Assembly (NCBI GenBank): GCA_050298595.1
Contig: JBNKUM010000094.1
Coordinates: 96,001-160,000, forward strand
Source: Gammaproteobacteria bacterium
Lineage (GTDB): Bacteria; Pseudomonadota; Gammaproteobacteria; GCA-001735895
Length of the DNA stretch: 64,000 bases
Direction: 5' to 3'
Part shown: piece after piece, positions 1-64,000 of the stretch
Position numbering within the stretch: position 1 is the first letter of the stretch
How the letters are laid out: every line of letters begins with the position of its first letter
The notes under the pieces: generated by a model
What the model saw: only the letters and a program-made list of their open reading frames with translations
Database searches by the model: none
Told to the model about the DNA's origin: nothing
Translations under genes and position numbers: made by a program

Positions 1-2
1 CA

Positions 3-1274
3 ATTTCTGGAAATGTGAGCATTAACGCGATTGATCAGACACTGCCCCAGATCCTTAAAAGAATCTCTCGGCAAATTAGCTTACATTACTACATCGATGG
101 CCCCAACCTGGTAGTAGAACGAGATTTACCGTTTATGCGTAACTACCCGATCAATTATCTGAATATGGAAAGAGCCACCTCTTCGAAAGTAGAGATCTCA
201 TCCAAGATTTCTTCGACCGGATCAGGAACTGGTGGCGGTGGAGGTGGCGGTAGTGACTCTTCTACTGGTATCAGTAATAAGAGCGATAACAGCTTCTGGA
301 AGACCCTGGAGACTAATCTTGCCGCTATCGCTAGTAGTAATGGGGCTAAGGGTGTTGTCATTGTGAATAAAGAGGGTGGCATGATATCGGTAATGACCAC
401 TGCATCGAATCATGATTCCATTCAGGCTTTTATCGATCAGGTTATGTCCAGTGTACGCAAGCAGGTTCTAATCGAGGCAACAGTGGTAGAGGTTACGCTC
501 AGCGATGAGTTTCAGGCGGGTGTTGACTGGTCAAGAATTGTAAATGGTAATGGCTGGGATATTACACAGAGTACTCTGGGTGGTGCACTGGGAACAGCCC
601 CTTTTGTATCCGCAAGTTATTCTAATACCAGCTCAGGTAGTACGGTTACTGCAGCTATTAAAGCGCTTGATTCGTTTGGTGATGTATCCGTTATGTCTTC
701 CCCCAAGATCATGGCTTTAAATAACCAGACATCAATATTGAAGGTGGTAGACAACGCTGTTTATTTTAATTTTGATGTGAGTACGACTGTGAGTGATACG
801 GGAGTACCGAATACTACGTTTAATACAACGATAAATACTGTGCCTGTCGGCTTTGTCATGAATGTCACTCCTTTTATTACCTCTGACAATGAAGTGATAT
901 TAAACGTACGACCAACTATTTCCAGAATACTGGGGTATGTAAATGATCCTAATCCTGAGTTAGCAGCTGCAAATGTTGAGTCTCAAATCCCTCAGATACA
1001 GGTACGTGAGATGGAATCGGTATTACGAGTTGCAGATGGTGATACAGCAGTAATAGGTGGTCTTATGGAAAATAGTATTGATCAAAACAGTGCGGGTATC
1101 CCTGGATTGCATGACGTGAAAGGTGTCGGCGTCCTTTTTGGAACACAGGCAAAAAATACTAACAAGACTGAACTGGTGATTTTTCTAAGACCCAGAATTA
1201 TCGATAGCGCAAGCCTGAATAGCGATCTGACTGATTTTCAACGCTACCTTAAACCCCGGCTGTTAGCAGAATAG
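3..1274 (+). CDS. Secretin, MshL/GspD/PilQ family (5' end outside window)
   Basis: Secretin motifs QVLIEATVVEV, SSPKIMALNNQ and ELVIFLRP; Gly/Ser-rich N-domain linker typical of MshL; the frame stays open back to the window edge. Confidence 0.9.
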   Translation: MSGNVSINAIDQTLPQILKRISRQISLHYYIDGPNLVVERDLPFMRNYPINYLNMERATSSKVEISSKISSTGSGTGGGGGGGSDSSTGISNKSDNSFWKTLETNLAAIASSNGAKGVVIVNKEGGMISVMTTASNHDSIQAFIDQVMSSVRKQVLIEATVVEVTLSDEFQAGVDWSRIVNGNGWDITQSTLGGALGTAPFVSASYSNTSSGSTVTAAIKALDSFGDVSVMSSPKIMALNNQTSILKVVDNAVYFNFDVSTTVSDTGVPNTTFNTTINTVPVGFVMNVTPFITSDNEVILNVRPTISRILGYVNDPNPELAAANVESQIPQIQVREMESVLRVADGDTAVIGGLMENSIDQNSAGIPGLHDVKGVGVLFGTQAKNTNKTELVIFLRPRIIDSASLNSDLTDFQRYLKPRLLAE

Positions 1275-1296
1275 CTACAACCAACTGGGGATTGCT

Positions 1297-3315
1297 ATGA
1301 GCTTACTATTAGATGCATTGAAAAAAGCCGCCGAGAAGAAGGCGCAGAAAGATGCTGAAAGCAAGGCGGTAGAAAATACTGAAGTTCTAACCAGAACTCG
1401 GGTAACCAACGATAAAACCATCGCTGATGAAACGCTAGCGATGACTGAGACTGAGCTGGATGCAACTAGCATTGATGCGACTCAACTGGATAAAACCTCA
1501 GCGGATACGACTTTAAAAATAGGCTCGACTCAAGTTGATGCTACTCAAGCTGATCATGAGTCTACCCTGGAATTAGATATCAAAAATCTGGATTTATCAA
1601 AGCTAGCTGCTGAGGAAAATGAAGTTATTTTTGATTCAGGTGCAGATGACTCTCTCTCTTTTATTGATGAGGAAGAGGTGATAACCGATGATAAGGCAGA
1701 GGATGAAACCATAGTATTAACGCCTGATGACATCACCGATTTTTTGGGTGACGGTAATTACCCGAAACAGACGAAACCGGAAAAAGTTGTGCCTCCTCCG
1801 GTCAGGCATGAAATATCAGACGATACAACCTTAACGAATCCAGATGCCATAAGCCTGACAGATATTGATCGGGATAGCCTGGATCTGGAACCAGTGGTTG
1901 ATAAGGATTATTCGCAGGCTCAGGATTCAACCAGAACTGAATCAGCAAACTATAATTCTTACGATGGCATTTTGTCTCGGCAAGAAAGGGGCCGGGGCAC
2001 GTCTTCTTCAGTACAGCCTGGTGAAGGTAGTCAGTCGACGATGATGAATGCTGATAGCACTTCAGTGGATATAGAAAAGTTAACCAATGATGAAACAGTA
2101 ACCATCAAAGATAGTACGTTCACTCGTACTTTTGCACCTGACAATTATGACAGGACCTTGATGAAGCTCACGGATAATAACGTATCACGGATATTCTCGG
2201 GGATGAGGTCAGAAACTGATTCTGTGATGACGCCAGACTATGCAAAAAAGATATTTATCACCAAGTCACGAGGTGTTAAAAATTATTACTACAAGGTCTA
2301 TGCCGGTATTGCGCTGTGTATTTTACTTGTTGTGGTTGTCTGGGGACTGTTTGAGATTCAATCTGAATCTGAGTCAATCGATAATAGTTTGATTGCTTTA
2401 AAGAGAGATCCCATGCCGGGCGTGATTAAACCTAAAAGGCAGTCCGAGCCGGATAATCTATTTTTATCTGCGCCAAAGGTTGATAATAATGCGATAAAGG
2501 TTATTGAAAAAGCAAGTAAAGTTGCTGATGGTGTTTCCGGTGAAGTTCAACAGAAAGGTTCAGCTATACAGGCAGAAGATATAGGTGAGGTCGCTGTTCA
2601 AAGCGTATCGCCAAACGATTCGGTCGATTCTCTGGGTAGCCAGCAGTCGAAGTCACCTGCTGTGAAAGCAAAAGCAAATTCAGTAAAAAAACAGCCATCA
2701 GCTCAGTCTAAACAGGCATCGCTGCAAATTTCTTCAAATAAACGAGTTTCTGAAAAAGATCAGATATTAGCTGAGGCTTATGCCGCCTATGAAGCTGGAG
2801 ATATAGATAAGGCCAGAAGGCAATATCAACAGGTAATAGCTCTTGACCCCGAGAACAGGGATGCTCTGTTAGGTCGTGCTGCTATTTATGTTTTAGATAA
2901 TCAATTTGAGAGAGCTATTACTCTCTATCAGAAACTTTTGCTTGCTAATCCTAAGGATGATCTGGCAATGACTTCGCTTATCTCGGTTGCTAATGTTGAC
3001 CCACAAACAGGGGAGACAGAAATAAAGCGCCTGTTGAATGACTTACCTGAATCACCTTACCTGCATTTTGCTTTAGGTAATATGTTTGGAAATCAGAATC
3101 GTTGGGCAGAAGCTCAAACTGAATATTTTAAGGCGTTACAAATTAAACCCGAAGATCCAAACTATGCCTATAACATGGCCGTTAGTCTCGAGCATTTACA
3201 AAAGTCAGATTCTGCAATTACGTTTTATGAACGGGCATTAAAAAATAAAATAAATGGTTTGGCGACTTTCAGTGAATCTTTAGTGGTACAACGTATCGAG
3301 GTGCTGAGTCAGTGA
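1297..3315 (+). CDS. GspB/MshN-like membrane-anchored TPR protein
   Basis: N-terminal MSLLLDALKKA resembles the GspB/MshN N-terminus; long acidic region; one TM (AGIALCILLVVVVWGLF); C-terminal TPR repeats. Confidence 0.7.
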   Translation: MSLLLDALKKAAEKKAQKDAESKAVENTEVLTRTRVTNDKTIADETLAMTETELDATSIDATQLDKTSADTTLKIGSTQVDATQADHESTLELDIKNLDLSKLAAEENEVIFDSGADDSLSFIDEEEVITDDKAEDETIVLTPDDITDFLGDGNYPKQTKPEKVVPPPVRHEISDDTTLTNPDAISLTDIDRDSLDLEPVVDKDYSQAQDSTRTESANYNSYDGILSRQERGRGTSSSVQPGEGSQSTMMNADSTSVDIEKLTNDETVTIKDSTFTRTFAPDNYDRTLMKLTDNNVSRIFSGMRSETDSVMTPDYAKKIFITKSRGVKNYYYKVYAGIALCILLVVVVWGLFEIQSESESIDNSLIALKRDPMPGVIKPKRQSEPDNLFLSAPKVDNNAIKVIEKASKVADGVSGEVQQKGSAIQAEDIGEVAVQSVSPNDSVDSLGSQQSKSPAVKAKANSVKKQPSAQSKQASLQISSNKRVSEKDQILAEAYAAYEAGDIDKARRQYQQVIALDPENRDALLGRAAIYVLDNQFERAITLYQKLLLANPKDDLAMTSLISVANVDPQTGETEIKRLLNDLPESPYLHFALGNMFGNQNRWAEAQTEYFKALQIKPEDPNYAYNMAVSLEHLQKSDSAITFYERALKNKINGLATFSESLVVQRIEVLSQ

Positions 3316-5027
3316 AAACCGTACCCGGTACTAATAAGCCAAAAAGACTGGGCGAAATACTCATCGATGAAGGGGTTATCACCCCGGATCAATTAAATAT
3401 CGCGCTTACTGAACAAAAAAAAGTCGATTTGCCAATAGGTAAACTGTTGGTAAATCTGGGGTTTGCTACCGAATCTATAATGCGTTCAGCTCTAGGTGAA
3501 GCGCTAGAGCAGGACAGTGTTGATCTCTCCAGAGTAGTGCCTGATCCTGAGGCGATTAAGCTGATAGATTCAGACACTGCGCGTAAACACAAAGTTATCC
3601 CGCTTAATTACAATAGCATGACCGGCAGCTTAACCATCGCCATGTCGGATACTTTCAATCTATTCACGCTGGATCGTATTCGAATTCAGATTGGACAGCA
3701 TGTTGAAATCACACCAGTGCTGGCGGGTGAAACCGAGATTTCGAATGCCATAGATCAGTTCTATGGATATGAACTTTCAATTGATGGCATCCTGCGTGAA
3801 ATTGAAACTGGAGAAGCGGATTATACTAATTATCAGGGTGATATTGAAGAATACAGTCAGCCACTGGTAAGACTGGTGGATGTCATGATGGCCGATGCGG
3901 TAAAGCGAGGAGCCTCAGATATTCACTTTGAACCAGAGGAAAGCTTTCTACGTATCCGTTATCGAATTGATGGTGTATTGCGGCAGATCCGGAGTTTGCA
4001 TAAAACCTATTGGGCTGCAATAGCGGTACGGCTAAAGGTTATGGCGAATATGAATATTGCTGAAACTCGGGCTCCTCAGGATGGGAGGATTTCAAGAATA
4101 ATCATAGGTCGGCAGATTGATTTTCGTGTGGCATCCCAACCAACCATTCACGGTGAAAATATCGTTCTGCGTGTGCTGGACAGGGAAAAAGGGGTAATTC
4201 CTCTGGATGGGCTGGAACTACCCGATGCCTCGATGCGAATTTTGAAGATTATGATGGCTCGGCCTGAGGGGATAATTCTGGTAACCGGCCCGACGGGTAG
4301 TGGTAAGACAACTACGCTTTACTCGCTACTCAATCACATGAGTACAGAAAAAGTTAATATCATGACCCTGGAAGATCCTGTTGAATATCCTTTTCCATTG
4401 ATTCGGCAAACTTCAGTGAGTGATATGGCTGGGATGAATTTTGCTGACGGCATTAAGTCTTTAATGCGTCAGGATCCAGATATTATTCTGGTAGGTGAGA
4501 TTCGTGATGAAGATACTGCAGAGATGGCTTTTCGCGCAGCGATGACGGGGCATCAGGTCTATTCTACCTTGCATACAAATTCTGCCATTGGCGCGCTGCC
4601 TCGTTTAAGAGATATTGGTATTATGCCTGAAATTATGGCGGGTAATATTATTGGTGTCATAGCGCAACGCCTGGTGCGTAAATTGTGTAAATACTGTAAG
4701 GAGCCATATCATCCTGACGATTATGAGTTCAGGCTTTTATCAAATCCTGATGGCATCAGGCCCAATAAAATTTATCGCTCCAAAGGCTGCTCGGCCTGCG
4801 ATAACACGGGTTATAAAGGGCGTATGGCGCTGATGGAAATTCTCAAGATGAACTCTGAAATTGACGACATGCTGGCTCATGGTGCAACAACCAAAGAAAT
4901 AAAAGATGTGGCTTATCAACAGGGTTTTTTCACGCTTGCTGATGATGGAATTCGGCATGTTCTAAGCGGTGTGACTTCTATTGAAGAAATATCGCGAGTA
5001 ACTGACCTGACAGACAGGATGACCTAG
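3312..5027 (+). CDS. GspE/PilB/MshE-family assembly ATPase with N-terminal MshEN motif
   Basis: Walker A GPTGSGKTT, LEDPVE, Walker B DIILVGEIRD, STLHTN, CxxC..CxxC zinc motif; RLGEILIDEGVITPDQLNIALTEQ. Confidence 0.95.
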   Translation: MKTVPGTNKPKRLGEILIDEGVITPDQLNIALTEQKKVDLPIGKLLVNLGFATESIMRSALGEALEQDSVDLSRVVPDPEAIKLIDSDTARKHKVIPLNYNSMTGSLTIAMSDTFNLFTLDRIRIQIGQHVEITPVLAGETEISNAIDQFYGYELSIDGILREIETGEADYTNYQGDIEEYSQPLVRLVDVMMADAVKRGASDIHFEPEESFLRIRYRIDGVLRQIRSLHKTYWAAIAVRLKVMANMNIAETRAPQDGRISRIIIGRQIDFRVASQPTIHGENIVLRVLDREKGVIPLDGLELPDASMRILKIMMARPEGIILVTGPTGSGKTTTLYSLLNHMSTEKVNIMTLEDPVEYPFPLIRQTSVSDMAGMNFADGIKSLMRQDPDIILVGEIRDEDTAEMAFRAAMTGHQVYSTLHTNSAIGALPRLRDIGIMPEIMAGNIIGVIAQRLVRKLCKYCKEPYHPDDYEFRLLSNPDGIRPNKIYRSKGCSACDNTGYKGRMALMEILKMNSEIDDMLAHGATTKEIKDVAYQQGFFTLADDGIRHVLSGVTSIEEISRVTDLTDRMT

Positions 5028-5031
5028 CTCT

Positions 5032-6237
5032 ATGCCATTGTATAAATATAAAGCCATAGATAAGTCAGGTAAATTTATTCAGGGGAGTCTGGACGCGGGA
5101 AATATTGCCGATCTGGAATTACGCCTGGATAAAATGAGTCTCGATCTGATTACTTTCAAGCAGAAAGATCCCGGAGCAGATATTTTTGGACGCAATAAAA
5201 TTAAGCGTCGCGACCTTATTAACTTTAGCTTTCATCTTGAACAGTTAACCCGATCAGGCGTACCTATTCTTGATGGCTTGAAGGACTTGAGAGCCAGTGA
5301 AGAGAACCCTGGCTTCCGTGATGTCATTGCGAGTGTGATTGAAGCGATTGAGGGTGGTAATTCTTTCTCCAGGGCGTTAGCAATGTACCCCAAGGTGTTT
5401 GATGATGTTTTCACTAGCTTGATTAAGGTTGGAGAGCATAGCGGTAAAATGGCTGTAGTATTATCAGACATTACGGAAACTCTTAAATGGCAGGATGAGA
5501 TACTTGGCAAAGCGAAAAAAATCATGACTTATCCGGCTGTTATCGGTTCGTTGATTATGGCTGTTATTATGTTCCTGATGATTTTTATAGTACCGGACAT
5601 AATGAGTGCAATCGTTTCTCTGGGTGGAGAGATACCGCTGGAGACCAAAGCGCTTATGGCTGTGTCATGGTTCCTGGTTAATTACTGGTATCTAGTTATT
5701 GCTGTTCCTATAGCCCTGTTCTTCCTGATTAGGCATTTTTATAAAACTAATACTAAATTTCATTTCAAGATGGACGGCATTCTACTCAGGATTTGGCCCA
5801 TAGGTGATGTGAATGAAAAAATAAAAATCTCTCGTTTTACGCGATATTTCGCATTGATGTTTGCTTCTGGAATCACGGTTCTCGATGCAATCAAAATGAG
5901 TAAAGCTGTTGTTAGCAATCTGGTTCTGGAAGATGGTATTGATCGTGCCTGGGTACAGATTTCGGAAGGTGGTAGCATCAGTGAGAGCTTTCAGAATATA
6001 GGGATATTTCCTCCTCTGGTCATTCGAATGCTGCGTGTGGGTGAGTCTACCGGGCGTATGGATGAGTCGCTAAAAAATGTGAGTTATTTTTTTGAGAGAG
6101 ATATTAATGACCAGATTGATAAGCTTGAACCCGTGTTGCAAACATCGTTAATGGCCGCAATAGGTATTATCGTACTTTGGTTGGCGTTGTCAGTACTTGG
6201 CCCGATTTATGACACTATCAGCACCATAGACTTTTAA
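5032..6237 (+). CDS. GspF/PilC/MshG platform protein
   Basis: Two T2SSF repeats (SGVPIL, GEHSG, GESTGRMD), three TM segments, follows the ATPase. Confidence 0.93.
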   Translation: MPLYKYKAIDKSGKFIQGSLDAGNIADLELRLDKMSLDLITFKQKDPGADIFGRNKIKRRDLINFSFHLEQLTRSGVPILDGLKDLRASEENPGFRDVIASVIEAIEGGNSFSRALAMYPKVFDDVFTSLIKVGEHSGKMAVVLSDITETLKWQDEILGKAKKIMTYPAVIGSLIMAVIMFLMIFIVPDIMSAIVSLGGEIPLETKALMAVSWFLVNYWYLVIAVPIALFFLIRHFYKTNTKFHFKMDGILLRIWPIGDVNEKIKISRFTRYFALMFASGITVLDAIKMSKAVVSNLVLEDGIDRAWVQISEGGSISESFQNIGIFPPLVIRMLRVGESTGRMDESLKNVSYFFERDINDQIDKLEPVLQTSLMAAIGIIVLWLALSVLGPIYDTISTIDF

Positions 6238-6243
6238 ATCATT

Positions 6244-7824
6244 ATGAAAAGAGTTCTCTACTTTACAGGATATAGAATGGTAGCCCAGGAGTGGTCTGGG
6301 CCGAAGCTGCTGAGTAGTGTTTATTTTGAGCCAGATGAGCAGGGGCTGGATTTATTTACGGCTTATCTCCAGTCACTTAAAAATGAACCAGTCCGACTGT
6401 TAATTGATTTAATCGAAGAAGAGTTTCGTCAGGTTAAAATACCGCTTCTCAGAGGTTCTGATCGGCAGGAGATTATAAATAGGAATTTTACCAAGTTTTT
6501 TAGAAACTCCGTGTATCGTCTGGCACGATCACAATCAGTTCAGAAAAAGGAAAGAAAAGAAGAGCATCTGTTGCTGATGGGGTTGACGAATCAATACATA
6601 CTAAAACCCTGGCTGCAAATAATAAATGATACTCGGACACCTTTATCTGGAATTTTAAGCCTGCCACTAATAAGTGAAGATTTTATTGCCCGTTTTAAGG
6701 GGGAGCATGAATGTGTCATTCTCGTTACTCAACAGGTACCCAGCAATCTCCGTCAATCCGTTTTCATAAAAGGTAAATTAATTCTTAGTCGTCTGGTTCC
6801 GATAGCCAGTTTCTATCAGGGTGATTATGCCTCGGATGTTGTTCGTGATGTTGAAGGTACACAGCGTTACCTCTTTAGCCAGAGAATAATCGATCGTACC
6901 GATGTGATATCAGTGCATATACTGTGTAATCAACGGCATAAAGATAAACTGGCTGTAAAATGTTCCGGGGATGAATATTTTGACTATCACATACATGATG
7001 TAAATGATGTTATTGAGCAGGAAAAAATAGAACTCAAGGAGGAGCAGGATTTTAGCTCAGTTTTATTTTGCTATCATGCCTCAAAAAAACTGCTAGTTAA
7101 TCATTATGCGAATACCTCTGAAAAAAAATATTTTTATCATCAGCTTGCTGCTGTTAGTGGCAAAGTAATTGGTATGATATTAATCGCAACAGCTGTCGGG
7201 CTTTTTACTACCGCCTTCATAAAGGGTGTCTTATATGGAAGTACTGTTAATGAAATGCAGCTGGTCGAACAGAAATATAAGTCAAAATTTAATCAGCTTT
7301 CAGAGAGTCGAATCGACTCCAGTACTAGCACTACTACCATGCAGTCCGTTGTTAATACAGTAGAACAGATTGAAAAAAAATATCAAACCCGTCCAAGAGA
7401 TCTTCTGGTTAAAATCAGTCAGCACATATCGTTATTTAATGCGCTCAGGTTAAAAAAATTAGATTGGTTTATTTCCAATTCTCCAGATTCTAAATCTATT
7501 AGCGAGGTGTCCTGGGGTGGTGGGAATGCTCGAAGAGGCTCAAGGTCGCGAGCAGGGAATGCCCTGTATGAAATTGCCATATTATCTGGAGAATTCCTTG
7601 AGTTTGATGGAAATTACAGATATGTGTTGAGCGCTATCGATGATCTGGAGGATGCAATGAAAGTATCGAATGAGTATGACTCTGTTACTATTTTAAAGCG
7701 TCCTCTGGATATAGAACCAGAAAACAAATTATCTGGTGATGCAGGTGCTAATGCAGGCGTCGGAAATAACAGAGCTGAGTTTTCCATACGCGTTGTGAGA
7801 AAGGTAAGCATTGATGAAAAATAA
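6244..7824 (+). CDS. GspL-like (PilM+PilN-like) alignment protein
   Basis: About 300 aa soluble N-terminal part, one TM, coiled-coil periplasmic part; position in the operon. Confidence 0.55.
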   Translation: MKRVLYFTGYRMVAQEWSGPKLLSSVYFEPDEQGLDLFTAYLQSLKNEPVRLLIDLIEEEFRQVKIPLLRGSDRQEIINRNFTKFFRNSVYRLARSQSVQKKERKEEHLLLMGLTNQYILKPWLQIINDTRTPLSGILSLPLISEDFIARFKGEHECVILVTQQVPSNLRQSVFIKGKLILSRLVPIASFYQGDYASDVVRDVEGTQRYLFSQRIIDRTDVISVHILCNQRHKDKLAVKCSGDEYFDYHIHDVNDVIEQEKIELKEEQDFSSVLFCYHASKKLLVNHYANTSEKKYFYHQLAAVSGKVIGMILIATAVGLFTTAFIKGVLYGSTVNEMQLVEQKYKSKFNQLSESRIDSSTSTTTMQSVVNTVEQIEKKYQTRPRDLLVKISQHISLFNALRLKKLDWFISNSPDSKSISEVSWGGGNARRGSRSRAGNALYEIAILSGEFLEFDGNYRYVLSAIDDLEDAMKVSNEYDSVTILKRPLDIEPENKLSGDAGANAGVGNNRAEFSIRVVRKVSIDEK

Positions 7825-8416
7825 AATCGACTGGTTTTTTCTAAGACGAGCTTTAATATTTTTATCTTTAGCCATTATTTTTTCAGTTGTTTTGACTTTT
7901 CTTGGTTGGGAGTATGAGGATGCAAAATTTGAAGAGTACCAGAAGGGGGTGGAAAATCTGAGGACCACTCATCGACTCTATAAAAATATGGTTAATGATA
8001 TTGATTTGCTGGAACAATATACCGTTAAATATTCGGCCTATAAAGCTTCAGGGCTGGTCGGTGATGAACGTAGATTGAGCTGGATTGAAAGTCTGAAATC
8101 CACCAACTCGGTCCTGAAACTTCCAAAAATTAGTTTTAATCTGTTACCGCAGGAAGGGTTTAATCGACCGGGATTTAAAGCTGAAAGAATGGTCGAAGTC
8201 AAAAGTTCCCCTATGGAATTAAATATGGCAATACTACATGAAGAAGATATATCTGCACTTTTTGATGGCTTGAGTTCTTCAATCAGTAACCTGTTTTCAG
8301 TTGATAGCTGTAGTATTTCATTGCAGGGAAAGGTGGGGGGTAAATTTGACACAAAGAGAGCAAACTTAAACGCAAATTGTGTTATTCGATGGATTAGTAT
8401 CAATGCTAAAAGTTAA
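7814..8416 (+). CDS. PilO/GspM-like alignment protein
   Basis: N-terminal TM followed by coiled coil; overlaps the preceding gene. Confidence 0.5.
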   Translation: MKNKIDWFFLRRALIFLSLAIIFSVVLTFLGWEYEDAKFEEYQKGVENLRTTHRLYKNMVNDIDLLEQYTVKYSAYKASGLVGDERRLSWIESLKSTNSVLKLPKISFNLLPQEGFNRPGFKAERMVEVKSSPMELNMAILHEEDISALFDGLSSSISNLFSVDSCSISLQGKVGGKFDTKRANLNANCVIRWISINAKS

Positions 8417-8846
8417 ACATTTTTTTATTATTTTATTACTTCTATCGGGTAATTTTACTCAGGCCTTAGCTGAGGATAAGTCGCAGCTATTAACCTTATT
8501 TAGTACAGCTCAAGAACGACAGATTATAAATAACAATCGATATAAAAATGACACTCCGGTTAAAAATACACCTGTTCAACCTCAGTCGGTAGAAGAAGTT
8601 GTAGAGCTACCAAAAGTAGAGGTCAATGTGTCCTATCAAATATCTGGTGTATCTACTAATACCGAAGGTAGCAAAACCGCCTGGGTTAATGGTAAGTCCT
8701 ATGAATCCGGTGACGTTATGGAAGATGGCTCAAAAATTAGAATAAGGAATACCACTGTCATTATTACCACGGTTGATGGTAAAAGTCATACTGGGGTTAG
8801 TGGTGAAGTGCTGGAATTGACCTATCTTCGTGCTGCTGAGCAATAA
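8403..8846 (+). CDS. Exported protein, MshK/PilP-like
   Basis: Signal peptide (ALA-E), beta-rich C-terminus with TAWVNG; operon position. Confidence 0.45.
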   Translation: MLKVKHFFIILLLLSGNFTQALAEDKSQLLTLFSTAQERQIINNNRYKNDTPVKNTPVQPQSVEEVVELPKVEVNVSYQISGVSTNTEGSKTAWVNGKSYESGDVMEDGSKIRIRNTTVIITTVDGKSHTGVSGEVLELTYLRAAEQ

Positions 8847-8855
8847 ATTTAAGCT

Positions 8856-10373
8856 ATGAACACCCAATGTAATCAATCAGGATTCGCCTTATTGATTTTT
8901 GTTGTTGTGTTATTGGGTATCGCTGGTGTAGTCGGTTCTGAATTAATCCAGAGTCGGACGAAAACCGTGCAGGTCAAAAAAATGAAGCATGATCAGGCGG
9001 TGTTGCAAATGGCCAAGCAGGCCTTGTTAGGATATGCGGTTAAATATCATACTGCCCCAGGTGGGTTGTACGATATGGGGCGTTTACCCTGTCCTGATTA
9101 TACAGAACTCGGTGTTGCTTCAGAAGGTACTCAAGATGGGCCCTGTGGCGCAATCCATGTAAATGCCCAGGGTTTTCTGCCATGGAAAACATTGGGCCTT
9201 GATTCGATAAAAGACAGCAATGGCGACTGCCTGTGGTATGTAGTATCGGGTGATTACAAAGATAGAGCCGAGGCCCGCATGTTAAATGAAGATACCAATG
9301 GATTATTAAAGGTACAAGATGAGAATGGACAGCTGTATAACGGGGCTAATCCAGATGACCGACCTATCGCTCTGATCATTGCTCCAGGGCCCCTTCTTTC
9401 TGGTCAGGATCGCACGCCTTCTAATAATGCCTTGACGCATTGTCGTGGTAATTATGGAGATGAAAATGAATATCTTGAATCAGGAGGTAGCGTTAATTAT
9501 ACCACCAACCATGTGCCTACTGCCGATACGATCTGGACCTATGTGTATGGAACACTGAATAATGATCTGGATAATACTAATTATAATGATCGTATGGTAT
9601 GGATCACCAAATCGGAATACTGGGATGCTGTGAAGGCTCAGGGGGATCTGGAAGCTGCGGATCCCAGCAAAGAAATAAATATATTAACGCAAAAATTAGC
9701 CCAATGCCTGGCTGGATATGCAAATGATATTTCAAATGAAAATCACTGGTTGCCCTGGCCAGCACCAATAGGTTTGGCCGATTATCGAACAGACAGTCTC
9801 TATGCAGATCAGGATGATCCATCTGATTTGATGGGGCGTTTCCCTACAGATATAACTAATAGTAATACAAAGGAAGGTAATGAAACCTCTTCTGCTATAT
9901 CAGTCTTCCCCGATATGACAGATATACTTTCAACTTGCCTGTTGCCGGATGATAAGATGCTCTGGCAAAACTGGAAAGATCACTTTTTCTATGTAGTTTC
10001 GGAAGAGTTTAAGATAGATGGGGCTACAGGTGGTGACTTAACCACAAGGTGTTCGTCAGGAAAATGTGTCACTATAGCTGGTCTTTCTGATGATCTGGCT
10101 GGTATAGTTTTCTATGCAAATAGTGTGGAAATTGGTGAATCGAGGAGTGCGGGGAATGTGGGAACAGATCCTGATGAAAAACAGGATATTACCCAGTATC
10201 TGTCTTCAATAGCTTCACAACCCACAATTTGGAATGCCCACCAATATCCGAATGATGCAGCTTATACAGGTGCTGGAGGTGTAGTGAATCAGTATTACCG
10301 GGATCTTGATGATATCACTTACTGTATCAAAGTGAGTTCATCTACAAAATTGGAGGTGTCTGATTGTAGCTGA
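8856..10373 (+). CDS. Large pilin-like protein (GspK/PilX type, no Glu5)
   Basis: QSG/FALLIFVVVLL class III signal without E5; GRLPCPD motif shared with the next two genes. Confidence 0.75.
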   Translation: MNTQCNQSGFALLIFVVVLLGIAGVVGSELIQSRTKTVQVKKMKHDQAVLQMAKQALLGYAVKYHTAPGGLYDMGRLPCPDYTELGVASEGTQDGPCGAIHVNAQGFLPWKTLGLDSIKDSNGDCLWYVVSGDYKDRAEARMLNEDTNGLLKVQDENGQLYNGANPDDRPIALIIAPGPLLSGQDRTPSNNALTHCRGNYGDENEYLESGGSVNYTTNHVPTADTIWTYVYGTLNNDLDNTNYNDRMVWITKSEYWDAVKAQGDLEAADPSKEINILTQKLAQCLAGYANDISNENHWLPWPAPIGLADYRTDSLYADQDDPSDLMGRFPTDITNSNTKEGNETSSAISVFPDMTDILSTCLLPDDKMLWQNWKDHFFYVVSEEFKIDGATGGDLTTRCSSGKCVTIAGLSDDLAGIVFYANSVEIGESRSAGNVGTDPDEKQDITQYLSSIASQPTIWNAHQYPNDAAYTGAGGVVNQYYRDLDDITYCIKVSSSTKLEVSDCS

Positions 10374-11131
10374 TGAGTATTAAGTTTAAGAAAACTCGGG
10401 GCTTTACATTAATAGAGATCGCTATTGTTCTGATAGTGCTTACTATACTCCTTGGTTATACCGTCGCGATGGTGCCAGTTCAGCAGGAGCTTAAGCAATA
10501 TCGTAAAGCTGACAAAGAGATGGATAAAATCCTGGATGCGCTGTATGCCTACGCTCAGGTTAATGGTCGGTTGCCGTGTGCTGATGATATGGCTAGTGCT
10601 GATGGGGTTGCCGATCCAGAAACAGCGACCACTTCCTGTACCGTATGGTACGGATATATACCGAGTAAAACGCTTGGGCTGGAAGGGAATTTAAATGCTC
10701 AGTTTTCTATACTAGATCCCTGGGGGCAGCCTTACCGGTATCAAGTTACTCAAGCTAATGGAGGTGGCTTTGTCAATGATATACAAGCTATCGGCATTCC
10801 AAGTTTTGCACCTGATTTAGAGGTTTGTACAATCCATCCAGCAGTTGGTGCTGAAGAACCTTCGTGTGGAAGTGCAGCTAAAACTGTAGCAAAAGGCATT
10901 CCTGCTGTAGTTCTTTCTCTTGGTAAAGATATAGGGCGAAACCCTTCAGGCATCCAGAAGGAGAACCTGGACAATGGGGATGATAGTAATAGTAATGGTA
11001 GTTTTGAGGATTATGTGTTTGTAAAATCAACCCGTAGCAATGCCAGCGGTGATGAGTTTGACGATGTGGTTAAATGGATCGTACCCAATGTCCTTTACTC
11101 AAAAATGATCGATGCTGGTAAATTACCCTAA
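10373..11131 (+). CDS. Prepilin-type minor pilin
   Basis: RG/FTLIEIAIV cleavage/methylation motif. Confidence 0.9.
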   Translation: MSIKFKKTRGFTLIEIAIVLIVLTILLGYTVAMVPVQQELKQYRKADKEMDKILDALYAYAQVNGRLPCADDMASADGVADPETATTSCTVWYGYIPSKTLGLEGNLNAQFSILDPWGQPYRYQVTQANGGGFVNDIQAIGIPSFAPDLEVCTIHPAVGAEEPSCGSAAKTVAKGIPAVVLSLGKDIGRNPSGIQKENLDNGDDSNSNGSFEDYVFVKSTRSNASGDEFDDVVKWIVPNVLYSKMIDAGKLP

Positions 11132-11146
11132 GGAACAAAGTTGGGC

Positions 11147-11905
11147 ATGAATCAAAACGCCGCTGGTTTTACCCTGATAGAAGTTTCCCTGGTTTTACTG
11201 ATTGTGACTATCCTGCTAGGGTATTCACTTGGGGTGTATCCAGTGCAGCAGGAGTTGAAACAATACAGAGCAGCCCAAACTGAAATGGATTCCATTATCC
11301 AGCGCCTGTTATATTTCGCCGAGATTAATGGCCGTTTACCCTGTCCTGATACTAGTACCGGCGGTACTGTAAATGGTCAGGAAGATCTAAATGGCCCTGG
11401 AAAATGTAGATCTATATATGCTTATCTACCGGGCAGAGATCTGGGAATGCAGGGCAACTACGATTCAAACAATCGCTTACTCGATCCCTGGGGGCAACCG
11501 TATAGGTATGGTGTTTCAAGTTCTACCAGTAATGCGGCGGATAATTTTGTTGATCGGAATCAGATTCGAGCTCAGGGTGTTGATGGAATGAATGGTGATA
11601 TTTTTATCTGTGATGATAGTAACACTACCGGTGCTAATGCAAACTGTTCAACAGTATCCGGCAATGAAGTGATGAGTCGTGTTGCAGCGATTGTAGTTTC
11701 TACCGGTAAGGACAGGGGGCGTACTCCCACTTCCAATATACAGGCTGAGAATCAGGATAACTTTAATAATTCATCGACTGCAGATCATGTCTACATATAT
11801 GCTCAACGTAGTGATGCTAGTGGTGCTGAATATGATGATCTGGTCAAGTGGTTACCTACAAACCTTTTACTATCAAAGCTTATCGAAGCGGGCCAGCTGC
11901 CCTAA
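11147..11905 (+). CDS. Prepilin-type minor pilin, paralogue of 10373..11131
   Basis: AG/FTLIEVSLV; shares PVQQELKQYR, NGRLPC, LDPWGQPYRY and (F/Y)DD(V/L)VKW with its neighbour. Confidence 0.9.
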   Translation: MNQNAAGFTLIEVSLVLLIVTILLGYSLGVYPVQQELKQYRAAQTEMDSIIQRLLYFAEINGRLPCPDTSTGGTVNGQEDLNGPGKCRSIYAYLPGRDLGMQGNYDSNNRLLDPWGQPYRYGVSSSTSNAADNFVDRNQIRAQGVDGMNGDIFICDDSNTTGANANCSTVSGNEVMSRVAAIVVSTGKDRGRTPTSNIQAENQDNFNNSSTADHVYIYAQRSDASGAEYDDLVKWLPTNLLLSKLIEAGQLP

Positions 11906-11920
11906 AGTCGGCTAGAAAAT

Positions 11921-13603
11921 TTATTCACCTATATGTTGAAACAGGCTAAAGCAAACCCTGCCCTTTTCATTGCTTGCTAATTCCAGCTCAAAATTAAAAG
12001 ACCTTGCCATAATTGCCGATTGATACAGGCCTATACCCATGCCTTCGCCTGAGGATACGGGTTTTATAAAAAGGTTACTTTCGAGGTCTGCTTTCACCTG
12101 ACTTCCATTGTCACACACTGTGACAACTATCATTTCAGTGTTGGCAGTAATATCAATGATTACCTGGCTGACCTCATTTTTATTTTGAGTGTTCGATAAC
12201 AGGTTGTTGATGACACTATCAAATAATTCACAGGGGATGGCATGGTTAAGGCTGATATCCTGATTAACGATTAACCATGGGTAGCTATGTTCAGATTGAA
12301 AGCGCTTAAGCCAGTCCTTAATACTGATGATTTTGATGGATGTTGATATCTCCGGTGATTTTAGCTTTTCAAGGGTTGACTCAAGTCTACTGCTAATCTG
12401 ATCCAGGTTTTGCCTAAGTAGTTTATTGGATTTTTGTTTTTTGTCATCTGAAGTGGCTTGCACAATATCAAGAGAGGTTTTAATGGACTGCAGAATATTT
12501 TTTATGTCATGCGTCAATCGGGCGCCGGTGTGGTGAATGGTTTCAAAATGCTCCTCAGCGCGTATTTTATCCTGATTCAATTTGGCTAGATAAAATTGAT
12601 AAGCCATTCGAATCAGGAGAATAGTATGTTGTCGTAAAGCTTTTCCTGGGTCGGATTTGAAGTAAATGGTGACTAAAATTTGTTCCGATAGCTGGTGACG
12701 GAATACGGCGCCATTTCTGGGGCCTGATGCAATGGTAAAGCCTTTGAATTGCCATTGAATTCCATTTAGCCAATCGTTTTCAATCAAGTGTTCACAGGCT
12801 GCCTGTAAGAATTCAGATGCTGATATATAGGGCTCTTCTATCAGTGTGGTTAAGGTGTTTATCCAGATTTCAAAAGGCCCTCCAATAGTCATTGCGTAAC
12901 GGTTCCAGAGCACTCCCAGACCTGAATAACCAACGCCAGGGTTCCAGAACCAACTGATACCGATGGAAAGTGTTGATACAATGAAAACCGTTAAAAGCAG
13001 CCCATCGAGGTAGTCAACACCATATAAAAGGTTGATCACTATACCGCCGAGTAAGGCAAGGAATATTAATGTAGCGGTTAGCAGACCATGCATAAACTCT
13101 ATCTGACTGCGCGGTTGCTGTGTTCTATCAGGGCTAGGGGCAAAGAAAAACCCCAGGATTGGGATTAATAACAGGGTTTGAATTAATGAGGTAAATTGAA
13201 CAGGAAGATTAATTTGCGCAAAGGTATCCGGGATGATGCCAATCGCCATCTCAATGATTAGAATAGACATGGCAAGTAAATCAAAAGCTCTTGAAGTATT
13301 CTGGCTAAATAAACGGCTTCCAAGAAGTCCAGAAACAATCAGGCTGAACAGGATGAGTGATTCGTTTTGATAGTAATAACTGAAAGTTAGCAGCAATATT
13401 ATTAGTATAAAGGATGGAAGTGTATTGATTTTTGTGTCTTTTCCCCATAATGGTTGCCACATAAAAAATAAACCATATAGTACTAACACCATCGAAAACT
13501 GGATAAACTTGTCTGAAAATGTCCAGGTGAGACTGTGAAGTAAAAGTAATATGGAGGCAAGTATTTGCTGCTCTAATACTATTAATAAGTTAACTAGCTT
13601 CAT
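11921..13603 (-). CDS. Multi-TM sensor histidine kinase (PrsK-like H-box)
   Basis: About 7 N-terminal TMs, H-box THDIKNIL, N-box NLLSN, DNG, G2 GEGMGIGLYQS. Confidence 0.85.
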   Translation of the reverse strand: MKLVNLLIVLEQQILASILLLLHSLTWTFSDKFIQFSMVLVLYGLFFMWQPLWGKDTKINTLPSFILIILLLTFSYYYQNESLILFSLIVSGLLGSRLFSQNTSRAFDLLAMSILIIEMAIGIIPDTFAQINLPVQFTSLIQTLLLIPILGFFFAPSPDRTQQPRSQIEFMHGLLTATLIFLALLGGIVINLLYGVDYLDGLLLTVFIVSTLSIGISWFWNPGVGYSGLGVLWNRYAMTIGGPFEIWINTLTTLIEEPYISASEFLQAACEHLIENDWLNGIQWQFKGFTIASGPRNGAVFRHQLSEQILVTIYFKSDPGKALRQHTILLIRMAYQFYLAKLNQDKIRAEEHFETIHHTGARLTHDIKNILQSIKTSLDIVQATSDDKKQKSNKLLRQNLDQISSRLESTLEKLKSPEISTSIKIISIKDWLKRFQSEHSYPWLIVNQDISLNHAIPCELFDSVINNLLSNTQNKNEVSQVIIDITANTEMIVVTVCDNGSQVKADLESNLFIKPVSSGEGMGIGLYQSAIMARSFNFELELASNEKGRVCFSLFQHIGE

Positions 13604-13636
13604 TACAATTTATGGGTCATATTTAAGGAGTTATAG

Positions 13637-14416
13637 GTGTTTTCACAAACTATAGCATTGTTTAGATATTTACTGAGCGGTCTTATAAATACTCGGTTAT
13701 TAATACTATTGCTGGGTATTACTCTTACAGGCATTTTGTCAGGCCAATATATTTCTGAATTAGCTATCATCAATAGCAAACTTATCGGATTGGCTTTTAC
13801 TGCTGAGTTGTTGCGTTACTGCCTTTTGTTTTTCATGGTCGTCTCTATAGCCTATCGTATCTCTCAAGATTATGAGCTTGGTCAATTTGATCGATTGTTG
13901 TCTATGCCTATCACAAGAGCTCAGTATGTTTTTTCCCAACTATTAGTCATTCTAACTGCCGGGTTTATATTTTCGATTCCAGTCATTGTCTCTATGCCTT
14001 TTTTTGCGTCATTTCCACTGGCGGTATACTGGTTTTTATCGGTTTATCTGGAGTTGATACTGATAGGTCTGTTTACAATGCTGGCTATTCTGAGCCTGGA
14101 AAAATTGCCAGTAGCTATTATTTTTAGTGTTGCAGCCTATTTGCTATCAAGATTAATTCCACAGATTAATAGCGCTCTCGAACAATCTGTTGATTATTAC
14201 TCTGATGAAGTGACTTTCAGGTTTTCTGAATATCTGTTTAAGTTATTACAGTATGTTTTACCAACCTCGAGCTCTTTTGCACAAAATAATATATTGTTTG
14301 AGCTGGTTGTTAACTGGGAAAATCTTATCGAACAATCTCTGTCTGTTTTTATTTATGGTGGATTCTTGTTATTTATCAGTTTGATTGATTTTTATCGAAA
14401 GGAATTTAATCATTGA
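13637..14416 (+). CDS. ABC-2 type permease (PilI/Xap-like)
   Basis: About 6 TMs, LLSMPITRAQY motif, C-terminal DFYRKEF. Confidence 0.8.
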   Translation: MFSQTIALFRYLLSGLINTRLLILLLGITLTGILSGQYISELAIINSKLIGLAFTAELLRYCLLFFMVVSIAYRISQDYELGQFDRLLSMPITRAQYVFSQLLVILTAGFIFSIPVIVSMPFFASFPLAVYWFLSVYLELILIGLFTMLAILSLEKLPVAIIFSVAAYLLSRLIPQINSALEQSVDYYSDEVTFRFSEYLFKLLQYVLPTSSSFAQNNILFELVVNWENLIEQSLSVFIYGGFLLFISLIDFYRKEFNH

Positions 14417-15141
14417 GAAATAATTCCTACCGAAGCGTTAAACAGGTTCCATTGCTAATCCTATGCATGGCAGTGTTTTTCATGCTACTTCAATTAGAGT
14501 TGAGCATTAAGCAAAAAGAAAATAATAAGTATTCTTTTCAGCAATTAACTAAGCCTCAAAATGTAGACTTTTACAGGATGATCTCGTTAGGCTCGAATCG
14601 GTTGATGAGTTATCTGTTAGCGATAGGTCTTCAATTACATGATAATCAAAAGGGTAAGCATGTCTCTTACTCACGTCTTGATTATGATTTTCTTAGCCAA
14701 TGGTTGCGTACTGTTTACTTGCTTAATCCTGACTCTGAATACCCCGCTTTTTTAGCCTCTAGAGTTTATAGTCAGGTAAAAGAAAAAAATAAAGTAAGAT
14801 TAATGATTCAACAGATAGAGTTGATGTTCGAATCAAACCCGCAGAAGTTTTGGCGTAGAATGACTGAAGCCTGTTTGCTAGCCAAACATCAGCTTAAAGA
14901 CCTGGATCTGGCGCTTAATCTCGCGAAGCAGATTTCATCATTACCACAGTCAATAAAAATGCCGTTTTGGGCAAGAGATATGAAGCTGATATTACTGGAT
15001 GAACTTGATCAGAACGAATCGGCTGCACTGTTAATCGTGAGCCTGTTACAAAGTGGTCAAATTATAGATACAGATGAGAAAAGATTTTTAGAATTCAGGC
15101 TGTCGAAAATTAAACAGAAGATGTCTGAATTTGGACAGTGA
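14413..15141 (+). CDS. Membrane-anchored helical (TPR-like) protein, possibly PilG/XapA-like
   Basis: N-terminal TM and all-alpha body; coupled to the permease gene. Confidence 0.5.
   Translation: MRNNSYRSVKQVPLLILCMAVFFMLLQLELSIKQKENNKYSFQQLTKPQNVDFYRMISLGSNRLMSYLLAIGLQLHDNQKGKHVSYSRLDYDFLSQWLRTVYLLNPDSEYPAFLASRVYSQVKEKNKVRLMIQQIELMFESNPQKFWRRMTEACLLAKHQLKDLDLALNLAKQISSLPQSIKMPFWARDMKLILLDELDQNESAALLIVSLLQSGQIIDTDEKRFLEFRLSKIKQKMSEFGQ
15101..15137. promoter_or_regulatory. Tandem TGT-N10-ACA enhancer-like sites
   Basis: TGTCGAAAATTAAACA (15101-15116) and TGTCTGAATTTGGACA (15122-15137), 21 bp apart, upstream of a sigma54 motif. Confidence 0.5.
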
Positions 15142-15200
15142 TAGCGCTTTTGGCTGGTCTTTGAAACTATCTTGTCTGAAAACCCAATGATTATAAGTTT

Positions 15201-15216
15201 TGGTATATTATATGCA
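15201..15216 (+). promoter_or_regulatory. sigma54 (-24/-12) promoter of the pilin gene
   Basis: TGGTATATTATATGCA = GG-N10-GC, 30 bp before the ATG, which has a GGAG RBS. Confidence 0.65.
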
Positions 15217-15245
15217 TAATATAGTGTAGTTGATTGGAGAATGGT

Positions 15246-15857
15246 ATGAATACATTTAAGAATAAAGGTTTTACACTAGTTGAGATAGCGATAGTTCTGG
15301 TCATTGTTGGACTGTTGATAGGTGGTGTACTAAAAGGTCAGGAAATGATCACAAATGCAAAGCTAAAGCGTATCGAGTCTGATAATGCGGGTATCGCAGC
15401 GGCGATGTTTTCCTATCAGGATCGTTACCTGCAATTACCAGGAGATGATAGTGCTGCTTCCTCAAGATTTGATGTTACAGTGGTTGGTGATGGGGATGGG
15501 AATGGCATAATCGGAAGTGGGAATGACTGGGCATCTTCCGATTCTGCTGCTGAAACATCACTTTTTTGGTCTCACTTGCGTGCTGCAGGTCTAGTAGCGG
15601 GTAATGCAGCAGATACCACCAGGCCTTCTAATGCTTATGGAGGTAAGATTGGAGTTCAGGATGGTTTTGGCACTATATCAGGGCATGTCACGGTATTCGG
15701 TCAAATTGAAGGACCCATCGCAAAAATCCTTGAAGCTCGACTTGATGATGGCAGTCCTGCGACGGGAAGAATGCAGGGTCGAAAAACTTCAGATGCTGCT
15801 TTAAGTGTAACTGCATATACTGATAGTGAACGTTTTAATCTAGGCTTTCGTTTGTAA
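15246..15857 (+). CDS. Probable major pilin/pseudopilin
   Basis: KG/FTLVEIAIVLVIVGLLIGGVLKGQEMI; own promoter, strong RBS, 3' hairpin. Confidence 0.85.
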   Translation: MNTFKNKGFTLVEIAIVLVIVGLLIGGVLKGQEMITNAKLKRIESDNAGIAAAMFSYQDRYLQLPGDDSAASSRFDVTVVGDGDGNGIIGSGNDWASSDSAAETSLFWSHLRAAGLVAGNAADTTRPSNAYGGKIGVQDGFGTISGHVTVFGQIEGPIAKILEARLDDGSPATGRMQGRKTSDAALSVTAYTDSERFNLGFRL

Positions 15858-15883
15858 GGGATTCCCGGGTTAAGATTCTAATT

Positions 15884-15902
15884 ACCCGCCACTGTGGCGG
15901 GT
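15884..15902 (+). terminator. GC-rich hairpin after the pilin gene (attenuator or mRNA stabiliser)
   Basis: ACCCGCCA-CTG-TGGCGGGT with only a weak U tail, 4 bp before the next ATG. Confidence 0.55.
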
Positions 15903-15906
15903 TATT

Positions 15907-16620
15907 ATGATTAAAATCGATAAATTACAATTTTCATACAATTCCCATTCAGTTCTGAATAGCCTGTCGTTACTTATTGAAAAAAACCATTATTTCGCCT
16001 TAGCTGGATTGAATGGTGCGGGTAAGACCACTCTTATTCGTTTAATAGTGGACTTGTTAAGGTCTCCGAATAAATCCGATATACAGATTAACGGGCTCAG
16101 TAGCTGGCGTGTTGATAGCAGAAAGAGTCTGATCTACCTGCCTGAGAAATTCAAACTTAGCTCAAATACTACTGCACTGGAATATTTTAAGTTGCTATCA
16201 GGCGTGTATCGGCAAAACCTTGATCGAAAGAAACTTGAATTCCTTTGCGGCCAGTTAGATTTCCCTGTTGACTCATTGGCTAAAAGGTCAGCAACCTACT
16301 CAAAGGGTATGCTACAAAAGGTGGGATTAATGGGCTGTTTTATTCTGGATTTACCTATTATGTTGCTTGATGAGCCTTTGAGTGGTCTAGACCCAAAGGC
16401 AAGACTCCAGGTAAAAAAACTTCTGTTAGAAGAAAAGAAAAAAACTAGCAAAACACTATTTTATAGCACCCATATGCTTTCGGATGTTGATGAGCTTTGT
16501 GATAGCTTCGGTATTTTGCATAACGGTAGCTTAAAGTTTCTCGGTACCCCTATGGATTGCCTGTCAACTTATGAGTCTGACACTCTTGAGCAGGCATACA
16601 TGAAGTGCATTGAAGCGTAG
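15907..16620 (+). CDS. ABC transporter ATP-binding protein (PilH-like)
   Basis: GLNGAGKTT, YSKGM signature, LLDEPLSGLDP, STH. Confidence 0.92.
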   Translation: MIKIDKLQFSYNSHSVLNSLSLLIEKNHYFALAGLNGAGKTTLIRLIVDLLRSPNKSDIQINGLSSWRVDSRKSLIYLPEKFKLSSNTTALEYFKLLSGVYRQNLDRKKLEFLCGQLDFPVDSLAKRSATYSKGMLQKVGLMGCFILDLPIMLLDEPLSGLDPKARLQVKKLLLEEKKKTSKTLFYSTHMLSDVDELCDSFGILHNGSLKFLGTPMDCLSTYESDTLEQAYMKCIEA

Positions 16621-16632
16621 CAAAGCTCTGCT

Positions 16633-18546
16633 TTAAGGATCAGGCTTTTCGTAAGACTTCTTTTTCTCCATTAAATGTTCAACTAGTGCTGCCTTTTTTT
16701 CAGCTAATAGTTCGATGTGCTCCTGGTTGCTTTCACGGGCAAGAATTTTCTCAGCAAAGTTGTAAAAATCGAGGGTTGTCTGGTTACTCATATGCCAGTA
16801 TCTAATGGCTTTAAATACTACATCTGCAGCTTTCTCAGTCTCTCCCCGGCTCAGGTAGAGAGAGGCAAGATCACGTGAAGCCGGTAAAAAGCGAGGGTTG
16901 GTTTCCAGGCATTTCTGGTAATATCGAGTGGCTTTCAGCTTCCAGTGTCCACTGGAGAGTAGTGGCATTTGTTCATAGAGGCTGGCCTGAAGATAATCGG
17001 CAGCTTCACGATGAGGATTAATCTGTCTGGCTTTGTTAAGGTATTCCAGAGACTTATCGTATAGGAGTTGTTTTTTCTGATCGGTCAGTTCGGTATCTTT
17101 TTCCAGTATTGACAGAAATGTCTGAACATAAAAAAGGTATGGCCGATCATCGTATGGGTATATGCTCATTGCGCTAGAGACTAATGTATCAGCTTCTGTA
17201 ATCTTTCCCTCTAAATAAGCCTGTTCGCCTTTAACGTAAAGATGACTGAAGGTGCTAATAATGGAAAAGTAGACTGTGTAAACGATAAAAATGGCCCCAA
17301 TGGTTAAGCCAAAGATGGATTTTCGAATGGGAATTAGGTCGAGAAAGACAGCAGGTTTTGTATATTTGCTAATTTCAAGGAAGCGCCCTAGTAATAAACC
17401 AATAAGATAAAGAACGCAAAAAACACCTAAATTAAAACTGAAAAAAGAGTGGAACCCAATAGCAGTTATACCCGCTATTAAGCCTGATGCTTCGATTTTT
17501 CTACTGACCTCAATCTCTTTATTCTGTATATATATCCACCAGTAATAGAGAATGGCAAGCATGATCATTAATAAAAATGCCAGACCGGGTACTCCAGTTT
17601 CAATCAGATACTGCAAATAGTCATTATGAGCATTGAGTCCCGCACTCGGATCGTTGATCTGGCGATAGGCAGGATATGTTAACCAAAAGGTACCAATTCC
17701 TCCTCCATACCAGGGCGTATCCTTAAGCAAGTTAATGGCGCCTTCCCAAATCTCACGTCTACCTAGATCGGCCTCCTCTATTTTGTATTCAAAAAAACGG
17801 AGTAAGTTGCTGGTTAATAGTGTGGCTGAAATTATTGCAGTTAGATAGATGGCCAGGTACTGATTGACTACCTTCCGAGTTAAGTGTTGTCTGCCGGCGA
17901 AAAAAATCATGATTAGCCCAATTATTTGACCGGCAGTAGCTCCTCGGCTACCAGGGAGGGCATGACTAAATTCGAGTGCGAACAGGGCGATACCTAAGAA
18001 TAGCCTGGTATTTCCTTTTGGTGATAATAAGAAATACGCGCTGGTAGGTAAGATGATTAAATTGAGGTAAGACGCGTGTGTATTTTTATTAAAAAATAGA
18101 GAATTTGGTGGGTTGATTCCTAGATATACTTCAATGCAGCTGTAAATAAAAAGGATTATTCCTGCAGCAATGACAGACCACCAGATTTTTTCCCAGCTTA
18201 AGGTGTTATTTGTGATCAGGAAGTAACTATATAAACCAACAACTGATGCGCTGATAGTGATTGCGCGTAACAGACTAATGGCTGGAACATCGCTCCAGAA
18301 AACGGTTAGAAAACACCAAAAAGTAAATAGTACAACAAGTAAGCTGATAGGTGGTTTCGGCAGAATTAGGTTTTTTTTATAGTTCCTGTAGATGGAATAA
18401 AGTAATAAACTAAAAGCACTAAATGCGGCTGGGCCAAACCAGAAAAGATCGCCCCCTTGCCATATAATTCCCAATATTAGTGTGATAAATATAATTAGAG
18501 AGTGGGCATATTTTGAGGCTGTATTTTCAAATAGTGTTTTAATCAT
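16633..18546 (-). CDS. O-antigen ligase / PglL-like O-oligosaccharyltransferase with C-terminal TPR
   Basis: About 12 TMs, SRG motif, Wzy_C motif NAHNDYLQYLIETG, TPR-like tail. Confidence 0.8.
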   Translation of the reverse strand: MIKTLFENTASKYAHSLIIFITLILGIIWQGGDLFWFGPAAFSAFSLLLYSIYRNYKKNLILPKPPISLLVVLFTFWCFLTVFWSDVPAISLLRAITISASVVGLYSYFLITNNTLSWEKIWWSVIAAGIILFIYSCIEVYLGINPPNSLFFNKNTHASYLNLIILPTSAYFLLSPKGNTRLFLGIALFALEFSHALPGSRGATAGQIIGLIMIFFAGRQHLTRKVVNQYLAIYLTAIISATLLTSNLLRFFEYKIEEADLGRREIWEGAINLLKDTPWYGGGIGTFWLTYPAYRQINDPSAGLNAHNDYLQYLIETGVPGLAFLLMIMLAILYYWWIYIQNKEIEVSRKIEASGLIAGITAIGFHSFFSFNLGVFCVLYLIGLLLGRFLEISKYTKPAVFLDLIPIRKSIFGLTIGAIFIVYTVYFSIISTFSHLYVKGEQAYLEGKITEADTLVSSAMSIYPYDDRPYLFYVQTFLSILEKDTELTDQKKQLLYDKSLEYLNKARQINPHREAADYLQASLYEQMPLLSSGHWKLKATRYYQKCLETNPRFLPASRDLASLYLSRGETEKAADVVFKAIRYWHMSNQTTLDFYNFAEKILARESNQEHIELLAEKKAALVEHLMEKKKSYEKPDP

Positions 18547-18562
18547 TAAGAAGTAGCAGTCA

Positions 18563-20017
18563 TTAAGTCTCCTGATTATATAGTTCCTTCAATTTTCTCG
18601 TCAGCGTATTTCTGCCCCAACCCAGAATTTTAGCGGCTTCTATCTTTCGACCTCCTGTTTTCTCAAGCGCACATTCAAGCAGAGTTTTTTCAAACTGTGG
18701 CAATGCCTGCGATAAAATATCAGTTTCACCGGCATTAATATGCAATCGGGTCCACTGATAAAGCTGGTCGGCCCAGCTGTTTTGGTCACTATATTGCGGA
18801 GTTGGTGATTCGGTATCGGTGGCTGTGCTTGCTGATACGTTCTGTAATTCATCAGGCAGGTCGGACATGTGAATGGTATTACCTGTAGCCATAACGCTGA
18901 ACCATCGGCAGGTATTCTCTAACTGGCGTACGTTACCGCTCCACTCGTAATTGCTCAGGTATTGAACAATCTCTTTACTCAGGTTTTTAGGTGCTTCATT
19001 AAGCTCCAGGGCGCATTGGTGCATGAAATGGTTGAGTAGTAGCGGTATGTCTTCTTTACGCTCGCGTAAAGCCGGTAGATGGATTTTGATGACATTCAGA
19101 CGATGGTATAGATCTTCTCTGAAGCGCCCCTGTGCAACCAGCTCTTTCAGGTTCTGATGTGTGGCTGCAATAATGCGTACATCCGATTTTATAGATGTGA
19201 TACCGCCAACACGAAAGAACTCACCTTCGGCTAGTACGCGTAACAGGCGGGTTTGTAGTTCCATCGGCATATCGCCGATTTCATCAAGAAAAAGTGTGCC
19301 GCCATCGGCCTGTTCAAAACGCCCTTTATGTTGTCCCTGAGCACCGGTAAAAGCTCCTTTTTCATGACCAAACAGCTCTGATTCCAGCAATTCGCTGGGG
19401 ATTGCAGCGGTGTTAATGGCGATGAAGGGTTGATTGGCTCTTGGGCTATGTTTATGTAAAGCATGTGCGACCAGTTCCTTACCTGTACCTGATTCGCCAT
19501 TGATTAATACGCTGATATTGGAGCGAGATAGCCGGCCGATTACCCTGAAAACCTCCTGCATGGCAGGCGAGTCGCCGATAATGTCATTGGAGATTTCATT
19601 ACTGGTTGCTTTGGGTGAAGTTTCGAAACGTTTTTGAGTCGCTGATGCTGCAAGTGCGATAGCTTCATCAATATCAAAAGGTTTTGATAGATACTCAAAT
19701 GCGCCTTCCTGGTAGGCCTGTACGGTGGTGTCGAGGTCTGAGTAAGCGGTCATGATAATAATCGGCAGATCTGGGTCGAAGTTATGTACCTGCTTCATGA
19801 ATTCAAAACCGTCAATACCCGGCATGCGCACATCGGTGATAATGGTGTCTGGTTGATCGGTTTGCTGGCGTTTGAGTCGCGTCAGTGCTACTGAGGCTGA
19901 ATCAAAACTATGGACCTTATAGCTGGCCTGTTTTAAGGCTTTTTCAAGAACCCAGCGTATCGACTGGTCATCATCTATGACCCAGATACAGGCTTCATTA
20001 ATTGGTGTGTCACTCAT
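18563..20017 (-). CDS. ntrC: Nitrogen regulator NtrC
   Basis: REC domain, GESGTGKE, GAFTGA, C-terminal LGWGRNTLTRKL. Confidence 0.97.
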   Translation of the reverse strand: MSDTPINEACIWVIDDDQSIRWVLEKALKQASYKVHSFDSASVALTRLKRQQTDQPDTIITDVRMPGIDGFEFMKQVHNFDPDLPIIIMTAYSDLDTTVQAYQEGAFEYLSKPFDIDEAIALAASATQKRFETSPKATSNEISNDIIGDSPAMQEVFRVIGRLSRSNISVLINGESGTGKELVAHALHKHSPRANQPFIAINTAAIPSELLESELFGHEKGAFTGAQGQHKGRFEQADGGTLFLDEIGDMPMELQTRLLRVLAEGEFFRVGGITSIKSDVRIIAATHQNLKELVAQGRFREDLYHRLNVIKIHLPALRERKEDIPLLLNHFMHQCALELNEAPKNLSKEIVQYLSNYEWSGNVRQLENTCRWFSVMATGNTIHMSDLPDELQNVSASTATDTESPTPQYSDQNSWADQLYQWTRLHINAGETDILSQALPQFEKTLLECALEKTGGRKIEAAKILGWGRNTLTRKLKELYNQET

Positions 20018-21080
20018 GTTCTTCCTCTAGAGGTAATAATGTATTAAATTCGGTTAAGCCACTTGCGCTATTGCATTGAATAATGCCTTCGTGGCCGGTA
20101 ATAATTTGCTGTGCTATGGGTAGACCCAGTCCAGAGCCATCGGCTTTATCGGTCACCATCGGTAAGAAAATGTTTTCAATTAACTCTGGCGAAATACCCG
20201 GCCCGTTATCTATGACGTCTATCTGCATCACAAGTTTGTGGCGTTTATTTAAAATTGTGTGCTGACGTGAAACACGGGTTCTAAGGGTTATAATCCCCCG
20301 CTCCTGTTCGGCAACAGACTGTGCCGCATTTCTCACAATATTCAGGAAGGCCTGTATCAGCTGGTTTTTGTCAGCGCAGATGTCAGGGAGACTGGGGTCA
20401 TAGTCGCGGATGATTTGCAGGTTGTGCGTAAATTCGGCTAGTACCACACTGCTTACGTGTTCAAGTACTTCAAGGATGTTGACAGGGGCCTTGGTTATTC
20501 TCCGGTTCGGTCCCAGCATGCTATTGAGCAGCACCTGAAGTCGATCAACTTCATGAATGATGACATCGGTGTATTCTTTAAGTTCTGGGTTGCTGATTTC
20601 CCTTTCGAGAAGCTGAGCTGCGCCTCTAATGCCACCGAGAGGATTTTTTATTTCGTGAGCCATGCCTCGTGCCAGTTGTTGGCTGGCTAGCTGCTGGGCT
20701 ATACGTTGCCCTTCCTGAGCTATTTCCAGGTGTCGATCCAGCGGTCTGATTTCTAACAGCAAATTGAGCGCATCAAGTTCTATGATTGGGTGGATAGAAT
20801 AGTCGCAGGAAATATATTTTCCATTGCTCAGGATAAGTATGGCCTCGTGTTCGGTTACCTGGTGATTGTTTGCGACGCTAAACTCTAACGAAGACATGAT
20901 CGAGTTCTCTTCTTGTTTACTCAGTAAATCCGAGAATTTTTTATTAAATAAGGCGCTTTCGCTGGTGTCGAAAAAAACTTCTGCAGTGGCGTTAACCTGT
21001 TTTATTTGTAGATTCGAATTCATACAAATGAGGCTGCTATCCAGATAGTCGAGAATTTTGTTCGCGGTTATTAATGACAT
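20010..21080 (-). CDS. ntrB: Nitrogen sensor kinase NtrB
   Basis: PAS domain, MAHEIKNPLGGIRGAAQLL, RDYDPSLP; lies between glnA and ntrC. Confidence 0.96.
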   Translation of the reverse strand: MSLITANKILDYLDSSLICMNSNLQIKQVNATAEVFFDTSESALFNKKFSDLLSKQEENSIMSSLEFSVANNHQVTEHEAILILSNGKYISCDYSIHPIIELDALNLLLEIRPLDRHLEIAQEGQRIAQQLASQQLARGMAHEIKNPLGGIRGAAQLLEREISNPELKEYTDVIIHEVDRLQVLLNSMLGPNRRITKAPVNILEVLEHVSSVVLAEFTHNLQIIRDYDPSLPDICADKNQLIQAFLNIVRNAAQSVAEQERGIITLRTRVSRQHTILNKRHKLVMQIDVIDNGPGISPELIENIFLPMVTDKADGSGLGLPIAQQIITGHEGIIQCNSASGLTEFNTLLPLEEEHE

Positions 21081-21092
21081 AGATATAAATAA

Positions 21093-21108
21093 TGCAATTA
21101 TTTGACCA
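21093..21108 (-). promoter_or_regulatory. Putative sigma54 promoter of ntrBC
   Basis: Minus strand TGGTCAAATAATTGCA (GG-N10-GC, ending TTGCA). Confidence 0.55.
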
Positions 21109-21184
21109 ATAATTAAAAGTTGGGCAAAGACAGCAGTATGGCTCTTGTACAGGAGTCAGACTGTTGTATTGCGCTAATGATTAT

Positions 21185-21199
21185 GCCCAAAAATAGTGC
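21185..21199. promoter_or_regulatory. NtrC-type binding site
   Basis: GCCC-AAAAATA-GTGC, one mismatch to GCAC-N7-GTGC. Confidence 0.5.
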
Positions 21200-21249
21200 G
21201 TAAAGCAGTAAGTAAAGTTGGATGCTGATTTTGGGGCTGAATACCGGAT

Positions 21250-21279
21250 AAAAAAAGGCCCCTTTGCAAGGGGCCTTTG
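21250..21279 (-). terminator. Intrinsic terminator of glnA
   Basis: Minus strand AAGGCCCCTT-GCA-AAGGGGCCTT followed by a T-tract. Confidence 0.9.
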
Positions 21280-21302
21280 TATAACCGGAGTGGGTGTGTG
21301 TT

Positions 21303-22712
21303 TTAAACGCTGTAGTACAGATCAAACTCAACAGGGTTAGTAGCCAATCTTACGGCCTGTACTTCTTCGTTCTTAAGAGCGATGTAGCTATCGATAACGT
21401 CATCAGTGAACACGCCGCCTTCTTTAAGGAAGTCACGATCCTGATCTAGCGCTTTCAGGGCTTCGTCAAAAGAGAAAGCGACTTGAGGTATGGCTTTTTC
21501 TTCTTCAGCTGGTAGGTCATAAAGATCTTTATCCATCGCTTCGCCAGGGTGCATCTGGTTTTTGATTCCGTCAAGGCCTGCCATCAGGATGGCAGAGAAT
21601 GCCAGGTATGGGTTGGCAGTTGAATCAGGGAAACGAACTTCGATACGACGTCCTTTAGGGCTGCTAACGAAAGGAATACGAATAGACGCTGAGCGGTTAC
21701 GCGCTGAATAGGCCAGCATAACAGGGGCTTCAAATCCAGGTACCAGACGCTTATAGCTGTTGGTTGAGGCATTAGCGAAAGCATTGATCGCTTTAGCATG
21801 TTTTATGACCCCGCCAATAAAGAATAGTGCTGTTTCAGAAAGGCCACCATACAGGTCACCAGAGAACAGGTTTTCTCCATTTTTAGCAATAGAAACATGA
21901 ACATGCATGCCGTTGCCATTATCACCTACCAGTGGCTTAGGCATGAAAGTAGCGGTCTTGCCGTAGCTATGTGCAACGTTATGGATACAGTACTTTAGCG
22001 TTTGTACCTCGTCTGCTTTCTTTACCAGAGTATTGAAAGATACCCCGATTTCACATTGTCCAGCAGTGGCAACTTCGTGGTGATGAACCTCAACTTTCTG
22101 ACCCATTTCTTCGATGGCCAGGCACATAGCTGAACGCAGGTCATGTAATGAATCAACTGGAGGTACAGGGAAATAGCCGCCTTTTACGCCTGGACGGTGA
22201 CCCATGTTGCCGCCTTCGTAGGTTTTTGAAGTATTCCAGGCAGATTCCTGTGAATCGATTTGATAGAAAACGTGGCCCATTTCATTGCCCCATTTAACAT
22301 CATCAAATACGAAGAATTCGTTTTCAGGTCCGAAGTAAGCGGTATCACCAATGCCGGAAGCATTCAGATAAGCTTCTGCGCGTTTTGCGATAGAGCGCGG
22401 GTCACGCTCGTAACCTTCGCCAGTAGAGGGCTCTAGAATGTCGCAGGTAATGTTAACAGTAGCTTCATCTGTAAATGGATCAAGTACCGCCGTGGACGCA
22501 TCCAGACGCATGATCATGTCTGATTCGTTGATACCTTTCCAGCCAGAGATTGACGAACCATCGAACATTTTGCCTTCTGTAAACATGTCTTCATCCAGTA
22601 TCTGAGCAGGAATGGTTACGTGTTGTTCTTTGCCCTGTGTATCTGTAAAGCGTAAATCGACAAATTTAACGCCCTGTTCATTGATCATATTGATTACGTC
22701 AGCAGGTGACAT
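21303..22712 (-). CDS. glnA: Glutamine synthetase type I
   Basis: [26 protein letters not shown], adenylylation site KDLYDLP; GGAGG RBS before the ATG at 22712. Confidence 0.99.
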
Positions 22713-22866
22713 GTAGCTATCCTCCAAAGAAGTTCAGGTAAGAAAATTGATAAGGTTAAGCCACCCATAGGGCGGATGAAAAACAGTAGCATTGTACAGA
22801 TAAATCTAGGCTAGCCAATTCTTACAGCGAGTATTTCATTAATAAATGCACTAAAAATAGCCGCAA

Positions 22867-22901
22867 GCACTTAAATAGTGCTCTGCGCACAATTATTGTG
22901 C
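22867..22901. promoter_or_regulatory. Two NtrC binding sites upstream of glnA
   Basis: GCAC-TTAAATA-GTGC (22867-22881) and GCAC-AATTATT-GTGC (22887-22901). Confidence 0.8.
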
Positions 22902-24020
22902 GTAGTAGGTGTTGATTTTCCCAATGAAATCCAGGTGAGTGGCAGCTTCAATTAAGTTCGTTGCCAGTGAGTGGTCTTTTCCGCAGGCCATGCTAATCGG
23001 TAGGATAATGTCGATTTCAACCTGGTCGCTCAGGTAATGAAGATGGATATTGATGATTTTATCCGAGCCTTCCACGCTTTCCCATGATGAGAAGAGTGAA
23101 AACAACAGCTCTGAACGTGAGGGTAATTTTACGATGCTGTCATGATCTATATCTGCGACTGGATCTATATGAACCGTTATATCGGAGATTTCGCTGAAGG
23201 TTTTTTTTACCGACTGCTCTAAATGCAGTGAAATGAAATGAGCTTCAGATACGCTCAGTCTGGGGTTTACACGTATTTCAGTATCGATATAACCTAAACC
23301 GCCCATAGATCGAGAGCGTAGGCTATGTACTGCAACAACACCGCCGGTATTCAAGATATGTTGTTTCACGTTATCAAGCAGCTCCTGATCAAGGCTGGTG
23401 TCGATTAATTCGGCAAAAGATTTTTTAACCAGATGTAATCCCATTAGAGAAATCATAACGGCAACGATTATTGCAGCCATGGCATCCATGTTAGGTGCCC
23501 CGAATATCTGTGCACCAACACCAGCGACAACAACTATGGAAGAAAATACATCTGAACGATGGTGCAGGGCGTTGCTTTCGAGTAGTGTGGATTTGATTTC
23601 ACGGGCAGCTTTTATGGTATAGCGATAGAGGAACTCTTTGCTAAAAATAGCCAAAAAAGCGAAAAAGAGCGCATAGGGTTCTACTGCTTGAGGAGCAGGG
23701 ACAGCGATGGAAAGAATGCCTCGGTAGCCTATTCCAATGGCAACTGCAAGTAAAGCAATGCCGAGAAAAATCGAAGTCAGGGTTTCAAATCTTCCGTGTC
23801 CATAGGGGTGGTCATCGTCTGCTGCTTTAGCGGCATGTTGAGCGGCAAACAGAACGACAAAATCACTTAACAAGTCGGCCAGGGTGTGTATTCCATCAGC
23901 GATCAAGGCAAGACTATGAGCAAAAAAACCAGATAGAATCTGAGCCCCAGAAAGTAGTATGTTGACCAGAATGCCGGTATAGGTCACACGTTTGATAACG
24001 GCATGACGCTGATTAATCAT
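22893..24020 (-). CDS. Cation diffusion facilitator (FieF-like)
   Basis: ADGIHTLAD, DHPYGHGRFE, HHRSD, C-terminal dimerisation domain VHIDP. Confidence 0.92.
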   Translation of the reverse strand: MINQRHAVIKRVTYTGILVNILLSGAQILSGFFAHSLALIADGIHTLADLLSDFVVLFAAQHAAKAADDDHPYGHGRFETLTSIFLGIALLAVAIGIGYRGILSIAVPAPQAVEPYALFFAFLAIFSKEFLYRYTIKAAREIKSTLLESNALHHRSDVFSSIVVVAGVGAQIFGAPNMDAMAAIIVAVMISLMGLHLVKKSFAELIDTSLDQELLDNVKQHILNTGGVVAVHSLRSRSMGGLGYIDTEIRVNPRLSVSEAHFISLHLEQSVKKTFSEISDITVHIDPVADIDHDSIVKLPSRSELLFSLFSSWESVEGSDKIINIHLHYLSDQVEIDIILPISMACGKDHSLATNLIEAATHLDFIGKINTYYAQ

Positions 24021-24243
24021 CGTTGCATTTTCTCACGCGGATAATGATTTCGTAATCGCCCTCGGTAATGCTTTCCAGCTGATGTCCATTGATACGGCAC
24101 CAGGCTGGAATGTCATTCTTGACCCCTGGGTCAGTGCAGGTAATTTCGATGAAATCGTCGATCATGGCCTGATTCACGGCATCCTGAAGCCGGATTACCG
24201 GCATCGGACAAAGTAAGCGTCGTGCGTCAACTTTAATCGTCAT
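24013..24243 (-). CDS. TusA/SirA-family sulfur carrier
   Basis: 76 aa, DARRLLCPMPV and TDPG..DIPAWC motifs; start moved to the ATG at 24243. Confidence 0.9.
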   Translation of the reverse strand: MTIKVDARRLLCPMPVIRLQDAVNQAMIDDFIEITCTDPGVKNDIPAWCRINGHQLESITEGDYEIIIRVRKCNDD

Positions 24244-24247
24244 GGAT

Positions 24248-25291
24248 TTAAACCAGGTACCAGTTTTGCGGCATTTGATGTGCTGCAAGTGGCTTAACCT
24301 TAACAGGGTGTGGGTCAATATCAGGCGCACTATAGCTAAGCTCGACCAGCTCTGCATCCTTACCCTTGCTAAAGCGGGCAACAATAGCACAGGCCAGTTC
24401 AAGCTGTTGCTGATTGAGTATTTCACCTTCAACCAGCGCGAGAGGGCCGCTATGGCTGATGGTTTTAATCGACTGGAACTGATTCCTGTAGCCACTTAAA
24501 AAACGGGTCTCGCCTTCTTCGCGTGCGATAATGAGTTTAAATCCAGCTTCGGGTCTGATATGTCGGCCCACCTTGAGCAGCATGATATCGTCAAGGTCAT
24601 ATTTTTTCTGTCCACGGTTATCCCATAGATCCTGTAATCGTACCGAATAGTTTTCATCAGTCAGAAAGCAACAACCGCCCGCCGGTTGAGCGTAATCCTC
24701 AAATCCAAATTTTGCAGCAAGTTCTATTTGAGGTTTGCGAGACCTTCCAGAAAAGCCATAAAGCTGCTCGCGGTCAACCCATTGTTCTCTTTCTGGCAGG
24801 GTTGGGGGCAGGTTTTTTGCGCACAAAGGACGTAGCAAGCGATCATCTGCTCCAGATTCATTGGAGATGATCGGCATGGTTTCCTTGCGCTGGGACATGG
24901 GTCTTTGGCCGATGACTTCACCAGTGATAATAAAGTCGAAGTTATTCTTCTCAATCCACTGCTGAGCTTTTTTTACCATGAATATTTTGCAATCAAGGCA
25001 GGGGTTCAGGTTAGCCCCATAACCATGACTGGGGTTGATCACAACATCCTTATATTCTTCAACGATATCCACAATGTGCAGTTTGATGCCGAGTTGTTCG
25101 GCAACCCAGAGTGCATTGTTACGTTTTGGTTTAGCCTTGTCCTGTTTACGGATAGCGTGGGTATGACCCTCAACACAAAAGCCTGTGAAGAAGTTGATCC
25201 CCTCAACATGCACTCCCAGTTGCTGGATAACTTTTGCGGCGAGTAGTGAGTCCAGTCCACCAGAGATAAGGGCAACAGCTTTATGAGTCAT
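24248..25291 (-). CDS. PP-loop tRNA sulfurtransferase (ThiI/MnmA-like)
   Basis: SGGLDS, CLDCK, TGEVIGQRPMSQ, GGCCFL; start moved to the ATG at 25291. Confidence 0.85.
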   Translation of the reverse strand: MTHKAVALISGGLDSLLAAKVIQQLGVHVEGINFFTGFCVEGHTHAIRKQDKAKPKRNNALWVAEQLGIKLHIVDIVEEYKDVVINPSHGYGANLNPCLDCKIFMVKKAQQWIEKNNFDFIITGEVIGQRPMSQRKETMPIISNESGADDRLLRPLCAKNLPPTLPEREQWVDREQLYGFSGRSRKPQIELAAKFGFEDYAQPAGGCCFLTDENYSVRLQDLWDNRGQKKYDLDDIMLLKVGRHIRPEAGFKLIIAREEGETRFLSGYRNQFQSIKTISHSGPLALVEGEILNQQQLELACAIVARFSKGKDAELVELSYSAPDIDPHPVKVKPLAAHQMPQNWYLV

Positions 25292-25361
25292 TCGGTTCTT
25301 GCATAAAAAAGGGCTGCTGATTATATCAGAGCCCTTATAGAAAGGAATGGTTAAGCAGGAT

Positions 25362-25763
25362 TTACCAGCACTTTGAAGAATCGGTTCCTGTGCCAGATTT
25401 TTGTCCCAGATTGTTAAGAGTAAGGCTAGTGCATTCAGCATCATTTGCCTGAGATTTCCCGCTGACAGGAGAAGCTGTTAGCGAGTAGGTTGAAGAAGTT
25501 AGTGTGACAGCAATGGTGTAAAAACCTTCTTCGGAAGTAATACTGGCATCGTTGATGATTGAGCAATTTGTAGTGTATGTACCATTTAACGCACGGCATT
25601 TTTCCAAAGAGGTCGCAGTTCGCTGAAGTTCCTTGCGGCCATCGGTGCGTCTGGAGGAGATAATATTATTTTGATATGACGTAAATGCAATGGATGCAAG
25701 AATTGCAATAATCGCCACTACGATCATAAGCTCTAATAATGTGAAGCCAGCTTTTTTAGACAT
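25362..25763 (-). CDS. pilE: Type IV minor pilin PilE
   Basis: AG/FTLLELMIVVAI, C-terminal C..LTL..G.K...CW. Confidence 0.9.
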   Translation of the reverse strand: MSKKAGFTLLELMIVVAIIAILASIAFTSYQNNIISSRRTDGRKELQRTATSLEKCRALNGTYTTNCSIINDASITSEEGFYTIAVTLTSSTYSLTASPVSGKSQANDAECTSLTLNNLGQKSGTGTDSSKCW

Positions 25764-25791
25764 TTTGATTTCCGAGTTTGAAGTGTTTTAT

Positions 25792-26091
25792 TTACTTTGG
25801 CATTACCCATATCGTGTCGACCAGGTCTCGTTTGTTTATGGTGATGACCTTAACCTTAACCCAGTCATTGGGCTTTATCATATCTATAGTGCCGGGTTTT
25901 CGGTTTTTCAGTATAACCTTAACTGTTGGAGATATTCGAAAATGTTGGTCATTCAATTGGATGAAATCTCTATCGATTTCATTAACGAATCCAGAATCAA
26001 CCAGGGATATAGCCTGTACAGCACCTGCACTGAAAAAAGAGATTGAAAATAATACCGCAGCGATAAGATTAACGTGCTTTGAAATCTTCAT
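25792..26091 (-). CDS. Small exported protein in the PilY2 position
   Basis: Signal peptide; lies between pilY1 and pilE. Confidence 0.55.
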   Translation of the reverse strand: MKISKHVNLIAAVLFSISFFSAGAVQAISLVDSGFVNEIDRDFIQLNDQHFRISPTVKVILKNRKPGTIDMIKPNDWVKVKVITINKRDLVDTIWVMPK

Positions 26092-29000
26092 TTTATAAGC
26101 TCCTGCCATGAAAAGCGGCCTTCGGGGACATCGGGTAATTCCTTGACTTTTGTCGGTACGTCGGCGTCGTATTTAAGGTCTTCAATAAAAGTGGGTTCAG
26201 GTTGATAACCAGCCTGTTTTATGCCCGCAACAGCTCTCCCATTGACCAGATCATTTTGATCGACTACTCCATTCTTGGTGTAGTCAATTACCGCTTCCAG
26301 TGGCGATCCGCCTGTAGTCATATCGACGGCTAATTGCCAACCATGACCACCAGATGAGCAGGCATTCGATGCAGCGGGAATGAAAGTATTGAAGAAAACC
26401 GCGCCTCCACGCGCAATTGGATTGGTGACCGCGCGCTCACCACTATCCGTTAGATTAAAATACCATCCCATTTTGGTAGAGTAATCGACTGCGTTTCTGG
26501 AAATAAAACGAGTATCACCCGACGCCGAGGTCTCAATTGTTTGTGCGATTAGGTCGTCAGTACGGTTTAGTCCGGAGTCGCCATTATCCCAAACGCCATA
26601 GAATGACTGAGTAGTTGTAGTCGCGATATCCGCATTAACAAGGTATTGACCCGTACCAAAATAAACCATCATGTTCGGAGCATTGCTCGGACTGGAGGAA
26701 TAGGGAATGGTGGGGTGTTTGGCGATTACCGGTTTTGTGGTAATGGGTTGCCCGGCTTCAGCGGTAAACAGAGGTTTAGGGTCTTGGCCCGCTTTATAAG
26801 CGACACCCCATTGGGAGGTGGAGGCAGAAGACATATCAAAAGCCCACATATTGCCTCTAAGGTCTCCAGCATAAACCCGGTCCACAGTTCCGTTACCATC
26901 TGTATCTATCAGAGCGGGTGATGCGAGGCCGTTTCTATTGTTGGCGTCACCAACACCTGTGGTAATTTCAATGTAATCTCCTGCAGCCCAGCCATCCACT
27001 CCTGCTTCTATATCCAGAATGAATAGTTTGGCCTGACCGCTTCCCTGATCGTTGTATCCATTGCCAAAAATTGCGTACCAGCGTCCATTATTCGCCATGG
27101 CAATAGCGGGTCGGCTATAGCTGTAACCCAGGTCGTTGTCGTTACTGGATGAAAATTCCCACATGGCAACCTTGTTGGCATTGGATTCAGTAAGATTTGC
27201 CGGATTAGTAATATCAAGTGCGAATAAACCACGTCCACCGCCGCGTAATCCACCGATTAAAACCGTATGCCATCCGTTACCAAAGCCTGTGGTCAAGTAG
27301 ACATCAGATATGGTTGGGGTCAGGTCTACATACCACTGGTGTACGTAACCGGGGTCGGTCAGGTAATGGTATCCTTTATTGATAGTAGAAGAAGCCAGAA
27401 TATTTGGTGCATAGGCAAAGATCTCCTTTCCCCAGGTGGAGGCGCTGGTGTCGTCAAAGGCGTGAAGAAATCCATCATTGGCACCAACATATACAGTTTT
27501 AGCTCGAGTGTTTGATAGGCCGTTTTTAAAATCCGAATACCTCGACCCAGATGCCGAAGGAAAGGGGGCTGTATCCGGCCAGGCCAGGTCAGACTTGCCC
27601 ACAAAAACGGGGCCGGAGTTGACAATGTCTCCTAGCAGTGAAAGTCGAGATCTGAAACCTTGACTGGTTTCAGAAGATCTGTCACCTCGTAGATACTCAA
27701 GACGGGCTGAAGCAATTGCATCACTGTCGGTTCCGCCAAGCGGGTTGGTGCGTAAATCAGCCTGCATTTCTGCGCTCAGATTGGCGGTACTCCATTTAAA
27801 TGGAACGCCTGTAGTGCCGTTATGAGTGATGATATTACGATAAGCTGCAATGGCAGGGTCATTTGTATAAGGCCGTGCGTTGAGCTTTTCTTCCGCGCGC
27901 CAATTCGGTTCGTCAGCCAGAGTGCCCAGGGTAGTGTTTCCAATGGGGTAGGCAGCAAGGCTGCCCTGCCAGCGATTTGAATTGAATCGAGCAACATAAA
28001 CAACCGAGTTTGTTGTCAGCCTGCCAGAATTGACCGCTACTGCTGCACCTATAGCCGTGCGACTGGCGATGTCCTCGATCGCATCTGATAATGCAGTCTG
28101 TAACTGAGCTGGATTCGACGCATCCAGATATTTCCCCCGGGAATTGTATGCGGCATGCTCAAGATCATCGACCCTCCTTTCGTCTTTTGTACTGGTCGAC
28201 GCGTCTGGCCAGGCAAAAGTGGTGTCTGTAGTCGAGGGGTGCGTGGTCAGTGTTCCCTTAAGGCCTAGAGCGATCGTATAGGTGACCAGGTGCTGGTGCG
28301 TAGCCTCATCCACTCCGCTAATAGTAGGTACAATGTTGGGTAATCCACTTAAATCATGCTCATAATAGTACATGGCTATATCCGCCAGGGTGACGGAATA
28401 ATTATCAGCGTATCTGCCACCATCAAATCCATCAACCTGTGTTCCGTCATCATCTTTATCTGCGTTACCGTAAGTTTCAGTTAGGCTAGCTTCACCGGTA
28501 TCATTTAACGAGTTCCAGTATCCGTCAGATAAAAAGATGTCGAAATTCTGCTGGCATGAACCACCATCGGCTGCTGACTGGATGGGGGAAGGATATTGTT
28601 GGTCAACTGCGCTATCAAGAGTACCTTCGAACAGTTTCCCGATTTTGATCAGAGCTTCGCGCCCCGGTGTTCCCTTACATGTATTGGGATAAGGGTAATT
28701 CGAGCCGCCATCCTTGTCTTTGCCTCTACCGCAGAGAATCTCGTGACCGTACATGTTTTTTAGCAGTTCAAGTTTGTCAGCAGGGTTACTTAGACTTTTT
28801 ACGGTATATGTACTGAAGTTACCCGGAGGTGTGTAGTAGCCATTAAATGCCGAGTAACCGGAACGCACATTATCGGTATTCAAAATGGTATGACCTATCG
28901 CGTTCTTGGCAACATAGGAACGCTTGCGATGGTATTGGTACCAATTCGCGAAATTAAGGATTTCCTGGGCATACGTTCTTCCCGAAGGGTAGGTTCCGGC

Positions 29001-29738
29001 GCCAAAAGCATCGGCAGTCCCATCATTTCTGATTTCTATTTTTCTACCCTTCTCTCCTGCTTCGAGAACTCCAACGATATCACCTTTATCATCATCCCAT
29101 TCGTAATAGGTTGCAGGGTAAAGAGTGTCATCCTCCCATACGACATTGCTCTCATCCCAATCAGCGCCTACACCCACCTTGAAATTAATTGGAGCGGTAA
29201 GATTGATTGTGCCTGCACTCGGTTTATTAGGATCGAGCATGACTTGTGTGGCATCTGTAACATAATTATACAGTGGAGTGCCATCACTGTTGGATCCAGG
29301 CCAGGGTTTATAGTCAATCGCTGGGTTGTAATAAATTGCGTTTCCATGATGTGTTCGGGCTACCCAGGCGAGATCCCAGACTGTGGTAGAAGGAACAGTG
29401 AATTCGTACTCGTTCAGCGCTGTGGATTTCCCGTCTCTGCCATTGGCATAGTCGGGAATAACGTAACGTTTTTCTATGTAGCTAGTGTCCGTACTTTTTC
29501 TGTACTTTGGGTCTCCGTCATTGGTTTCAATGCCGGCAATTCCATTTCTCATCAGTGTTTCGAACTCCATACTTCCTGAGTCATCGATAATATAGAATAT
29601 ATTAGGCTCAACAGAATTGGATAGATATAGAGGTGAACTCGGTAGCGTGCCAAGTGGCGCAGCAGATGACATGGATGGCAAAAAAGTCAAGCAGGCAATG
29701 AGAAGGGACTGCGTAAATTGGATAAATTTGATGTCCAT
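26088..29738 (-). CDS. pilY1: PilY1 pilus adhesin
   Basis: Signal peptide, vWA-like DDSGSM, LGDIVNS, VGANDGFLHAF, Ca-binding DTDGNGTVD; start at ATG 29738 with GAGG RBS. Confidence 0.95.
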   Translation of the reverse strand: MDIKFIQFTQSLLIACLTFLPSMSSAAPLGTLPSSPLYLSNSVEPNIFYIIDDSGSMEFETLMRNGIAGIETNDGDPKYRKSTDTSYIEKRYVIPDYANGRDGKSTALNEYEFTVPSTTVWDLAWVARTHHGNAIYYNPAIDYKPWPGSNSDGTPLYNYVTDATQVMLDPNKPSAGTINLTAPINFKVGVGADWDESNVVWEDDTLYPATYYEWDDDKGDIVGVLEAGEKGRKIEIRNDGTADAFGAGTYPSGRTYAQEILNFANWYQYHRKRSYVAKNAIGHTILNTDNVRSGYSAFNGYYTPPGNFSTYTVKSLSNPADKLELLKNMYGHEILCGRGKDKDGGSNYPYPNTCKGTPGREALIKIGKLFEGTLDSAVDQQYPSPIQSAADGGSCQQNFDIFLSDGYWNSLNDTGEASLTETYGNADKDDDGTQVDGFDGGRYADNYSVTLADIAMYYYEHDLSGLPNIVPTISGVDEATHQHLVTYTIALGLKGTLTTHPSTTDTTFAWPDASTSTKDERRVDDLEHAAYNSRGKYLDASNPAQLQTALSDAIEDIASRTAIGAAVAVNSGRLTTNSVVYVARFNSNRWQGSLAAYPIGNTTLGTLADEPNWRAEEKLNARPYTNDPAIAAYRNIITHNGTTGVPFKWSTANLSAEMQADLRTNPLGGTDSDAIASARLEYLRGDRSSETSQGFRSRLSLLGDIVNSGPVFVGKSDLAWPDTAPFPSASGSRYSDFKNGLSNTRAKTVYVGANDGFLHAFDDTSASTWGKEIFAYAPNILASSTINKGYHYLTDPGYVHQWYVDLTPTISDVYLTTGFGNGWHTVLIGGLRGGGRGLFALDITNPANLTESNANKVAMWEFSSSNDNDLGYSYSRPAIAMANNGRWYAIFGNGYNDQGSGQAKLFILDIEAGVDGWAAGDYIEITTGVGDANNRNGLASPALIDTDGNGTVDRVYAGDLRGNMWAFDMSSASTSQWGVAYKAGQDPKPLFTAEAGQPITTKPVIAKHPTIPYSSSPSNAPNMMVYFGTGQYLVNADIATTTTQSFYGVWDNGDSGLNRTDDLIAQTIETSASGDTRFISRNAVDYSTKMGWYFNLTDSGERAVTNPIARGGAVFFNTFIPAASNACSSGGHGWQLAVDMTTGGSPLEAVIDYTKNGVVDQNDLVNGRAVAGIKQAGYQPEPTFIEDLKYDADVPTKVKELPDVPEGRFSWQELIK

Positions 29739-29757
29739 GATGGTTTCCTCGATTGAT

Positions 29758-30288
29758 TCAAAAAGCCTTGCCGTAGTAAGACTGAAGCATTCGCGCAGAG
29801 CGGTCTGATTGACCGAATCCGCGTGAAGTTGTTCTGAAGTTGGATACGGTAAATCCCGGTTGCTGTGTTCCGTATCCACCAATGTTGACCTTGGCGACTT
29901 CATTTTGCGAACGGTCGCCAAGGTATTTGATGATGAATTTGGGGTTGGTATAGACATTTGCTAAGGTTGCAGAGGATGTTTGCGAGTTATCACTACCCCA
30001 GCTGTCTGCTTTGAAGTAATCCGGGTCCAGAGTGTTTTCTGCGTATAAGCCATTTGTGTCATCAAAGTCATTCTTTGAAATGGTTGATCCGAGGACGCTT
30101 TCTGCAGAGATTAACCCCAATTCGGCTGATTGAAACGCGATGTCCGCATCGCGCATGTTACCGGCCATGGCAATTTCTGTTTGTGTGCCTTGAATGCTGC
30201 TTAACCCCAGCATGGTCAGAATAATTAAAATGACCATGCTCATGATTAGGGTAAAACCATTTTGCCTTTTATCTGTTGATAATTTCAT
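29758..30288 (-). CDS. pilX: Minor pilin PilX
   Basis: NG/FTLIMSMVIL without E5; AFQSAE.GL. Confidence 0.9.
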   Translation of the reverse strand: MKLSTDKRQNGFTLIMSMVILIILTMLGLSSIQGTQTEIAMAGNMRDADIAFQSAELGLISAESVLGSTISKNDFDDTNGLYAENTLDPDYFKADSWGSDNSQTSSATLANVYTNPKFIIKYLGDRSQNEVAKVNIGGYGTQQPGFTVSNFRTTSRGFGQSDRSARMLQSYYGKAF

Positions 30289-30300
30289 TTTTCTAACTCA

Positions 30301-31296
30301 TTACCGTTTATTGCGTAACGCAATGGTGGTTGTAAATACCTGTCTTAATCGATTGTCAGTCGAGCTTAATGTCTGTCCATTAAAAAAGTAGCTCTGGGAG
30401 CCCTCGATGAAGGCGCTCTCGGGTGATCTTAAAAGTAACATGATGCGGATTGCAGTGACTTTATCCCAATCGGTTACACCGGTACTGTTAAAGTACTGAT
30501 TGGGTGTGCCATCGGAATCGCTATCGACGCCATACAGGATTTGCAGTTGTTCCACACCGTCGACGAGTTCGCTATTTGTTGCGAACACAGATCGGAACAG
30601 AGCCGGTTCTCCACTTTCGCCTGTTGCAATTGAGTAGGTTACGGTTTGCATCTTGAGGAGTGCAGAATCTCCACCGTATGTTTGTGACAGGCAATGTCCA
30701 CTTTGACAGGCATCGGGGTTGTAGTTACCGGGGGCAGTGCTATCTCCCGAATTATGGACAACAGAGATCTTGTTTGCTACATCACTCGGTGTAGCGTTGG
30801 TTACCTGGAAGATATCGGCACCGCGACAATTGCTTAATAAAACGATATCACCGCTTTTAACAAAACCGGTTACATTGATGAAAATCTGGGCAGATGTGGG
30901 TGAGTTATATGGTGTTAAAACGTTGGCCTGCCCTGGAGCCGCCCCTCGTATTACTAAGGTGTCAGAGCCGTTTAATCCGTCGTTTTCGGTGCCTTTGATA
31001 TCTGGCTGCCCGAAAAAATCATGCATGCTTTGATTATACCCTTCTCCCTCGGGGTTAAGATTGTTGACGAATTTTGTAGTTGCGCAGCCCCTAAAACCAG
31101 CCATTCGAATATCCTGGGTCATCTTTTCAATGGCAAAACGGCCATTCTCCTGAACCCTGGAGACGCCTTCGGAAAAACGATACGTGGCTTTGTTCGCTAC
31201 TAATACCTGTATCATGCCTCCGAGCAAAAACAGGCTGATTACCAGAGCAACCAGAATTTCAACAAGAGATAGGCCAAGTTGTTTGCGTATTCTCAT
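30301..31296 (-). CDS. pilW: Minor pilin PilW
   Basis: LG/LSLVEILVAL, QENGRFA, DIRMAG, QILYGVD, TIALRN. Confidence 0.92.
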   Translation of the reverse strand: MRIRKQLGLSLVEILVALVISLFLLGGMIQVLVANKATYRFSEGVSRVQENGRFAIEKMTQDIRMAGFRGCATTKFVNNLNPEGEGYNQSMHDFFGQPDIKGTENDGLNGSDTLVIRGAAPGQANVLTPYNSPTSAQIFINVTGFVKSGDIVLLSNCRGADIFQVTNATPSDVANKISVVHNSGDSTAPGNYNPDACQSGHCLSQTYGGDSALLKMQTVTYSIATGESGEPALFRSVFATNSELVDGVEQLQILYGVDSDSDGTPNQYFNSTGVTDWDKVTAIRIMLLLRSPESAFIEGSQSYFFNGQTLSSTDNRLRQVFTTTIALRNKR

Positions 31297-31781
31297 GGCA
31301 ATATCCCCATAGTTATGGTGTAACATGTCAGGTCGACGTTAGGATTTGCGCCACATGCAGTACCCGTAGCGCCGGTACCCTCGTCATCCCACATGACGAC
31401 CACATCTAATTGGCCATCAATGCCATCGGTTGCGCGAATTAATCCGCGCCCTGACGGAAGTGCAGAGAGTGCCTTGGACCAGTCTGTTGCATCGGCAGTA
31501 ATTAGATCTGATGTGGAGCAAGAAGTGCTGGTGCAATCCTTGTTATATCCGGTGTCGGTGTCAATTCCAATATAGTCATTAATTGCTGATTCGTTGGAAC
31601 GAATTCTATCAGCCATGTCGTAGGCGTTGAGCACAGCCTGGCTATGCCACAGAGCACTGGAATTCTGCTGAACTGAATTTATTTGCAGTGCAGCAATGCC
31701 CAGTAGACCGATTGATATGACCAATAAAGCAATCATGGACTCAATCAAGGTCACACCAGTTTGTTTTTGCTGTGTGGTCAT
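31293..31781 (-). CDS. pilV: Minor pilin PilV
   Basis: TG/VTLIESMIAL, GLLGIAALQ, DMADRIRSN. Confidence 0.92.
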   Translation of the reverse strand: MTTQQKQTGVTLIESMIALLVISIGLLGIAALQINSVQQNSSALWHSQAVLNAYDMADRIRSNESAINDYIGIDTDTGYNKDCTSTSCSTSDLITADATDWSKALSALPSGRGLIRATDGIDGQLDVVVMWDDEGTGATGTACGANPNVDLTCYTITMGILP

Positions 31782-32290
31782 GAGCATGAAACGGTTCCTC
31801 CCAAACGAATACGGCCGGTATTGGAAATCGATATGGCTTTGCCTTTACTAGCTCCTCGGTCATCGCAAATGGAAAATGTAGAGCTAGAATTGGGTGAAAA
31901 CCCCCTGTTATCGTAAATGATTGTAGAACCACCGGAGCTTACTAGTGTGGTCCCGCCAGTAAGTGCTTCGTGCACTTTGATTATTTCGTCGCCATCACTT
32001 AAAGAATCATTCGCGTCCTTATCCACAAATATAATCCAGCCATCTTTCCAATTTCCACTACAAGTAGAACCAGAGCTGCTGGAACAGACGATCACCTGAC
32101 TGTTACGTGTGACAGACTCGTTTCGTGCAAATTGTAAATGACTATTTAATGAATTGATTTGAGAAGTCAGTCGTTCGTTTTTTATAAAGTCTGACATATT
32201 AGGTAACCCGATAAGGAGCAATATGCCGACGATAGCAATTGTTACCATCAGTTCAATCAATGAGAAAGCTTGTTGTCGGAATGTTTTCAT
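31778..32290 (-). CDS. fimT: Minor pilin FimT/FimU (GspH-like)
   Basis: QA/FSLIELMVTI, ARNES, W..GWIIF.D. Confidence 0.85.
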   Translation of the reverse strand: MKTFRQQAFSLIELMVTIAIVGILLLIGLPNMSDFIKNERLTSQINSLNSHLQFARNESVTRNSQVIVCSSSSGSTCSGNWKDGWIIFVDKDANDSLSDGDEIIKVHEALTGGTTLVSSGGSTIIYDNRGFSPNSSSTFSICDDRGASKGKAISISNTGRIRLGGTVSCS

Positions 32291-32341
32291 ATTTGTATCC
32301 TAGGTTACTGGTAATAAATTGCATCAAGCTGTAGATGGGTA

Positions 32342-33472
32342 TCAGGTTTGTACGGATGAACGGTCATACGCCTGAATATTAACGTGATCTACGTCTGCTG
32401 GTGCGTAATGCTGTTGTGTCAGACTGGACTCTTGTTGGGTCATGGTTTCGACTAACAAACGGGCTGAGGCCGGGGCCATGACAACGCCATTTCGATAGTG
32501 GCCGCTATTGATAAAAAGGTTTGCGAGTTCAGGGTGTTGCCCAATAACAGGAATACCATCTGAGGATGAGGGGCGTAGGCCCGCCCAGTGTCGCTCTATT
32601 TCATATCGTTTTAGCTCGGGTATGGTTGATATGGCGTAATCGTATAATTCCTGCTTTACCGGGACGGTAGTTTTTTTGTCGAATCCAGCATCCTCGGTGG
32701 TACTCCCTACCAGTATGCGCCCATCTTTTCTTGGAATGATGTAATGATCATCTGACAGGGTGATATGTCTAACAGCATCGGGTTCGCCTTTGAGTAATAG
32801 CATCTGGCCTTTTATGGGTTTAACCGTTCTGTCGATGGGGTGTTTATCTATGATACTTGATGTCCAGGCGCCACCAGCAACTACTACGGCATCTGCGTCA
32901 TAAGTGGCCTGTTGTGTTTTAACACCAGTGATCTTGCCAGTTTTGGTGAGGATTTCGTCGACGGGCTGATTTTCGATCAGGCGGATATCGCAGAGCTTTA
33001 AATAGGTTAAGGCCAAAGCGACTAATCGTGGGTTACGCACCTGATGCACCTGTGGGAACCAGTAACCATTTTGATAGACGTCAGATAGCTCTGGAGCAAG
33101 CTGACTCAATTCTGTCTTATCTACAAGTTGCATATTGATCTGGGTGCGTTGAGCCCATTCATAGGGGTGTTCAGAGTCATAATCGCCGACAACTAACATA
33201 CCACTAGGCAGAAACTCGGCCTCAAGACCGGTAGCCTGTTGCATTTCATCTATGATGTCGGGGTAAAGCTGCTGACTGATGCGAGCCAGATCAGTAATTT
33301 CGTCAGGATAACGCCAGGGAAACAGGGGGGAAACAATTCCTCCACCAGCCCAGGAAGATTCCTGACCAAATTGTTGTCGGTCTATGACGGTGACTTCAAA
33401 GCCGTTTTTGTGCAACTCATACGCGCTTAATAAGCCGATGATTCCTCCACCGACGATAATTACTTTTTTCAT
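32342..33472 (-). CDS. thiO: Glycine oxidase ThiO
   Basis: GGGIIG, SWAGGGI, KGQM, WAGLRP, GHYRNG; divergent from thiS-thiG. Confidence 0.9.
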   Translation of the reverse strand: MKKVIIVGGGIIGLLSAYELHKNGFEVTVIDRQQFGQESSWAGGGIVSPLFPWRYPDEITDLARISQQLYPDIIDEMQQATGLEAEFLPSGMLVVGDYDSEHPYEWAQRTQINMQLVDKTELSQLAPELSDVYQNGYWFPQVHQVRNPRLVALALTYLKLCDIRLIENQPVDEILTKTGKITGVKTQQATYDADAVVVAGGAWTSSIIDKHPIDRTVKPIKGQMLLLKGEPDAVRHITLSDDHYIIPRKDGRILVGSTTEDAGFDKKTTVPVKQELYDYAISTIPELKRYEIERHWAGLRPSSSDGIPVIGQHPELANLFINSGHYRNGVVMAPASARLLVETMTQQESSLTQQHYAPADVDHVNIQAYDRSSVQT

Positions 33473-33563
33473 TTATTTGTACTGATTATTTAAGGGTGAA
33501 TCTGCGCTCACATCATATCGCTTTTGGTGTAAAATCGCACACCGGTTTAATCGAGGTCAGTTA

Positions 33564-33764
33564 ATGCAGATCATAATTAATGGCGAAGACCATACATTAA
33601 ATGATGGCATCTTGCTTTCTACATTGTTAACTCAGCTAGAGATTTCAGGCAAACGCATTGCAGTAGAAATCAATGAATCCATCGTGCCTAAAAGTCAGCA
33701 CGATGCTACGGTTATCCAGCAGGGTGACAAAATCGAAATTATTCATGCAATTGGAGGAGGCTAA
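33564..33764 (+). CDS. thiS: Sulfur carrier ThiS
   Basis: 66 aa, AVEIN..IVP, C-terminal GG. Confidence 0.95.
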   Translation: MQIIINGEDHTLNDGILLSTLLTQLEISGKRIAVEINESIVPKSQHDATVIQQGDKIEIIHAIGGG

Positions 33765-34553
33765 GTGGCCGGTTCAAAAGACATTTTAACGATAGCAGGT
33801 AAGCAGTATCACTCACGTTTACTGGTGGGTTCCGGAAAATATAAAGATCTGGAAGAAACCCGGCTGGCGACTGAAGCCAGTGAGGCTGAGATCATTACCG
33901 TAGCAATACGTCGAACCAATATTGGCCAGAATGCTGATGAGCCTAATTTGCTGGATGTGGTGCCACCTGATCGCTATACCATCTTACCCAACACAGCAGG
34001 TTGTTTTAATGCCAAAGATGCTGTGCGTACCTGTCAGCTTGCGCGCGAATTACTGGATGGTCACAACCTGGTCAAACTTGAAGTATTAGCCGATCAAAAG
34101 ACACTGTTTCCCCATGTTCTGGATACCTTGAAAGCGGCTGAGACGCTGGTAGCGGATGGTTTTGATGTTATGGTTTATACCAATGATGACCCCATCATCG
34201 CAAAATTACTGGAAGAGATTGGTTGTGTTGCAGTAATGCCATTGGCTGCACCGATAGGTTCTGGTCTGGGTATTCGAAACCCCTACAATATTCTGGAAAT
34301 TATCGAAAATGCCAATGTGCCTGTGATTGTTGATGCGGGTGTGGGTACGGCATCAGATGCTGCAATTGCGATGGAGCTGGGTTGTGATGGTGTATTAATG
34401 AATACCGCCATAGCAGCAGCAAAAGATCCTGTGTTAATGGCGTCGGCTATGAAAAAAGGTATTCAGGCAGGACGCGAAGCATTCCTTGCTGGGCGTATGC
34501 CAAAGAAGCGCTATGCATCGGCTTCTTCGCCCATTGAAGGCATTATTTCCTAA
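33765..34553 (+). CDS. thiG: Thiazole synthase ThiG
   Basis: [28 protein letters not shown]. Confidence 0.98.
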
Positions 34554-34567
34554 ACTAATTACGTTGT

Positions 34568-35275
34568 ATGAATTTAGATGATCAGGAGACGCTAAAAAAG
34601 CGTTCAATCAGAAGTTTTGTTAAGCGTACTGGCCGCCTAACCAGCGGGCAGGAGTTTGCGCTAACGGAATATTGGCCGCTGTATGGGATTGATTATAAAC
34701 CTCAGGCGCAGATAGATATTCAACGGCTTTTTCCAGGCCTGAATCGCTTGAAGCTGGAGATCGGTTTCGGTAATGGTGACTCTCTGGTGCAGATGGCGGT
34801 AGCCGATCCAGATTCGGCCTATATCGGCATCGAAGTGCATGAGCCTGGTGTCGGTCATTGTCTGAAACTGATTCATGAGCAAAGTATTCCTAACTTAAAA
34901 CTGATGACGCATGATGCGATTGAGGTTTTGCAAAATATGATGCCTGAGCAATGTCTTGAACGCGTATTTCTGTTTTTCCCCGATCCCTGGCATAAGAAAA
35001 GGCATCACAAGCGGCGTATTGTAAATCAGCAGTTTCGCGATTTATTGTTCCGCTCATTAAAGCCTGAAGGCGTTTTACATATGGCGACTGACTGGCAGGA
35101 GTATGCTAAGCATATGGCGGCAGATCTATTCTCAGATTCTCGCTTTAAAAATCTTGGTGATGCTCAGGGGTATTGCGCTAAACCCGATTATCGACCTGTG
35201 ACCCGGTTCGAACGCCGTGGACACCGTCTGGGGCATGGTGTGTGGGACTTAATGTTTCAGAAACTTCCGAATTAA
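34568..35275 (+). CDS. trmB: tRNA (guanine-N7)-methyltransferase
   Basis: LEIGFGNG, FPDPWHKKRHHKRR, ATDW. Confidence 0.97.
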   Translation: MNLDDQETLKKRSIRSFVKRTGRLTSGQEFALTEYWPLYGIDYKPQAQIDIQRLFPGLNRLKLEIGFGNGDSLVQMAVADPDSAYIGIEVHEPGVGHCLKLIHEQSIPNLKLMTHDAIEVLQNMMPEQCLERVFLFFPDPWHKKRHHKRRIVNQQFRDLLFRSLKPEGVLHMATDWQEYAKHMAADLFSDSRFKNLGDAQGYCAKPDYRPVTRFERRGHRLGHGVWDLMFQKLPN

Positions 35276-35278
35276 AAT

Positions 35279-36187
35279 CTAATTTTTAGAAGTTAAGTTT
35301 CTGAGCGATTGTACAAAGGCTTCGGCTACAGGGTTGTTGATGTTGGCACGGTTACGCGCAATCCATAGCGTGATGATTATTTTGAGTGGTTCGACCCTGA
35401 TTTGTTGTAACTGATGATTGGCTAGTGCATCGGCTACAGCAAATCTGGGTAGAAAACTCATATGCCTTCCTCGGTTGAGTATCTCAACAATCGTGTCGGT
35501 TGACCCTACCTCAAGCGAAATATCCAGACTTGCAATCCCTGCGTCCTGCAAAACTTGATCAAGAATTCTACGTATAGATGAATTGGTCTCGCGTAGCACA
35601 AATTTCTGTTCATTCAATTGTTGTAGAGAAATACTGTCATACCCACTGAGTGCATGATTGGGTGCGCACACCAGGATTAACTCATCATCAATCCATTTCT
35701 GTACCAGAATGTCAGGGTGGTCTGGTGCCAGTTCCAGTAAAGCCAGATCGACCAGGCCGGTTGCCAGTCGGGTTTGAATCCTGCGTGAATACCCCATGCG
35801 ACTTTGAATCTGATATTCAGGGAAGTTGTCAGAAAAGCTAAGCAGCAGCTCTGGAAGCAGGTGTTCGCCAATAGCAAAAGTAACTTCCAGGCGTAACTTG
35901 TTCTTTCCCTGAGTCAGGCTCTGCAGATCCTCCAGCAGTGTTGTCTGGTGGTCGAGAGCCAAGCGAGCAAATGCATATACCCGGTCTCCGGCTGCAGTCA
36001 GTTCCAGTTTGCGACCTTTGCGCAGCATTAAAGAGGTGCCGTAGCATTCATCCAGAGCACGCAAACGTTTGGTCACGGCTGGTTGACCAATGTGTAAAAA
36101 ATGAGCCGCCTGTTCGGTGCCGCCCAGTTCAACAACAGCACGTAATGCTGCCAGGCCTTTTAAGTCAGGTAGGTTTCTATATTCCAT
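35279..36187 (-). CDS. LysR-family regulator (CysL/YeiE-like)
   Basis: HTH GQPAVTKRLRAL, RE..SSIR in the effector domain. Confidence 0.9.
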   Translation of the reverse strand: MEYRNLPDLKGLAALRAVVELGGTEQAAHFLHIGQPAVTKRLRALDECYGTSLMLRKGRKLELTAAGDRVYAFARLALDHQTTLLEDLQSLTQGKNKLRLEVTFAIGEHLLPELLLSFSDNFPEYQIQSRMGYSRRIQTRLATGLVDLALLELAPDHPDILVQKWIDDELILVCAPNHALSGYDSISLQQLNEQKFVLRETNSSIRRILDQVLQDAGIASLDISLEVGSTDTIVEILNRGRHMSFLPRFAVADALANHQLQQIRVEPLKIIITLWIARNRANINNPVAEAFVQSLRNLTSKN

Positions 36188-36197
36188 ATTGGAATAT
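36179..36197. promoter_or_regulatory. LysR-type palindromic box over the regulator start codon
   Basis: ATATTCCA-TAT-TGGAATAT, contains T-N11-A. Confidence 0.55.
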
Positions 36198-36413
36198 TAA
36201 TGTATTCTATATCATTTGATGTTTCCACTAATAATATTCATGATTTCTAAGTTTTTTTGGATAGTAAAAATATAGTTAGATATATTCCTTTTGGACGTTT
36301 TACATTCTCTGCCAGGAATGGTCTCATATATAAATAAAACAGACGCACAGAGTGTGCAGGCAAAATCTCCGGATTGGTTTTGCTGATAAGTTTGTAACAA
36401 CTGAGGTAAATAA

Positions 36414-38420
36414 ATGAATGCATCAACACAGTCTGTTGCGTCCTCTTCAGACAGTACTTCATCATCATCTGTAACTTCCTACTTTTCACCTAAACAGATA
36501 ATTGCCGCTTTAGTGTTTGCACTACTGGGGGGGTATCTCGCGACTGTTGTGCCTTCTGTGCAGATTGCCTGGGTCACTGGCATCCTGATGCTAACCATTT
36601 ATCTTTTTGCCTTTGAGGTTGTTGGTGTTGACGTGGCGGCTGCGTCGATCATGGTTTTGTTGGGATTAACCTCATTATTAGCACCCTATATGGGGTTGGA
36701 GCAGGGCCTGGTTGATACCAACCATCTTTTTGATGGCTTCAGTTCCAATGCGGTTATGTCGATTATTGCCGTCATGATTATCGGATCTGGTCTGGATCGA
36801 ACCGGTTTAATGAGTAAGGTGGCGTCCTTTATTCTAAGAATTGGGGGAACAACTGAGACGCGAATAATCCCTATCATCTCAGGTACAGTCGGAATCATTT
36901 CTTCATTTATGCAAAATGTGGGCGCAGCAGCGTTATTTCTGCCAGTGGTGAGCCGGATTTCATCGCGTTCGGGACTGCCTATGTCACGTCTGCTGATGCC
37001 TATGGGGTTTACTGCAATCCTTGGGGGTACGGTCACAATGGTTGGTTCCAGCCCTTTGATTTTGTTGAACGATTTAATTCTTACTTCCAATAAAGCATTG
37101 CCAGATGAACACCAGATGGAAACCTGGGGCCTGTTTTCGGTTACGCCGGTCGGGCTGGCATTGGTGGTGACGGGTATCATTTATTTTGTGCTGGCTGGTC
37201 GTTTTGTTTTACCGGTTAGCAAGTCAGAGAAAGGCAAGTCTTCTGATCCAATGAAATATTTTCGCGAGGTCTACAATATTGAGTACTCCCTGTACGAAGT
37301 CGTGGTTCCCGATACCAGTAAATTGATCGGCCAGAAACTGGATGATGTTGAAACCAAATATCGTATTCGTATTATTGCAAACAAGATAGGTGGACAGGAA
37401 AGTCAGGTGGGGCCAGGTACCCTGGCGCGTGATACCGAGTTTCAGCCGGGTATGGTACTGGGTGTTGTGGCGGCACCAGGACATCTTGAGCACTTTGTTG
37501 AAAAATATCAGCTACTCAAACGCGATTCGTTAAGAACATTTGTGGAAGTTTTATCCACTGCCAAGGCAGGTATCGCAGAAGTAGTTATTCCCCCAGGCTC
37601 TAATCTGGTAGGAAAGTCAGCGCGCGATGTCTGGATGCGTAAAACCTATGGTCTGGCACTGGTTGCCCTGCATCGAAATGGGGAAACGCTACGTGAAGGG
37701 GATTATATCCGAGACATGCCTTTTAATGCGGGTGATACACTGGTCGTGCATACCACCTGGTTATCACTTGAACGACTGAGCCATGACCGAAATTTTGTGG
37801 TGGTAACCACCGAATACCCACACGAAGAAAAGCTGCGTCCAGAAAAATTAAAGTGGGCAGGCCTGTTTTTTTCCATCGCGCTAGGACTCGTTTTATTTTC
37901 TGATCTCCGCCTGTCGATTGCACTGTTAACCGGTGCCATCGGAATGGTGTTATCGGGGGTGTTGAAGATTGAAGAAGCCTATGAGGCGGTGAGCTGGAAA
38001 ACGGTTTTTCTGCTGGCTTCATTAATCCCGCTGGGGCTGGCTGTTGAAACCAGTGGAACAGCTAAATGGATTGCTGAACAGGTGCTTTATGTGGTCGGCG
38101 ATGCATCAATTTGGGTCATCCAGTTATCAGTGGCGGCACTGGCGACATTTTTTACACTGGTCATGTCTAATGTCGGGGCGACGGTTTTACTGGTGCCATT
38201 GGCGGTAAATATAGCGATAGGCGTGGGTGCCAGCCCAGCATTGTTTGCTTTAACAGTCGCTATTGCTACTTCCAATTCTTTTATCATACCAACTCATCAG
38301 GTTAATGCATTGATCATGGGGCCTGCAGGGTATAGAGTCCCTGATTTTATGAAAGCAGGAGGCATCATGACCGTGCTATTTTTAATTGTAATGATGCTGA
38401 TGATGGGTTTGATTTTTTAG
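36414..38420 (+). CDS. SLC13/CitMHS-family permease with TrkA-C domains
   Basis: SSFMQNVGA, GGTVTMVGSSP, two TrkA-C-like soluble domains, MSNVGAT, PTHQVN. Confidence 0.9.
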   Translation: MNASTQSVASSSDSTSSSSVTSYFSPKQIIAALVFALLGGYLATVVPSVQIAWVTGILMLTIYLFAFEVVGVDVAAASIMVLLGLTSLLAPYMGLEQGLVDTNHLFDGFSSNAVMSIIAVMIIGSGLDRTGLMSKVASFILRIGGTTETRIIPIISGTVGIISSFMQNVGAAALFLPVVSRISSRSGLPMSRLLMPMGFTAILGGTVTMVGSSPLILLNDLILTSNKALPDEHQMETWGLFSVTPVGLALVVTGIIYFVLAGRFVLPVSKSEKGKSSDPMKYFREVYNIEYSLYEVVVPDTSKLIGQKLDDVETKYRIRIIANKIGGQESQVGPGTLARDTEFQPGMVLGVVAAPGHLEHFVEKYQLLKRDSLRTFVEVLSTAKAGIAEVVIPPGSNLVGKSARDVWMRKTYGLALVALHRNGETLREGDYIRDMPFNAGDTLVVHTTWLSLERLSHDRNFVVVTTEYPHEEKLRPEKLKWAGLFFSIALGLVLFSDLRLSIALLTGAIGMVLSGVLKIEEAYEAVSWKTVFLLASLIPLGLAVETSGTAKWIAEQVLYVVGDASIWVIQLSVAALATFFTLVMSNVGATVLLVPLAVNIAIGVGASPALFALTVAIATSNSFIIPTHQVNALIMGPAGYRVPDFMKAGGIMTVLFLIVMMLMMGLIF

Positions 38421-38433
38421 GTTTCAGATTTGT

Positions 38434-39849
38434 ATGAATAAATTGCTGGTGTTGTTATCAGGATTGGTCGCCATGATCATTCCAGGGTTAGGTGTGGCTG
38501 CGGCCGAAGTTATTGAAAAACCACTGGATCTCACGTCCAGTACGGTGGGCTATGCAGCCATATTAATTTTTGTAGTGGCCTACCTGTTTGTCATGGCTGA
38601 GGAATTCACCCATTTGCGTAAATCCAAGCCTGTAATACTGGCTGCAGGTTTGATCTGGGGAATGATTGCTCTGGTGTATCAGGGGCATCCGGGTATGGAA
38701 GCGCTACCTGAGCATGCGATTCGCCACAACCTCCTCGAGTATGCAGAATTAATGCTGTTTCTGCTGGTTGCTATGACCTATGTAAACAGTATGGATGAGC
38801 ATCGGGTTTTTGATGTGCTGAGGGTTAAACTGGTCAGCTCTGGACTGGGATTTAGAGCAGTGTTCTGGATTACCGGCCTATTGGCATTTTTTATCTCACC
38901 AGTTGCAGATAACCTGACAACAGCGCTGTTGATGTGTGCGGTAGTGATGGCTGTTGGAGGCACTAATACCAGGTTTGTCACGCTTTCCTGTATCAATATT
39001 GTGATTGGTGCTAATGCCGGAGGTGCCTACTCTCCATTTGGTGACATTACTACTTTAATGGTATGGCAGAAAGGTTTAGTCCATTTCTGGGGTTTCTTTG
39101 CGCTATTTGCACCTGCGGCGGTCAATTTTCTGGTGCCTGCTGCTTTCATGCATTTCGCGATACCGAATGAAAAACCTGAGCCGAATACTGAAGATATTCA
39201 AATGAAACGTGGTGCGAAACGCATCATTATACTTTTTCTGCTAACGATTATTACTGCGGTTTCTTTTCATAACTTTCTGCACTTGCCTCCAGTCATTGGC
39301 ATGTTGACGGGGCTTTCCTATCTGCAAATCTTTGGCTATTACCTGAAAAAGACCAGCAAGGTGGCTCAGGCAGGGCCGAATAACTCGCTGGGAGAGATTG
39401 TACCTTTTGATGTGTTTGTGCCTGTGGCTCGTGCAGAGTGGGACACGCTGCTGTTTTTCTACGGCGTGGTTGCCTGTGTGGGTGGCCTGGGATTTCTGGG
39501 ATATCTAGGTCTGGTATCTGAGCTGATGTATACGCAATGGGGCGCTACTACTGCCAATGTGACTGTTGGAGTCCTTTCGGCCATCGTTGATAATATTCCG
39601 GTTATGTTTGCGGTATTGACGATGAACCCGGAAATGTCTACCGGCCAATGGTTGCTGGTTACCTTGACTGCTGGCGTAGGAGGTTCATTGCTCTCAATCG
39701 GATCAGCCGCAGGTGTTGCTTTGATGGGTCAGGCTCGCGGACAGTATACCTTTTTTGGGCATTTGAAATGGATGCCGGTTATCGCCCTGGGCTATGCCGC
39801 CAGCATTTGGGTTCACTTTTGGGTTAACGCATCACTGTTTAATCTCTGA
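38434..39849 (+). CDS. nhaD: Na+/H+ antiporter NhaD, copy 1
   Basis: LRKSKP, SPVADNLTTAL, ANAGGAYSPFGDITTLM, SAIVDNIP, SIGSAAGV. Confidence 0.93.
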   Translation: MNKLLVLLSGLVAMIIPGLGVAAAEVIEKPLDLTSSTVGYAAILIFVVAYLFVMAEEFTHLRKSKPVILAAGLIWGMIALVYQGHPGMEALPEHAIRHNLLEYAELMLFLLVAMTYVNSMDEHRVFDVLRVKLVSSGLGFRAVFWITGLLAFFISPVADNLTTALLMCAVVMAVGGTNTRFVTLSCINIVIGANAGGAYSPFGDITTLMVWQKGLVHFWGFFALFAPAAVNFLVPAAFMHFAIPNEKPEPNTEDIQMKRGAKRIIILFLLTIITAVSFHNFLHLPPVIGMLTGLSYLQIFGYYLKKTSKVAQAGPNNSLGEIVPFDVFVPVARAEWDTLLFFYGVVACVGGLGFLGYLGLVSELMYTQWGATTANVTVGVLSAIVDNIPVMFAVLTMNPEMSTGQWLLVTLTAGVGGSLLSIGSAAGVALMGQARGQYTFFGHLKWMPVIALGYAASIWVHFWVNASLFNL

Positions 39850-39857
39850 ACATTATT

Positions 39858-39897
39858 TCAAGGCGGTCCAGGTGCTGGGGCAGTACTGGACCGTTGA
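39858..39897. other. Intergenic inverted repeat between the nhaD copies
   Basis: TCAAGGCGGTCCAGGTGCTG-GGG-CAGTACTGGACCGTTGA, imperfect stem, no U-tract. Confidence 0.5.
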
Positions 39898-40005
39898 GTA
39901 TTCATTACTCAATCCTTCCTGTATAAAAAAACCAGCCTTGACACCACAATTTCATCTAAGCAAGATAGGGTCTTCTGTGCATATTTAACAGGACTCTCAG
40001 GGCTT

Positions 40006-41427
40006 ATGAAAAGACTGATATTGGTTCCAGCACTTATATTACTTTGTCTGTTTCCCGTCACCAGTTTTGCTATTGAAGAATTGATAGCTCTGGACCTTAC
40101 TGCTGACACTGTCGGCATCTTCTCCTTAATCGTTTTCATCTTCGCCTATCTATTGGTGATGGCAGAGGAGTTCACCCGCCTGCGTAAATCCAAGCCTGTA
40201 ATTATTGCTGCCGGTATTATCTGGGCTTCCATAGCCTGGGTATATCGTGGTCACCCAGGCATGGAAATTCTGCCGGAGAATGCCGTGCGTCATAATCTGT
40301 TGGAGTATGCAGAATTGATGTTGTTTCTGCTGGCAGCTATGACCTACATCAATGCCATGGATGAGCGTAATGTGTTCGAAGCACTACGTTCAAAACTGGT
40401 CGCGACCGGATTTGGTTTTCGCAGCTTATTCTGGATCACAGGTATGCTGTCTTTCTTTATCTCTCCAGTGGCAGATAATCTGACCACAGCGTTATTAATG
40501 TGTGCAGTGGTGATCGCAGTGGCAGGAGATAATGATCGTTTTGTGTTATTAGGCTGTATCAATATCGTCATTGCGGCCAATGCGGGTGGTGCCTTTTCTC
40601 CATTTGGTGATATCACGACCTTGATGGTGTGGCAGAAAGGTATTGTCGATTTCTGGGGCTTTTTTGCACTGTTTGTTCCTTCGCTAGTGAATTATCTGGT
40701 GCCTGCGGCTTTTATGCATTTTGCGGTACCCAATGAGAAGCCAGAGGCTGCGGATGATAATGTGGCGATGAAGCGCGGTGCTAAACGTATCATACTGTTG
40801 TTTCTGTGTACCATCATCACTGCGGTAAGCTTTCATAACTTCCTGCATCTGCCTCCGGTGATAGGTATGTTGACCGGTCTGGGTTATCTGAAAGTGTTTG
40901 GGTATTATCTAAAAGTAACGCATAAAAATGGAGGAGACAAAAACGAGCCGACTACTCTGCATCCTGCAGTGGGAGATGTTGTGCCCTTCGACGTTTTTCA
41001 GGGTGTTGCACGAGCGGAGTGGGATACCTTATTGTTCTTTTATGGTGTGGTTGCCTGTGTAGGAGGATTGGGTTTTATAGGTTATCTGGAATTGGTGTCA
41101 GAGTTGATGTACACCCAGTGGGGTGCGACTTCAGCCAATATTACGGTCGGCCTGTTGTCGGCAATCGTTGATAATATTCCAGTTATGTTTGCTGTACTCA
41201 CCATGCTGCCAGAGATGTCGCAGGGGCAATGGTTGTTGGTTACCCTGACAGCCGGTGTGGGTGGGTCACTACTCTCAATTGGTTCGGCAGCAGGGGTAGC
41301 GCTTATGGGCCAGGCAAGGGGAAAATATACCTTCTTCGGTCACCTCAAATGGTCACCTGTCATTGCTATAGGGTATGCAACCAGCATTGCAGTTCACCTG
41401 TGGCTGAATGAATCGTTATTCATTTAA
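40006..41427 (+). CDS. nhaD: Na+/H+ antiporter NhaD, copy 2
   Basis: Same motifs as copy 1 and colinear with it over the full length. Confidence 0.93.
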   Translation: MKRLILVPALILLCLFPVTSFAIEELIALDLTADTVGIFSLIVFIFAYLLVMAEEFTRLRKSKPVIIAAGIIWASIAWVYRGHPGMEILPENAVRHNLLEYAELMLFLLAAMTYINAMDERNVFEALRSKLVATGFGFRSLFWITGMLSFFISPVADNLTTALLMCAVVIAVAGDNDRFVLLGCINIVIAANAGGAFSPFGDITTLMVWQKGIVDFWGFFALFVPSLVNYLVPAAFMHFAVPNEKPEAADDNVAMKRGAKRIILLFLCTIITAVSFHNFLHLPPVIGMLTGLGYLKVFGYYLKVTHKNGGDKNEPTTLHPAVGDVVPFDVFQGVARAEWDTLLFFYGVVACVGGLGFIGYLELVSELMYTQWGATSANITVGLLSAIVDNIPVMFAVLTMLPEMSQGQWLLVTLTAGVGGSLLSIGSAAGVALMGQARGKYTFFGHLKWSPVIAIGYATSIAVHLWLNESLFI

Positions 41428-41459
41428 ATCCTTTGTCGATAATTATCCCCGCTTAGAAA

Positions 41460-43190
41460 TCAGGGGCATTCCTCAAATATCTGGGAATGACATTTCAGGC
41501 AAATTTCTGTATCCATTTTTTTGTAGATAGTTTTAATTGCCTGAGTTTTAGAATCGAAGAAGTTACTACTACCTACATGTTTGATAAACCCAGCGCGAGC
41601 AGCAAATTCGTAAACAGAGGATTTAAGTCCGAGAAAATACAGGCCCCCACCAAGTTTCTTTAGTCGTATTTGCTCAGCTTCCAGAGCCTCTATACCTGCC
41701 AGGTCGATAAAATTGATGCCACTTCCAATAATCAAAATATGATAAATCCTTTCGTTATCGACAATGGTAGTCAATCGTTTTTGAATGTGATTGATCGACC
41801 CGAAATAGACAGACATGTCAATGCGGATAATCTTGAGTTGTGGGCATTGCTTAATGGGCTTGCTGTCAATATTGACCAGCTTGCGATGGGAGGCACCGGG
41901 TGGTTCATCAAAAGATAGCGTAGGAATTCTTGGGGTAGATGTTTTAGCCAGAAAGAAAATTAACGACAGCAAGACACCGAGATAAATGGCAAATTCCAGC
42001 TCCAGGAATAAGGTGGCAAAAAAGGTCGTCAGCAATACTGCAGATTCAGATTTACTTAAAGCCAGGGTGGTTTTTATATGGTGAACATCGACCAGGTTGT
42101 AAGCCACCAGAAGAATGACACCGCCCATTGCCGCAATTGGAAGATAAGCGGTTAGGGGAGCAATGAGTAATACTATGATCATAAGCGAGAGTGCAGCAAA
42201 AATTGCTGACATCGGTGTTCTGGCTCCCGCATCATAGTTAATACCAGAACGCGTAAAAGATCCTGACCCCGCATAACTGGAGAGGAAGCTTCCGACGGTA
42301 TTGGAAAGCCCCTGACCGATGAATTCCTGATTAGGATCGATGCGCTGGCTGGATTTTGTGGCAACCGCACGACTTATGGATACAGCTTCAATGAGACCAA
42401 GAAGTGCCACCGCAAATGCCTCAGGGGCTAACATGCGGATGGTTTCAAAGCTGAATTCAGGGACGGAGAAAGGAGGTAAGTGTGCAGGTATTTCACCGAC
42501 CAGTTTAATGCTGTCGGAATAATTTTTTAATATCAGGGCCAGAAGACTTCCAACTACCATGCCGGCGAGTAAATTCGGTATCTTTGGAGTGTATTTTTTT
42601 ACTGCCAAAGCAGAGATCAGGGTGATTATTGCTATACCAAAGAGATAGGGGTTTATATCCCCAATACCATTAAACATATCAATCCAGGTATGTAAAAAAG
42701 ATTCTCCTTTGGGTACGTAAATACCTGTAATACTCTTCATCTGGCTGGTTGCTATCAAAATTGCTGCACCAGCGGTAAATCCTATTACCACGGTATGAGA
42801 AACAAAATTAACCAGCACACCAAGTCGGGCTAAACCAAACCCCAGCTGATAGATACCGGCGAGAAAAGTAAGCGTTAGTGATAAAGAGATAAATTCAGCT
42901 GATCCGGGGTCTGCATAGTTGCTGATGGCAGAAAAGACAACGATAGAAATGGCGGTTGTAGGACCAGATACCAGATGAAAGGATGAGCCAAAAAGCGCTG
43001 CGATAATTGGGGTCACCATTGCGGTGTATAAGCCATACTCAGGAGGCAGGCCGGCAATGGTGGCAAATGCGACGCCCTGTGGTAACACAATCACGGCACC
43101 CGTAAGGCCAGCTGATAGATCAGCCTTGATAGTCTCTTTGGAAACTAACCGGAACCATTTTAAAAATGGAAGAAAACTTAATAAATTCAT
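41460..43190 (-). CDS. SulP/SLC26 anion transporter with STAS domain
   Basis: PQGVAFA, GLPPEYGLY, GPT, NQEFIGQG, GSFTRS, STAS NFIDLAG. Confidence 0.95.
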   Translation of the reverse strand: MNLLSFLPFLKWFRLVSKETIKADLSAGLTGAVIVLPQGVAFATIAGLPPEYGLYTAMVTPIIAALFGSSFHLVSGPTTAISIVVFSAISNYADPGSAEFISLSLTLTFLAGIYQLGFGLARLGVLVNFVSHTVVIGFTAGAAILIATSQMKSITGIYVPKGESFLHTWIDMFNGIGDINPYLFGIAIITLISALAVKKYTPKIPNLLAGMVVGSLLALILKNYSDSIKLVGEIPAHLPPFSVPEFSFETIRMLAPEAFAVALLGLIEAVSISRAVATKSSQRIDPNQEFIGQGLSNTVGSFLSSYAGSGSFTRSGINYDAGARTPMSAIFAALSLMIIVLLIAPLTAYLPIAAMGGVILLVAYNLVDVHHIKTTLALSKSESAVLLTTFFATLFLELEFAIYLGVLLSLIFFLAKTSTPRIPTLSFDEPPGASHRKLVNIDSKPIKQCPQLKIIRIDMSVYFGSINHIQKRLTTIVDNERIYHILIIGSGINFIDLAGIEALEAEQIRLKKLGGGLYFLGLKSSVYEFAARAGFIKHVGSSNFFDSKTQAIKTIYKKMDTEICLKCHSQIFEECP

Positions 43191-43625
43191 AGGTTGCACA
43201 AATAATTATCAGAATCACCAGGCATTAGGAGCTAGGCCCTGAAACCGGGATGTGAGTGTTAATTTAAGTAGTTTCAGTCCCTTGACGCCTTTGAGAACTG
43301 ATTGATGCCTTTAAAAAATCAGATTTATCGCCAGGCTTAGGTGAATGTAGGGCCGCATACGTAAAACAGTATATTATTATAATTAAATGTTTGGTTTTTT
43401 GATAGGGATAATATCCATCCTGTGAAGAATTTATGCACATTATTTAAGTAATTATCCCCATTTTTTCAAATTACTCATCGATAAAAAGAATATGAGTAAT
43501 TTTTAACGAACACACGAGTTTTAAATGCTTCACATTATTAAGGGCATAAAAATAAGGTTGTCCCTTTCAGTAAACACTGAGCGCTAGAATCCAGGTTGAA
43601 AACAGTATGAATACCTGATTATGTG

Positions 43626-44906
43626 TTAAAAAACTAATCGGGTTGAAAGATAAAATTTTGAATATTCACTTTTCGGGTCATAGGCATAATCGATTACAAG
43701 GTCTGTCTTGACGAAGGACTTTAACTTCCAGCGCAATCCGATACCTATCGTTTGTCTCCACTCATCTTCATCGATGTAACTGGAGTCTTCGAACAGGTAG
43801 CCCATGTCTGTGAATAGCGAGGTACGCAATGAAGGCCAGCTTTCATATCCAGTAACATATTCGATATTCGCCAGATACAGGCTGTTCCCCGATATACTTC
43901 CTGACTCAATGCCGCGCAGGCTATTCGCACCACCAATCGAATAATTGAACTGATTGAAGATTTTTTCAGAGGTGAAGTCTACGATAAAGCGGATATTCAG
44001 GTTATCCAGCTGATTAAGTGGATAGTAGTAGCGTGTTTCAAAGCGTAAGCGATAAGCATTGAAATCGCTGCCTAGAAGGCTTGTGCCCTGACTCAGTTCA
44101 AGACTGTGATACCGTCCAATACGACGATAAATCTGCTCGCTCACCTTGTCATATTCGAGCTGGACTCCAAGGGTATTGTAGTCACCGGGCTCTATGGATA
44201 CGTTTTCGTCTGATCCGTCTATAGCCCTGTTGTGTAAAATCATTTTGGCGAATACCCCAACAGGTTGAGTAGTCCAGGGTGTATGCCACACTCTGCCAAC
44301 TAGAAAGGAAAACTCCCTGTTCTGATCAGTGACTGACTGAGCTGTGTCTGCCAGCAGGGTATCAGTGGATTGATAACCCCAGCGTAATTCATAGGCCAGG
44401 TTGAGAGGATTCAGCTCGTAATACGCATTGAAGCGATTAGCCGTATTTCCATTGGCATAATCTTTTTTGGATACCAGCATTGACAGGTTCTGATCAACTC
44501 CAAATAACTGATATCCGCGAAATTCGAATCCTGTATCAATATCGCCATTGCCGTTACGGCTGATCCTTGGGTAGGCAAGGAAAAACCTTTTTTCCTTGAT
44601 ATGAATAGAAATTACAGTCTGCTCGCTACATAGGCCCTGATACTCAACATTGACTTCTGAAAAGTAGCCGGTATTTAGTATTTCCTGTCGCACCTGATCT
44701 ATATCCTGCTGAGATACCTGTTGTCCTTTGTGTAGCTTCGACCACTTTAACAGATAGTCGGGTTTGATCTTCTGGTTGCCGCTAAACACAATATCCTGAA
44801 TGGTCGATTGGCAATCTGTTTCAGCAACTGCGGGAAATGGAGTTGCACTGCTCAATAACAGTAACAGGATGAGAAACTTTTGTGGGGACAAAGAAACTGG
44901 TCTCAA
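43626..44906 (-). CDS. Omp85/BamA-TamA superfamily outer-membrane protein with one clear POTRA
   Basis: Signal peptide, POTRA (FSGNQK..TGYF..V), GGANSLRG motif, GIGLRW, C-terminal Phe. Confidence 0.85.
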   Translation of the reverse strand: MRPVSLSPQKFLILLLLLSSATPFPAVAETDCQSTIQDIVFSGNQKIKPDYLLKWSKLHKGQQVSQQDIDQVRQEILNTGYFSEVNVEYQGLCSEQTVISIHIKEKRFFLAYPRISRNGNGDIDTGFEFRGYQLFGVDQNLSMLVSKKDYANGNTANRFNAYYELNPLNLAYELRWGYQSTDTLLADTAQSVTDQNREFSFLVGRVWHTPWTTQPVGVFAKMILHNRAIDGSDENVSIEPGDYNTLGVQLEYDKVSEQIYRRIGRYHSLELSQGTSLLGSDFNAYRLRFETRYYYPLNQLDNLNIRFIVDFTSEKIFNQFNYSIGGANSLRGIESGSISGNSLYLANIEYVTGYESWPSLRTSLFTDMGYLFEDSSYIDEDEWRQTIGIGLRWKLKSFVKTDLVIDYAYDPKSEYSKFYLSTRLVF

Positions 44907-44911
44907 CTTAA

Positions 44912-45820
44912 TTACAGTGCAGGTTTAAATAAGTGAGCCTGTTGTAACACATAATCACGAAATTTTTCTGCCAATGGCGACAGGCGTTTGTCCTTACGCT
45001 GAACCAGATACCAGCTACGAATGATTGGGAACCCTTCGGCTTTGATAATCTTTAAGCGCTGCTCTTTGAGTTCATGTTCAAGCGTATGAATCGATACTAC
45101 ACCAAGGCCGAGGCCGACAGCGACAGCCTGTTTGATAGCTTCATTGCTGTTCATTTCCATGGTCGGATTTAAGGCTTTATCATTTTCATTAAAGAATCGT
45201 TCCATTGCCTGCCGGGTGCCGGAGCCGGGTTCGCGTACCACAAAGCCATGTTCCAGCAACTGATTAATAGTGGCAGGGTGCTTTTGCTGGTTTAGCTGGT
45301 GCTCAGGTGAGGCAATAACGACTAGTGGATTTTCCATAAAGGCAACGGTATGCAGGTTCATATTCTCTGGTGGCTGCCCCATCAATACGATATCGGCCTG
45401 ATTATTAGCTAGCTGTTCGATCAATCCTGCACGATTAGTCACATCAAAGCTGATATGCATGTCCGGGTTGAGTGCATTAAAACTGGCCAGTAGTCGGGTG
45501 GCAACCGCAGATACAGTGGAGGCAACTACCAGTTTTAATTTCCCCTGATGACCTTCATTGATCAGTTTAAGTTGCTGTTCAGTTTGCTCAATCTGCTGCA
45601 GTATATTGTGACTAAGCAGCAGCATTTCTTCACCGGCATCAGTGAGTTGAACCTTTCTGCCCTGTTTATTAAGCAAGGGAGTGCCCACCATTTCTTCCAG
45701 TTGTTTGACTTGCATGGATACCGCTGGTTGGGTCAGATGCAAATGCCTGGCCGCCTGAGTAAAGGTTTTATGTCTGGCGACTTCTGAGAAAACCTTAAGC
45801 TGTCTGATTGTAATATTCAT
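44912..45820 (-). CDS. cbbR: CbbR-type LysR regulator
   Basis: TIRQLKVF, LMGQPP, FMENPLVVIA, REPGSGTR, SNEAIKQAV; lies near cbbM. Confidence 0.88.
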   Translation of the reverse strand: MNITIRQLKVFSEVARHKTFTQAARHLHLTQPAVSMQVKQLEEMVGTPLLNKQGRKVQLTDAGEEMLLLSHNILQQIEQTEQQLKLINEGHQGKLKLVVASTVSAVATRLLASFNALNPDMHISFDVTNRAGLIEQLANNQADIVLMGQPPENMNLHTVAFMENPLVVIASPEHQLNQQKHPATINQLLEHGFVVREPGSGTRQAMERFFNENDKALNPTMEMNSNEAIKQAVAVGLGLGVVSIHTLEHELKEQRLKIIKAEGFPIIRSWYLVQRKDKRLSPLAEKFRDYVLQQAHLFKPAL

Positions 45821-45851
45821 GTAAAATGTCAATTATTAGTTATGGTTTGAT

Positions 45852-45887
45852 TATAATGTATTGCTTATATTTTTTATTAAAACTGTG
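45852..45887. promoter_or_regulatory. CbbR-type box upstream of cbbR
   Basis: TATAA-N8-TTATA, 6 bp gap, then ATTAAAACTGTG. Confidence 0.55.
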
Positions 45888-45929
45888 GGCGTTACTTATA
45901 TATTTAAATCATTATCTTTGATCACCTAA

Positions 45930-46265
45930 ATGACAGCGACTGCGTTGATGCTGTCAGCCTGTGGTGGCAATGGCAATGATAACGACATTGATAACGGCAA
46001 AACTGTTGATGTCAACAAACCAGGTTTGCCAGTAGGCCTGGGCTATGAGCTGTATGTGGCTATCTCTTATCTTGACAAATACCCACTGCCAGCACAGGAC
46101 TATCTGCATTTGAATGATGGCAATGGTCATTTCAATCGCGACGAGAATCCTGTGGTGACAGCTTCAGCGGATATGGTGGCAAGCTGGATTCAACTTCATT
46201 GCTCCGAATATCAAGGGATCGTAATCATCGAATCTGTCCCCTTAAATTCTTCGCTATTAGTTTAA
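45930..46265 (+). pseudogene. Short or truncated lipoprotein-like ORF
   Basis: Lipobox LSAC with no basic n-region; 3' end runs into the convergent kinase gene. Confidence 0.35.
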
Positions 46266-49157
46266 AAACGGTTTTATAAAAGCGGTTATCCCCTCAATTT
46301 CAAATCCTTTGGCCAGCTTCTGTAGTTTCTGGACAAACGGGATGTAAGCTTCATTCTCTGCTTGCAGGCGAGACAGCAACTCCTGTATTTCAAAGATCTG
46401 TCCTGTATCGGCTAATTGATACAGCTCACGCAGCTGTTCAGCGGGCGGTGTGACCATAGGTGCTTTGTCTTCGCTTTCTGCGCTGGCGTATGCCCATGTC
46501 AGTCCCAGCTGCTGTTCCAGGCAGTGGTATATCTCATCCAGGCGGTAGGGTTTGCTGATGTAGTCGTCCATTCCGGCTTTACGCATTTCCTGCTCTTCCT
46601 CAGAGAACGCCGAAGCTGTTACTGCCACAATTTTCACGTCACGACCTTCGGGAAGTGCGCGTATGCGTCGAGTGGCCTCCATGCCGTCCATGACTGGCAT
46701 ACGCCAGTCCATCCAGATCAAATCCGGCTGCCATTGCTGGAATAGCTCCACGCATTCCTCCCCATTTGATACCACCTTCACATCGAGGGAAATTCTGCTC
46801 ATGAGTTCGGTCAGAAGTAGCTGGTTTTCACTCTGATCCTCGGCGATCAGGATGCGGCGGTGAGGCTGCCCAGGAGCAAGACCTACTATGTCTCCCCTGT
46901 CGCTCTGCTCCACTTCGGCAATGGCCGCACTCTCGACCAGTTCGACAGGTAGTTCGACCCGGAACACGGAGCCTCTGCCAGGCTCACTTTCAACAACGAT
47001 AGTGCCGCCCATCAACTCAACAAACTGGTGGGTGATGGTCAGGCCCAGGCCGGTACCCTTCTGTCCCGCGCTCTGGGTCAGCTGCACGAAGGGCTGGAAG
47101 ATATGCTGCAGCCCTTCCTGATCCATACCGGGGCCGCTATCCTCGACTTCGATCAGTATATGGTAACGCTCTTTCTGCTTCACGCCCAGTCGAATGGTGA
47201 TGCCCCCGGTTTTGGTGAACTTGACCGCATTGCCGACCAGGTTGACCAGGATCTGTCGTAGCCGTGCCTCGTCGCTCCTGATTAATCGGGGGAACTCTGA
47301 CGATTGATCCAGCTTCAGTTGCAGTCCCTTCTGTTGAGCCCGCAGCCTCATCATGCCACTCACTTCCTTGATCAGTTTACTGAGGTCAAAGGTGGCGATT
47401 TCCAGTTGCAGTTTGCCCGCCTCGATTTTGGAGATCTCCAATACATCATTGATCAGATTGAGCAGGTGCTCACCGCTACGGTTGATGATGTCCAGTGTCT
47501 CGGCGTTGCTGGCCGTCACCAGAGGATCCTGCCGCATCAAGCTGGAGAAACCGAGAATGGCGTTGAGGGGAGTGCGCAATTCATGGCTCATATTGGCCAG
47601 AAAGGTGCTCTTGGCCAGATTGGCTTGCTCAGCCTGTTCTTTGGCGATCTCCAGCTGCCCTGTCCGTTCTTTGACCAGATCTTCAAGATTGTCCCGATGT
47701 TGCCTCAAGGCTTGTTCGGCCTGCTTGAGCTCAGTGATATCCATGATCGTGCCGATGACTTTACTGACCCGACCATCCTGGCGTACTGCCGTCGCCGTGG
47801 TTCGAATCCATTTGTGCTGGCCATCGGCAGAGGTAAAAGGTAATTCCAGATCGTAGGGTTCCCCCTGTTGTACGCAGCGTTGAAATGCAGCCGATACAGT
47901 GGGACGATCATTGGGGGCAAAACAGGAAAGGCTGCGCTCAAGATATTCAACCGATCCCGGGGGCTCCGGCTCGAAGCCATGGATGCGAAAAGCCTCCGCA
48001 GTCCAGAATGCGGTCTGGTGTTCGGTATCCCATTCCCATCCGCCGATTCTGGCGAGCCGTTGCGTCGCATTCAGCAGGGCTTCGCTTGCCTGCAGCGCTG
48101 CCTGGCGCGACTCCAGTGCATCGCTCATTTGTTCAAAGTCCTGCGCCAGTGCCGTCAATTCGGTAAAGCTGTCAGGAATGGAGGCCAGGGCTTTGTCCTG
48201 GCTAAAGTCTCCACTTGCCAGCGCACTGGTCCTGCGGCTAAGTTGCGTCAATGGGATGGCAACGAGCTGTTCAAGCTGGCGGCGTTGGCTCCAGGCCAGG
48301 ACCAGCCAGATGACCAGGGAGGTCAGGAGGGTCATGCCCAGTGCCAATAGATACGGGCCCATGGCGAGCAACAGCGGGGTTTGATCAACGACAACCCATC
48401 CCGAGCGCTGGATCCGGATAGCGCTACCCAGAACCAGTCTGTCAGCGTATCGATAAAACAGTGTGGCATCCCCGCTCAGCCCGCGACGAAATACCTCCAA
48501 CTGGCTCTGGTTGGTTTGTTGCTTAACCAGATCGAAGGAAGGGTGCGCCAGCAGTGTTCCGAACTGATCCAGAATGAAGATCAAGTCCTGGGTGTGTGCG
48601 CCGCTGCCGTGGGTGATTTCCTCCTGAAGTGCTCCCAGGCTCAATTCGCCAATGATCTGACCGCCCCGATCAAGCTGTCTGATCAGGTAAACCATAGGAT
48701 TGCCTGTACGAACCGATACAAAGGGCCTGGAGATGGTGAGCCTGTTCTGCTGCGTCGACTGAAGGTAAGACAGGTTGGACATATCCAGACCCTTGGAGCG
48801 CGGATCGGGAGGCGTGAGCAGTGTGATCCTGTTGCTGCTGTCCAGGTAGTAGACGGTATCAAAGTACCCGTACGCCTTCCATGTGCCTTGCATGAACGCC
48901 GACAGGTTCTCCGATACTGTAACCTCGGCGACCTGGCCTACTGCATCCAGCGTTCGAGTCGCCTGATCCAGGTAGCGGTCAACGGTTCGGGCTACCCATT
49001 GCACGGTTTGGTGTTGCCGAGCTTCCAGTCTTTGCTCTTCCAGATAGCCTGCCCCACCGATGGCGATCACACTCAACGCCACCAGTGGTACAAACAGGCG
49101 CAACAGCACTACACGTTGCAGTACTTCGGCAAGTGCAGGCGATTCTTTCTGGTTCAA
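46257..49157 (-). CDS. Hybrid sensor kinase (Cache-HAMP-PAS-HisKA-HATPase-REC)
   Basis: Two TMs around a Cache-like domain, PAS (IGGWEWD), FLANMSHELRTPLN, GTGLGL, receiver MDWRMP. Confidence 0.93.
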   Translation of the reverse strand: MNQKESPALAEVLQRVVLLRLFVPLVALSVIAIGGAGYLEEQRLEARQHQTVQWVARTVDRYLDQATRTLDAVGQVAEVTVSENLSAFMQGTWKAYGYFDTVYYLDSSNRITLLTPPDPRSKGLDMSNLSYLQSTQQNRLTISRPFVSVRTGNPMVYLIRQLDRGGQIIGELSLGALQEEITHGSGAHTQDLIFILDQFGTLLAHPSFDLVKQQTNQSQLEVFRRGLSGDATLFYRYADRLVLGSAIRIQRSGWVVVDQTPLLLAMGPYLLALGMTLLTSLVIWLVLAWSQRRQLEQLVAIPLTQLSRRTSALASGDFSQDKALASIPDSFTELTALAQDFEQMSDALESRQAALQASEALLNATQRLARIGGWEWDTEHQTAFWTAEAFRIHGFEPEPPGSVEYLERSLSCFAPNDRPTVSAAFQRCVQQGEPYDLELPFTSADGQHKWIRTTATAVRQDGRVSKVIGTIMDITELKQAEQALRQHRDNLEDLVKERTGQLEIAKEQAEQANLAKSTFLANMSHELRTPLNAILGFSSLMRQDPLVTASNAETLDIINRSGEHLLNLINDVLEISKIEAGKLQLEIATFDLSKLIKEVSGMMRLRAQQKGLQLKLDQSSEFPRLIRSDEARLRQILVNLVGNAVKFTKTGGITIRLGVKQKERYHILIEVEDSGPGMDQEGLQHIFQPFVQLTQSAGQKGTGLGLTITHQFVELMGGTIVVESEPGRGSVFRVELPVELVESAAIAEVEQSDRGDIVGLAPGQPHRRILIAEDQSENQLLLTELMSRISLDVKVVSNGEECVELFQQWQPDLIWMDWRMPVMDGMEATRRIRALPEGRDVKIVAVTASAFSEEEQEMRKAGMDDYISKPYRLDEIYHCLEQQLGLTWAYASAESEDKAPMVTPPAEQLRELYQLADTGQIFEIQELLSRLQAENEAYIPFVQKLQKLAKGFEIEGITAFIKPFLN

Positions 49158-49181
49158 CAGGACGAGCCTCTCAATGTTCTG

Positions 49182-50348
49182 TTAATGTTGTATTGCTGGT
49201 GCAGCATCGATGCTGACATATTTGCCATTACGAATGGCTCCAATATGGATGGGGCGCAGTGCATCACCGTATTCATCGAAATGGACGGTGTCGCTCAGGC
49301 CCTGGAACTCCTTCATATTTATCAGGGCCTGCTTCAACCCGTCAGCGTTACCACCGGTCTCTCGCAAGGCGAGCGTCAGCACCTTGGCAGCTTCATAGCC
49401 CATTACCGCCCCGAATGAGGGCGCGCGGCCGAACTTGGACTGGTAGCGTGTTGCGAAATCCTGATAATCCGGGTTTTGCTTGTTGAATGCACTAGTTAAT
49501 TCGATTCCCATCCCTTCGACTGCTTTGCCGCCATTGTTGATCAATGTCTCTGTCTGCGCCCAGGATGTGGTATACAGCGGAATTTGCCAGTCCATCAGGC
49601 GGGCTCGCTGGGCAATCAGCGCAGTGTCGGCATCGGCCGCGATAATCAATAGCTGATCCGGATTACTCTCGCGCAGCTGGGTGATCAACGGGCTGAAGTC
49701 AGGTTGCGCCTTCGACGAAAAGCTTGTCCTCGCAACTACCTTGCCACCCAGAGACTCGAATGCTTCCGCAAAGGCATCCAGATAAGCTGTGGTATATGCT
49801 GCGTTATCCGTGCCGTAGATAACGGCGATGCGGGTTCTATTAAGATCCTGGAAGATGTGCTGAGCGGACTGGACAGCCTGAGCCGCAATGGGTTGGACGA
49901 CACGGAAAAAGTAATCATCCTTGCTACTGAGTACCGGGGTCGAGGTGGTGGGGCTAAGCATTATGACCTCGGCTGGATTTGTCACGGCCAGCCCCGCCAG
50001 TGACTGGCTGCTGGTTGGGTGTCCAATGATAGCGACTACACCAGCCTTGATCAGTGCGCGGTCAGCAGCCTGGGCACCTTCTGGCGTGCCCAGGTCATCC
50101 TGTACCAGCAGTTCAACAGGACGCCCTGCAATGCCGCCCGCCGCATTGACCTCCTCCATGGCCAACTGCACACCGTTGCGCTCCTGAACCCCCAGTTCGG
50201 CCTGGATGCCTGTGAGCTGGCCAGCAAAGCCCACGAGGACAGGTTGCTCCTTGCTGCAGTTCGTGAGAAGCAGAGCCGCTATCGCTATTAATAGAATTGA
50301 CGGTATCGAACGCCTTGGCGTCCTGTGCATTAGCTTTATCGTGTTCAT
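49182..50348 (-). CDS. LivK-type (type 1) periplasmic binding lipoprotein, orphan
   Basis: Lipobox LTNC, GGIAGRPVEL..DD, DYFFR; no permease genes nearby. Confidence 0.88.
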   Translation of the reverse strand: MNTIKLMHRTPRRSIPSILLIAIAALLLTNCSKEQPVLVGFAGQLTGIQAELGVQERNGVQLAMEEVNAAGGIAGRPVELLVQDDLGTPEGAQAADRALIKAGVVAIIGHPTSSQSLAGLAVTNPAEVIMLSPTTSTPVLSSKDDYFFRVVQPIAAQAVQSAQHIFQDLNRTRIAVIYGTDNAAYTTAYLDAFAEAFESLGGKVVARTSFSSKAQPDFSPLITQLRESNPDQLLIIAADADTALIAQRARLMDWQIPLYTTSWAQTETLINNGGKAVEGMGIELTSAFNKQNPDYQDFATRYQSKFGRAPSFGAVMGYEAAKVLTLALRETGGNADGLKQALINMKEFQGLSDTVHFDEYGDALRPIHIGAIRNGKYVSIDAAPAIQH

Positions 50349-50526
50349 CTGTTTGCCTCTACGCTATGAGTTCGCAGTTGTCTTTTCAGTATAGGAAATT
50401 TAAACCTTACTTACAGACGTCAATATAAAAAAACTAATCCAGCATTCCGTAGTTGATCGCTAATTTATGATGTAAGGTAATGATAGATGTTGAATCAATT
50501 ATTGAATTTTATCCACACCCATTTGG

Positions 50527-50626
50527 GTTTTCAGCATGGATGCTGTTATTTCGCGAATGCATGGATGCATAGAAGCGTTTTCAGCATGGATGCTGTTAAT
50601 TCGCGGATGCATATATGCATAGGAGC
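50527..50626. repeat. 2 x 50 bp tandem repeat built from GCATGGATGC-type palindromes
   Basis: Units 50527-50576 and 50577-50626 differ at 5 positions. Confidence 0.9.
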
Positions 50627-50843
50627 ATGTACCCTGTAACGCTACAAAAATTTGTGAAAAATCCATGTTCAACATATGCCGTTGTGAGGCTTGAACTGTG
50701 AATAGGTCGAGCATATCAATCTGAACTGAGCTTATTAAATAAGGGAGGGCTAATTTAAGCTGCCCTTCGGTTTTTGGATAACTGGGGTTAATACAAATAG
50801 AAGTGACCAACTTTGTTTGCCACTTGAACTGATTCAAAACAGG

Positions 50844-50880
50844 TATAAGGTTTTACTTATAACTTGTATCAAAAACTATG
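50844..50880. promoter_or_regulatory. CbbR-type box upstream of cbbM
   Basis: TATAA-N8-TTATA, 6 bp gap, then ATCAAAAACTATG. Confidence 0.65.
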
Positions 50881-50987
50881 AATATCCTTTATTTTGATAA
50901 GAGAATATATTCTCAGCCTGTTTTTCAATAACCAGATAAAAACGCAGTTTTTTAGCTGATGCCTTAATACTTAAAGAGGAGCTCAAG

Positions 50988-52376
50988 ATGGCATTATTAG
51001 ATCAAACCGGACGTTACTCAGACCTGAGTTTAAACGAAGAAAATTTACTTGCTGATGGTAAACATATCCTGGTGGCATACACCATGGAACCTGCTGAAGG
51101 TCATGGGTATCTGGAAGCTGCTGCTCACTTTGCGGCGGAATCTTCTACCGGTACTAACGTAGAAGTATCAACTACCGATGATTTCACCAAGGGTGTAGAC
51201 GCTCTGGTTTACGAAATCGACGAAGCTAAAGGCATCATGAAGATTGCTTACCCGAATGAACTGTTCGATCGTAATGTGATCGATGGTCGCGCCATGATCG
51301 TTTCTTTCCTGACTTTGGCGATAGGTAACAATCAGGGCATGGGCGATATCAAAAACGCTCAAATGTTTGATTTCTATGTGCCGCCCAAAATGTTACGCCT
51401 GTTCGATGGCCCTGCGATGGATATCTCTGACATGTGGCGTGCACTGGGTCGTCCAATTAAAGATGGCGGTTATATTGCAGGTACTATCATCAAGCCTAAG
51501 TTGGGTCTGCGTCCTGAGCCTTTTGCTAATGCTGCCTACCAGTTCTGGTTAGGTGGTGATTTCATCAAGAATGACGAACCTCAGGGAAATCAGGTTTTCT
51601 GCCCAATGAAGAAGGTTATTCCTTTAGTTGCTGACGCTATGAAGCGCGCACAGGATGAAACTGGCGAAAACAAGCTTTTCTCAGCAAACATCACCGCAGA
51701 CGATCACCATGAAATGTGCGCTCGTGCAGATTTTGTACTGGAAACCTTCGGTGAAAATGCATCACAGGTAGCATTTCTGGTTGACGGCTATGTGGGTGGG
51801 CCCGGCATGGTAACAACGGCGCGTCGTAACTATCCTGGGCAATACCTGCATTATCATCGTGCGGGTCATGGTGCGGTGACTTCACCGTCTTCCAAGCGTG
51901 GTTACACAGCTTATATCCTGGCGAAAATGTCTCGTCTAATGGGGGCTTCCGGTATCCACGTAGGTACCATGGGTTACGGTAAGATGGAAGGTTCAGCGGA
52001 TGACAAGATTATTGCTTATATGATTGAGCGAGATGAGTGTCAGGGACCGGTTTACTACCAGAAGTGGTATGGCATGAAACCAACAACACCCATCATCTCT
52101 GGCGGTATGAACGCACTGCGTCTACCAGGTTTCTTTGAGAATCTGGGTCATGGTAACGTGATCAATACCTCTGGTGGTGGTGCTTACGGACATATCGATT
52201 CTCCTGCAGCAGGTGCTAAATCGCTGCATCAGGCTTATGACTGCTGGAAGCAGGGTGCAGACCCAATTGAGTACGCGAAAGAGCATCATGAATTTGCACG
52301 TGCATTCGAATCATTTGAGCATGATGCTGATGCACTGTATCCAGGTTGGAGAGACAAGCTGGGTGTTCATAAGTAA
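50988..52376 (+). CDS. cbbM: RuBisCO form II
   Basis: [33 protein letters not shown]; 462 aa, no small subunit gene. Confidence 0.99.
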
Positions 52377-52397
52377 CAATAAGCCTGCGCTAATTAG

Positions 52398-52426
52398 AAA
52401 AGCCCCTGCTAGTCAGGGGTTTTTTT
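52398..52426 (+). terminator. Intrinsic terminator of cbbM
   Basis: AAAAGCCCCTG-CTAGT-CAGGGGTTTTTTT. Confidence 0.9.
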
Positions 52427-52437
52427 ATGGGAGCATA

Positions 52438-52511
52438 GTTCAGATAGCGGTCAGCAAAGAAATGCATATCACGCGGGTTCGATTAATCGAGATCATGTGC
52501 ATATGTTGATA
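52438..52511 (+). mobile_element. Frameshifted relic of IS200/IS605 TnpA (HUH motif)
   Basis: VQIAVSKEMHI in one frame, then AGSINRDHVHMLI in the next; resembles the TnpA HuH region. Confidence 0.65.
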
Positions 52512-52531
52512 ATTACATTGTTTATTATAAG

Positions 52532-52579
52532 TGTAAAAATTTCTGACAGATTGGTGAGGTATTGTAAAAGTTCTTGACA
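52532..52579. promoter_or_regulatory. Two TGT-N11-ACA enhancer sites (PEP-CTERM/PrsR box)
   Basis: TGTAAAAATTTCTGACA and TGTAAAAGTTCTTGACA, 31 bp apart. Confidence 0.8.
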
Positions 52580-52642
52580 GTATTTAAATTTAAATTTGAA
52601 TTTGTATTTGTAAGATTTTGATCTAAAGGTGTCATTTATTTT

Positions 52643-52658
52643 TGGTATGCTTAATGCA
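52643..52658 (+). promoter_or_regulatory. sigma54 promoter of the PEP-CTERM gene
   Basis: TGGTATGCTTAATGCA (GG-N10-GC). Confidence 0.8.
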
Positions 52659-52698
52659 TATAGACTTGCTGAAAAATCAACTTTGTCAGGAACATAAA

Positions 52699-53268
52699 AT
52701 GAAATTAGGGTTTTTTAAGGTGAAAAGCTTTTTTGCGATATTGTTAATCACTGTTAGCTTTAGTGCTAATTCAACAGTGATTTTTGAAATATCTGGCGTT
52801 ACAGCGGGAGTACCATTTCCCGGATATCATTCTATTTATAAAAACTCTGCTGAACTTACTTCTAACTATGGGTTTTCTCTTGATTCAATTAAAGATATAT
52901 ATTTAGGTTTGGATCTAACTGGTTACAACTATTATTTGAATGAATCCGAATTAGCTTTATTTGAAACTAATATTGGAACTGAAACTATCGTTGATAATGA
53001 TACAGGTCATTACTTAAGTGTTGTCAAAGATGCTTACATCGTTGATGTATTAACTGAAGTTAAATTATATTCTGGCACTTTATCAATTGAGTCTGAATAT
53101 GTCGATTCAACAGAAAGTACTGATGGATTTGGCTTATTTACGATGAGCTTTGATGCTCCTCTAGCTGTTCCTCAAGCTGTTCCAGAGCCAGGCGTTATTG
53201 TATTGTTTTCACTTGGTTTAGCCGGCCTTGGATTTGTCAGGAAGAGAAAACAGTCTCAACTTAAATAA
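52699..53268 (+). CDS. PEP-CTERM sorting-domain protein
   Basis: Signal peptide; C-terminal VPEP + hydrophobic helix + RKRK; start moved to ATG 52699 (AGGA RBS) because the called TTG sits in the promoter. Confidence 0.9.
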   Translation: MKLGFFKVKSFFAILLITVSFSANSTVIFEISGVTAGVPFPGYHSIYKNSAELTSNYGFSLDSIKDIYLGLDLTGYNYYLNESELALFETNIGTETIVDNDTGHYLSVVKDAYIVDVLTEVKLYSGTLSIESEYVDSTESTDGFGLFTMSFDAPLAVPQAVPEPGVIVLFSLGLAGLGFVRKRKQSQLK

Positions 53269-53401
53269 AATTGAAAGGTTTATTATACGAAAAGAGAATA
53301 TTTACCTTTATCTCTTAATCGTTTTATTAAAGGACTAGCTTCACTTGGGAGCCGTCATCTATATGACCCTTTGATATTCTTATTAGATGTTTTCCTTTTT
53401 T

Positions 53402-53574
53402 GTAGGTCGGATAGTCCGGGCATGGATGCCCGAGAGTATAGCTATGCAGGAAGCCGGAGCCGACGAGCAAAGCACTACCCCACGTAAACAATACAAGCAC
53501 CCAATCAAACTCAAAGGCAGGTCAATGTTGGAAGGCGTCGTTCCTTCATATACAACCTACCATATACAACCTAA
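53402..53574. repeat. REP-doublet (REPIN)-like element
   Basis: GTAGGTCGG...CCGAC at left, inverted GTAGGTTG...CAAC ending at 53560, internal CGGGCATGGATGCCCG palindrome, near-perfect 14 bp tandem duplication at the right end. Confidence 0.6.
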
Positions 53575-53728
53575 GATCCAGGGTTACATGTTGATTATGA
53601 CGCCAGGCTACCTTGTTCGGTAAACAGGCCAATGGTTGCATACAAAAATTGAACAAATTTGAATATTGGTTTTGAAATGAGGAGCCCAATATTTTATTTG
53701 AGTCCTCCTTATGAGCTATTTTTGAAAA

Positions 53729-54574
53729 TCAGTAATCATCCCTCACACGCACAAAACTGGCGAAGCGCGGGATACCATTAGCGGTAAAGCCAAAGTATTT
53801 ATAGGTAATCAACGATCCAATAGCGGGAGGATTTTTTCTTTCTTCATCAGAATATCCTGTGCCTATCCGGAAGCGTTTTTTATCTGCGGTTTCGACCAGT
53901 ATTGAGCCGAGCATGCCTTTGTATTTTCCTGACCCTGGAATGTGTTGAATCACTGTAGCTTCAGCATCAAGATAGGTTTTAAGTTTTAGTAAATCATCAG
54001 AGCGACCTTTGTTATATCTGGATGATCCCAGATGCAGCATCAGGCCTTCGCCACCCTGATGAACAATGTCATCCAGCTTTTTCATCAATGCTTCGTGACT
54101 GGAAATCCGGTATTGCTCAATCAGCTGGATATGTGAGGCGTTAATAGCTCCGATGATTTGTTTAAGCTGTTTTAGCCGCTCATCAAAAGTATCATCACTG
54201 CCGGGCAAATCAAAAACCATATACCTGATATCGCGCCAGTCAGCGTCGCTTGATGATTGTCGTCTGACCAGGCCAGAAAGCTGGGCAAACTTTTCTCGAC
54301 CTAACCATAGTTCACCATCCAGTGCGATTTGGGGTAGCGCTGCGGTAAACCATTCAGGTGCAGGGTAGATATTTCCCTGACGTGAAATTAGATGCGTCCC
54401 ATCCCAGTATGCCCTGACGCCATCGAGTTTTTCGCTTACCCAGTAATCCTGCAGATTAATGCCGGATTGATAAATATTGGCGAGCAGTAAATCTGGGGTT
54501 TGATCGACTGGATTAGAGGCATGAGAAAATGAGGGTAGTAAAAGGAACGGTAATAAAATGAAAAAAAGTTTCAT
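53729..54574 (-). CDS. Minimal ATP-dependent DNA ligase with signal peptide (LigE type)
   Basis: Signal peptide ending SHA, SEKLDGVRAYWDG, EGLML, LLKLK, PRFASF. Confidence 0.93.
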   Translation of the reverse strand: MKLFFILLPFLLLPSFSHASNPVDQTPDLLLANIYQSGINLQDYWVSEKLDGVRAYWDGTHLISRQGNIYPAPEWFTAALPQIALDGELWLGREKFAQLSGLVRRQSSSDADWRDIRYMVFDLPGSDDTFDERLKQLKQIIGAINASHIQLIEQYRISSHEALMKKLDDIVHQGGEGLMLHLGSSRYNKGRSDDLLKLKTYLDAEATVIQHIPGSGKYKGMLGSILVETADKKRFRIGTGYSDEERKNPPAIGSLITYKYFGFTANGIPRFASFVRVRDDY

Positions 54575-54809
54575 GAAATGGTTTCTCCCTGAAAATGAAA
54601 GTCCATGTTGAGATAATTAACTGGAATAATAGCATTTTGTGCTTAGGGTAAGGAGAAATTTTCCTGAAGTGCGCGCTTGCAAGATTCAGCCTTCGTAGCG
54701 TAGTCTATGGGTTGATGGGGGTGTTCAAAGATTTTAAGTTTTGGTGTGCTTTCATACCAAGTAGAATGTCCTTACTTCTTACGTACTAATTATATCCAAG
54801 GCAGCCATT

Positions 54810-55625
54810 ATGACTTCGAAAGATATCGATATAGAACAATACAAAATCACCAAAGAACCATTCTACGAAGCGCAAGAAGATGAAATACCCCTGTATGAAG
54901 CGGCGTACGAAGGTCGACTTCCGGTGATGATTAAGGGACCGACAGGTTGTGGTAAATCGCGCTTTATCGAGCACATGGCCTGGAAATTGGGCAAGCCTGT
55001 TATCACAGTGGCCTGTAATGAAGATATGACAGCATCGGATCTGGTAGGACGTTATCTGCTGGATGCAAATGGTACGCGCTGGCTGGATGGTCCGCTGACC
55101 ACTGCCGCACGTATTGGTGCCATCTGTTATCTGGATGAAATTGTAGAAGCGCGGCAGGATACGACTGTCGTCATTCATCCTCTTACCGACCATCGTAGAA
55201 CCCTGCCACTGGATAAAAAAGGCGAGTTGATTGATGCCCATCCAGATTTTCAGTTGGTTATTTCGTATAACCCCGGCTATCAAAGTCTGATGAAGGATTT
55301 AAAGCAATCCACCAAGCAACGTTTTGTAGCGCTGGATTTTGACTATCCTGATAGCGTGGTTGAAACCTCTATCGTCGCTAAAGAAGCATCGATAGATACG
55401 GATATTGCAGAGAAACTAGTCAAAGTGGCGCATACGGCCCGCAACCTGAAAGGTCATGGCCTGGACGAAGGTATCTCCACCCGATTGCTGGTGTATGCAG
55501 CGAACTTGATGAATAAAGGTGTCGAAGCCAAAGCTGCCTGCCGTATGGCATTAGTGCGACCCATTACCGATGATGCCGATATTCGTACTACCCTGTATCA
55601 CTCGATAGACAGTATTTTCGGCTGA
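54810..55625 (+). CDS. cbbQ: RuBisCO activase AAA+ CbbQ
   Basis: GPTGCGKS, CNEDMTASDLVGR, LDEIVEAR, SYNPGYQ. Confidence 0.96.
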   Translation: MTSKDIDIEQYKITKEPFYEAQEDEIPLYEAAYEGRLPVMIKGPTGCGKSRFIEHMAWKLGKPVITVACNEDMTASDLVGRYLLDANGTRWLDGPLTTAARIGAICYLDEIVEARQDTTVVIHPLTDHRRTLPLDKKGELIDAHPDFQLVISYNPGYQSLMKDLKQSTKQRFVALDFDYPDSVVETSIVAKEASIDTDIAEKLVKVAHTARNLKGHGLDEGISTRLLVYAANLMNKGVEAKAACRMALVRPITDDADIRTTLYHSIDSIFG

Positions 55626-55637
55626 TCCAGATTTCAA

Positions 55638-57887
55638 ATGTACACAGATAACGTCCAACGCTATCGCGATAAACTTAAATGCAGCTTCGGGCAGATCGAT
55701 GATTGTTTCGAAGATTATCTATATGATGCATTGACCAGTTTATCGGAGAAGGGTGTTGAGCAATACCTGTCCGGTGCTTCCTTGATCTGTATGATCGGTC
55801 GTGGTTGGGAACCGGTTTCTATCTATCTGGAAGAAATGCCGCAGATGGCAAAAAAGCTGGGTGAACCGGTTTTGGAAATGGTTTCCAAAGCCGTGTGGGA
55901 TATGTCACGTACGCCTAATGGAAAGGCTATTCCACCCTTTATGCAGTGCCTGCCCGAGGCCGCACGTAGGCTGGGCTCGCTGGAACAGATGCGGCGCTTT
56001 ATCGATATCCTGTTTCAAATGATGGATGACACCACGACCTCGGTGCATGGGCATCATAAAACACATGCCAGTCAGGGCTTGCCCGAACTATTAAAACAGA
56101 TTCCATATTTACTCAATCAACTGTCGCTGGCTGGATTAAAAAGCTGGATTGATTATGGCGCGCGCAATTACGTTAATCATCCCGAGCGGCAGATGAAGTA
56201 CTTCAGCCTGCAATCTGCGGACAGCAAGGCTATGCTACAACGCGAACGTCATGGCACGCTGTTTATGGATAATGAGCGAAATCTGGATATGTATTTACGT
56301 GGTTTATGGGAGGATCAATCTTACTTTGTCCCCTATTCAGAAGGACTTGATGCATCCAGAAAACTTGTGCCTTATTACGATCAAATGGGTATCCGTATTC
56401 CTGACGTTTACGAAGATCTGAATGGTGTGTCAGGGATCGACCGCTACCGCATCACCATTGCACATATCGCAGCGCATCGAAAATGGACCACTCCAATCAT
56501 TGCCGATAACTTCAGCCCATTTCAGCGCCTGGCTATCGAACATCTGGAAGATTGTCGGATTGAGTATCTGATGCTTCAGGAGTATCCCGGGCTACGCAAA
56601 TATATGCTGGCGTTACATCCAGAGCCGATAGAAGATGATTGTGATAGCGAAAAAGAATCCTGTGTGCGACATCGTCTGGCGATGTTGTCGAGAGCGATTC
56701 TGGATCCAAATCATGGCTATCGGAATGAGTATGTTGTTGATTTTGTGAAGCGTTTTTATCAGGCCGTCGAAGTAGATGGCAGCTCTACTCAGGCCATGGC
56801 TGATCTGGCTATTTTATTTACCACAAGAACCCGCCTGCAAAGCGATCAGCAGGCGCGCATCCGTTTTGAAAATACCGTGGTCGATTACCGCGACGATAAT
56901 CGCCATATGTGGATCTATATCGAACAGGGTGATGAAGAAGAATCGTTTGATGATGAAACTAAGCCCAAACCGGAACAGCTGGATAATGATGGCTTGCCCC
57001 CCAGGCATTACGCGGAATGGGATTATGCTACGCAAACCTATAAGCCCGACTGGGTGAGTTTATATGAGTCGATCCACCCTTCAGGCAATGCGTCGGATAT
57101 CGATGAAATTCTGGATAAGCACAAAGCACTGGCAAAATTGCTGAAGCAGATTCTGGAAACCCTGAAGCCTCAGCAATATATGCGAGTGCGTTATCAGGAA
57201 GAGGGTAGTGAACTGGATCTGGATATCGCGATACGCTCGCTGATCGATTATAAATGCGGCGCACAGCCCGATCCACGCATTAATATGAGCCATGAGCACG
57301 CGGGGCGCGATATCGCGGTCATGTTGTTACTGGATCTGTCCGCCTCTTTAGCTGACATTCCTGAAGGTTGTGAGCAAAGCATTCTGGAGTTAAGTCAGGA
57401 GGCTGTCTCTTTACTGGCCTGGACTATTGAGCAGTTGGGTGATAAATACGCGATAGCCGGGTTCCATTCCGACACGCGTCACAATGTGCGTTATTACCAC
57501 TTAAAAGGTTACAGTGAGCAATTTGGCGATACGGTCAAAGGTCGATTAGCCGCTATGGATGCCGGGTTTTCAACCCGTATTGGTGCCGCCATGCGGCATG
57601 CTGCACATTATCTCGAGGGGCAGAAAGCCGATAAAAAACTGATGCTGATCCTGACTGATGGAGAACCTTCAGATATTGATGTTGAAGATGAGCAGTATCT
57701 GATCTCGGATACCAAAAAAGCGGTTGATGAATTATCCTCCAGAGGCATAAATAGTTACTGCATCTCACTGGATAAAAAGGCAGATGATTACATTCGAGAT
57801 ATTTTCGGTAATCAGTTTGCTGTTATCGATCATGTTGATCGCCTGCCTGAACAATTACCTCGATTATTTATGAGCCTGACGCGCTAA
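55638..57887 (+). CDS. cbbO: vWA adaptor CbbO
   Basis: YRDDNR, EWDY, MIDAS DLSAS, LTDGEP; follows cbbQ. Confidence 0.95.
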   Translation: MYTDNVQRYRDKLKCSFGQIDDCFEDYLYDALTSLSEKGVEQYLSGASLICMIGRGWEPVSIYLEEMPQMAKKLGEPVLEMVSKAVWDMSRTPNGKAIPPFMQCLPEAARRLGSLEQMRRFIDILFQMMDDTTTSVHGHHKTHASQGLPELLKQIPYLLNQLSLAGLKSWIDYGARNYVNHPERQMKYFSLQSADSKAMLQRERHGTLFMDNERNLDMYLRGLWEDQSYFVPYSEGLDASRKLVPYYDQMGIRIPDVYEDLNGVSGIDRYRITIAHIAAHRKWTTPIIADNFSPFQRLAIEHLEDCRIEYLMLQEYPGLRKYMLALHPEPIEDDCDSEKESCVRHRLAMLSRAILDPNHGYRNEYVVDFVKRFYQAVEVDGSSTQAMADLAILFTTRTRLQSDQQARIRFENTVVDYRDDNRHMWIYIEQGDEEESFDDETKPKPEQLDNDGLPPRHYAEWDYATQTYKPDWVSLYESIHPSGNASDIDEILDKHKALAKLLKQILETLKPQQYMRVRYQEEGSELDLDIAIRSLIDYKCGAQPDPRINMSHEHAGRDIAVMLLLDLSASLADIPEGCEQSILELSQEAVSLLAWTIEQLGDKYAIAGFHSDTRHNVRYYHLKGYSEQFGDTVKGRLAAMDAGFSTRIGAAMRHAAHYLEGQKADKKLMLILTDGEPSDIDVEDEQYLISDTKKAVDELSSRGINSYCISLDKKADDYIRDIFGNQFAVIDHVDRLPEQLPRLFMSLTR

Positions 57888-57891
57888 CCGT

Positions 57892-58296
57892 ATGAAGAAT
57901 TACCTTACCGTACAAATCACTTTTTCCTACCAGGGGGTTACATATAAACCTTCAAGTCGCATAGATCTGGATAGATTTTTGGAAAAAGGCGAAGCAATTC
58001 CAGAGTTTTATCAAATAGTGGCTAAAGAGAATGATATTGACCTCTATTCCTATCAATATGAAGTGATGCAAGTGGGGCAGTGTCAATATCTTGAGGCAAC
58101 TGGCCTGGCTGAAGAATTCTGTAGTGAAGATCATTTTGATATTGCCGCTTTTGAAGCGCGCTGGAAACAGTTGAATATTGAGCAAAAGCTCGCCGAAATC
58201 GCACTAAAGCAAATGAATATCATCGATCTAGATGAGAATAAACCTCTCAGGCAGGCGCTGCTTCAGGCTTATCAGCTGGGTACTGCTGAGGGCTGA
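57892..58296 (+). CDS. Hypothetical protein coupled to cbbO
   Basis: 134 aa ORF starting 4 bp after the cbbO stop, plausible composition. Confidence 0.7.
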   Translation: MKNYLTVQITFSYQGVTYKPSSRIDLDRFLEKGEAIPEFYQIVAKENDIDLYSYQYEVMQVGQCQYLEATGLAEEFCSEDHFDIAAFEARWKQLNIEQKLAEIALKQMNIIDLDENKPLRQALLQAYQLGTAEG

Positions 58297-58686
58297 TTCT
58301 TCTATATTAAAAGGGGTAGGCCTGCTCTTCAATTAGGTCAATTTAAGCTAGATCGGTTTTCAAAATACTTCAAAAAAAACTTGGTAAACTAGTCAGGTAT
58401 GGTTTTTTTCAGGCTAGATTTGTTACTTTATTTCTCATAAATATACCATTCGTCAGATTGGGACAAAATTCCCATATTAAATCATGGCTATTTAGATAAA
58501 TTTCATGCAATTTTCACGTTCGTTAATTTAAGTTAATAAGTAATAATCTGGTTATCGAGAAATGGTGCTCGACAAAAATCATAAAAATAATGTCTGGCAA
58601 GGTAATCGGGGAATAATAAATTAAGGCCAGAGCTTGGCATGGATTCTCAGTCCTTAAATTCTAACTGTAACTTAAGGAGATCTGTC

Positions 58687-61326
58687 ATGAACGTCAAAAA
58701 ATATACAACTGTTTCATCATTCAATTACCTGTTAATCGCTTTTATTACATTTGTGTTAAGTGCCTGTTCTGATGGGGCGGCATCAATTTCTGACGACCAG
58801 TCTGCTGATAGACATAACGATGGTGGGAGTTCAGACAGCTTTTCTATTAAGGAAGCCGTTTGGAACTCAGAAAGGTCGGAGCTACTTGTTAAAGGAGTCG
58901 GAGAGAGAAGGCAGGAGGTCACTATCGCAAATGCTGATACCGGTGCCAGTATTGGTTCATTGACGATCAGAAAGAGTGAGTGGAAATTTACAAAGCGCAA
59001 CCCTGATAATATTCCGTGTACCGTTAAAGCCACTCAGAGAAATGGTAAAACCGATGACCTTGCGGTTAAATATGCCCCCAGTAATTGTGATGCTGGAAAT
59101 CCCCCTGGTGGCGGAAATCCCCCTCCCCCTGGTGGCGGAAACCCCGGCACAGTTTCCATAAATTCAAGCAGTCAAAACGGTATAACCAGAGTCGTCAGTG
59201 AACAGAGTTTTAGCGGGCAGGCTGGCTACACTATTTTTGGTTCCAACGACCTTGGTATGCATTGTGGTGATCTTGATACTCGTATCTCGAGCATACTGCC
59301 TCCTTTTAATACGGTGCATTCTCAGGTAGTTCAACGCGGTCTAAGCCCAAGTATATTGTCACCATTAGACGATATCGAAGTGGTTTACTCAGCGGCTTCC
59401 AATCCTAATGACCCTATCTTAACTGGTATAAACTCGGCAGGTTCCGGGCCTGTAGCCTCCAGCCTGTTAGCCGATGGCAGTGTGTATAAAACTAACTTCT
59501 GGGATGTGGCACGTGATGCCTATGGACCTTTTTATCCTGAAGGGATTTTAAATGCTTTCTATTCAGCTCAGTCTCAGGACAATATCGACCTCGGGCTGCC
59601 AATGCCGAATGTTGAAGAATTGTTTTTGAATGAACATCTCACTGCCGAGCAACAGCAAATGCCAGCTCGAGCCACTTTGGCACAACTGAATGATCCTCTG
59701 GCATTCAAGTTTTTTGTTGCGGACCAGTTGTTCTTCACCAGTTTCCCCTTCGGTTATACCAAAAATGAGGCTAACTGGTTTGAAGCGGCGGGTATTCCTA
59801 TGACCGCTTATGATGACTATGGACGTGAAAATCCCTGGCCATTGATGCGCTTACAGGCTAAATCAAAATCTGGCGGACAGGTGCTGGCTTCGCTGGATAC
59901 GGTATTGCCAATCTCTGGAGAGGCAAACTGTGGTGCATGTCATAATGGCCCTGGAGATCTTAATGACGCCGCCGGAGTTGCGACAGAAAATCTGAGTAAA
60001 ATAGCTTATTCTGTTGATGATGATGCTGAAGTGCCGTTAGATGTTAGCCTGGAATGGGCGGCTGATATCAATATTCTTCGTTTGCACGATCAAAAACATA
60101 AAACCAACCTGATCGTGGGCACCACTATGGATGGCGGCAGCCTGCCGTTTAAAGCGGTAGTTTGCCAAACCTGCCATTACACTCCTGCACTGGATCTGGC
60201 TCAGTTGGGACCACAGGGTCCTGAAAACGATGCTCCATTGGTACTCAAGGGTGTTGAAGTATCTCCATCTATAGCTAATGGTCGTGATCAGATTAAGCAT
60301 AAATCAATGTCGAATGTGATGCATAGACATCATGGCTCTGTCACCGACAAAGATGGTAATAAGCTATTCCCTGATATGCCTCCAGCGGTGAACGCGGATG
60401 GAAGTTTTCGTGATCCTGTAGCAGCTAAAGCTGTGCTCGACGAGACCTGTTATCAATGTCACCCAGGTCGTCGTACCGACTGTCTGCGTGGTGCGATGGC
60501 CAGTGGTGGCATGCTGTGTCAGGACTGTCATGGAGACATGCAGCAGGTTGGAAGCGATTTCACCAATAATGTTCAACCCCTGGCTTCGGCTGATGGAACT
60601 AAAGGGCCAGGCAAGTTCCATCTGGATAGTGACTTTTTCAGCAATCCTGATACACCTCGAGTTCCCTGGGCCAATGAGCCAGGTTGTGGTTCCTGCCATA
60701 CCGGCGATGTAATGAATAATATGCATGGCACTCCGAATACCATTGGAGATCCTGAGGATGGTATCCGTTTGATGCAGGCCTATCGCGTCAATGATCCCAA
60801 GGCAACGCCGATTGTACCGAGTAACAAGCGTTTTGCCGAAAATGTGGTGGAAGCTGGGCCTGCAACAGGCAACCCAATGCTGTATCGAGTGAGTACCGAT
60901 GATCACGCTGGAATCTTCTGTGAAGCCTGTCATGGCGCAACTCATGGTATCTGGCCCAACAAAAATCCAGATGCTAATGATAATGTGGCTGCGCTTCAGT
61001 TACAGGGCCATTCAGGTCCAATAGCTGAATGTAGTGTTTGTCATGAAGGCGACCTGGGCAATACCCTGAAAGGACCGCATGGTATGCATCCGGTTGGTGA
61101 TACTCGATTCTCTAATGGTGGGCATGAAGATATGGCTGAAAGTAATAAAGACGCCTGTAGAGCCTGTCATGGTAAGAATGGTGAAGGTAGCGTACTCGCT
61201 CGAGCCGCTACTGACCGTGTGCTACAGAATGAACATGGCACAGTCACCTTAAATAGAGGTGATCAGGTAACCTGTAATTTATGCCATGATAATGAGTTGG
61301 CGAGTAATTCGAGCAGCTCGGATTAA
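58687..61326 (+). CDS. Multiheme (9 x CxxCH) c-type cytochrome lipoprotein
   Basis: Lipobox LSAC; CGACH, CQTCH, CYQCH, CQDCH, CGSCH, CEACH, CSVCH, CRACH, CNLCH; AAGGAG RBS before ATG 58687. Confidence 0.92.
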   Translation: MNVKKYTTVSSFNYLLIAFITFVLSACSDGAASISDDQSADRHNDGGSSDSFSIKEAVWNSERSELLVKGVGERRQEVTIANADTGASIGSLTIRKSEWKFTKRNPDNIPCTVKATQRNGKTDDLAVKYAPSNCDAGNPPGGGNPPPPGGGNPGTVSINSSSQNGITRVVSEQSFSGQAGYTIFGSNDLGMHCGDLDTRISSILPPFNTVHSQVVQRGLSPSILSPLDDIEVVYSAASNPNDPILTGINSAGSGPVASSLLADGSVYKTNFWDVARDAYGPFYPEGILNAFYSAQSQDNIDLGLPMPNVEELFLNEHLTAEQQQMPARATLAQLNDPLAFKFFVADQLFFTSFPFGYTKNEANWFEAAGIPMTAYDDYGRENPWPLMRLQAKSKSGGQVLASLDTVLPISGEANCGACHNGPGDLNDAAGVATENLSKIAYSVDDDAEVPLDVSLEWAADINILRLHDQKHKTNLIVGTTMDGGSLPFKAVVCQTCHYTPALDLAQLGPQGPENDAPLVLKGVEVSPSIANGRDQIKHKSMSNVMHRHHGSVTDKDGNKLFPDMPPAVNADGSFRDPVAAKAVLDETCYQCHPGRRTDCLRGAMASGGMLCQDCHGDMQQVGSDFTNNVQPLASADGTKGPGKFHLDSDFFSNPDTPRVPWANEPGCGSCHTGDVMNNMHGTPNTIGDPEDGIRLMQAYRVNDPKATPIVPSNKRFAENVVEAGPATGNPMLYRVSTDDHAGIFCEACHGATHGIWPNKNPDANDNVAALQLQGHSGPIAECSVCHEGDLGNTLKGPHGMHPVGDTRFSNGGHEDMAESNKDACRACHGKNGEGSVLARAATDRVLQNEHGTVTLNRGDQVTCNLCHDNELASNSSSSD

Positions 61327-61385
61327 AGTTTTGTTTTGGGATGAGTAAGAGTCTAATTGGTAAGGTCAATATTGCATGAAGGTCG

Positions 61386-61423
61386 ACAAATGACCTGTCG
61401 TAAGACAGGTCATTTGTTTTTTT
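61386..61423 (+). terminator. Intrinsic terminator after the cytochrome gene
   Basis: ACAAATGACCTGTC-GTAA-GACAGGTCATTTGT followed by a T-tract. Confidence 0.88.
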
Positions 61424-61452
61424 CAGGGTTAGCAAAAAACGTATAAGAGCGG

Positions 61453-62334
61453 CTATAAGCCAAGCAGCGACAGGTCCAATGAAGAGCCTTTCATCGGCGG
61501 ACACCAGAAATAACTACCACTGATCGGATGCGTAAAACTGAAAAGGCCGTCCTGAATGCCATCTTCATTACCGCTCATTCGATGCAAGATCATTTCAAAA
61601 GCATCAAATGAATGTCCGAATGCAACAAATACCAGCCCACCTTCGGTGTCGGATGTCCAGGGCATGGAGTGGCGTAGAATAAAGGCTTCTGGCTGGAAGC
61701 TTTCCTGTGCGGTGCGCTTCACATGTGCAGATTCGGGAGCCTCATCAAATTCTTCGTTATCCTTGATGTGACGGCCAATACAGTCATCCTGTTGCTCGCT
61801 GCTCATCGCATCAAGCGTATCAAAGTCATGCAGCCACTGTTGTACAGCAACAAAACTCGAACCATCCAGGCCAGGACCTTTATGCTTGACGATAGCGGCA
61901 TTGATAGCATCCTCGCCCTGAGGGTTTTCAGTGCCATCTTCATAACCGCTCAGGTCTCGGTTTTCGTCGAAGGTAAAGCTATCAATACAGTCACACAGAG
62001 TAAATGCAGGTGTTAGCAGGGATTCAATCAGGCGAGTTTGATGAAATAACTCTCCGCGATCAGTACCGCGCAACCAGCACCATAATGCAGTTGGCGTTGC
62101 TGGAATATCCAGCCCTGCAGCGCTGATAGCCGAGAAGCTGCGTAATCCATCAACTGATTTACCCAATGCCAGGACCAGAGACTGTCCTAAGCCAATCACC
62201 AGATTTTCACCATCGACCAGATCTTTGAGTTCCTGCAAACAGTTTTGCAGCGCATCGCTGGTATGTATATTGAAAGTTAAAAACCTTGCTATTACAGGGT
62301 TTGCAGCAAGGATTCCTGCCTGTGGTTGAGTCAT
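61453..62334 (-). CDS. DyP-type peroxidase (YfeX-like, no signal peptide)
   Basis: GYEDGTENP (GxxDG), SAHVKR, ILRHSMPW. Confidence 0.93.
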   Translation of the reverse strand: MTQPQAGILAANPVIARFLTFNIHTSDALQNCLQELKDLVDGENLVIGLGQSLVLALGKSVDGLRSFSAISAAGLDIPATPTALWCWLRGTDRGELFHQTRLIESLLTPAFTLCDCIDSFTFDENRDLSGYEDGTENPQGEDAINAAIVKHKGPGLDGSSFVAVQQWLHDFDTLDAMSSEQQDDCIGRHIKDNEEFDEAPESAHVKRTAQESFQPEAFILRHSMPWTSDTEGGLVFVAFGHSFDAFEMILHRMSGNEDGIQDGLFSFTHPISGSYFWCPPMKGSSLDLSLLGL

Positions 62335-62575
62335 ATCCGTTTCCGAGAAAATTAAAATTACTTCTTATTCAATAGTTTCTACTGTACATGTACAGACTGT
62401 AAATCATTTGCAGGAATAATTCGTTCAAATAATGAAAATAAAACACTATTGGGGCATTAATACAAACTAGTCGCAACAAAACGGTTATATGGTTAGAATG
62501 CATCGCTATATTTGAATTGGCAGGCCGGATTTTTATGGCACTGCTGCCTAAGCATATAACATTTGAGGAATATTT

Positions 62576-63463
62576 ATGTCTACAAAGCACCCCATTATTG
62601 TGGTGACGGGCTCTTCAGGGGCCGGTACCTCTACAGTAAAAAAATCTCTGGAAGCTGTTTTTGAGCGTGAAGGTATCACGCCCTGTGTGATTGAGGGTGA
62701 TAGTTTCCATCGATATGATCGTGCACAAATGAAAGTACAAATGGATAAAGCGATCAAAGATGGACGTGATTTCAGTCATTTTGGTGCAGAAGCTAATGAG
62801 TTTGATACCCTTGCCGAACTGTTTAAATCCTACTCAGAAACTGGAACCGGTAAGAAACGTTATTATCTGCATTCTGAACCAGAAGCCGCTGAGCATAATG
62901 CGCGCCTGGGCATAGATAAGAAACCAGGTGAATTCACACCCTGGGAAGATATCGAACCGAATACCGATCTGATGTTCTACGAAGGATTGCATGGTTGTGT
63001 TAAAAACGATGAAGTAGACATGACCAAGCATGTTGACCTTAAGGTTGGTGTGGTGCCGATTGTAAATCTGGAATGGATCCAGAAGATACACCGTGACAAT
63101 GCTGAGCGTGGATACAGTGCTGATGTCATTGTCGACACTATCCTGCGCCGTATGCCTGATTACATCAAATATCTTACCCCGCAATTCTCTGAAACAGATA
63201 TCAACTTCCAGCGCGTTTCAACGGTGGATACCTCGAATCCTTTTATAGCGCGCGATATTCCGACACCAGATGAAAGCTTTGTGGTTATTCGCTTTAAAGA
63301 TCCCAAGAAATTCAACACCGATTTCCCATACCTGTTAAGCATGATTCATGACTCATTTATGTCGCGTCGTAATACCATTGTGGTACCTGGCGGCAAGATG
63401 GGGCTGGCGATGGAGATTATTCTGACACCTATCATCCATAATATGCTGGAACAGCGTAAGTAA
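62576..63463 (+). CDS. prk: Phosphoribulokinase (CbbP)
   Basis: TGSSGAGTS, EGDSFHRYDR, YEGLHG, NLEWIQKIHRD, DTSNPF. Confidence 0.98.
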   Translation: MSTKHPIIVVTGSSGAGTSTVKKSLEAVFEREGITPCVIEGDSFHRYDRAQMKVQMDKAIKDGRDFSHFGAEANEFDTLAELFKSYSETGTGKKRYYLHSEPEAAEHNARLGIDKKPGEFTPWEDIEPNTDLMFYEGLHGCVKNDEVDMTKHVDLKVGVVPIVNLEWIQKIHRDNAERGYSADVIVDTILRRMPDYIKYLTPQFSETDINFQRVSTVDTSNPFIARDIPTPDESFVVIRFKDPKKFNTDFPYLLSMIHDSFMSRRNTIVVPGGKMGLAMEIILTPIIHNMLEQRK

Positions 63464-63479
63464 GTTTTTATATTCAAGC

Positions 63480-63512
63480 CCGCTGACCGATTATCTGGTC
63501 AGCGGTTCTTTT
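63480..63512 (+). terminator. Intrinsic terminator of prk
   Basis: CCGCTGACC-N8-GGTCAGCGG-TTCTTTT. Confidence 0.8.
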
Positions 63513-63541
63513 GTGCCTGAAATAATATCCCTTGATTTACT

Positions 63542-64000
63542 TTACAGGCATATATCGTTTCCAATACTGCTGGGCTGCTCACCCCACAGAAAAGATCCCT
63601 GTAGCGTGTAACCACCTAGATATAAGCTGCGTGTAATCACCATCTGATCCAGATCAATTTCGTAAAACGTACCGTCCTGACTGGCTATTCCATAGTAGAA
63701 ATTTTCATCGGGACTGACGCTGGCAGTATGACCCTGAGATTTTCGTCCTGCCGGTGGAGTGCTGGCTACGGTGATATTTTGAATATTTGTGTGGGTAGTA
63801 ATATCGATCACGCTGATAAAGGTATCGTTGTGATTGGTAACAATGGCAATATTTCTATCTGGTGCAAATACCGTATGTCCAGCACCCTGTCCGACATCGG
63901 CTACAGCCTCCACTGTCATAGTATTACGGTTAATCACAAACAGATGTCCCTCGGTTGAGCCCATATAGATATGGATGCCATCGGGATGAAAGTCAGCGTG
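63542..64000 (-). CDS. YncE/YVTN-like beta-propeller protein (3' part only)
   Basis: Repeats HADFHPDG, GHTVFAPD, GHTASVSPD, ISVID; frame open to the window edge. Confidence 0.7.
   Translation of the reverse strand, partial: HADFHPDGIHIYMGSTEGHLFVINRNTMTVEAVADVGQGAGHTVFAPDRNIAIVTNHNDTFISVIDITTHTNIQNITVASTPPAGRKSQGHTASVSPDENFYYGIASQDGTFYEIDLDQMVITRSLYLGGYTLQGSFLWGEQPSSIGNDICL

Follow-up and report, generated by a model that had tools for sequence, protein, structure and literature searches.

Sequence comparison indicates that the gene cluster opening the window (the whole 64-kb stretch of DNA analysed here) is one copy of a widespread MSHA-related type IV filament family of Gamma- and Betaproteobacteria. 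The locus is an uncharacterised variant of MSHA-type machinery, and a new class of machine is not evidenced. We consider it likely that the cluster encodes an MSHA-related type IV filament machine in which pilin is polymerised by an MshE-like motor, with an adhesive pilus as the most likely output. The genes that the first-pass annotation had listed are all present where it placed them, and its reading of the cluster as a second filament beside a type IVa pilus (T4aP) holds as well: the parts are MSHA- or T2SS-like, their order is non-canonical, the cluster has minor pilins of its own, and the separate T4aP minor-pilin operon at 25.3-32.3 kb is real. The features of the locus are as follows.

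3..1274, plus strand: MshL-type secretin, truncated at its 5' end because the window starts inside the gene (Pfam Secretin 1.9e-38, Secretin_N_2)
1297..3315, plus strand: bitopic TPR protein of 672 aa in the MshN position (TPR families at residues 450-650)
3312..5027, plus strand: MshE-like extension ATPase (T2SSE 8e-125; MshEN 7e-18)
5032..6237, plus strand: inner-membrane platform protein of the GspF/PilC/MshG family (T2SSF 1.8e-46, two repeats)
6244..7824, plus strand: PilM-PilN fusion of 526 aa, GspL/MshI-like (by AF2 fold; no family match)
7811..8416, plus strand: N-terminally anchored protein of 201 aa in the PilO/GspM/MshJ position (N-terminal TM segment)
8379..8846, plus strand: exported protein of 155 aa in the MshK/PilP position (N-terminal hydrophobic segment)
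8856..10373, plus strand: Cys-rich pilin-like protein of 505 aa without Glu5, the family hallmark
10373..11131, plus strand: minor pilin of 252 aa with GspG-like traits (N_methyl 9e-6)
11141..11905, plus strand: 254-aa paralogue of the 252-aa pilin (N_methyl 6e-5)
11921..13603, minus strand: convergent histidine kinase of 560 aa with about 7-9 membrane segments (HATPase_c 2e-7)
13637..14416, plus strand: ABC-2-type permease candidate of 259 aa (by look-alikes; at least 5 hydrophobic segments)
14413..15141, plus strand: membrane-anchored helical (TPR-like) protein of 242 aa from an unnamed family, its gene overlapping the permease gene by 4 nt
15201..15216, plus strand: sigma-54-type -24/-12 element, GG-N10-GC, TGGTATATTATATGCA, 30 nt before the pilin ATG
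15246..15857, plus strand: candidate major pilin (ORF opens at TTG 15234; ATG 15246 follows GGAG; N_methyl 1e-6)
15884..15902, plus strand: terminator-like hairpin just 3' of the pilin gene, by consensus match only (8-bp stem, 6 GC pairs, T-rich tail)
15907..16620, plus strand: ABC transporter ATPase of the ABC-2/DrrA-like subgroup (ABC_tran 6e-18)
16633..18546, minus strand: Wzy_C+TPR protein (Wzy_C domain 64.1 bits against 31.7)

The core of this locus, comprising the secretin, the TPR protein, the ATPase, the platform, the PilM/N fusion, two small membrane proteins and three related minor pilins, is a conserved cluster. Its gene order is constant across the 55 related loci with at least 9 kb of upstream sequence; the secretin, ATPase, platform and 526-aa protein are each present in 54 of them, the TPR protein in 52 and the 201-aa protein in all 55. 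The 155-aa protein is recognisable in 16/55, and a small ORF takes its slot in the others. Relatives of the 505-aa pilin-like protein could be confirmed at 541 of the 547 candidate stretches taken from species-level genomes. Iron- and sulfur-oxidising lithotrophs that carry the family include Gallionellaceae, Woeseiaceae, Chromatiaceae and large sulfur bacteria, and Gallionellaceae loci make up 12 of the 80 relatives. To our knowledge, nearly all that is known of MSHA pili comes from Vibrio, Aeromonas, Shewanella and Pseudoalteromonas; the related family is encoded at hundreds of sites in the species-level genomes of Gamma- and Betaproteobacteria from the environment, many of which are uncultured and oxidise iron or sulfur.

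The secretin reaches the equivalog cut-off for MshL (NCBIfam TIGR02519, 253.9 bits against 250.2). Scored with the same profile, relatives give 251.0, 242.9 (just under 250.2) and 264.2, and Aeromonas MshL itself gives 279.1; a family secretin HMM finds Aeromonas MshL at 2e-75. Similarly, family HMMs match the TPR protein, whose single hydrophobic segment lies at residues 334-352, to Aeromonas MshN (4e-13) and the platform to Aeromonas MshG (2e-94). The ATPase carries the N-terminal c-di-GMP motif (57.1 bits on NF053729, cut-off 38). Specifically, residues 12-35 are an exact fit to the published motif I, and motif II fits its relaxed form save for the last residue, where it is degenerate. With PilB at 517 bits against 675.65 and GspE at 511 against 630, the ATPase has the sub-threshold pattern of Aeromonas and Legionella MshE. 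A type IVa pilus was rejected as an assignment on this PilB score and on the PilQ score of the secretin (109 against 284.35); no second T2SSE-family ORF was found among the ORFs scanned in the 64-kb window.

The first-pass annotation had also reported several absences. The lack of an MshM/ExeA gene is at best a window-edge artefact, because the window begins inside the secretin gene, and an MshM-like AAA gene lies just upstream of the secretin in 23 of the 42 relatives with at least 900 bp of upstream sequence available. On TIGR03015, the upstream AAA genes of relatives score 153-220 bits and Aeromonas MshM 232.6; in the two nearest relatives, the upstream ORF is truncated and has no similarity. 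The MSH model of TFF-SF (Denise et al. 2019) has mshA, E, G, L and M as mandatory genes. The remaining absences were borne out: the further ORFs of the window that were scanned, 28 with 120 aa or more plus 7 others, gave no match to PilT or to a prepilin peptidase, no Gsp H-K family match completes a GspG-H-I-J-K series, and no mshBACD/OPQ set is recognisable. Consistent with descriptions of MSH, the system sits in a single locus without a prepilin peptidase in it.

The 526-aa protein has no Pfam, NCBIfam or PDB sequence match. Its AF2 model (pLDDT 83.4) matches PilM (4.5e-10), the cytoplasmic domain of EpsL/GspL (1e-8) and FtsA in Foldseek, so that the predicted fold is that of PilM/GspL; the protein has one TM segment (303-321) and weak sequence matches to MshI2 (E 6e-4 to 7e-3). 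The 201-aa and 155-aa proteins have no Pfam or NCBIfam family match. For the former, the position of the gene suggests a PilO/GspM/MshJ role, and weak profile matches point to GspM (E 0.017) and MshJ (0.02); the latter weakly matches MshK of Aeromonas (E 0.005) and, over the same stretch, its Legionella counterpart (0.014).

Of the three paralogous minor pilins described, the 252- and 254-aa proteins are 44% identical (E 2e-64); the 505-aa protein shares only its first ~110 residues with them (E 1e-4). The 505-aa protein has 221 database relatives, every one unnamed, in which the G preceding the hydrophobic helix and some 10 Cys are conserved. Its AF2 model (pLDDT 83.5, pTM 0.84; N-terminal helix of 54 residues) has no PDB fold match at E<=0.001, and nothing is shared with MshO/P/Q past the first ~20-30 N-terminal residues. 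The family offers a 500-aa pilin-like protein that is confidently modelled and has no structural relative. The 252-aa pilin matches the GspG profile TIGR01710 (3e-10) at 40 bits, below the cut-off of 88.85, and it or its 254-aa paralogue occurs in 47/47 loci. The candidate major pilin, cysteine-free and 203 aa long in its database form (P0123), has more than 7,000 relatives, the best 120 of which are 61-84% identical over the full length. It is found in 35/47 loci, often duplicated. Since the other 12 have no nearby copy and the GspG-like 252-aa pilin is universal, the 203-aa pilin is a candidate major subunit only. Family pilin HMMs match Aeromonas MshB/A/C/D/O in the N-terminal helix alone (E 1e-3 to 4e-8), and past that helix the locus holds no counterpart of the major pilin MshA or of the MshB/C/D/O/P/Q set.

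Downstream of the minor pilins, the locus carries an accessory cassette. The C-terminal part of the kinase shows a weak likeness to PrsK (60 bits, cut-off 300), its hydrophobic segments lie within residues 3-220, and a minus-strand kinase is found in 14/47 loci. The 259-aa protein has no Pfam or NCBIfam match, and its language-model look-alikes (Atlas) are ABC-2 permease clusters (0.95-0.98). This permease candidate is present in 14/47 loci, as is the 242-aa helical protein, which never occurs apart from it, has 184 relatives, all "hypothetical", and resembles TPR-like Atlas clusters (0.87-0.89, to be taken as a lead only). The ABC ATPase scores 110 bits for DrrA and 96 for GldA, all under the cut-offs. 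Clear orthologues (161-255 bits) follow the pilin in L001, L002, L003, L008, L010 and L061; the weaker match in L030 is an LptB-position ATPase between lptC and rpoN, and that in L025 is probably of this type too, judged by its similarly low score. Altogether, kinase, permease, helical protein and pilin recur in synteny beside the core in 13/47 loci, in both Gamma- and Betaproteobacteria, which bears out in part the proposal that the accessory genes are conserved together; the ABC ATPase does so in only ~5/47. Because a true ABC ATPase adjoins the pilin in so few loci, the filament, contrary to the claim made for it, does not generally require an ABC exporter.

A sigma-54-driven pilin had also been proposed. 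The -24/-12-like element is present, and a strict-consensus scan of the window gave no match at 15201-15216. In 13/50 pilin genes, a TGG-N10-GC element with at least 8/11 consensus positions precedes the G-1 codon by 66-104 nt, and the kinase is present in 9 of the 11 related loci with such an element (12 loci counting the window). No response regulator for the kinase is found in the locus, and no PilR-like dedicated sigma-54 activator is adjacent to kinase or pilin; the adjacent ntrC, the partner of ntrB, scores as a true NtrC (717 bits against 558.6). The Woeseiaceae-type locus L047, for its part, is flanked by genes for sigma-54 activators.

Among the closest known systems is the MSHA pilus of Vibrio and Aeromonas (mshHIJKLMNEGF-BACDOPQ). 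The likeness consists of an MshL-type secretin at the equivalog cut-off, an MshE-type ATPase with the MshEN c-di-GMP motif, an MshG-type platform, a TPR gene following that of the secretin, a gene for an MshM-like AAA protein (present in relatives), and a single locus without prepilin peptidase or retraction ATPase. The differences are these: the order is (M)-L-N-E-G followed by I/J/K-like genes instead of I-J-K-L-M-N-E-G, the MshI counterpart is one fused protein, MshH and MshF are missing, the pilins are unrelated past the N-terminal helix and include three "GRLPC" pilin-like proteins, the 505-aa protein among them, and a kinase/ABC cassette is added. The family offers a natural case of a c-di-GMP-type pilus motor paired with a different pilin set. 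The ATPase is 36% identical to Aeromonas MshE and belongs to a separate clade. In the tree that had been proposed as a check, the family ATPases form their own clade on a long stem (SH-aLRT 100, length 1.19) and, with only two MSH references included, do not join MshE in the free tree; the AU test did not reject a tree that holds them together with these two MshE references (p-AU 0.44, delta lnL 0.59).

The family is little characterised and conserved, and the gene cluster itself is already in print as a rearranged MSH homologue. In the part of the paper available to us, Emerson et al. (2013; PMC3770913) describe MSH homologues of Sideroxydans ES-1 and Gallionella ES-2 with "significant gene rearrangement" relative to Vibrio and P. 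tunicata, the homology being stated there without data shown or functional work. The ES-1 and ES-2 clusters probably belong to the same family as the window locus. As a gene cluster, then, the system had been described before, since such clusters were named rearranged MSH homologues in Gallionellaceae genome papers. Of the claim of a distinct, little-characterised class, what holds is that the family is conserved and that its ATPases form a separate clade.

The same genes can be read in other ways. The machine might be type II secretion-like, with a short periplasmic pseudopilus, built mainly of the GspG-like 252/254-aa pilins, pushing a substrate through the secretin and with the 203-aa pilin as an accessory or alternative subunit. 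The GspG match of the 252-aa pilin and its universal presence, the single PilM-PilN fusion as a GspL, the GspM profile as best weak match of the 201-aa protein, the cysteine-free 203-aa pilin, and the lack of a retraction ATPase among the ORFs scanned in the window all agree with this reading; an ATPase/platform/secretin core is likewise shared with the type II system. However, the equivalog cut-offs of GspD (151 against 351), GspE and GspF (280 against 424) are unreached while that of MshL is reached, GspC and the GspH-I-J-K set are missing, and the 203-aa pilin, with its promoter-like element, hairpin, duplications and very many close relatives, looks like a major pilin. In addition, no conserved candidate substrate gene was found in the flanks (56 ORFs from 10 loci). 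We therefore regard a secretion machine as unlikely. Similarly unlikely is a further proposal, namely that the family branches off separately within the type IV filament superfamily, as a sister of MSH. The Cys-rich 500-aa protein would then be a tip pilin of new fold, the multi-pass kinase would sense the membrane pilin pool and set sigma-54-dependent pilin transcription, and a dedicated ABC-2 transporter with its novel helical partner would handle, at the inner membrane, either pilins or a polymer exported along with them. If true, the spread among iron- and sulfur-oxidising lithotrophs would point to attachment to mineral or host surfaces.

The remaining readings concern the genes around the pilin. 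The first-pass annotation had favoured a distinct filament class in which the pilin needs the ABC exporter and the Wzy_C protein O-glycosylates it. Wzy_C-family enzymes include pilin O-oligosaccharyltransferases, the Wzy_C gene lies 13 bp from the ABC ATPase gene, its domain score is clear, and ABC genes stand on either side of the pilin gene. Yet relatives of the Wzy_C protein are found in 0/80 related loci (phmmer E<=1e-4) and a Pfam scan detected none among the 56 flank ORFs, its gene runs on the opposite strand, 16 bp after ntrC and co-oriented with glnA-ntrB-ntrC, and its only PDB relative is a WaaL-type ligase (E 0.0016). Moreover, in L001-L003, the closest relatives with the ABC/ntrC junction, the ABC gene is directly followed by ntrC, and the ABC ATPase is itself rare beside the pilin. 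The Wzy_C gene is not part of the pilus locus, and a TfpO/PglL-type pilin O-oligosaccharyltransferase coupled to the pilin was rejected. Pilin glycosylation is unsupported because of the 0/80 count and the co-orientation with ntrC, and this reading as a whole is very improbable. It would also take much to believe that the cassette is an unrelated neighbour that landed in the locus, such as a transporter for small-molecule efflux or for immunity that has a sensor of its own. Of the 47 loci, 33 are without the cassette, its ABC ATPase is as similar to DrrA and lantibiotic-protection ATPases as to anything else, and the cassette has no detectable homology to pilus proteins; against this, it keeps a constant slot between the minor pilins and the 203-aa pilin, with order and orientation kept, in all 13 loci and across two classes, and the sigma-54-like element occurs mostly in kinase-bearing loci.

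For the MSHA-related pilus machine that we prefer, the following mechanism can be proposed. The MshE-like ATPase, whose MshEN motif probably puts it under the control of c-di-GMP, would drive the platform to polymerise pilin. The PilM-PilN fusion, the PilO/GspM-like 201-aa protein and the small periplasmic 155-aa protein would link this motor to the MshL secretin, whose assembly may be helped by the TPR protein and probably by an MshM-like AAA protein whose gene would lie just beyond the window edge. The three related pilin-like proteins (505, 252 and 254 aa) would prime or cap the fibre. Its bulk would consist of the 203-aa pilin, whose gene would be transcribed from a sigma-54-type promoter of its own and has a hairpin behind it. 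In this lineage, the cassette of multi-pass kinase, ABC-2 permease, helical protein and ABC ATPase probably controls the supply or handling of pilin in the membrane. The most likely output would be an adhesive, biofilm-promoting pilus.

A possible precedent for such a cassette exists in Myxococcus xanthus, where the pilin promoter is likewise of the sigma-54 type. In the pilS/pilR-pilA-pilGHI region of that organism (PMC6060248 for PilGHI), a kinase, an ABC ATPase, an ABC-2 membrane protein and one protein that belongs to no known family also surround the major pilin gene, so that our cassette is probably comparable, in layout alone, to PilS plus PilGHI. The M. xanthus system, unlike ours, is a T4aP with PilT, and no PilR-like activator is adjacent here. 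If the analogy holds, the locus would add an independent second case to the association of ABC transporters with pilin genes, which is still unexplained in Myxococcus. The Gallionellaceae loci examined are without the permease/helical/ABC cassette, and some of them carry a response regulator, another kinase-like gene and two pilin copies instead.

The locus at the start of the window is an MSHA-related type IV filament locus, where MSHA (or MSH) is the mannose-sensitive haemagglutinin pilus system of Vibrio and Aeromonas. It belongs to a widespread subfamily and carries a lineage-restricted kinase/ABC cassette. The first-pass annotation had proposed a new filament class here, and listing the ORFs and scanning them for families confirmed all of the genes that it named. 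A distinct T4aP minor-pilin operon, which it placed at 25-32 kb, also proved real in the family scan (25.3-32.3 kb).

3-1274, + strand: secretin, truncated by the window edge
1297-3315, + strand: TPR protein, 672 aa
+ strand: ATPase with T2SSE and MshEN domains
+ strand: platform protein (T2SSF)
+ strand, after the platform gene: 526-, 201- and 155-aa proteins, without family match
+ strand, 3' of the 155-aa gene group: 505-aa pilin-like protein
+ strand, after the 505-aa gene: two pilins, 252 and 254 aa
minus strand, convergent to the pilin genes: histidine kinase, 560 aa
+ strand, after the kinase gene: 259-aa membrane protein
+ strand, 4-nt overlap with the 259-aa gene: 242-aa helical protein
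+ strand, after the helical-protein gene: pilin (203 aa), then ABC ATPase
16633-18546, - strand: Wzy_C+TPR membrane protein
beyond the Wzy_C gene: ntrC, ntrB and glnA, scoring as true housekeeping genes
25362-32290, - strand: complete T4aP minor-pilin operon (FimU/GspH-like, PilV-like, PilW, PilX, 1289-aa PilY1, ComP/PilE-like)

The secretin and the ATPase bear MSHA-type markers. The secretin reaches the NCBIfam MshL equivalog cut-off (253.9 vs 250.2); on the same model, three full-length relatives score 251.0, 242.9 and 264.2, and Aeromonas MshL scores 279.1. The ATPase passes the MshE-related c-di-GMP motif model (57.1 vs 38), and its residues 12-35 are an exact fit to the 24-residue c-di-GMP motif described in PMC5013675, while a second motif fits the relaxed form given there save at the last position. 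The product would most likely be an adhesive, c-di-GMP-controlled pilus. The main rival is a T2SS-like role for the machine: the 252- and 254-aa pilins do give a sub-threshold GspG match. Against it, the secretin lies far under the GspD cut-off (151 vs 351). It is likewise far under that of PilQ (109 vs 284). The ATPase is under both the PilB and the GspE cut-offs with near-equal scores (517 and 511), and the MshE proteins of Aeromonas and Legionella show the same score pattern as the window ATPase.

The MSH model of Denise et al. (PMC6668835) has mshA, E, G, L and M as mandatory genes and describes MSH loci as single and without a prepilin peptidase; the window locus is likewise single and has no prepilin peptidase. 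The window starts inside the secretin gene, so the count of MshM-like genes rests on relatives, 23 of 42 of which (those with enough sequence) encode an AAA_22 protein upstream of the secretin, scoring 153-220 bits on TIGR03015 (Aeromonas MshM, 232.6). The two closest relatives show just a truncated upstream ORF that could not be recognised as any known gene, and the one in L001, a related locus, had no similarity to the MshM-like protein of another such locus, L003.

The family also differs from MSHA in several respects. Its HMMs detect Aeromonas MshL, MshN, MshE and MshG, whereas the match to Aeromonas pilins is confined to the N-terminal helix, and in the family the I/J/K-like genes come after (M)-L-N-E-G. 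The family ATPases form their own clade in a 36-row tree (SH-aLRT 100, stem 1.19), and the two MshE references pair apart from it with support 99, the deep forks being unresolved. An AU test, with two MSH references only, did not reject a topology holding the family and MshE together (p 0.44). The MSH clade is thinly sampled because the references came from a plasmid collection, whose only matches were a chromosome of Aeromonas that had been filed as a plasmid, one plasmid of Legionella and a fragmented match in Vibrio.

To describe the extent of the subfamily, we used the 505-aa protein, which has 221 database relatives, every one unnamed. An alignment of 24 of these was used to scan a single genome for each species, and 541 of the 547 candidate stretches proved to encode a relative. 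The locus comparison covers 80 of the 541, labelled as Gammaproteobacteria (37), Betaproteobacteria (33), without class (8) or probably mis-binned contigs (2); Gallionellaceae account for 12 of the 80. Three loci (L005, L013 and L016) come from MAGs labelled Polaribacter, Planctomycetota and Gemmatimonadales, and these contigs are probably mis-binned, since their genes are 33-50% identical to the gammaproteobacterial ones of the window.

HMMs built from the related loci, with ORF calling that gave priority to ORFs bearing matches, show a fixed core gene order. Among the 55 loci that extend 9 kb or more upstream of the 505-aa gene, the secretin, ATPase, platform protein and 526-aa protein were each found in 54, the TPR protein in 52 and the 201-aa protein in all 55. 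The 155-aa protein was recognised in 16 of the 55, a small unmatched ORF occupying its slot in others. The single upstream exception is L065, in which the minor-pilin genes are placed separately. Downstream, a 252/254-type pilin is present in all 47 loci with at least 6 kb beyond the 505-aa gene.

Several core proteins could be placed through structure or position. The model of the 526-aa protein (24-row alignment, pLDDT 83.4) combines an actin-like N-terminal domain with a single membrane helix and a small domain at the C terminus. By structure it comes closest to PilM (4.5e-10), the EpsL/GspL cytoplasmic domain (1e-8) and FtsA, and from these matches the protein is predicted to be a PilM-PilN fusion of the GspL/MshI kind; a search against PDB sequences gave no match at E<=1. 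The 201- and 155-aa proteins each have an N-terminal anchor and align weakly (hhalign, E 0.005-0.02) with the GspM/MshJ and MshK profiles, and we infer their roles from position. The 505-aa protein gave a confident model (pLDDT 83.5, pTM 0.84) that pairs a pilin-type helix of 54 residues with a large domain, for which no PDB fold matched at E<=0.001. The 252- and 254-aa pilins have the first ~110 residues of this protein in common with it, GRLPC motif included, and share 44% identity with one another. The TPR protein measures 672-755 aa in the window locus and the two relatives nearest to it, and 363-528 aa in other relatives; in the long form, a 330-residue N-terminal part precedes the membrane segment as an extra domain without family match.

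The kinase/ABC cassette has a narrower distribution than the core. The permease candidate and the helical protein occur in 14 of the 47 loci whose downstream sequence is long enough, and in 13 of the 47 they stand together with the kinase and a 203-aa-type pilin, in the same order and orientation and in both classes. The ABC ATPase HMM matches 8 of the 47. Clear orthologues follow the pilin in L001, L002, L003, L010 and L061, and also in L008, which has less flank; L025 and L068 score 54 and 22 bits. The match in L030 is taken to be LptB, located between lptC and rpoN, and not the cassette ATPase. In this Burkholderiales-type locus (16629-21767), the genes after the cassette and pilin are, in turn, one for a SIS/CBS-domain protein, lptC, the ABC ATPase gene just mentioned and rpoN, such that the sigma-54 gene is itself a neighbour of the cassette.

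The 259-aa protein is a candidate ABC-2 permease, as judged by language-model look-alikes (0.95-0.98). The look-alikes of the helical protein are TPR-like and below 0.9, and a profile search with its alignment for a named PilG link detected 184 members of an unnamed family, all 'hypothetical', with no named relative among them; an Undibacterium strain also carries this family. A complex prediction for the two proteins scored 0.32, and one control scored 0.37. In layout, the cassette resembles the pilA region of Myxococcus, with its kinase gene and its PilGHI ABC genes (PMC6060248). No Geobacter-type pilA-ABC neighbourhood was found on a Geoalkalibacter plasmid.

Other genes were seen near these loci. 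In L010, a repeat protein of the cadherin-like/Big_9 type, longer than 1,450 aa and with 14 repeats (17174-21526, - strand), directly follows the ABC ATPase gene and runs off the locus; it may be an adhesin neighbour. Two loci without the cassette carry regulators: in L014 (Gallionella, 12088-13949), a protein with a receiver domain and a kinase-like ORF of 428 aa lie between minor and major pilins, and L047 (Woeseiaceae, 2-571 and 14641-17025) has beside it an HDOD protein as well as sigma-54 activators, one of which contains a GAF domain.

The candidate major pilin, 203 aa in its database form, starts at an ATG at 15246 preceded by GGAG, lacks cysteine and is followed by a GC-rich hairpin. 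Of 47 loci, 35 have this pilin close to the core, several of them in duplicate. Across 49 orthologues, the N-terminal 50 residues are 68% identical (median) and the C-terminal domain 36%; PDB sequences matched only in the N-terminal helix (E>=0.14). A strict sigma-54 scan of the window (TGGCAC-N5-TTGC, 1 mismatch) gave nothing near the pilin and 1 match elsewhere vs 4.7 expected. A looser GG-N10-GC element lies at 15201-15216, and 13 of 50 pilin genes have a similar one, matching the consensus at 8 or more of 11 positions, 66-104 nt 5' of the G-1 codon. These genes belong to 12 loci including the window, and the kinase is present in 9 of the 11 related ones; seven other kinase-bearing loci have no comparable element. 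L001 has two 203-aa-type pilin genes (16478-17137 and 18311-18982), each with a near-consensus TGGCA(C/T)-N5-ATGCT 67 nt before the G-1 codon.

The proposal that the pilin is glycosylated through the Wzy_C protein found no support. No relative was detected in the 80 related loci, nor any Wzy_C protein when 56 ORFs flanking 10 loci were scanned with Pfam. At the corresponding junction in L001-L003 the Wzy_C gene is absent, and ntrC directly adjoins the ABC gene. In the window the gene starts 16 bp downstream of ntrC (717 bits vs a cut-off of 558.6 in the family scan) and is co-oriented with glnA-ntrB-ntrC. Among solved structures its product has a single relative, a WaaL-type ligase (E 0.0016). 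The most plausible reading of the gene is an insertion specific to this lineage, without connection to the pilus.

Related clusters have been noted before. Emerson et al. 2013 (PMC3770913) mention MSH-homologous clusters in Sideroxydans ES-1 and Gallionella ES-2 (data not shown), significantly rearranged relative to Vibrio and P. tunicata, and a 2023 paper (PMC10734482) refers to an 'MSHA pilin cluster' in Gallionellaceae MAGs. Our literature searches found no functional study, and one on MSHA-like clusters in Betaproteobacteria gave no paper that matched 4 of its 5 terms.

Elsewhere in the window, the T4aP minor-pilin operon has as its neighbours an ORF with a TusA domain (24013-24495) and a ThiI/NFACT-R protein. 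Further features are as follows.

46257-50348, - strand: 966-aa hybrid sensor kinase (dCache, HAMP, PAS, HisKA, receiver) and periplasmic binding protein
50988-63463: autotroph gene set (RuBisCO large chain, CbbQ, VWA (CbbO-like) protein, phosphoribulokinase)
52642-53268: PEP-CTERM protein
58639-61326: 895-aa MtrC/MtrF-like multihaem cytochrome

The first of these has a GC content of 0.53-0.56 vs about 0.44 elsewhere in the window; an Rfam scan of the whole window gave no match, and therefore this high-GC stretch at 46-50 kb is not rRNA. A Dyp peroxidase is also encoded within 50988-63463.
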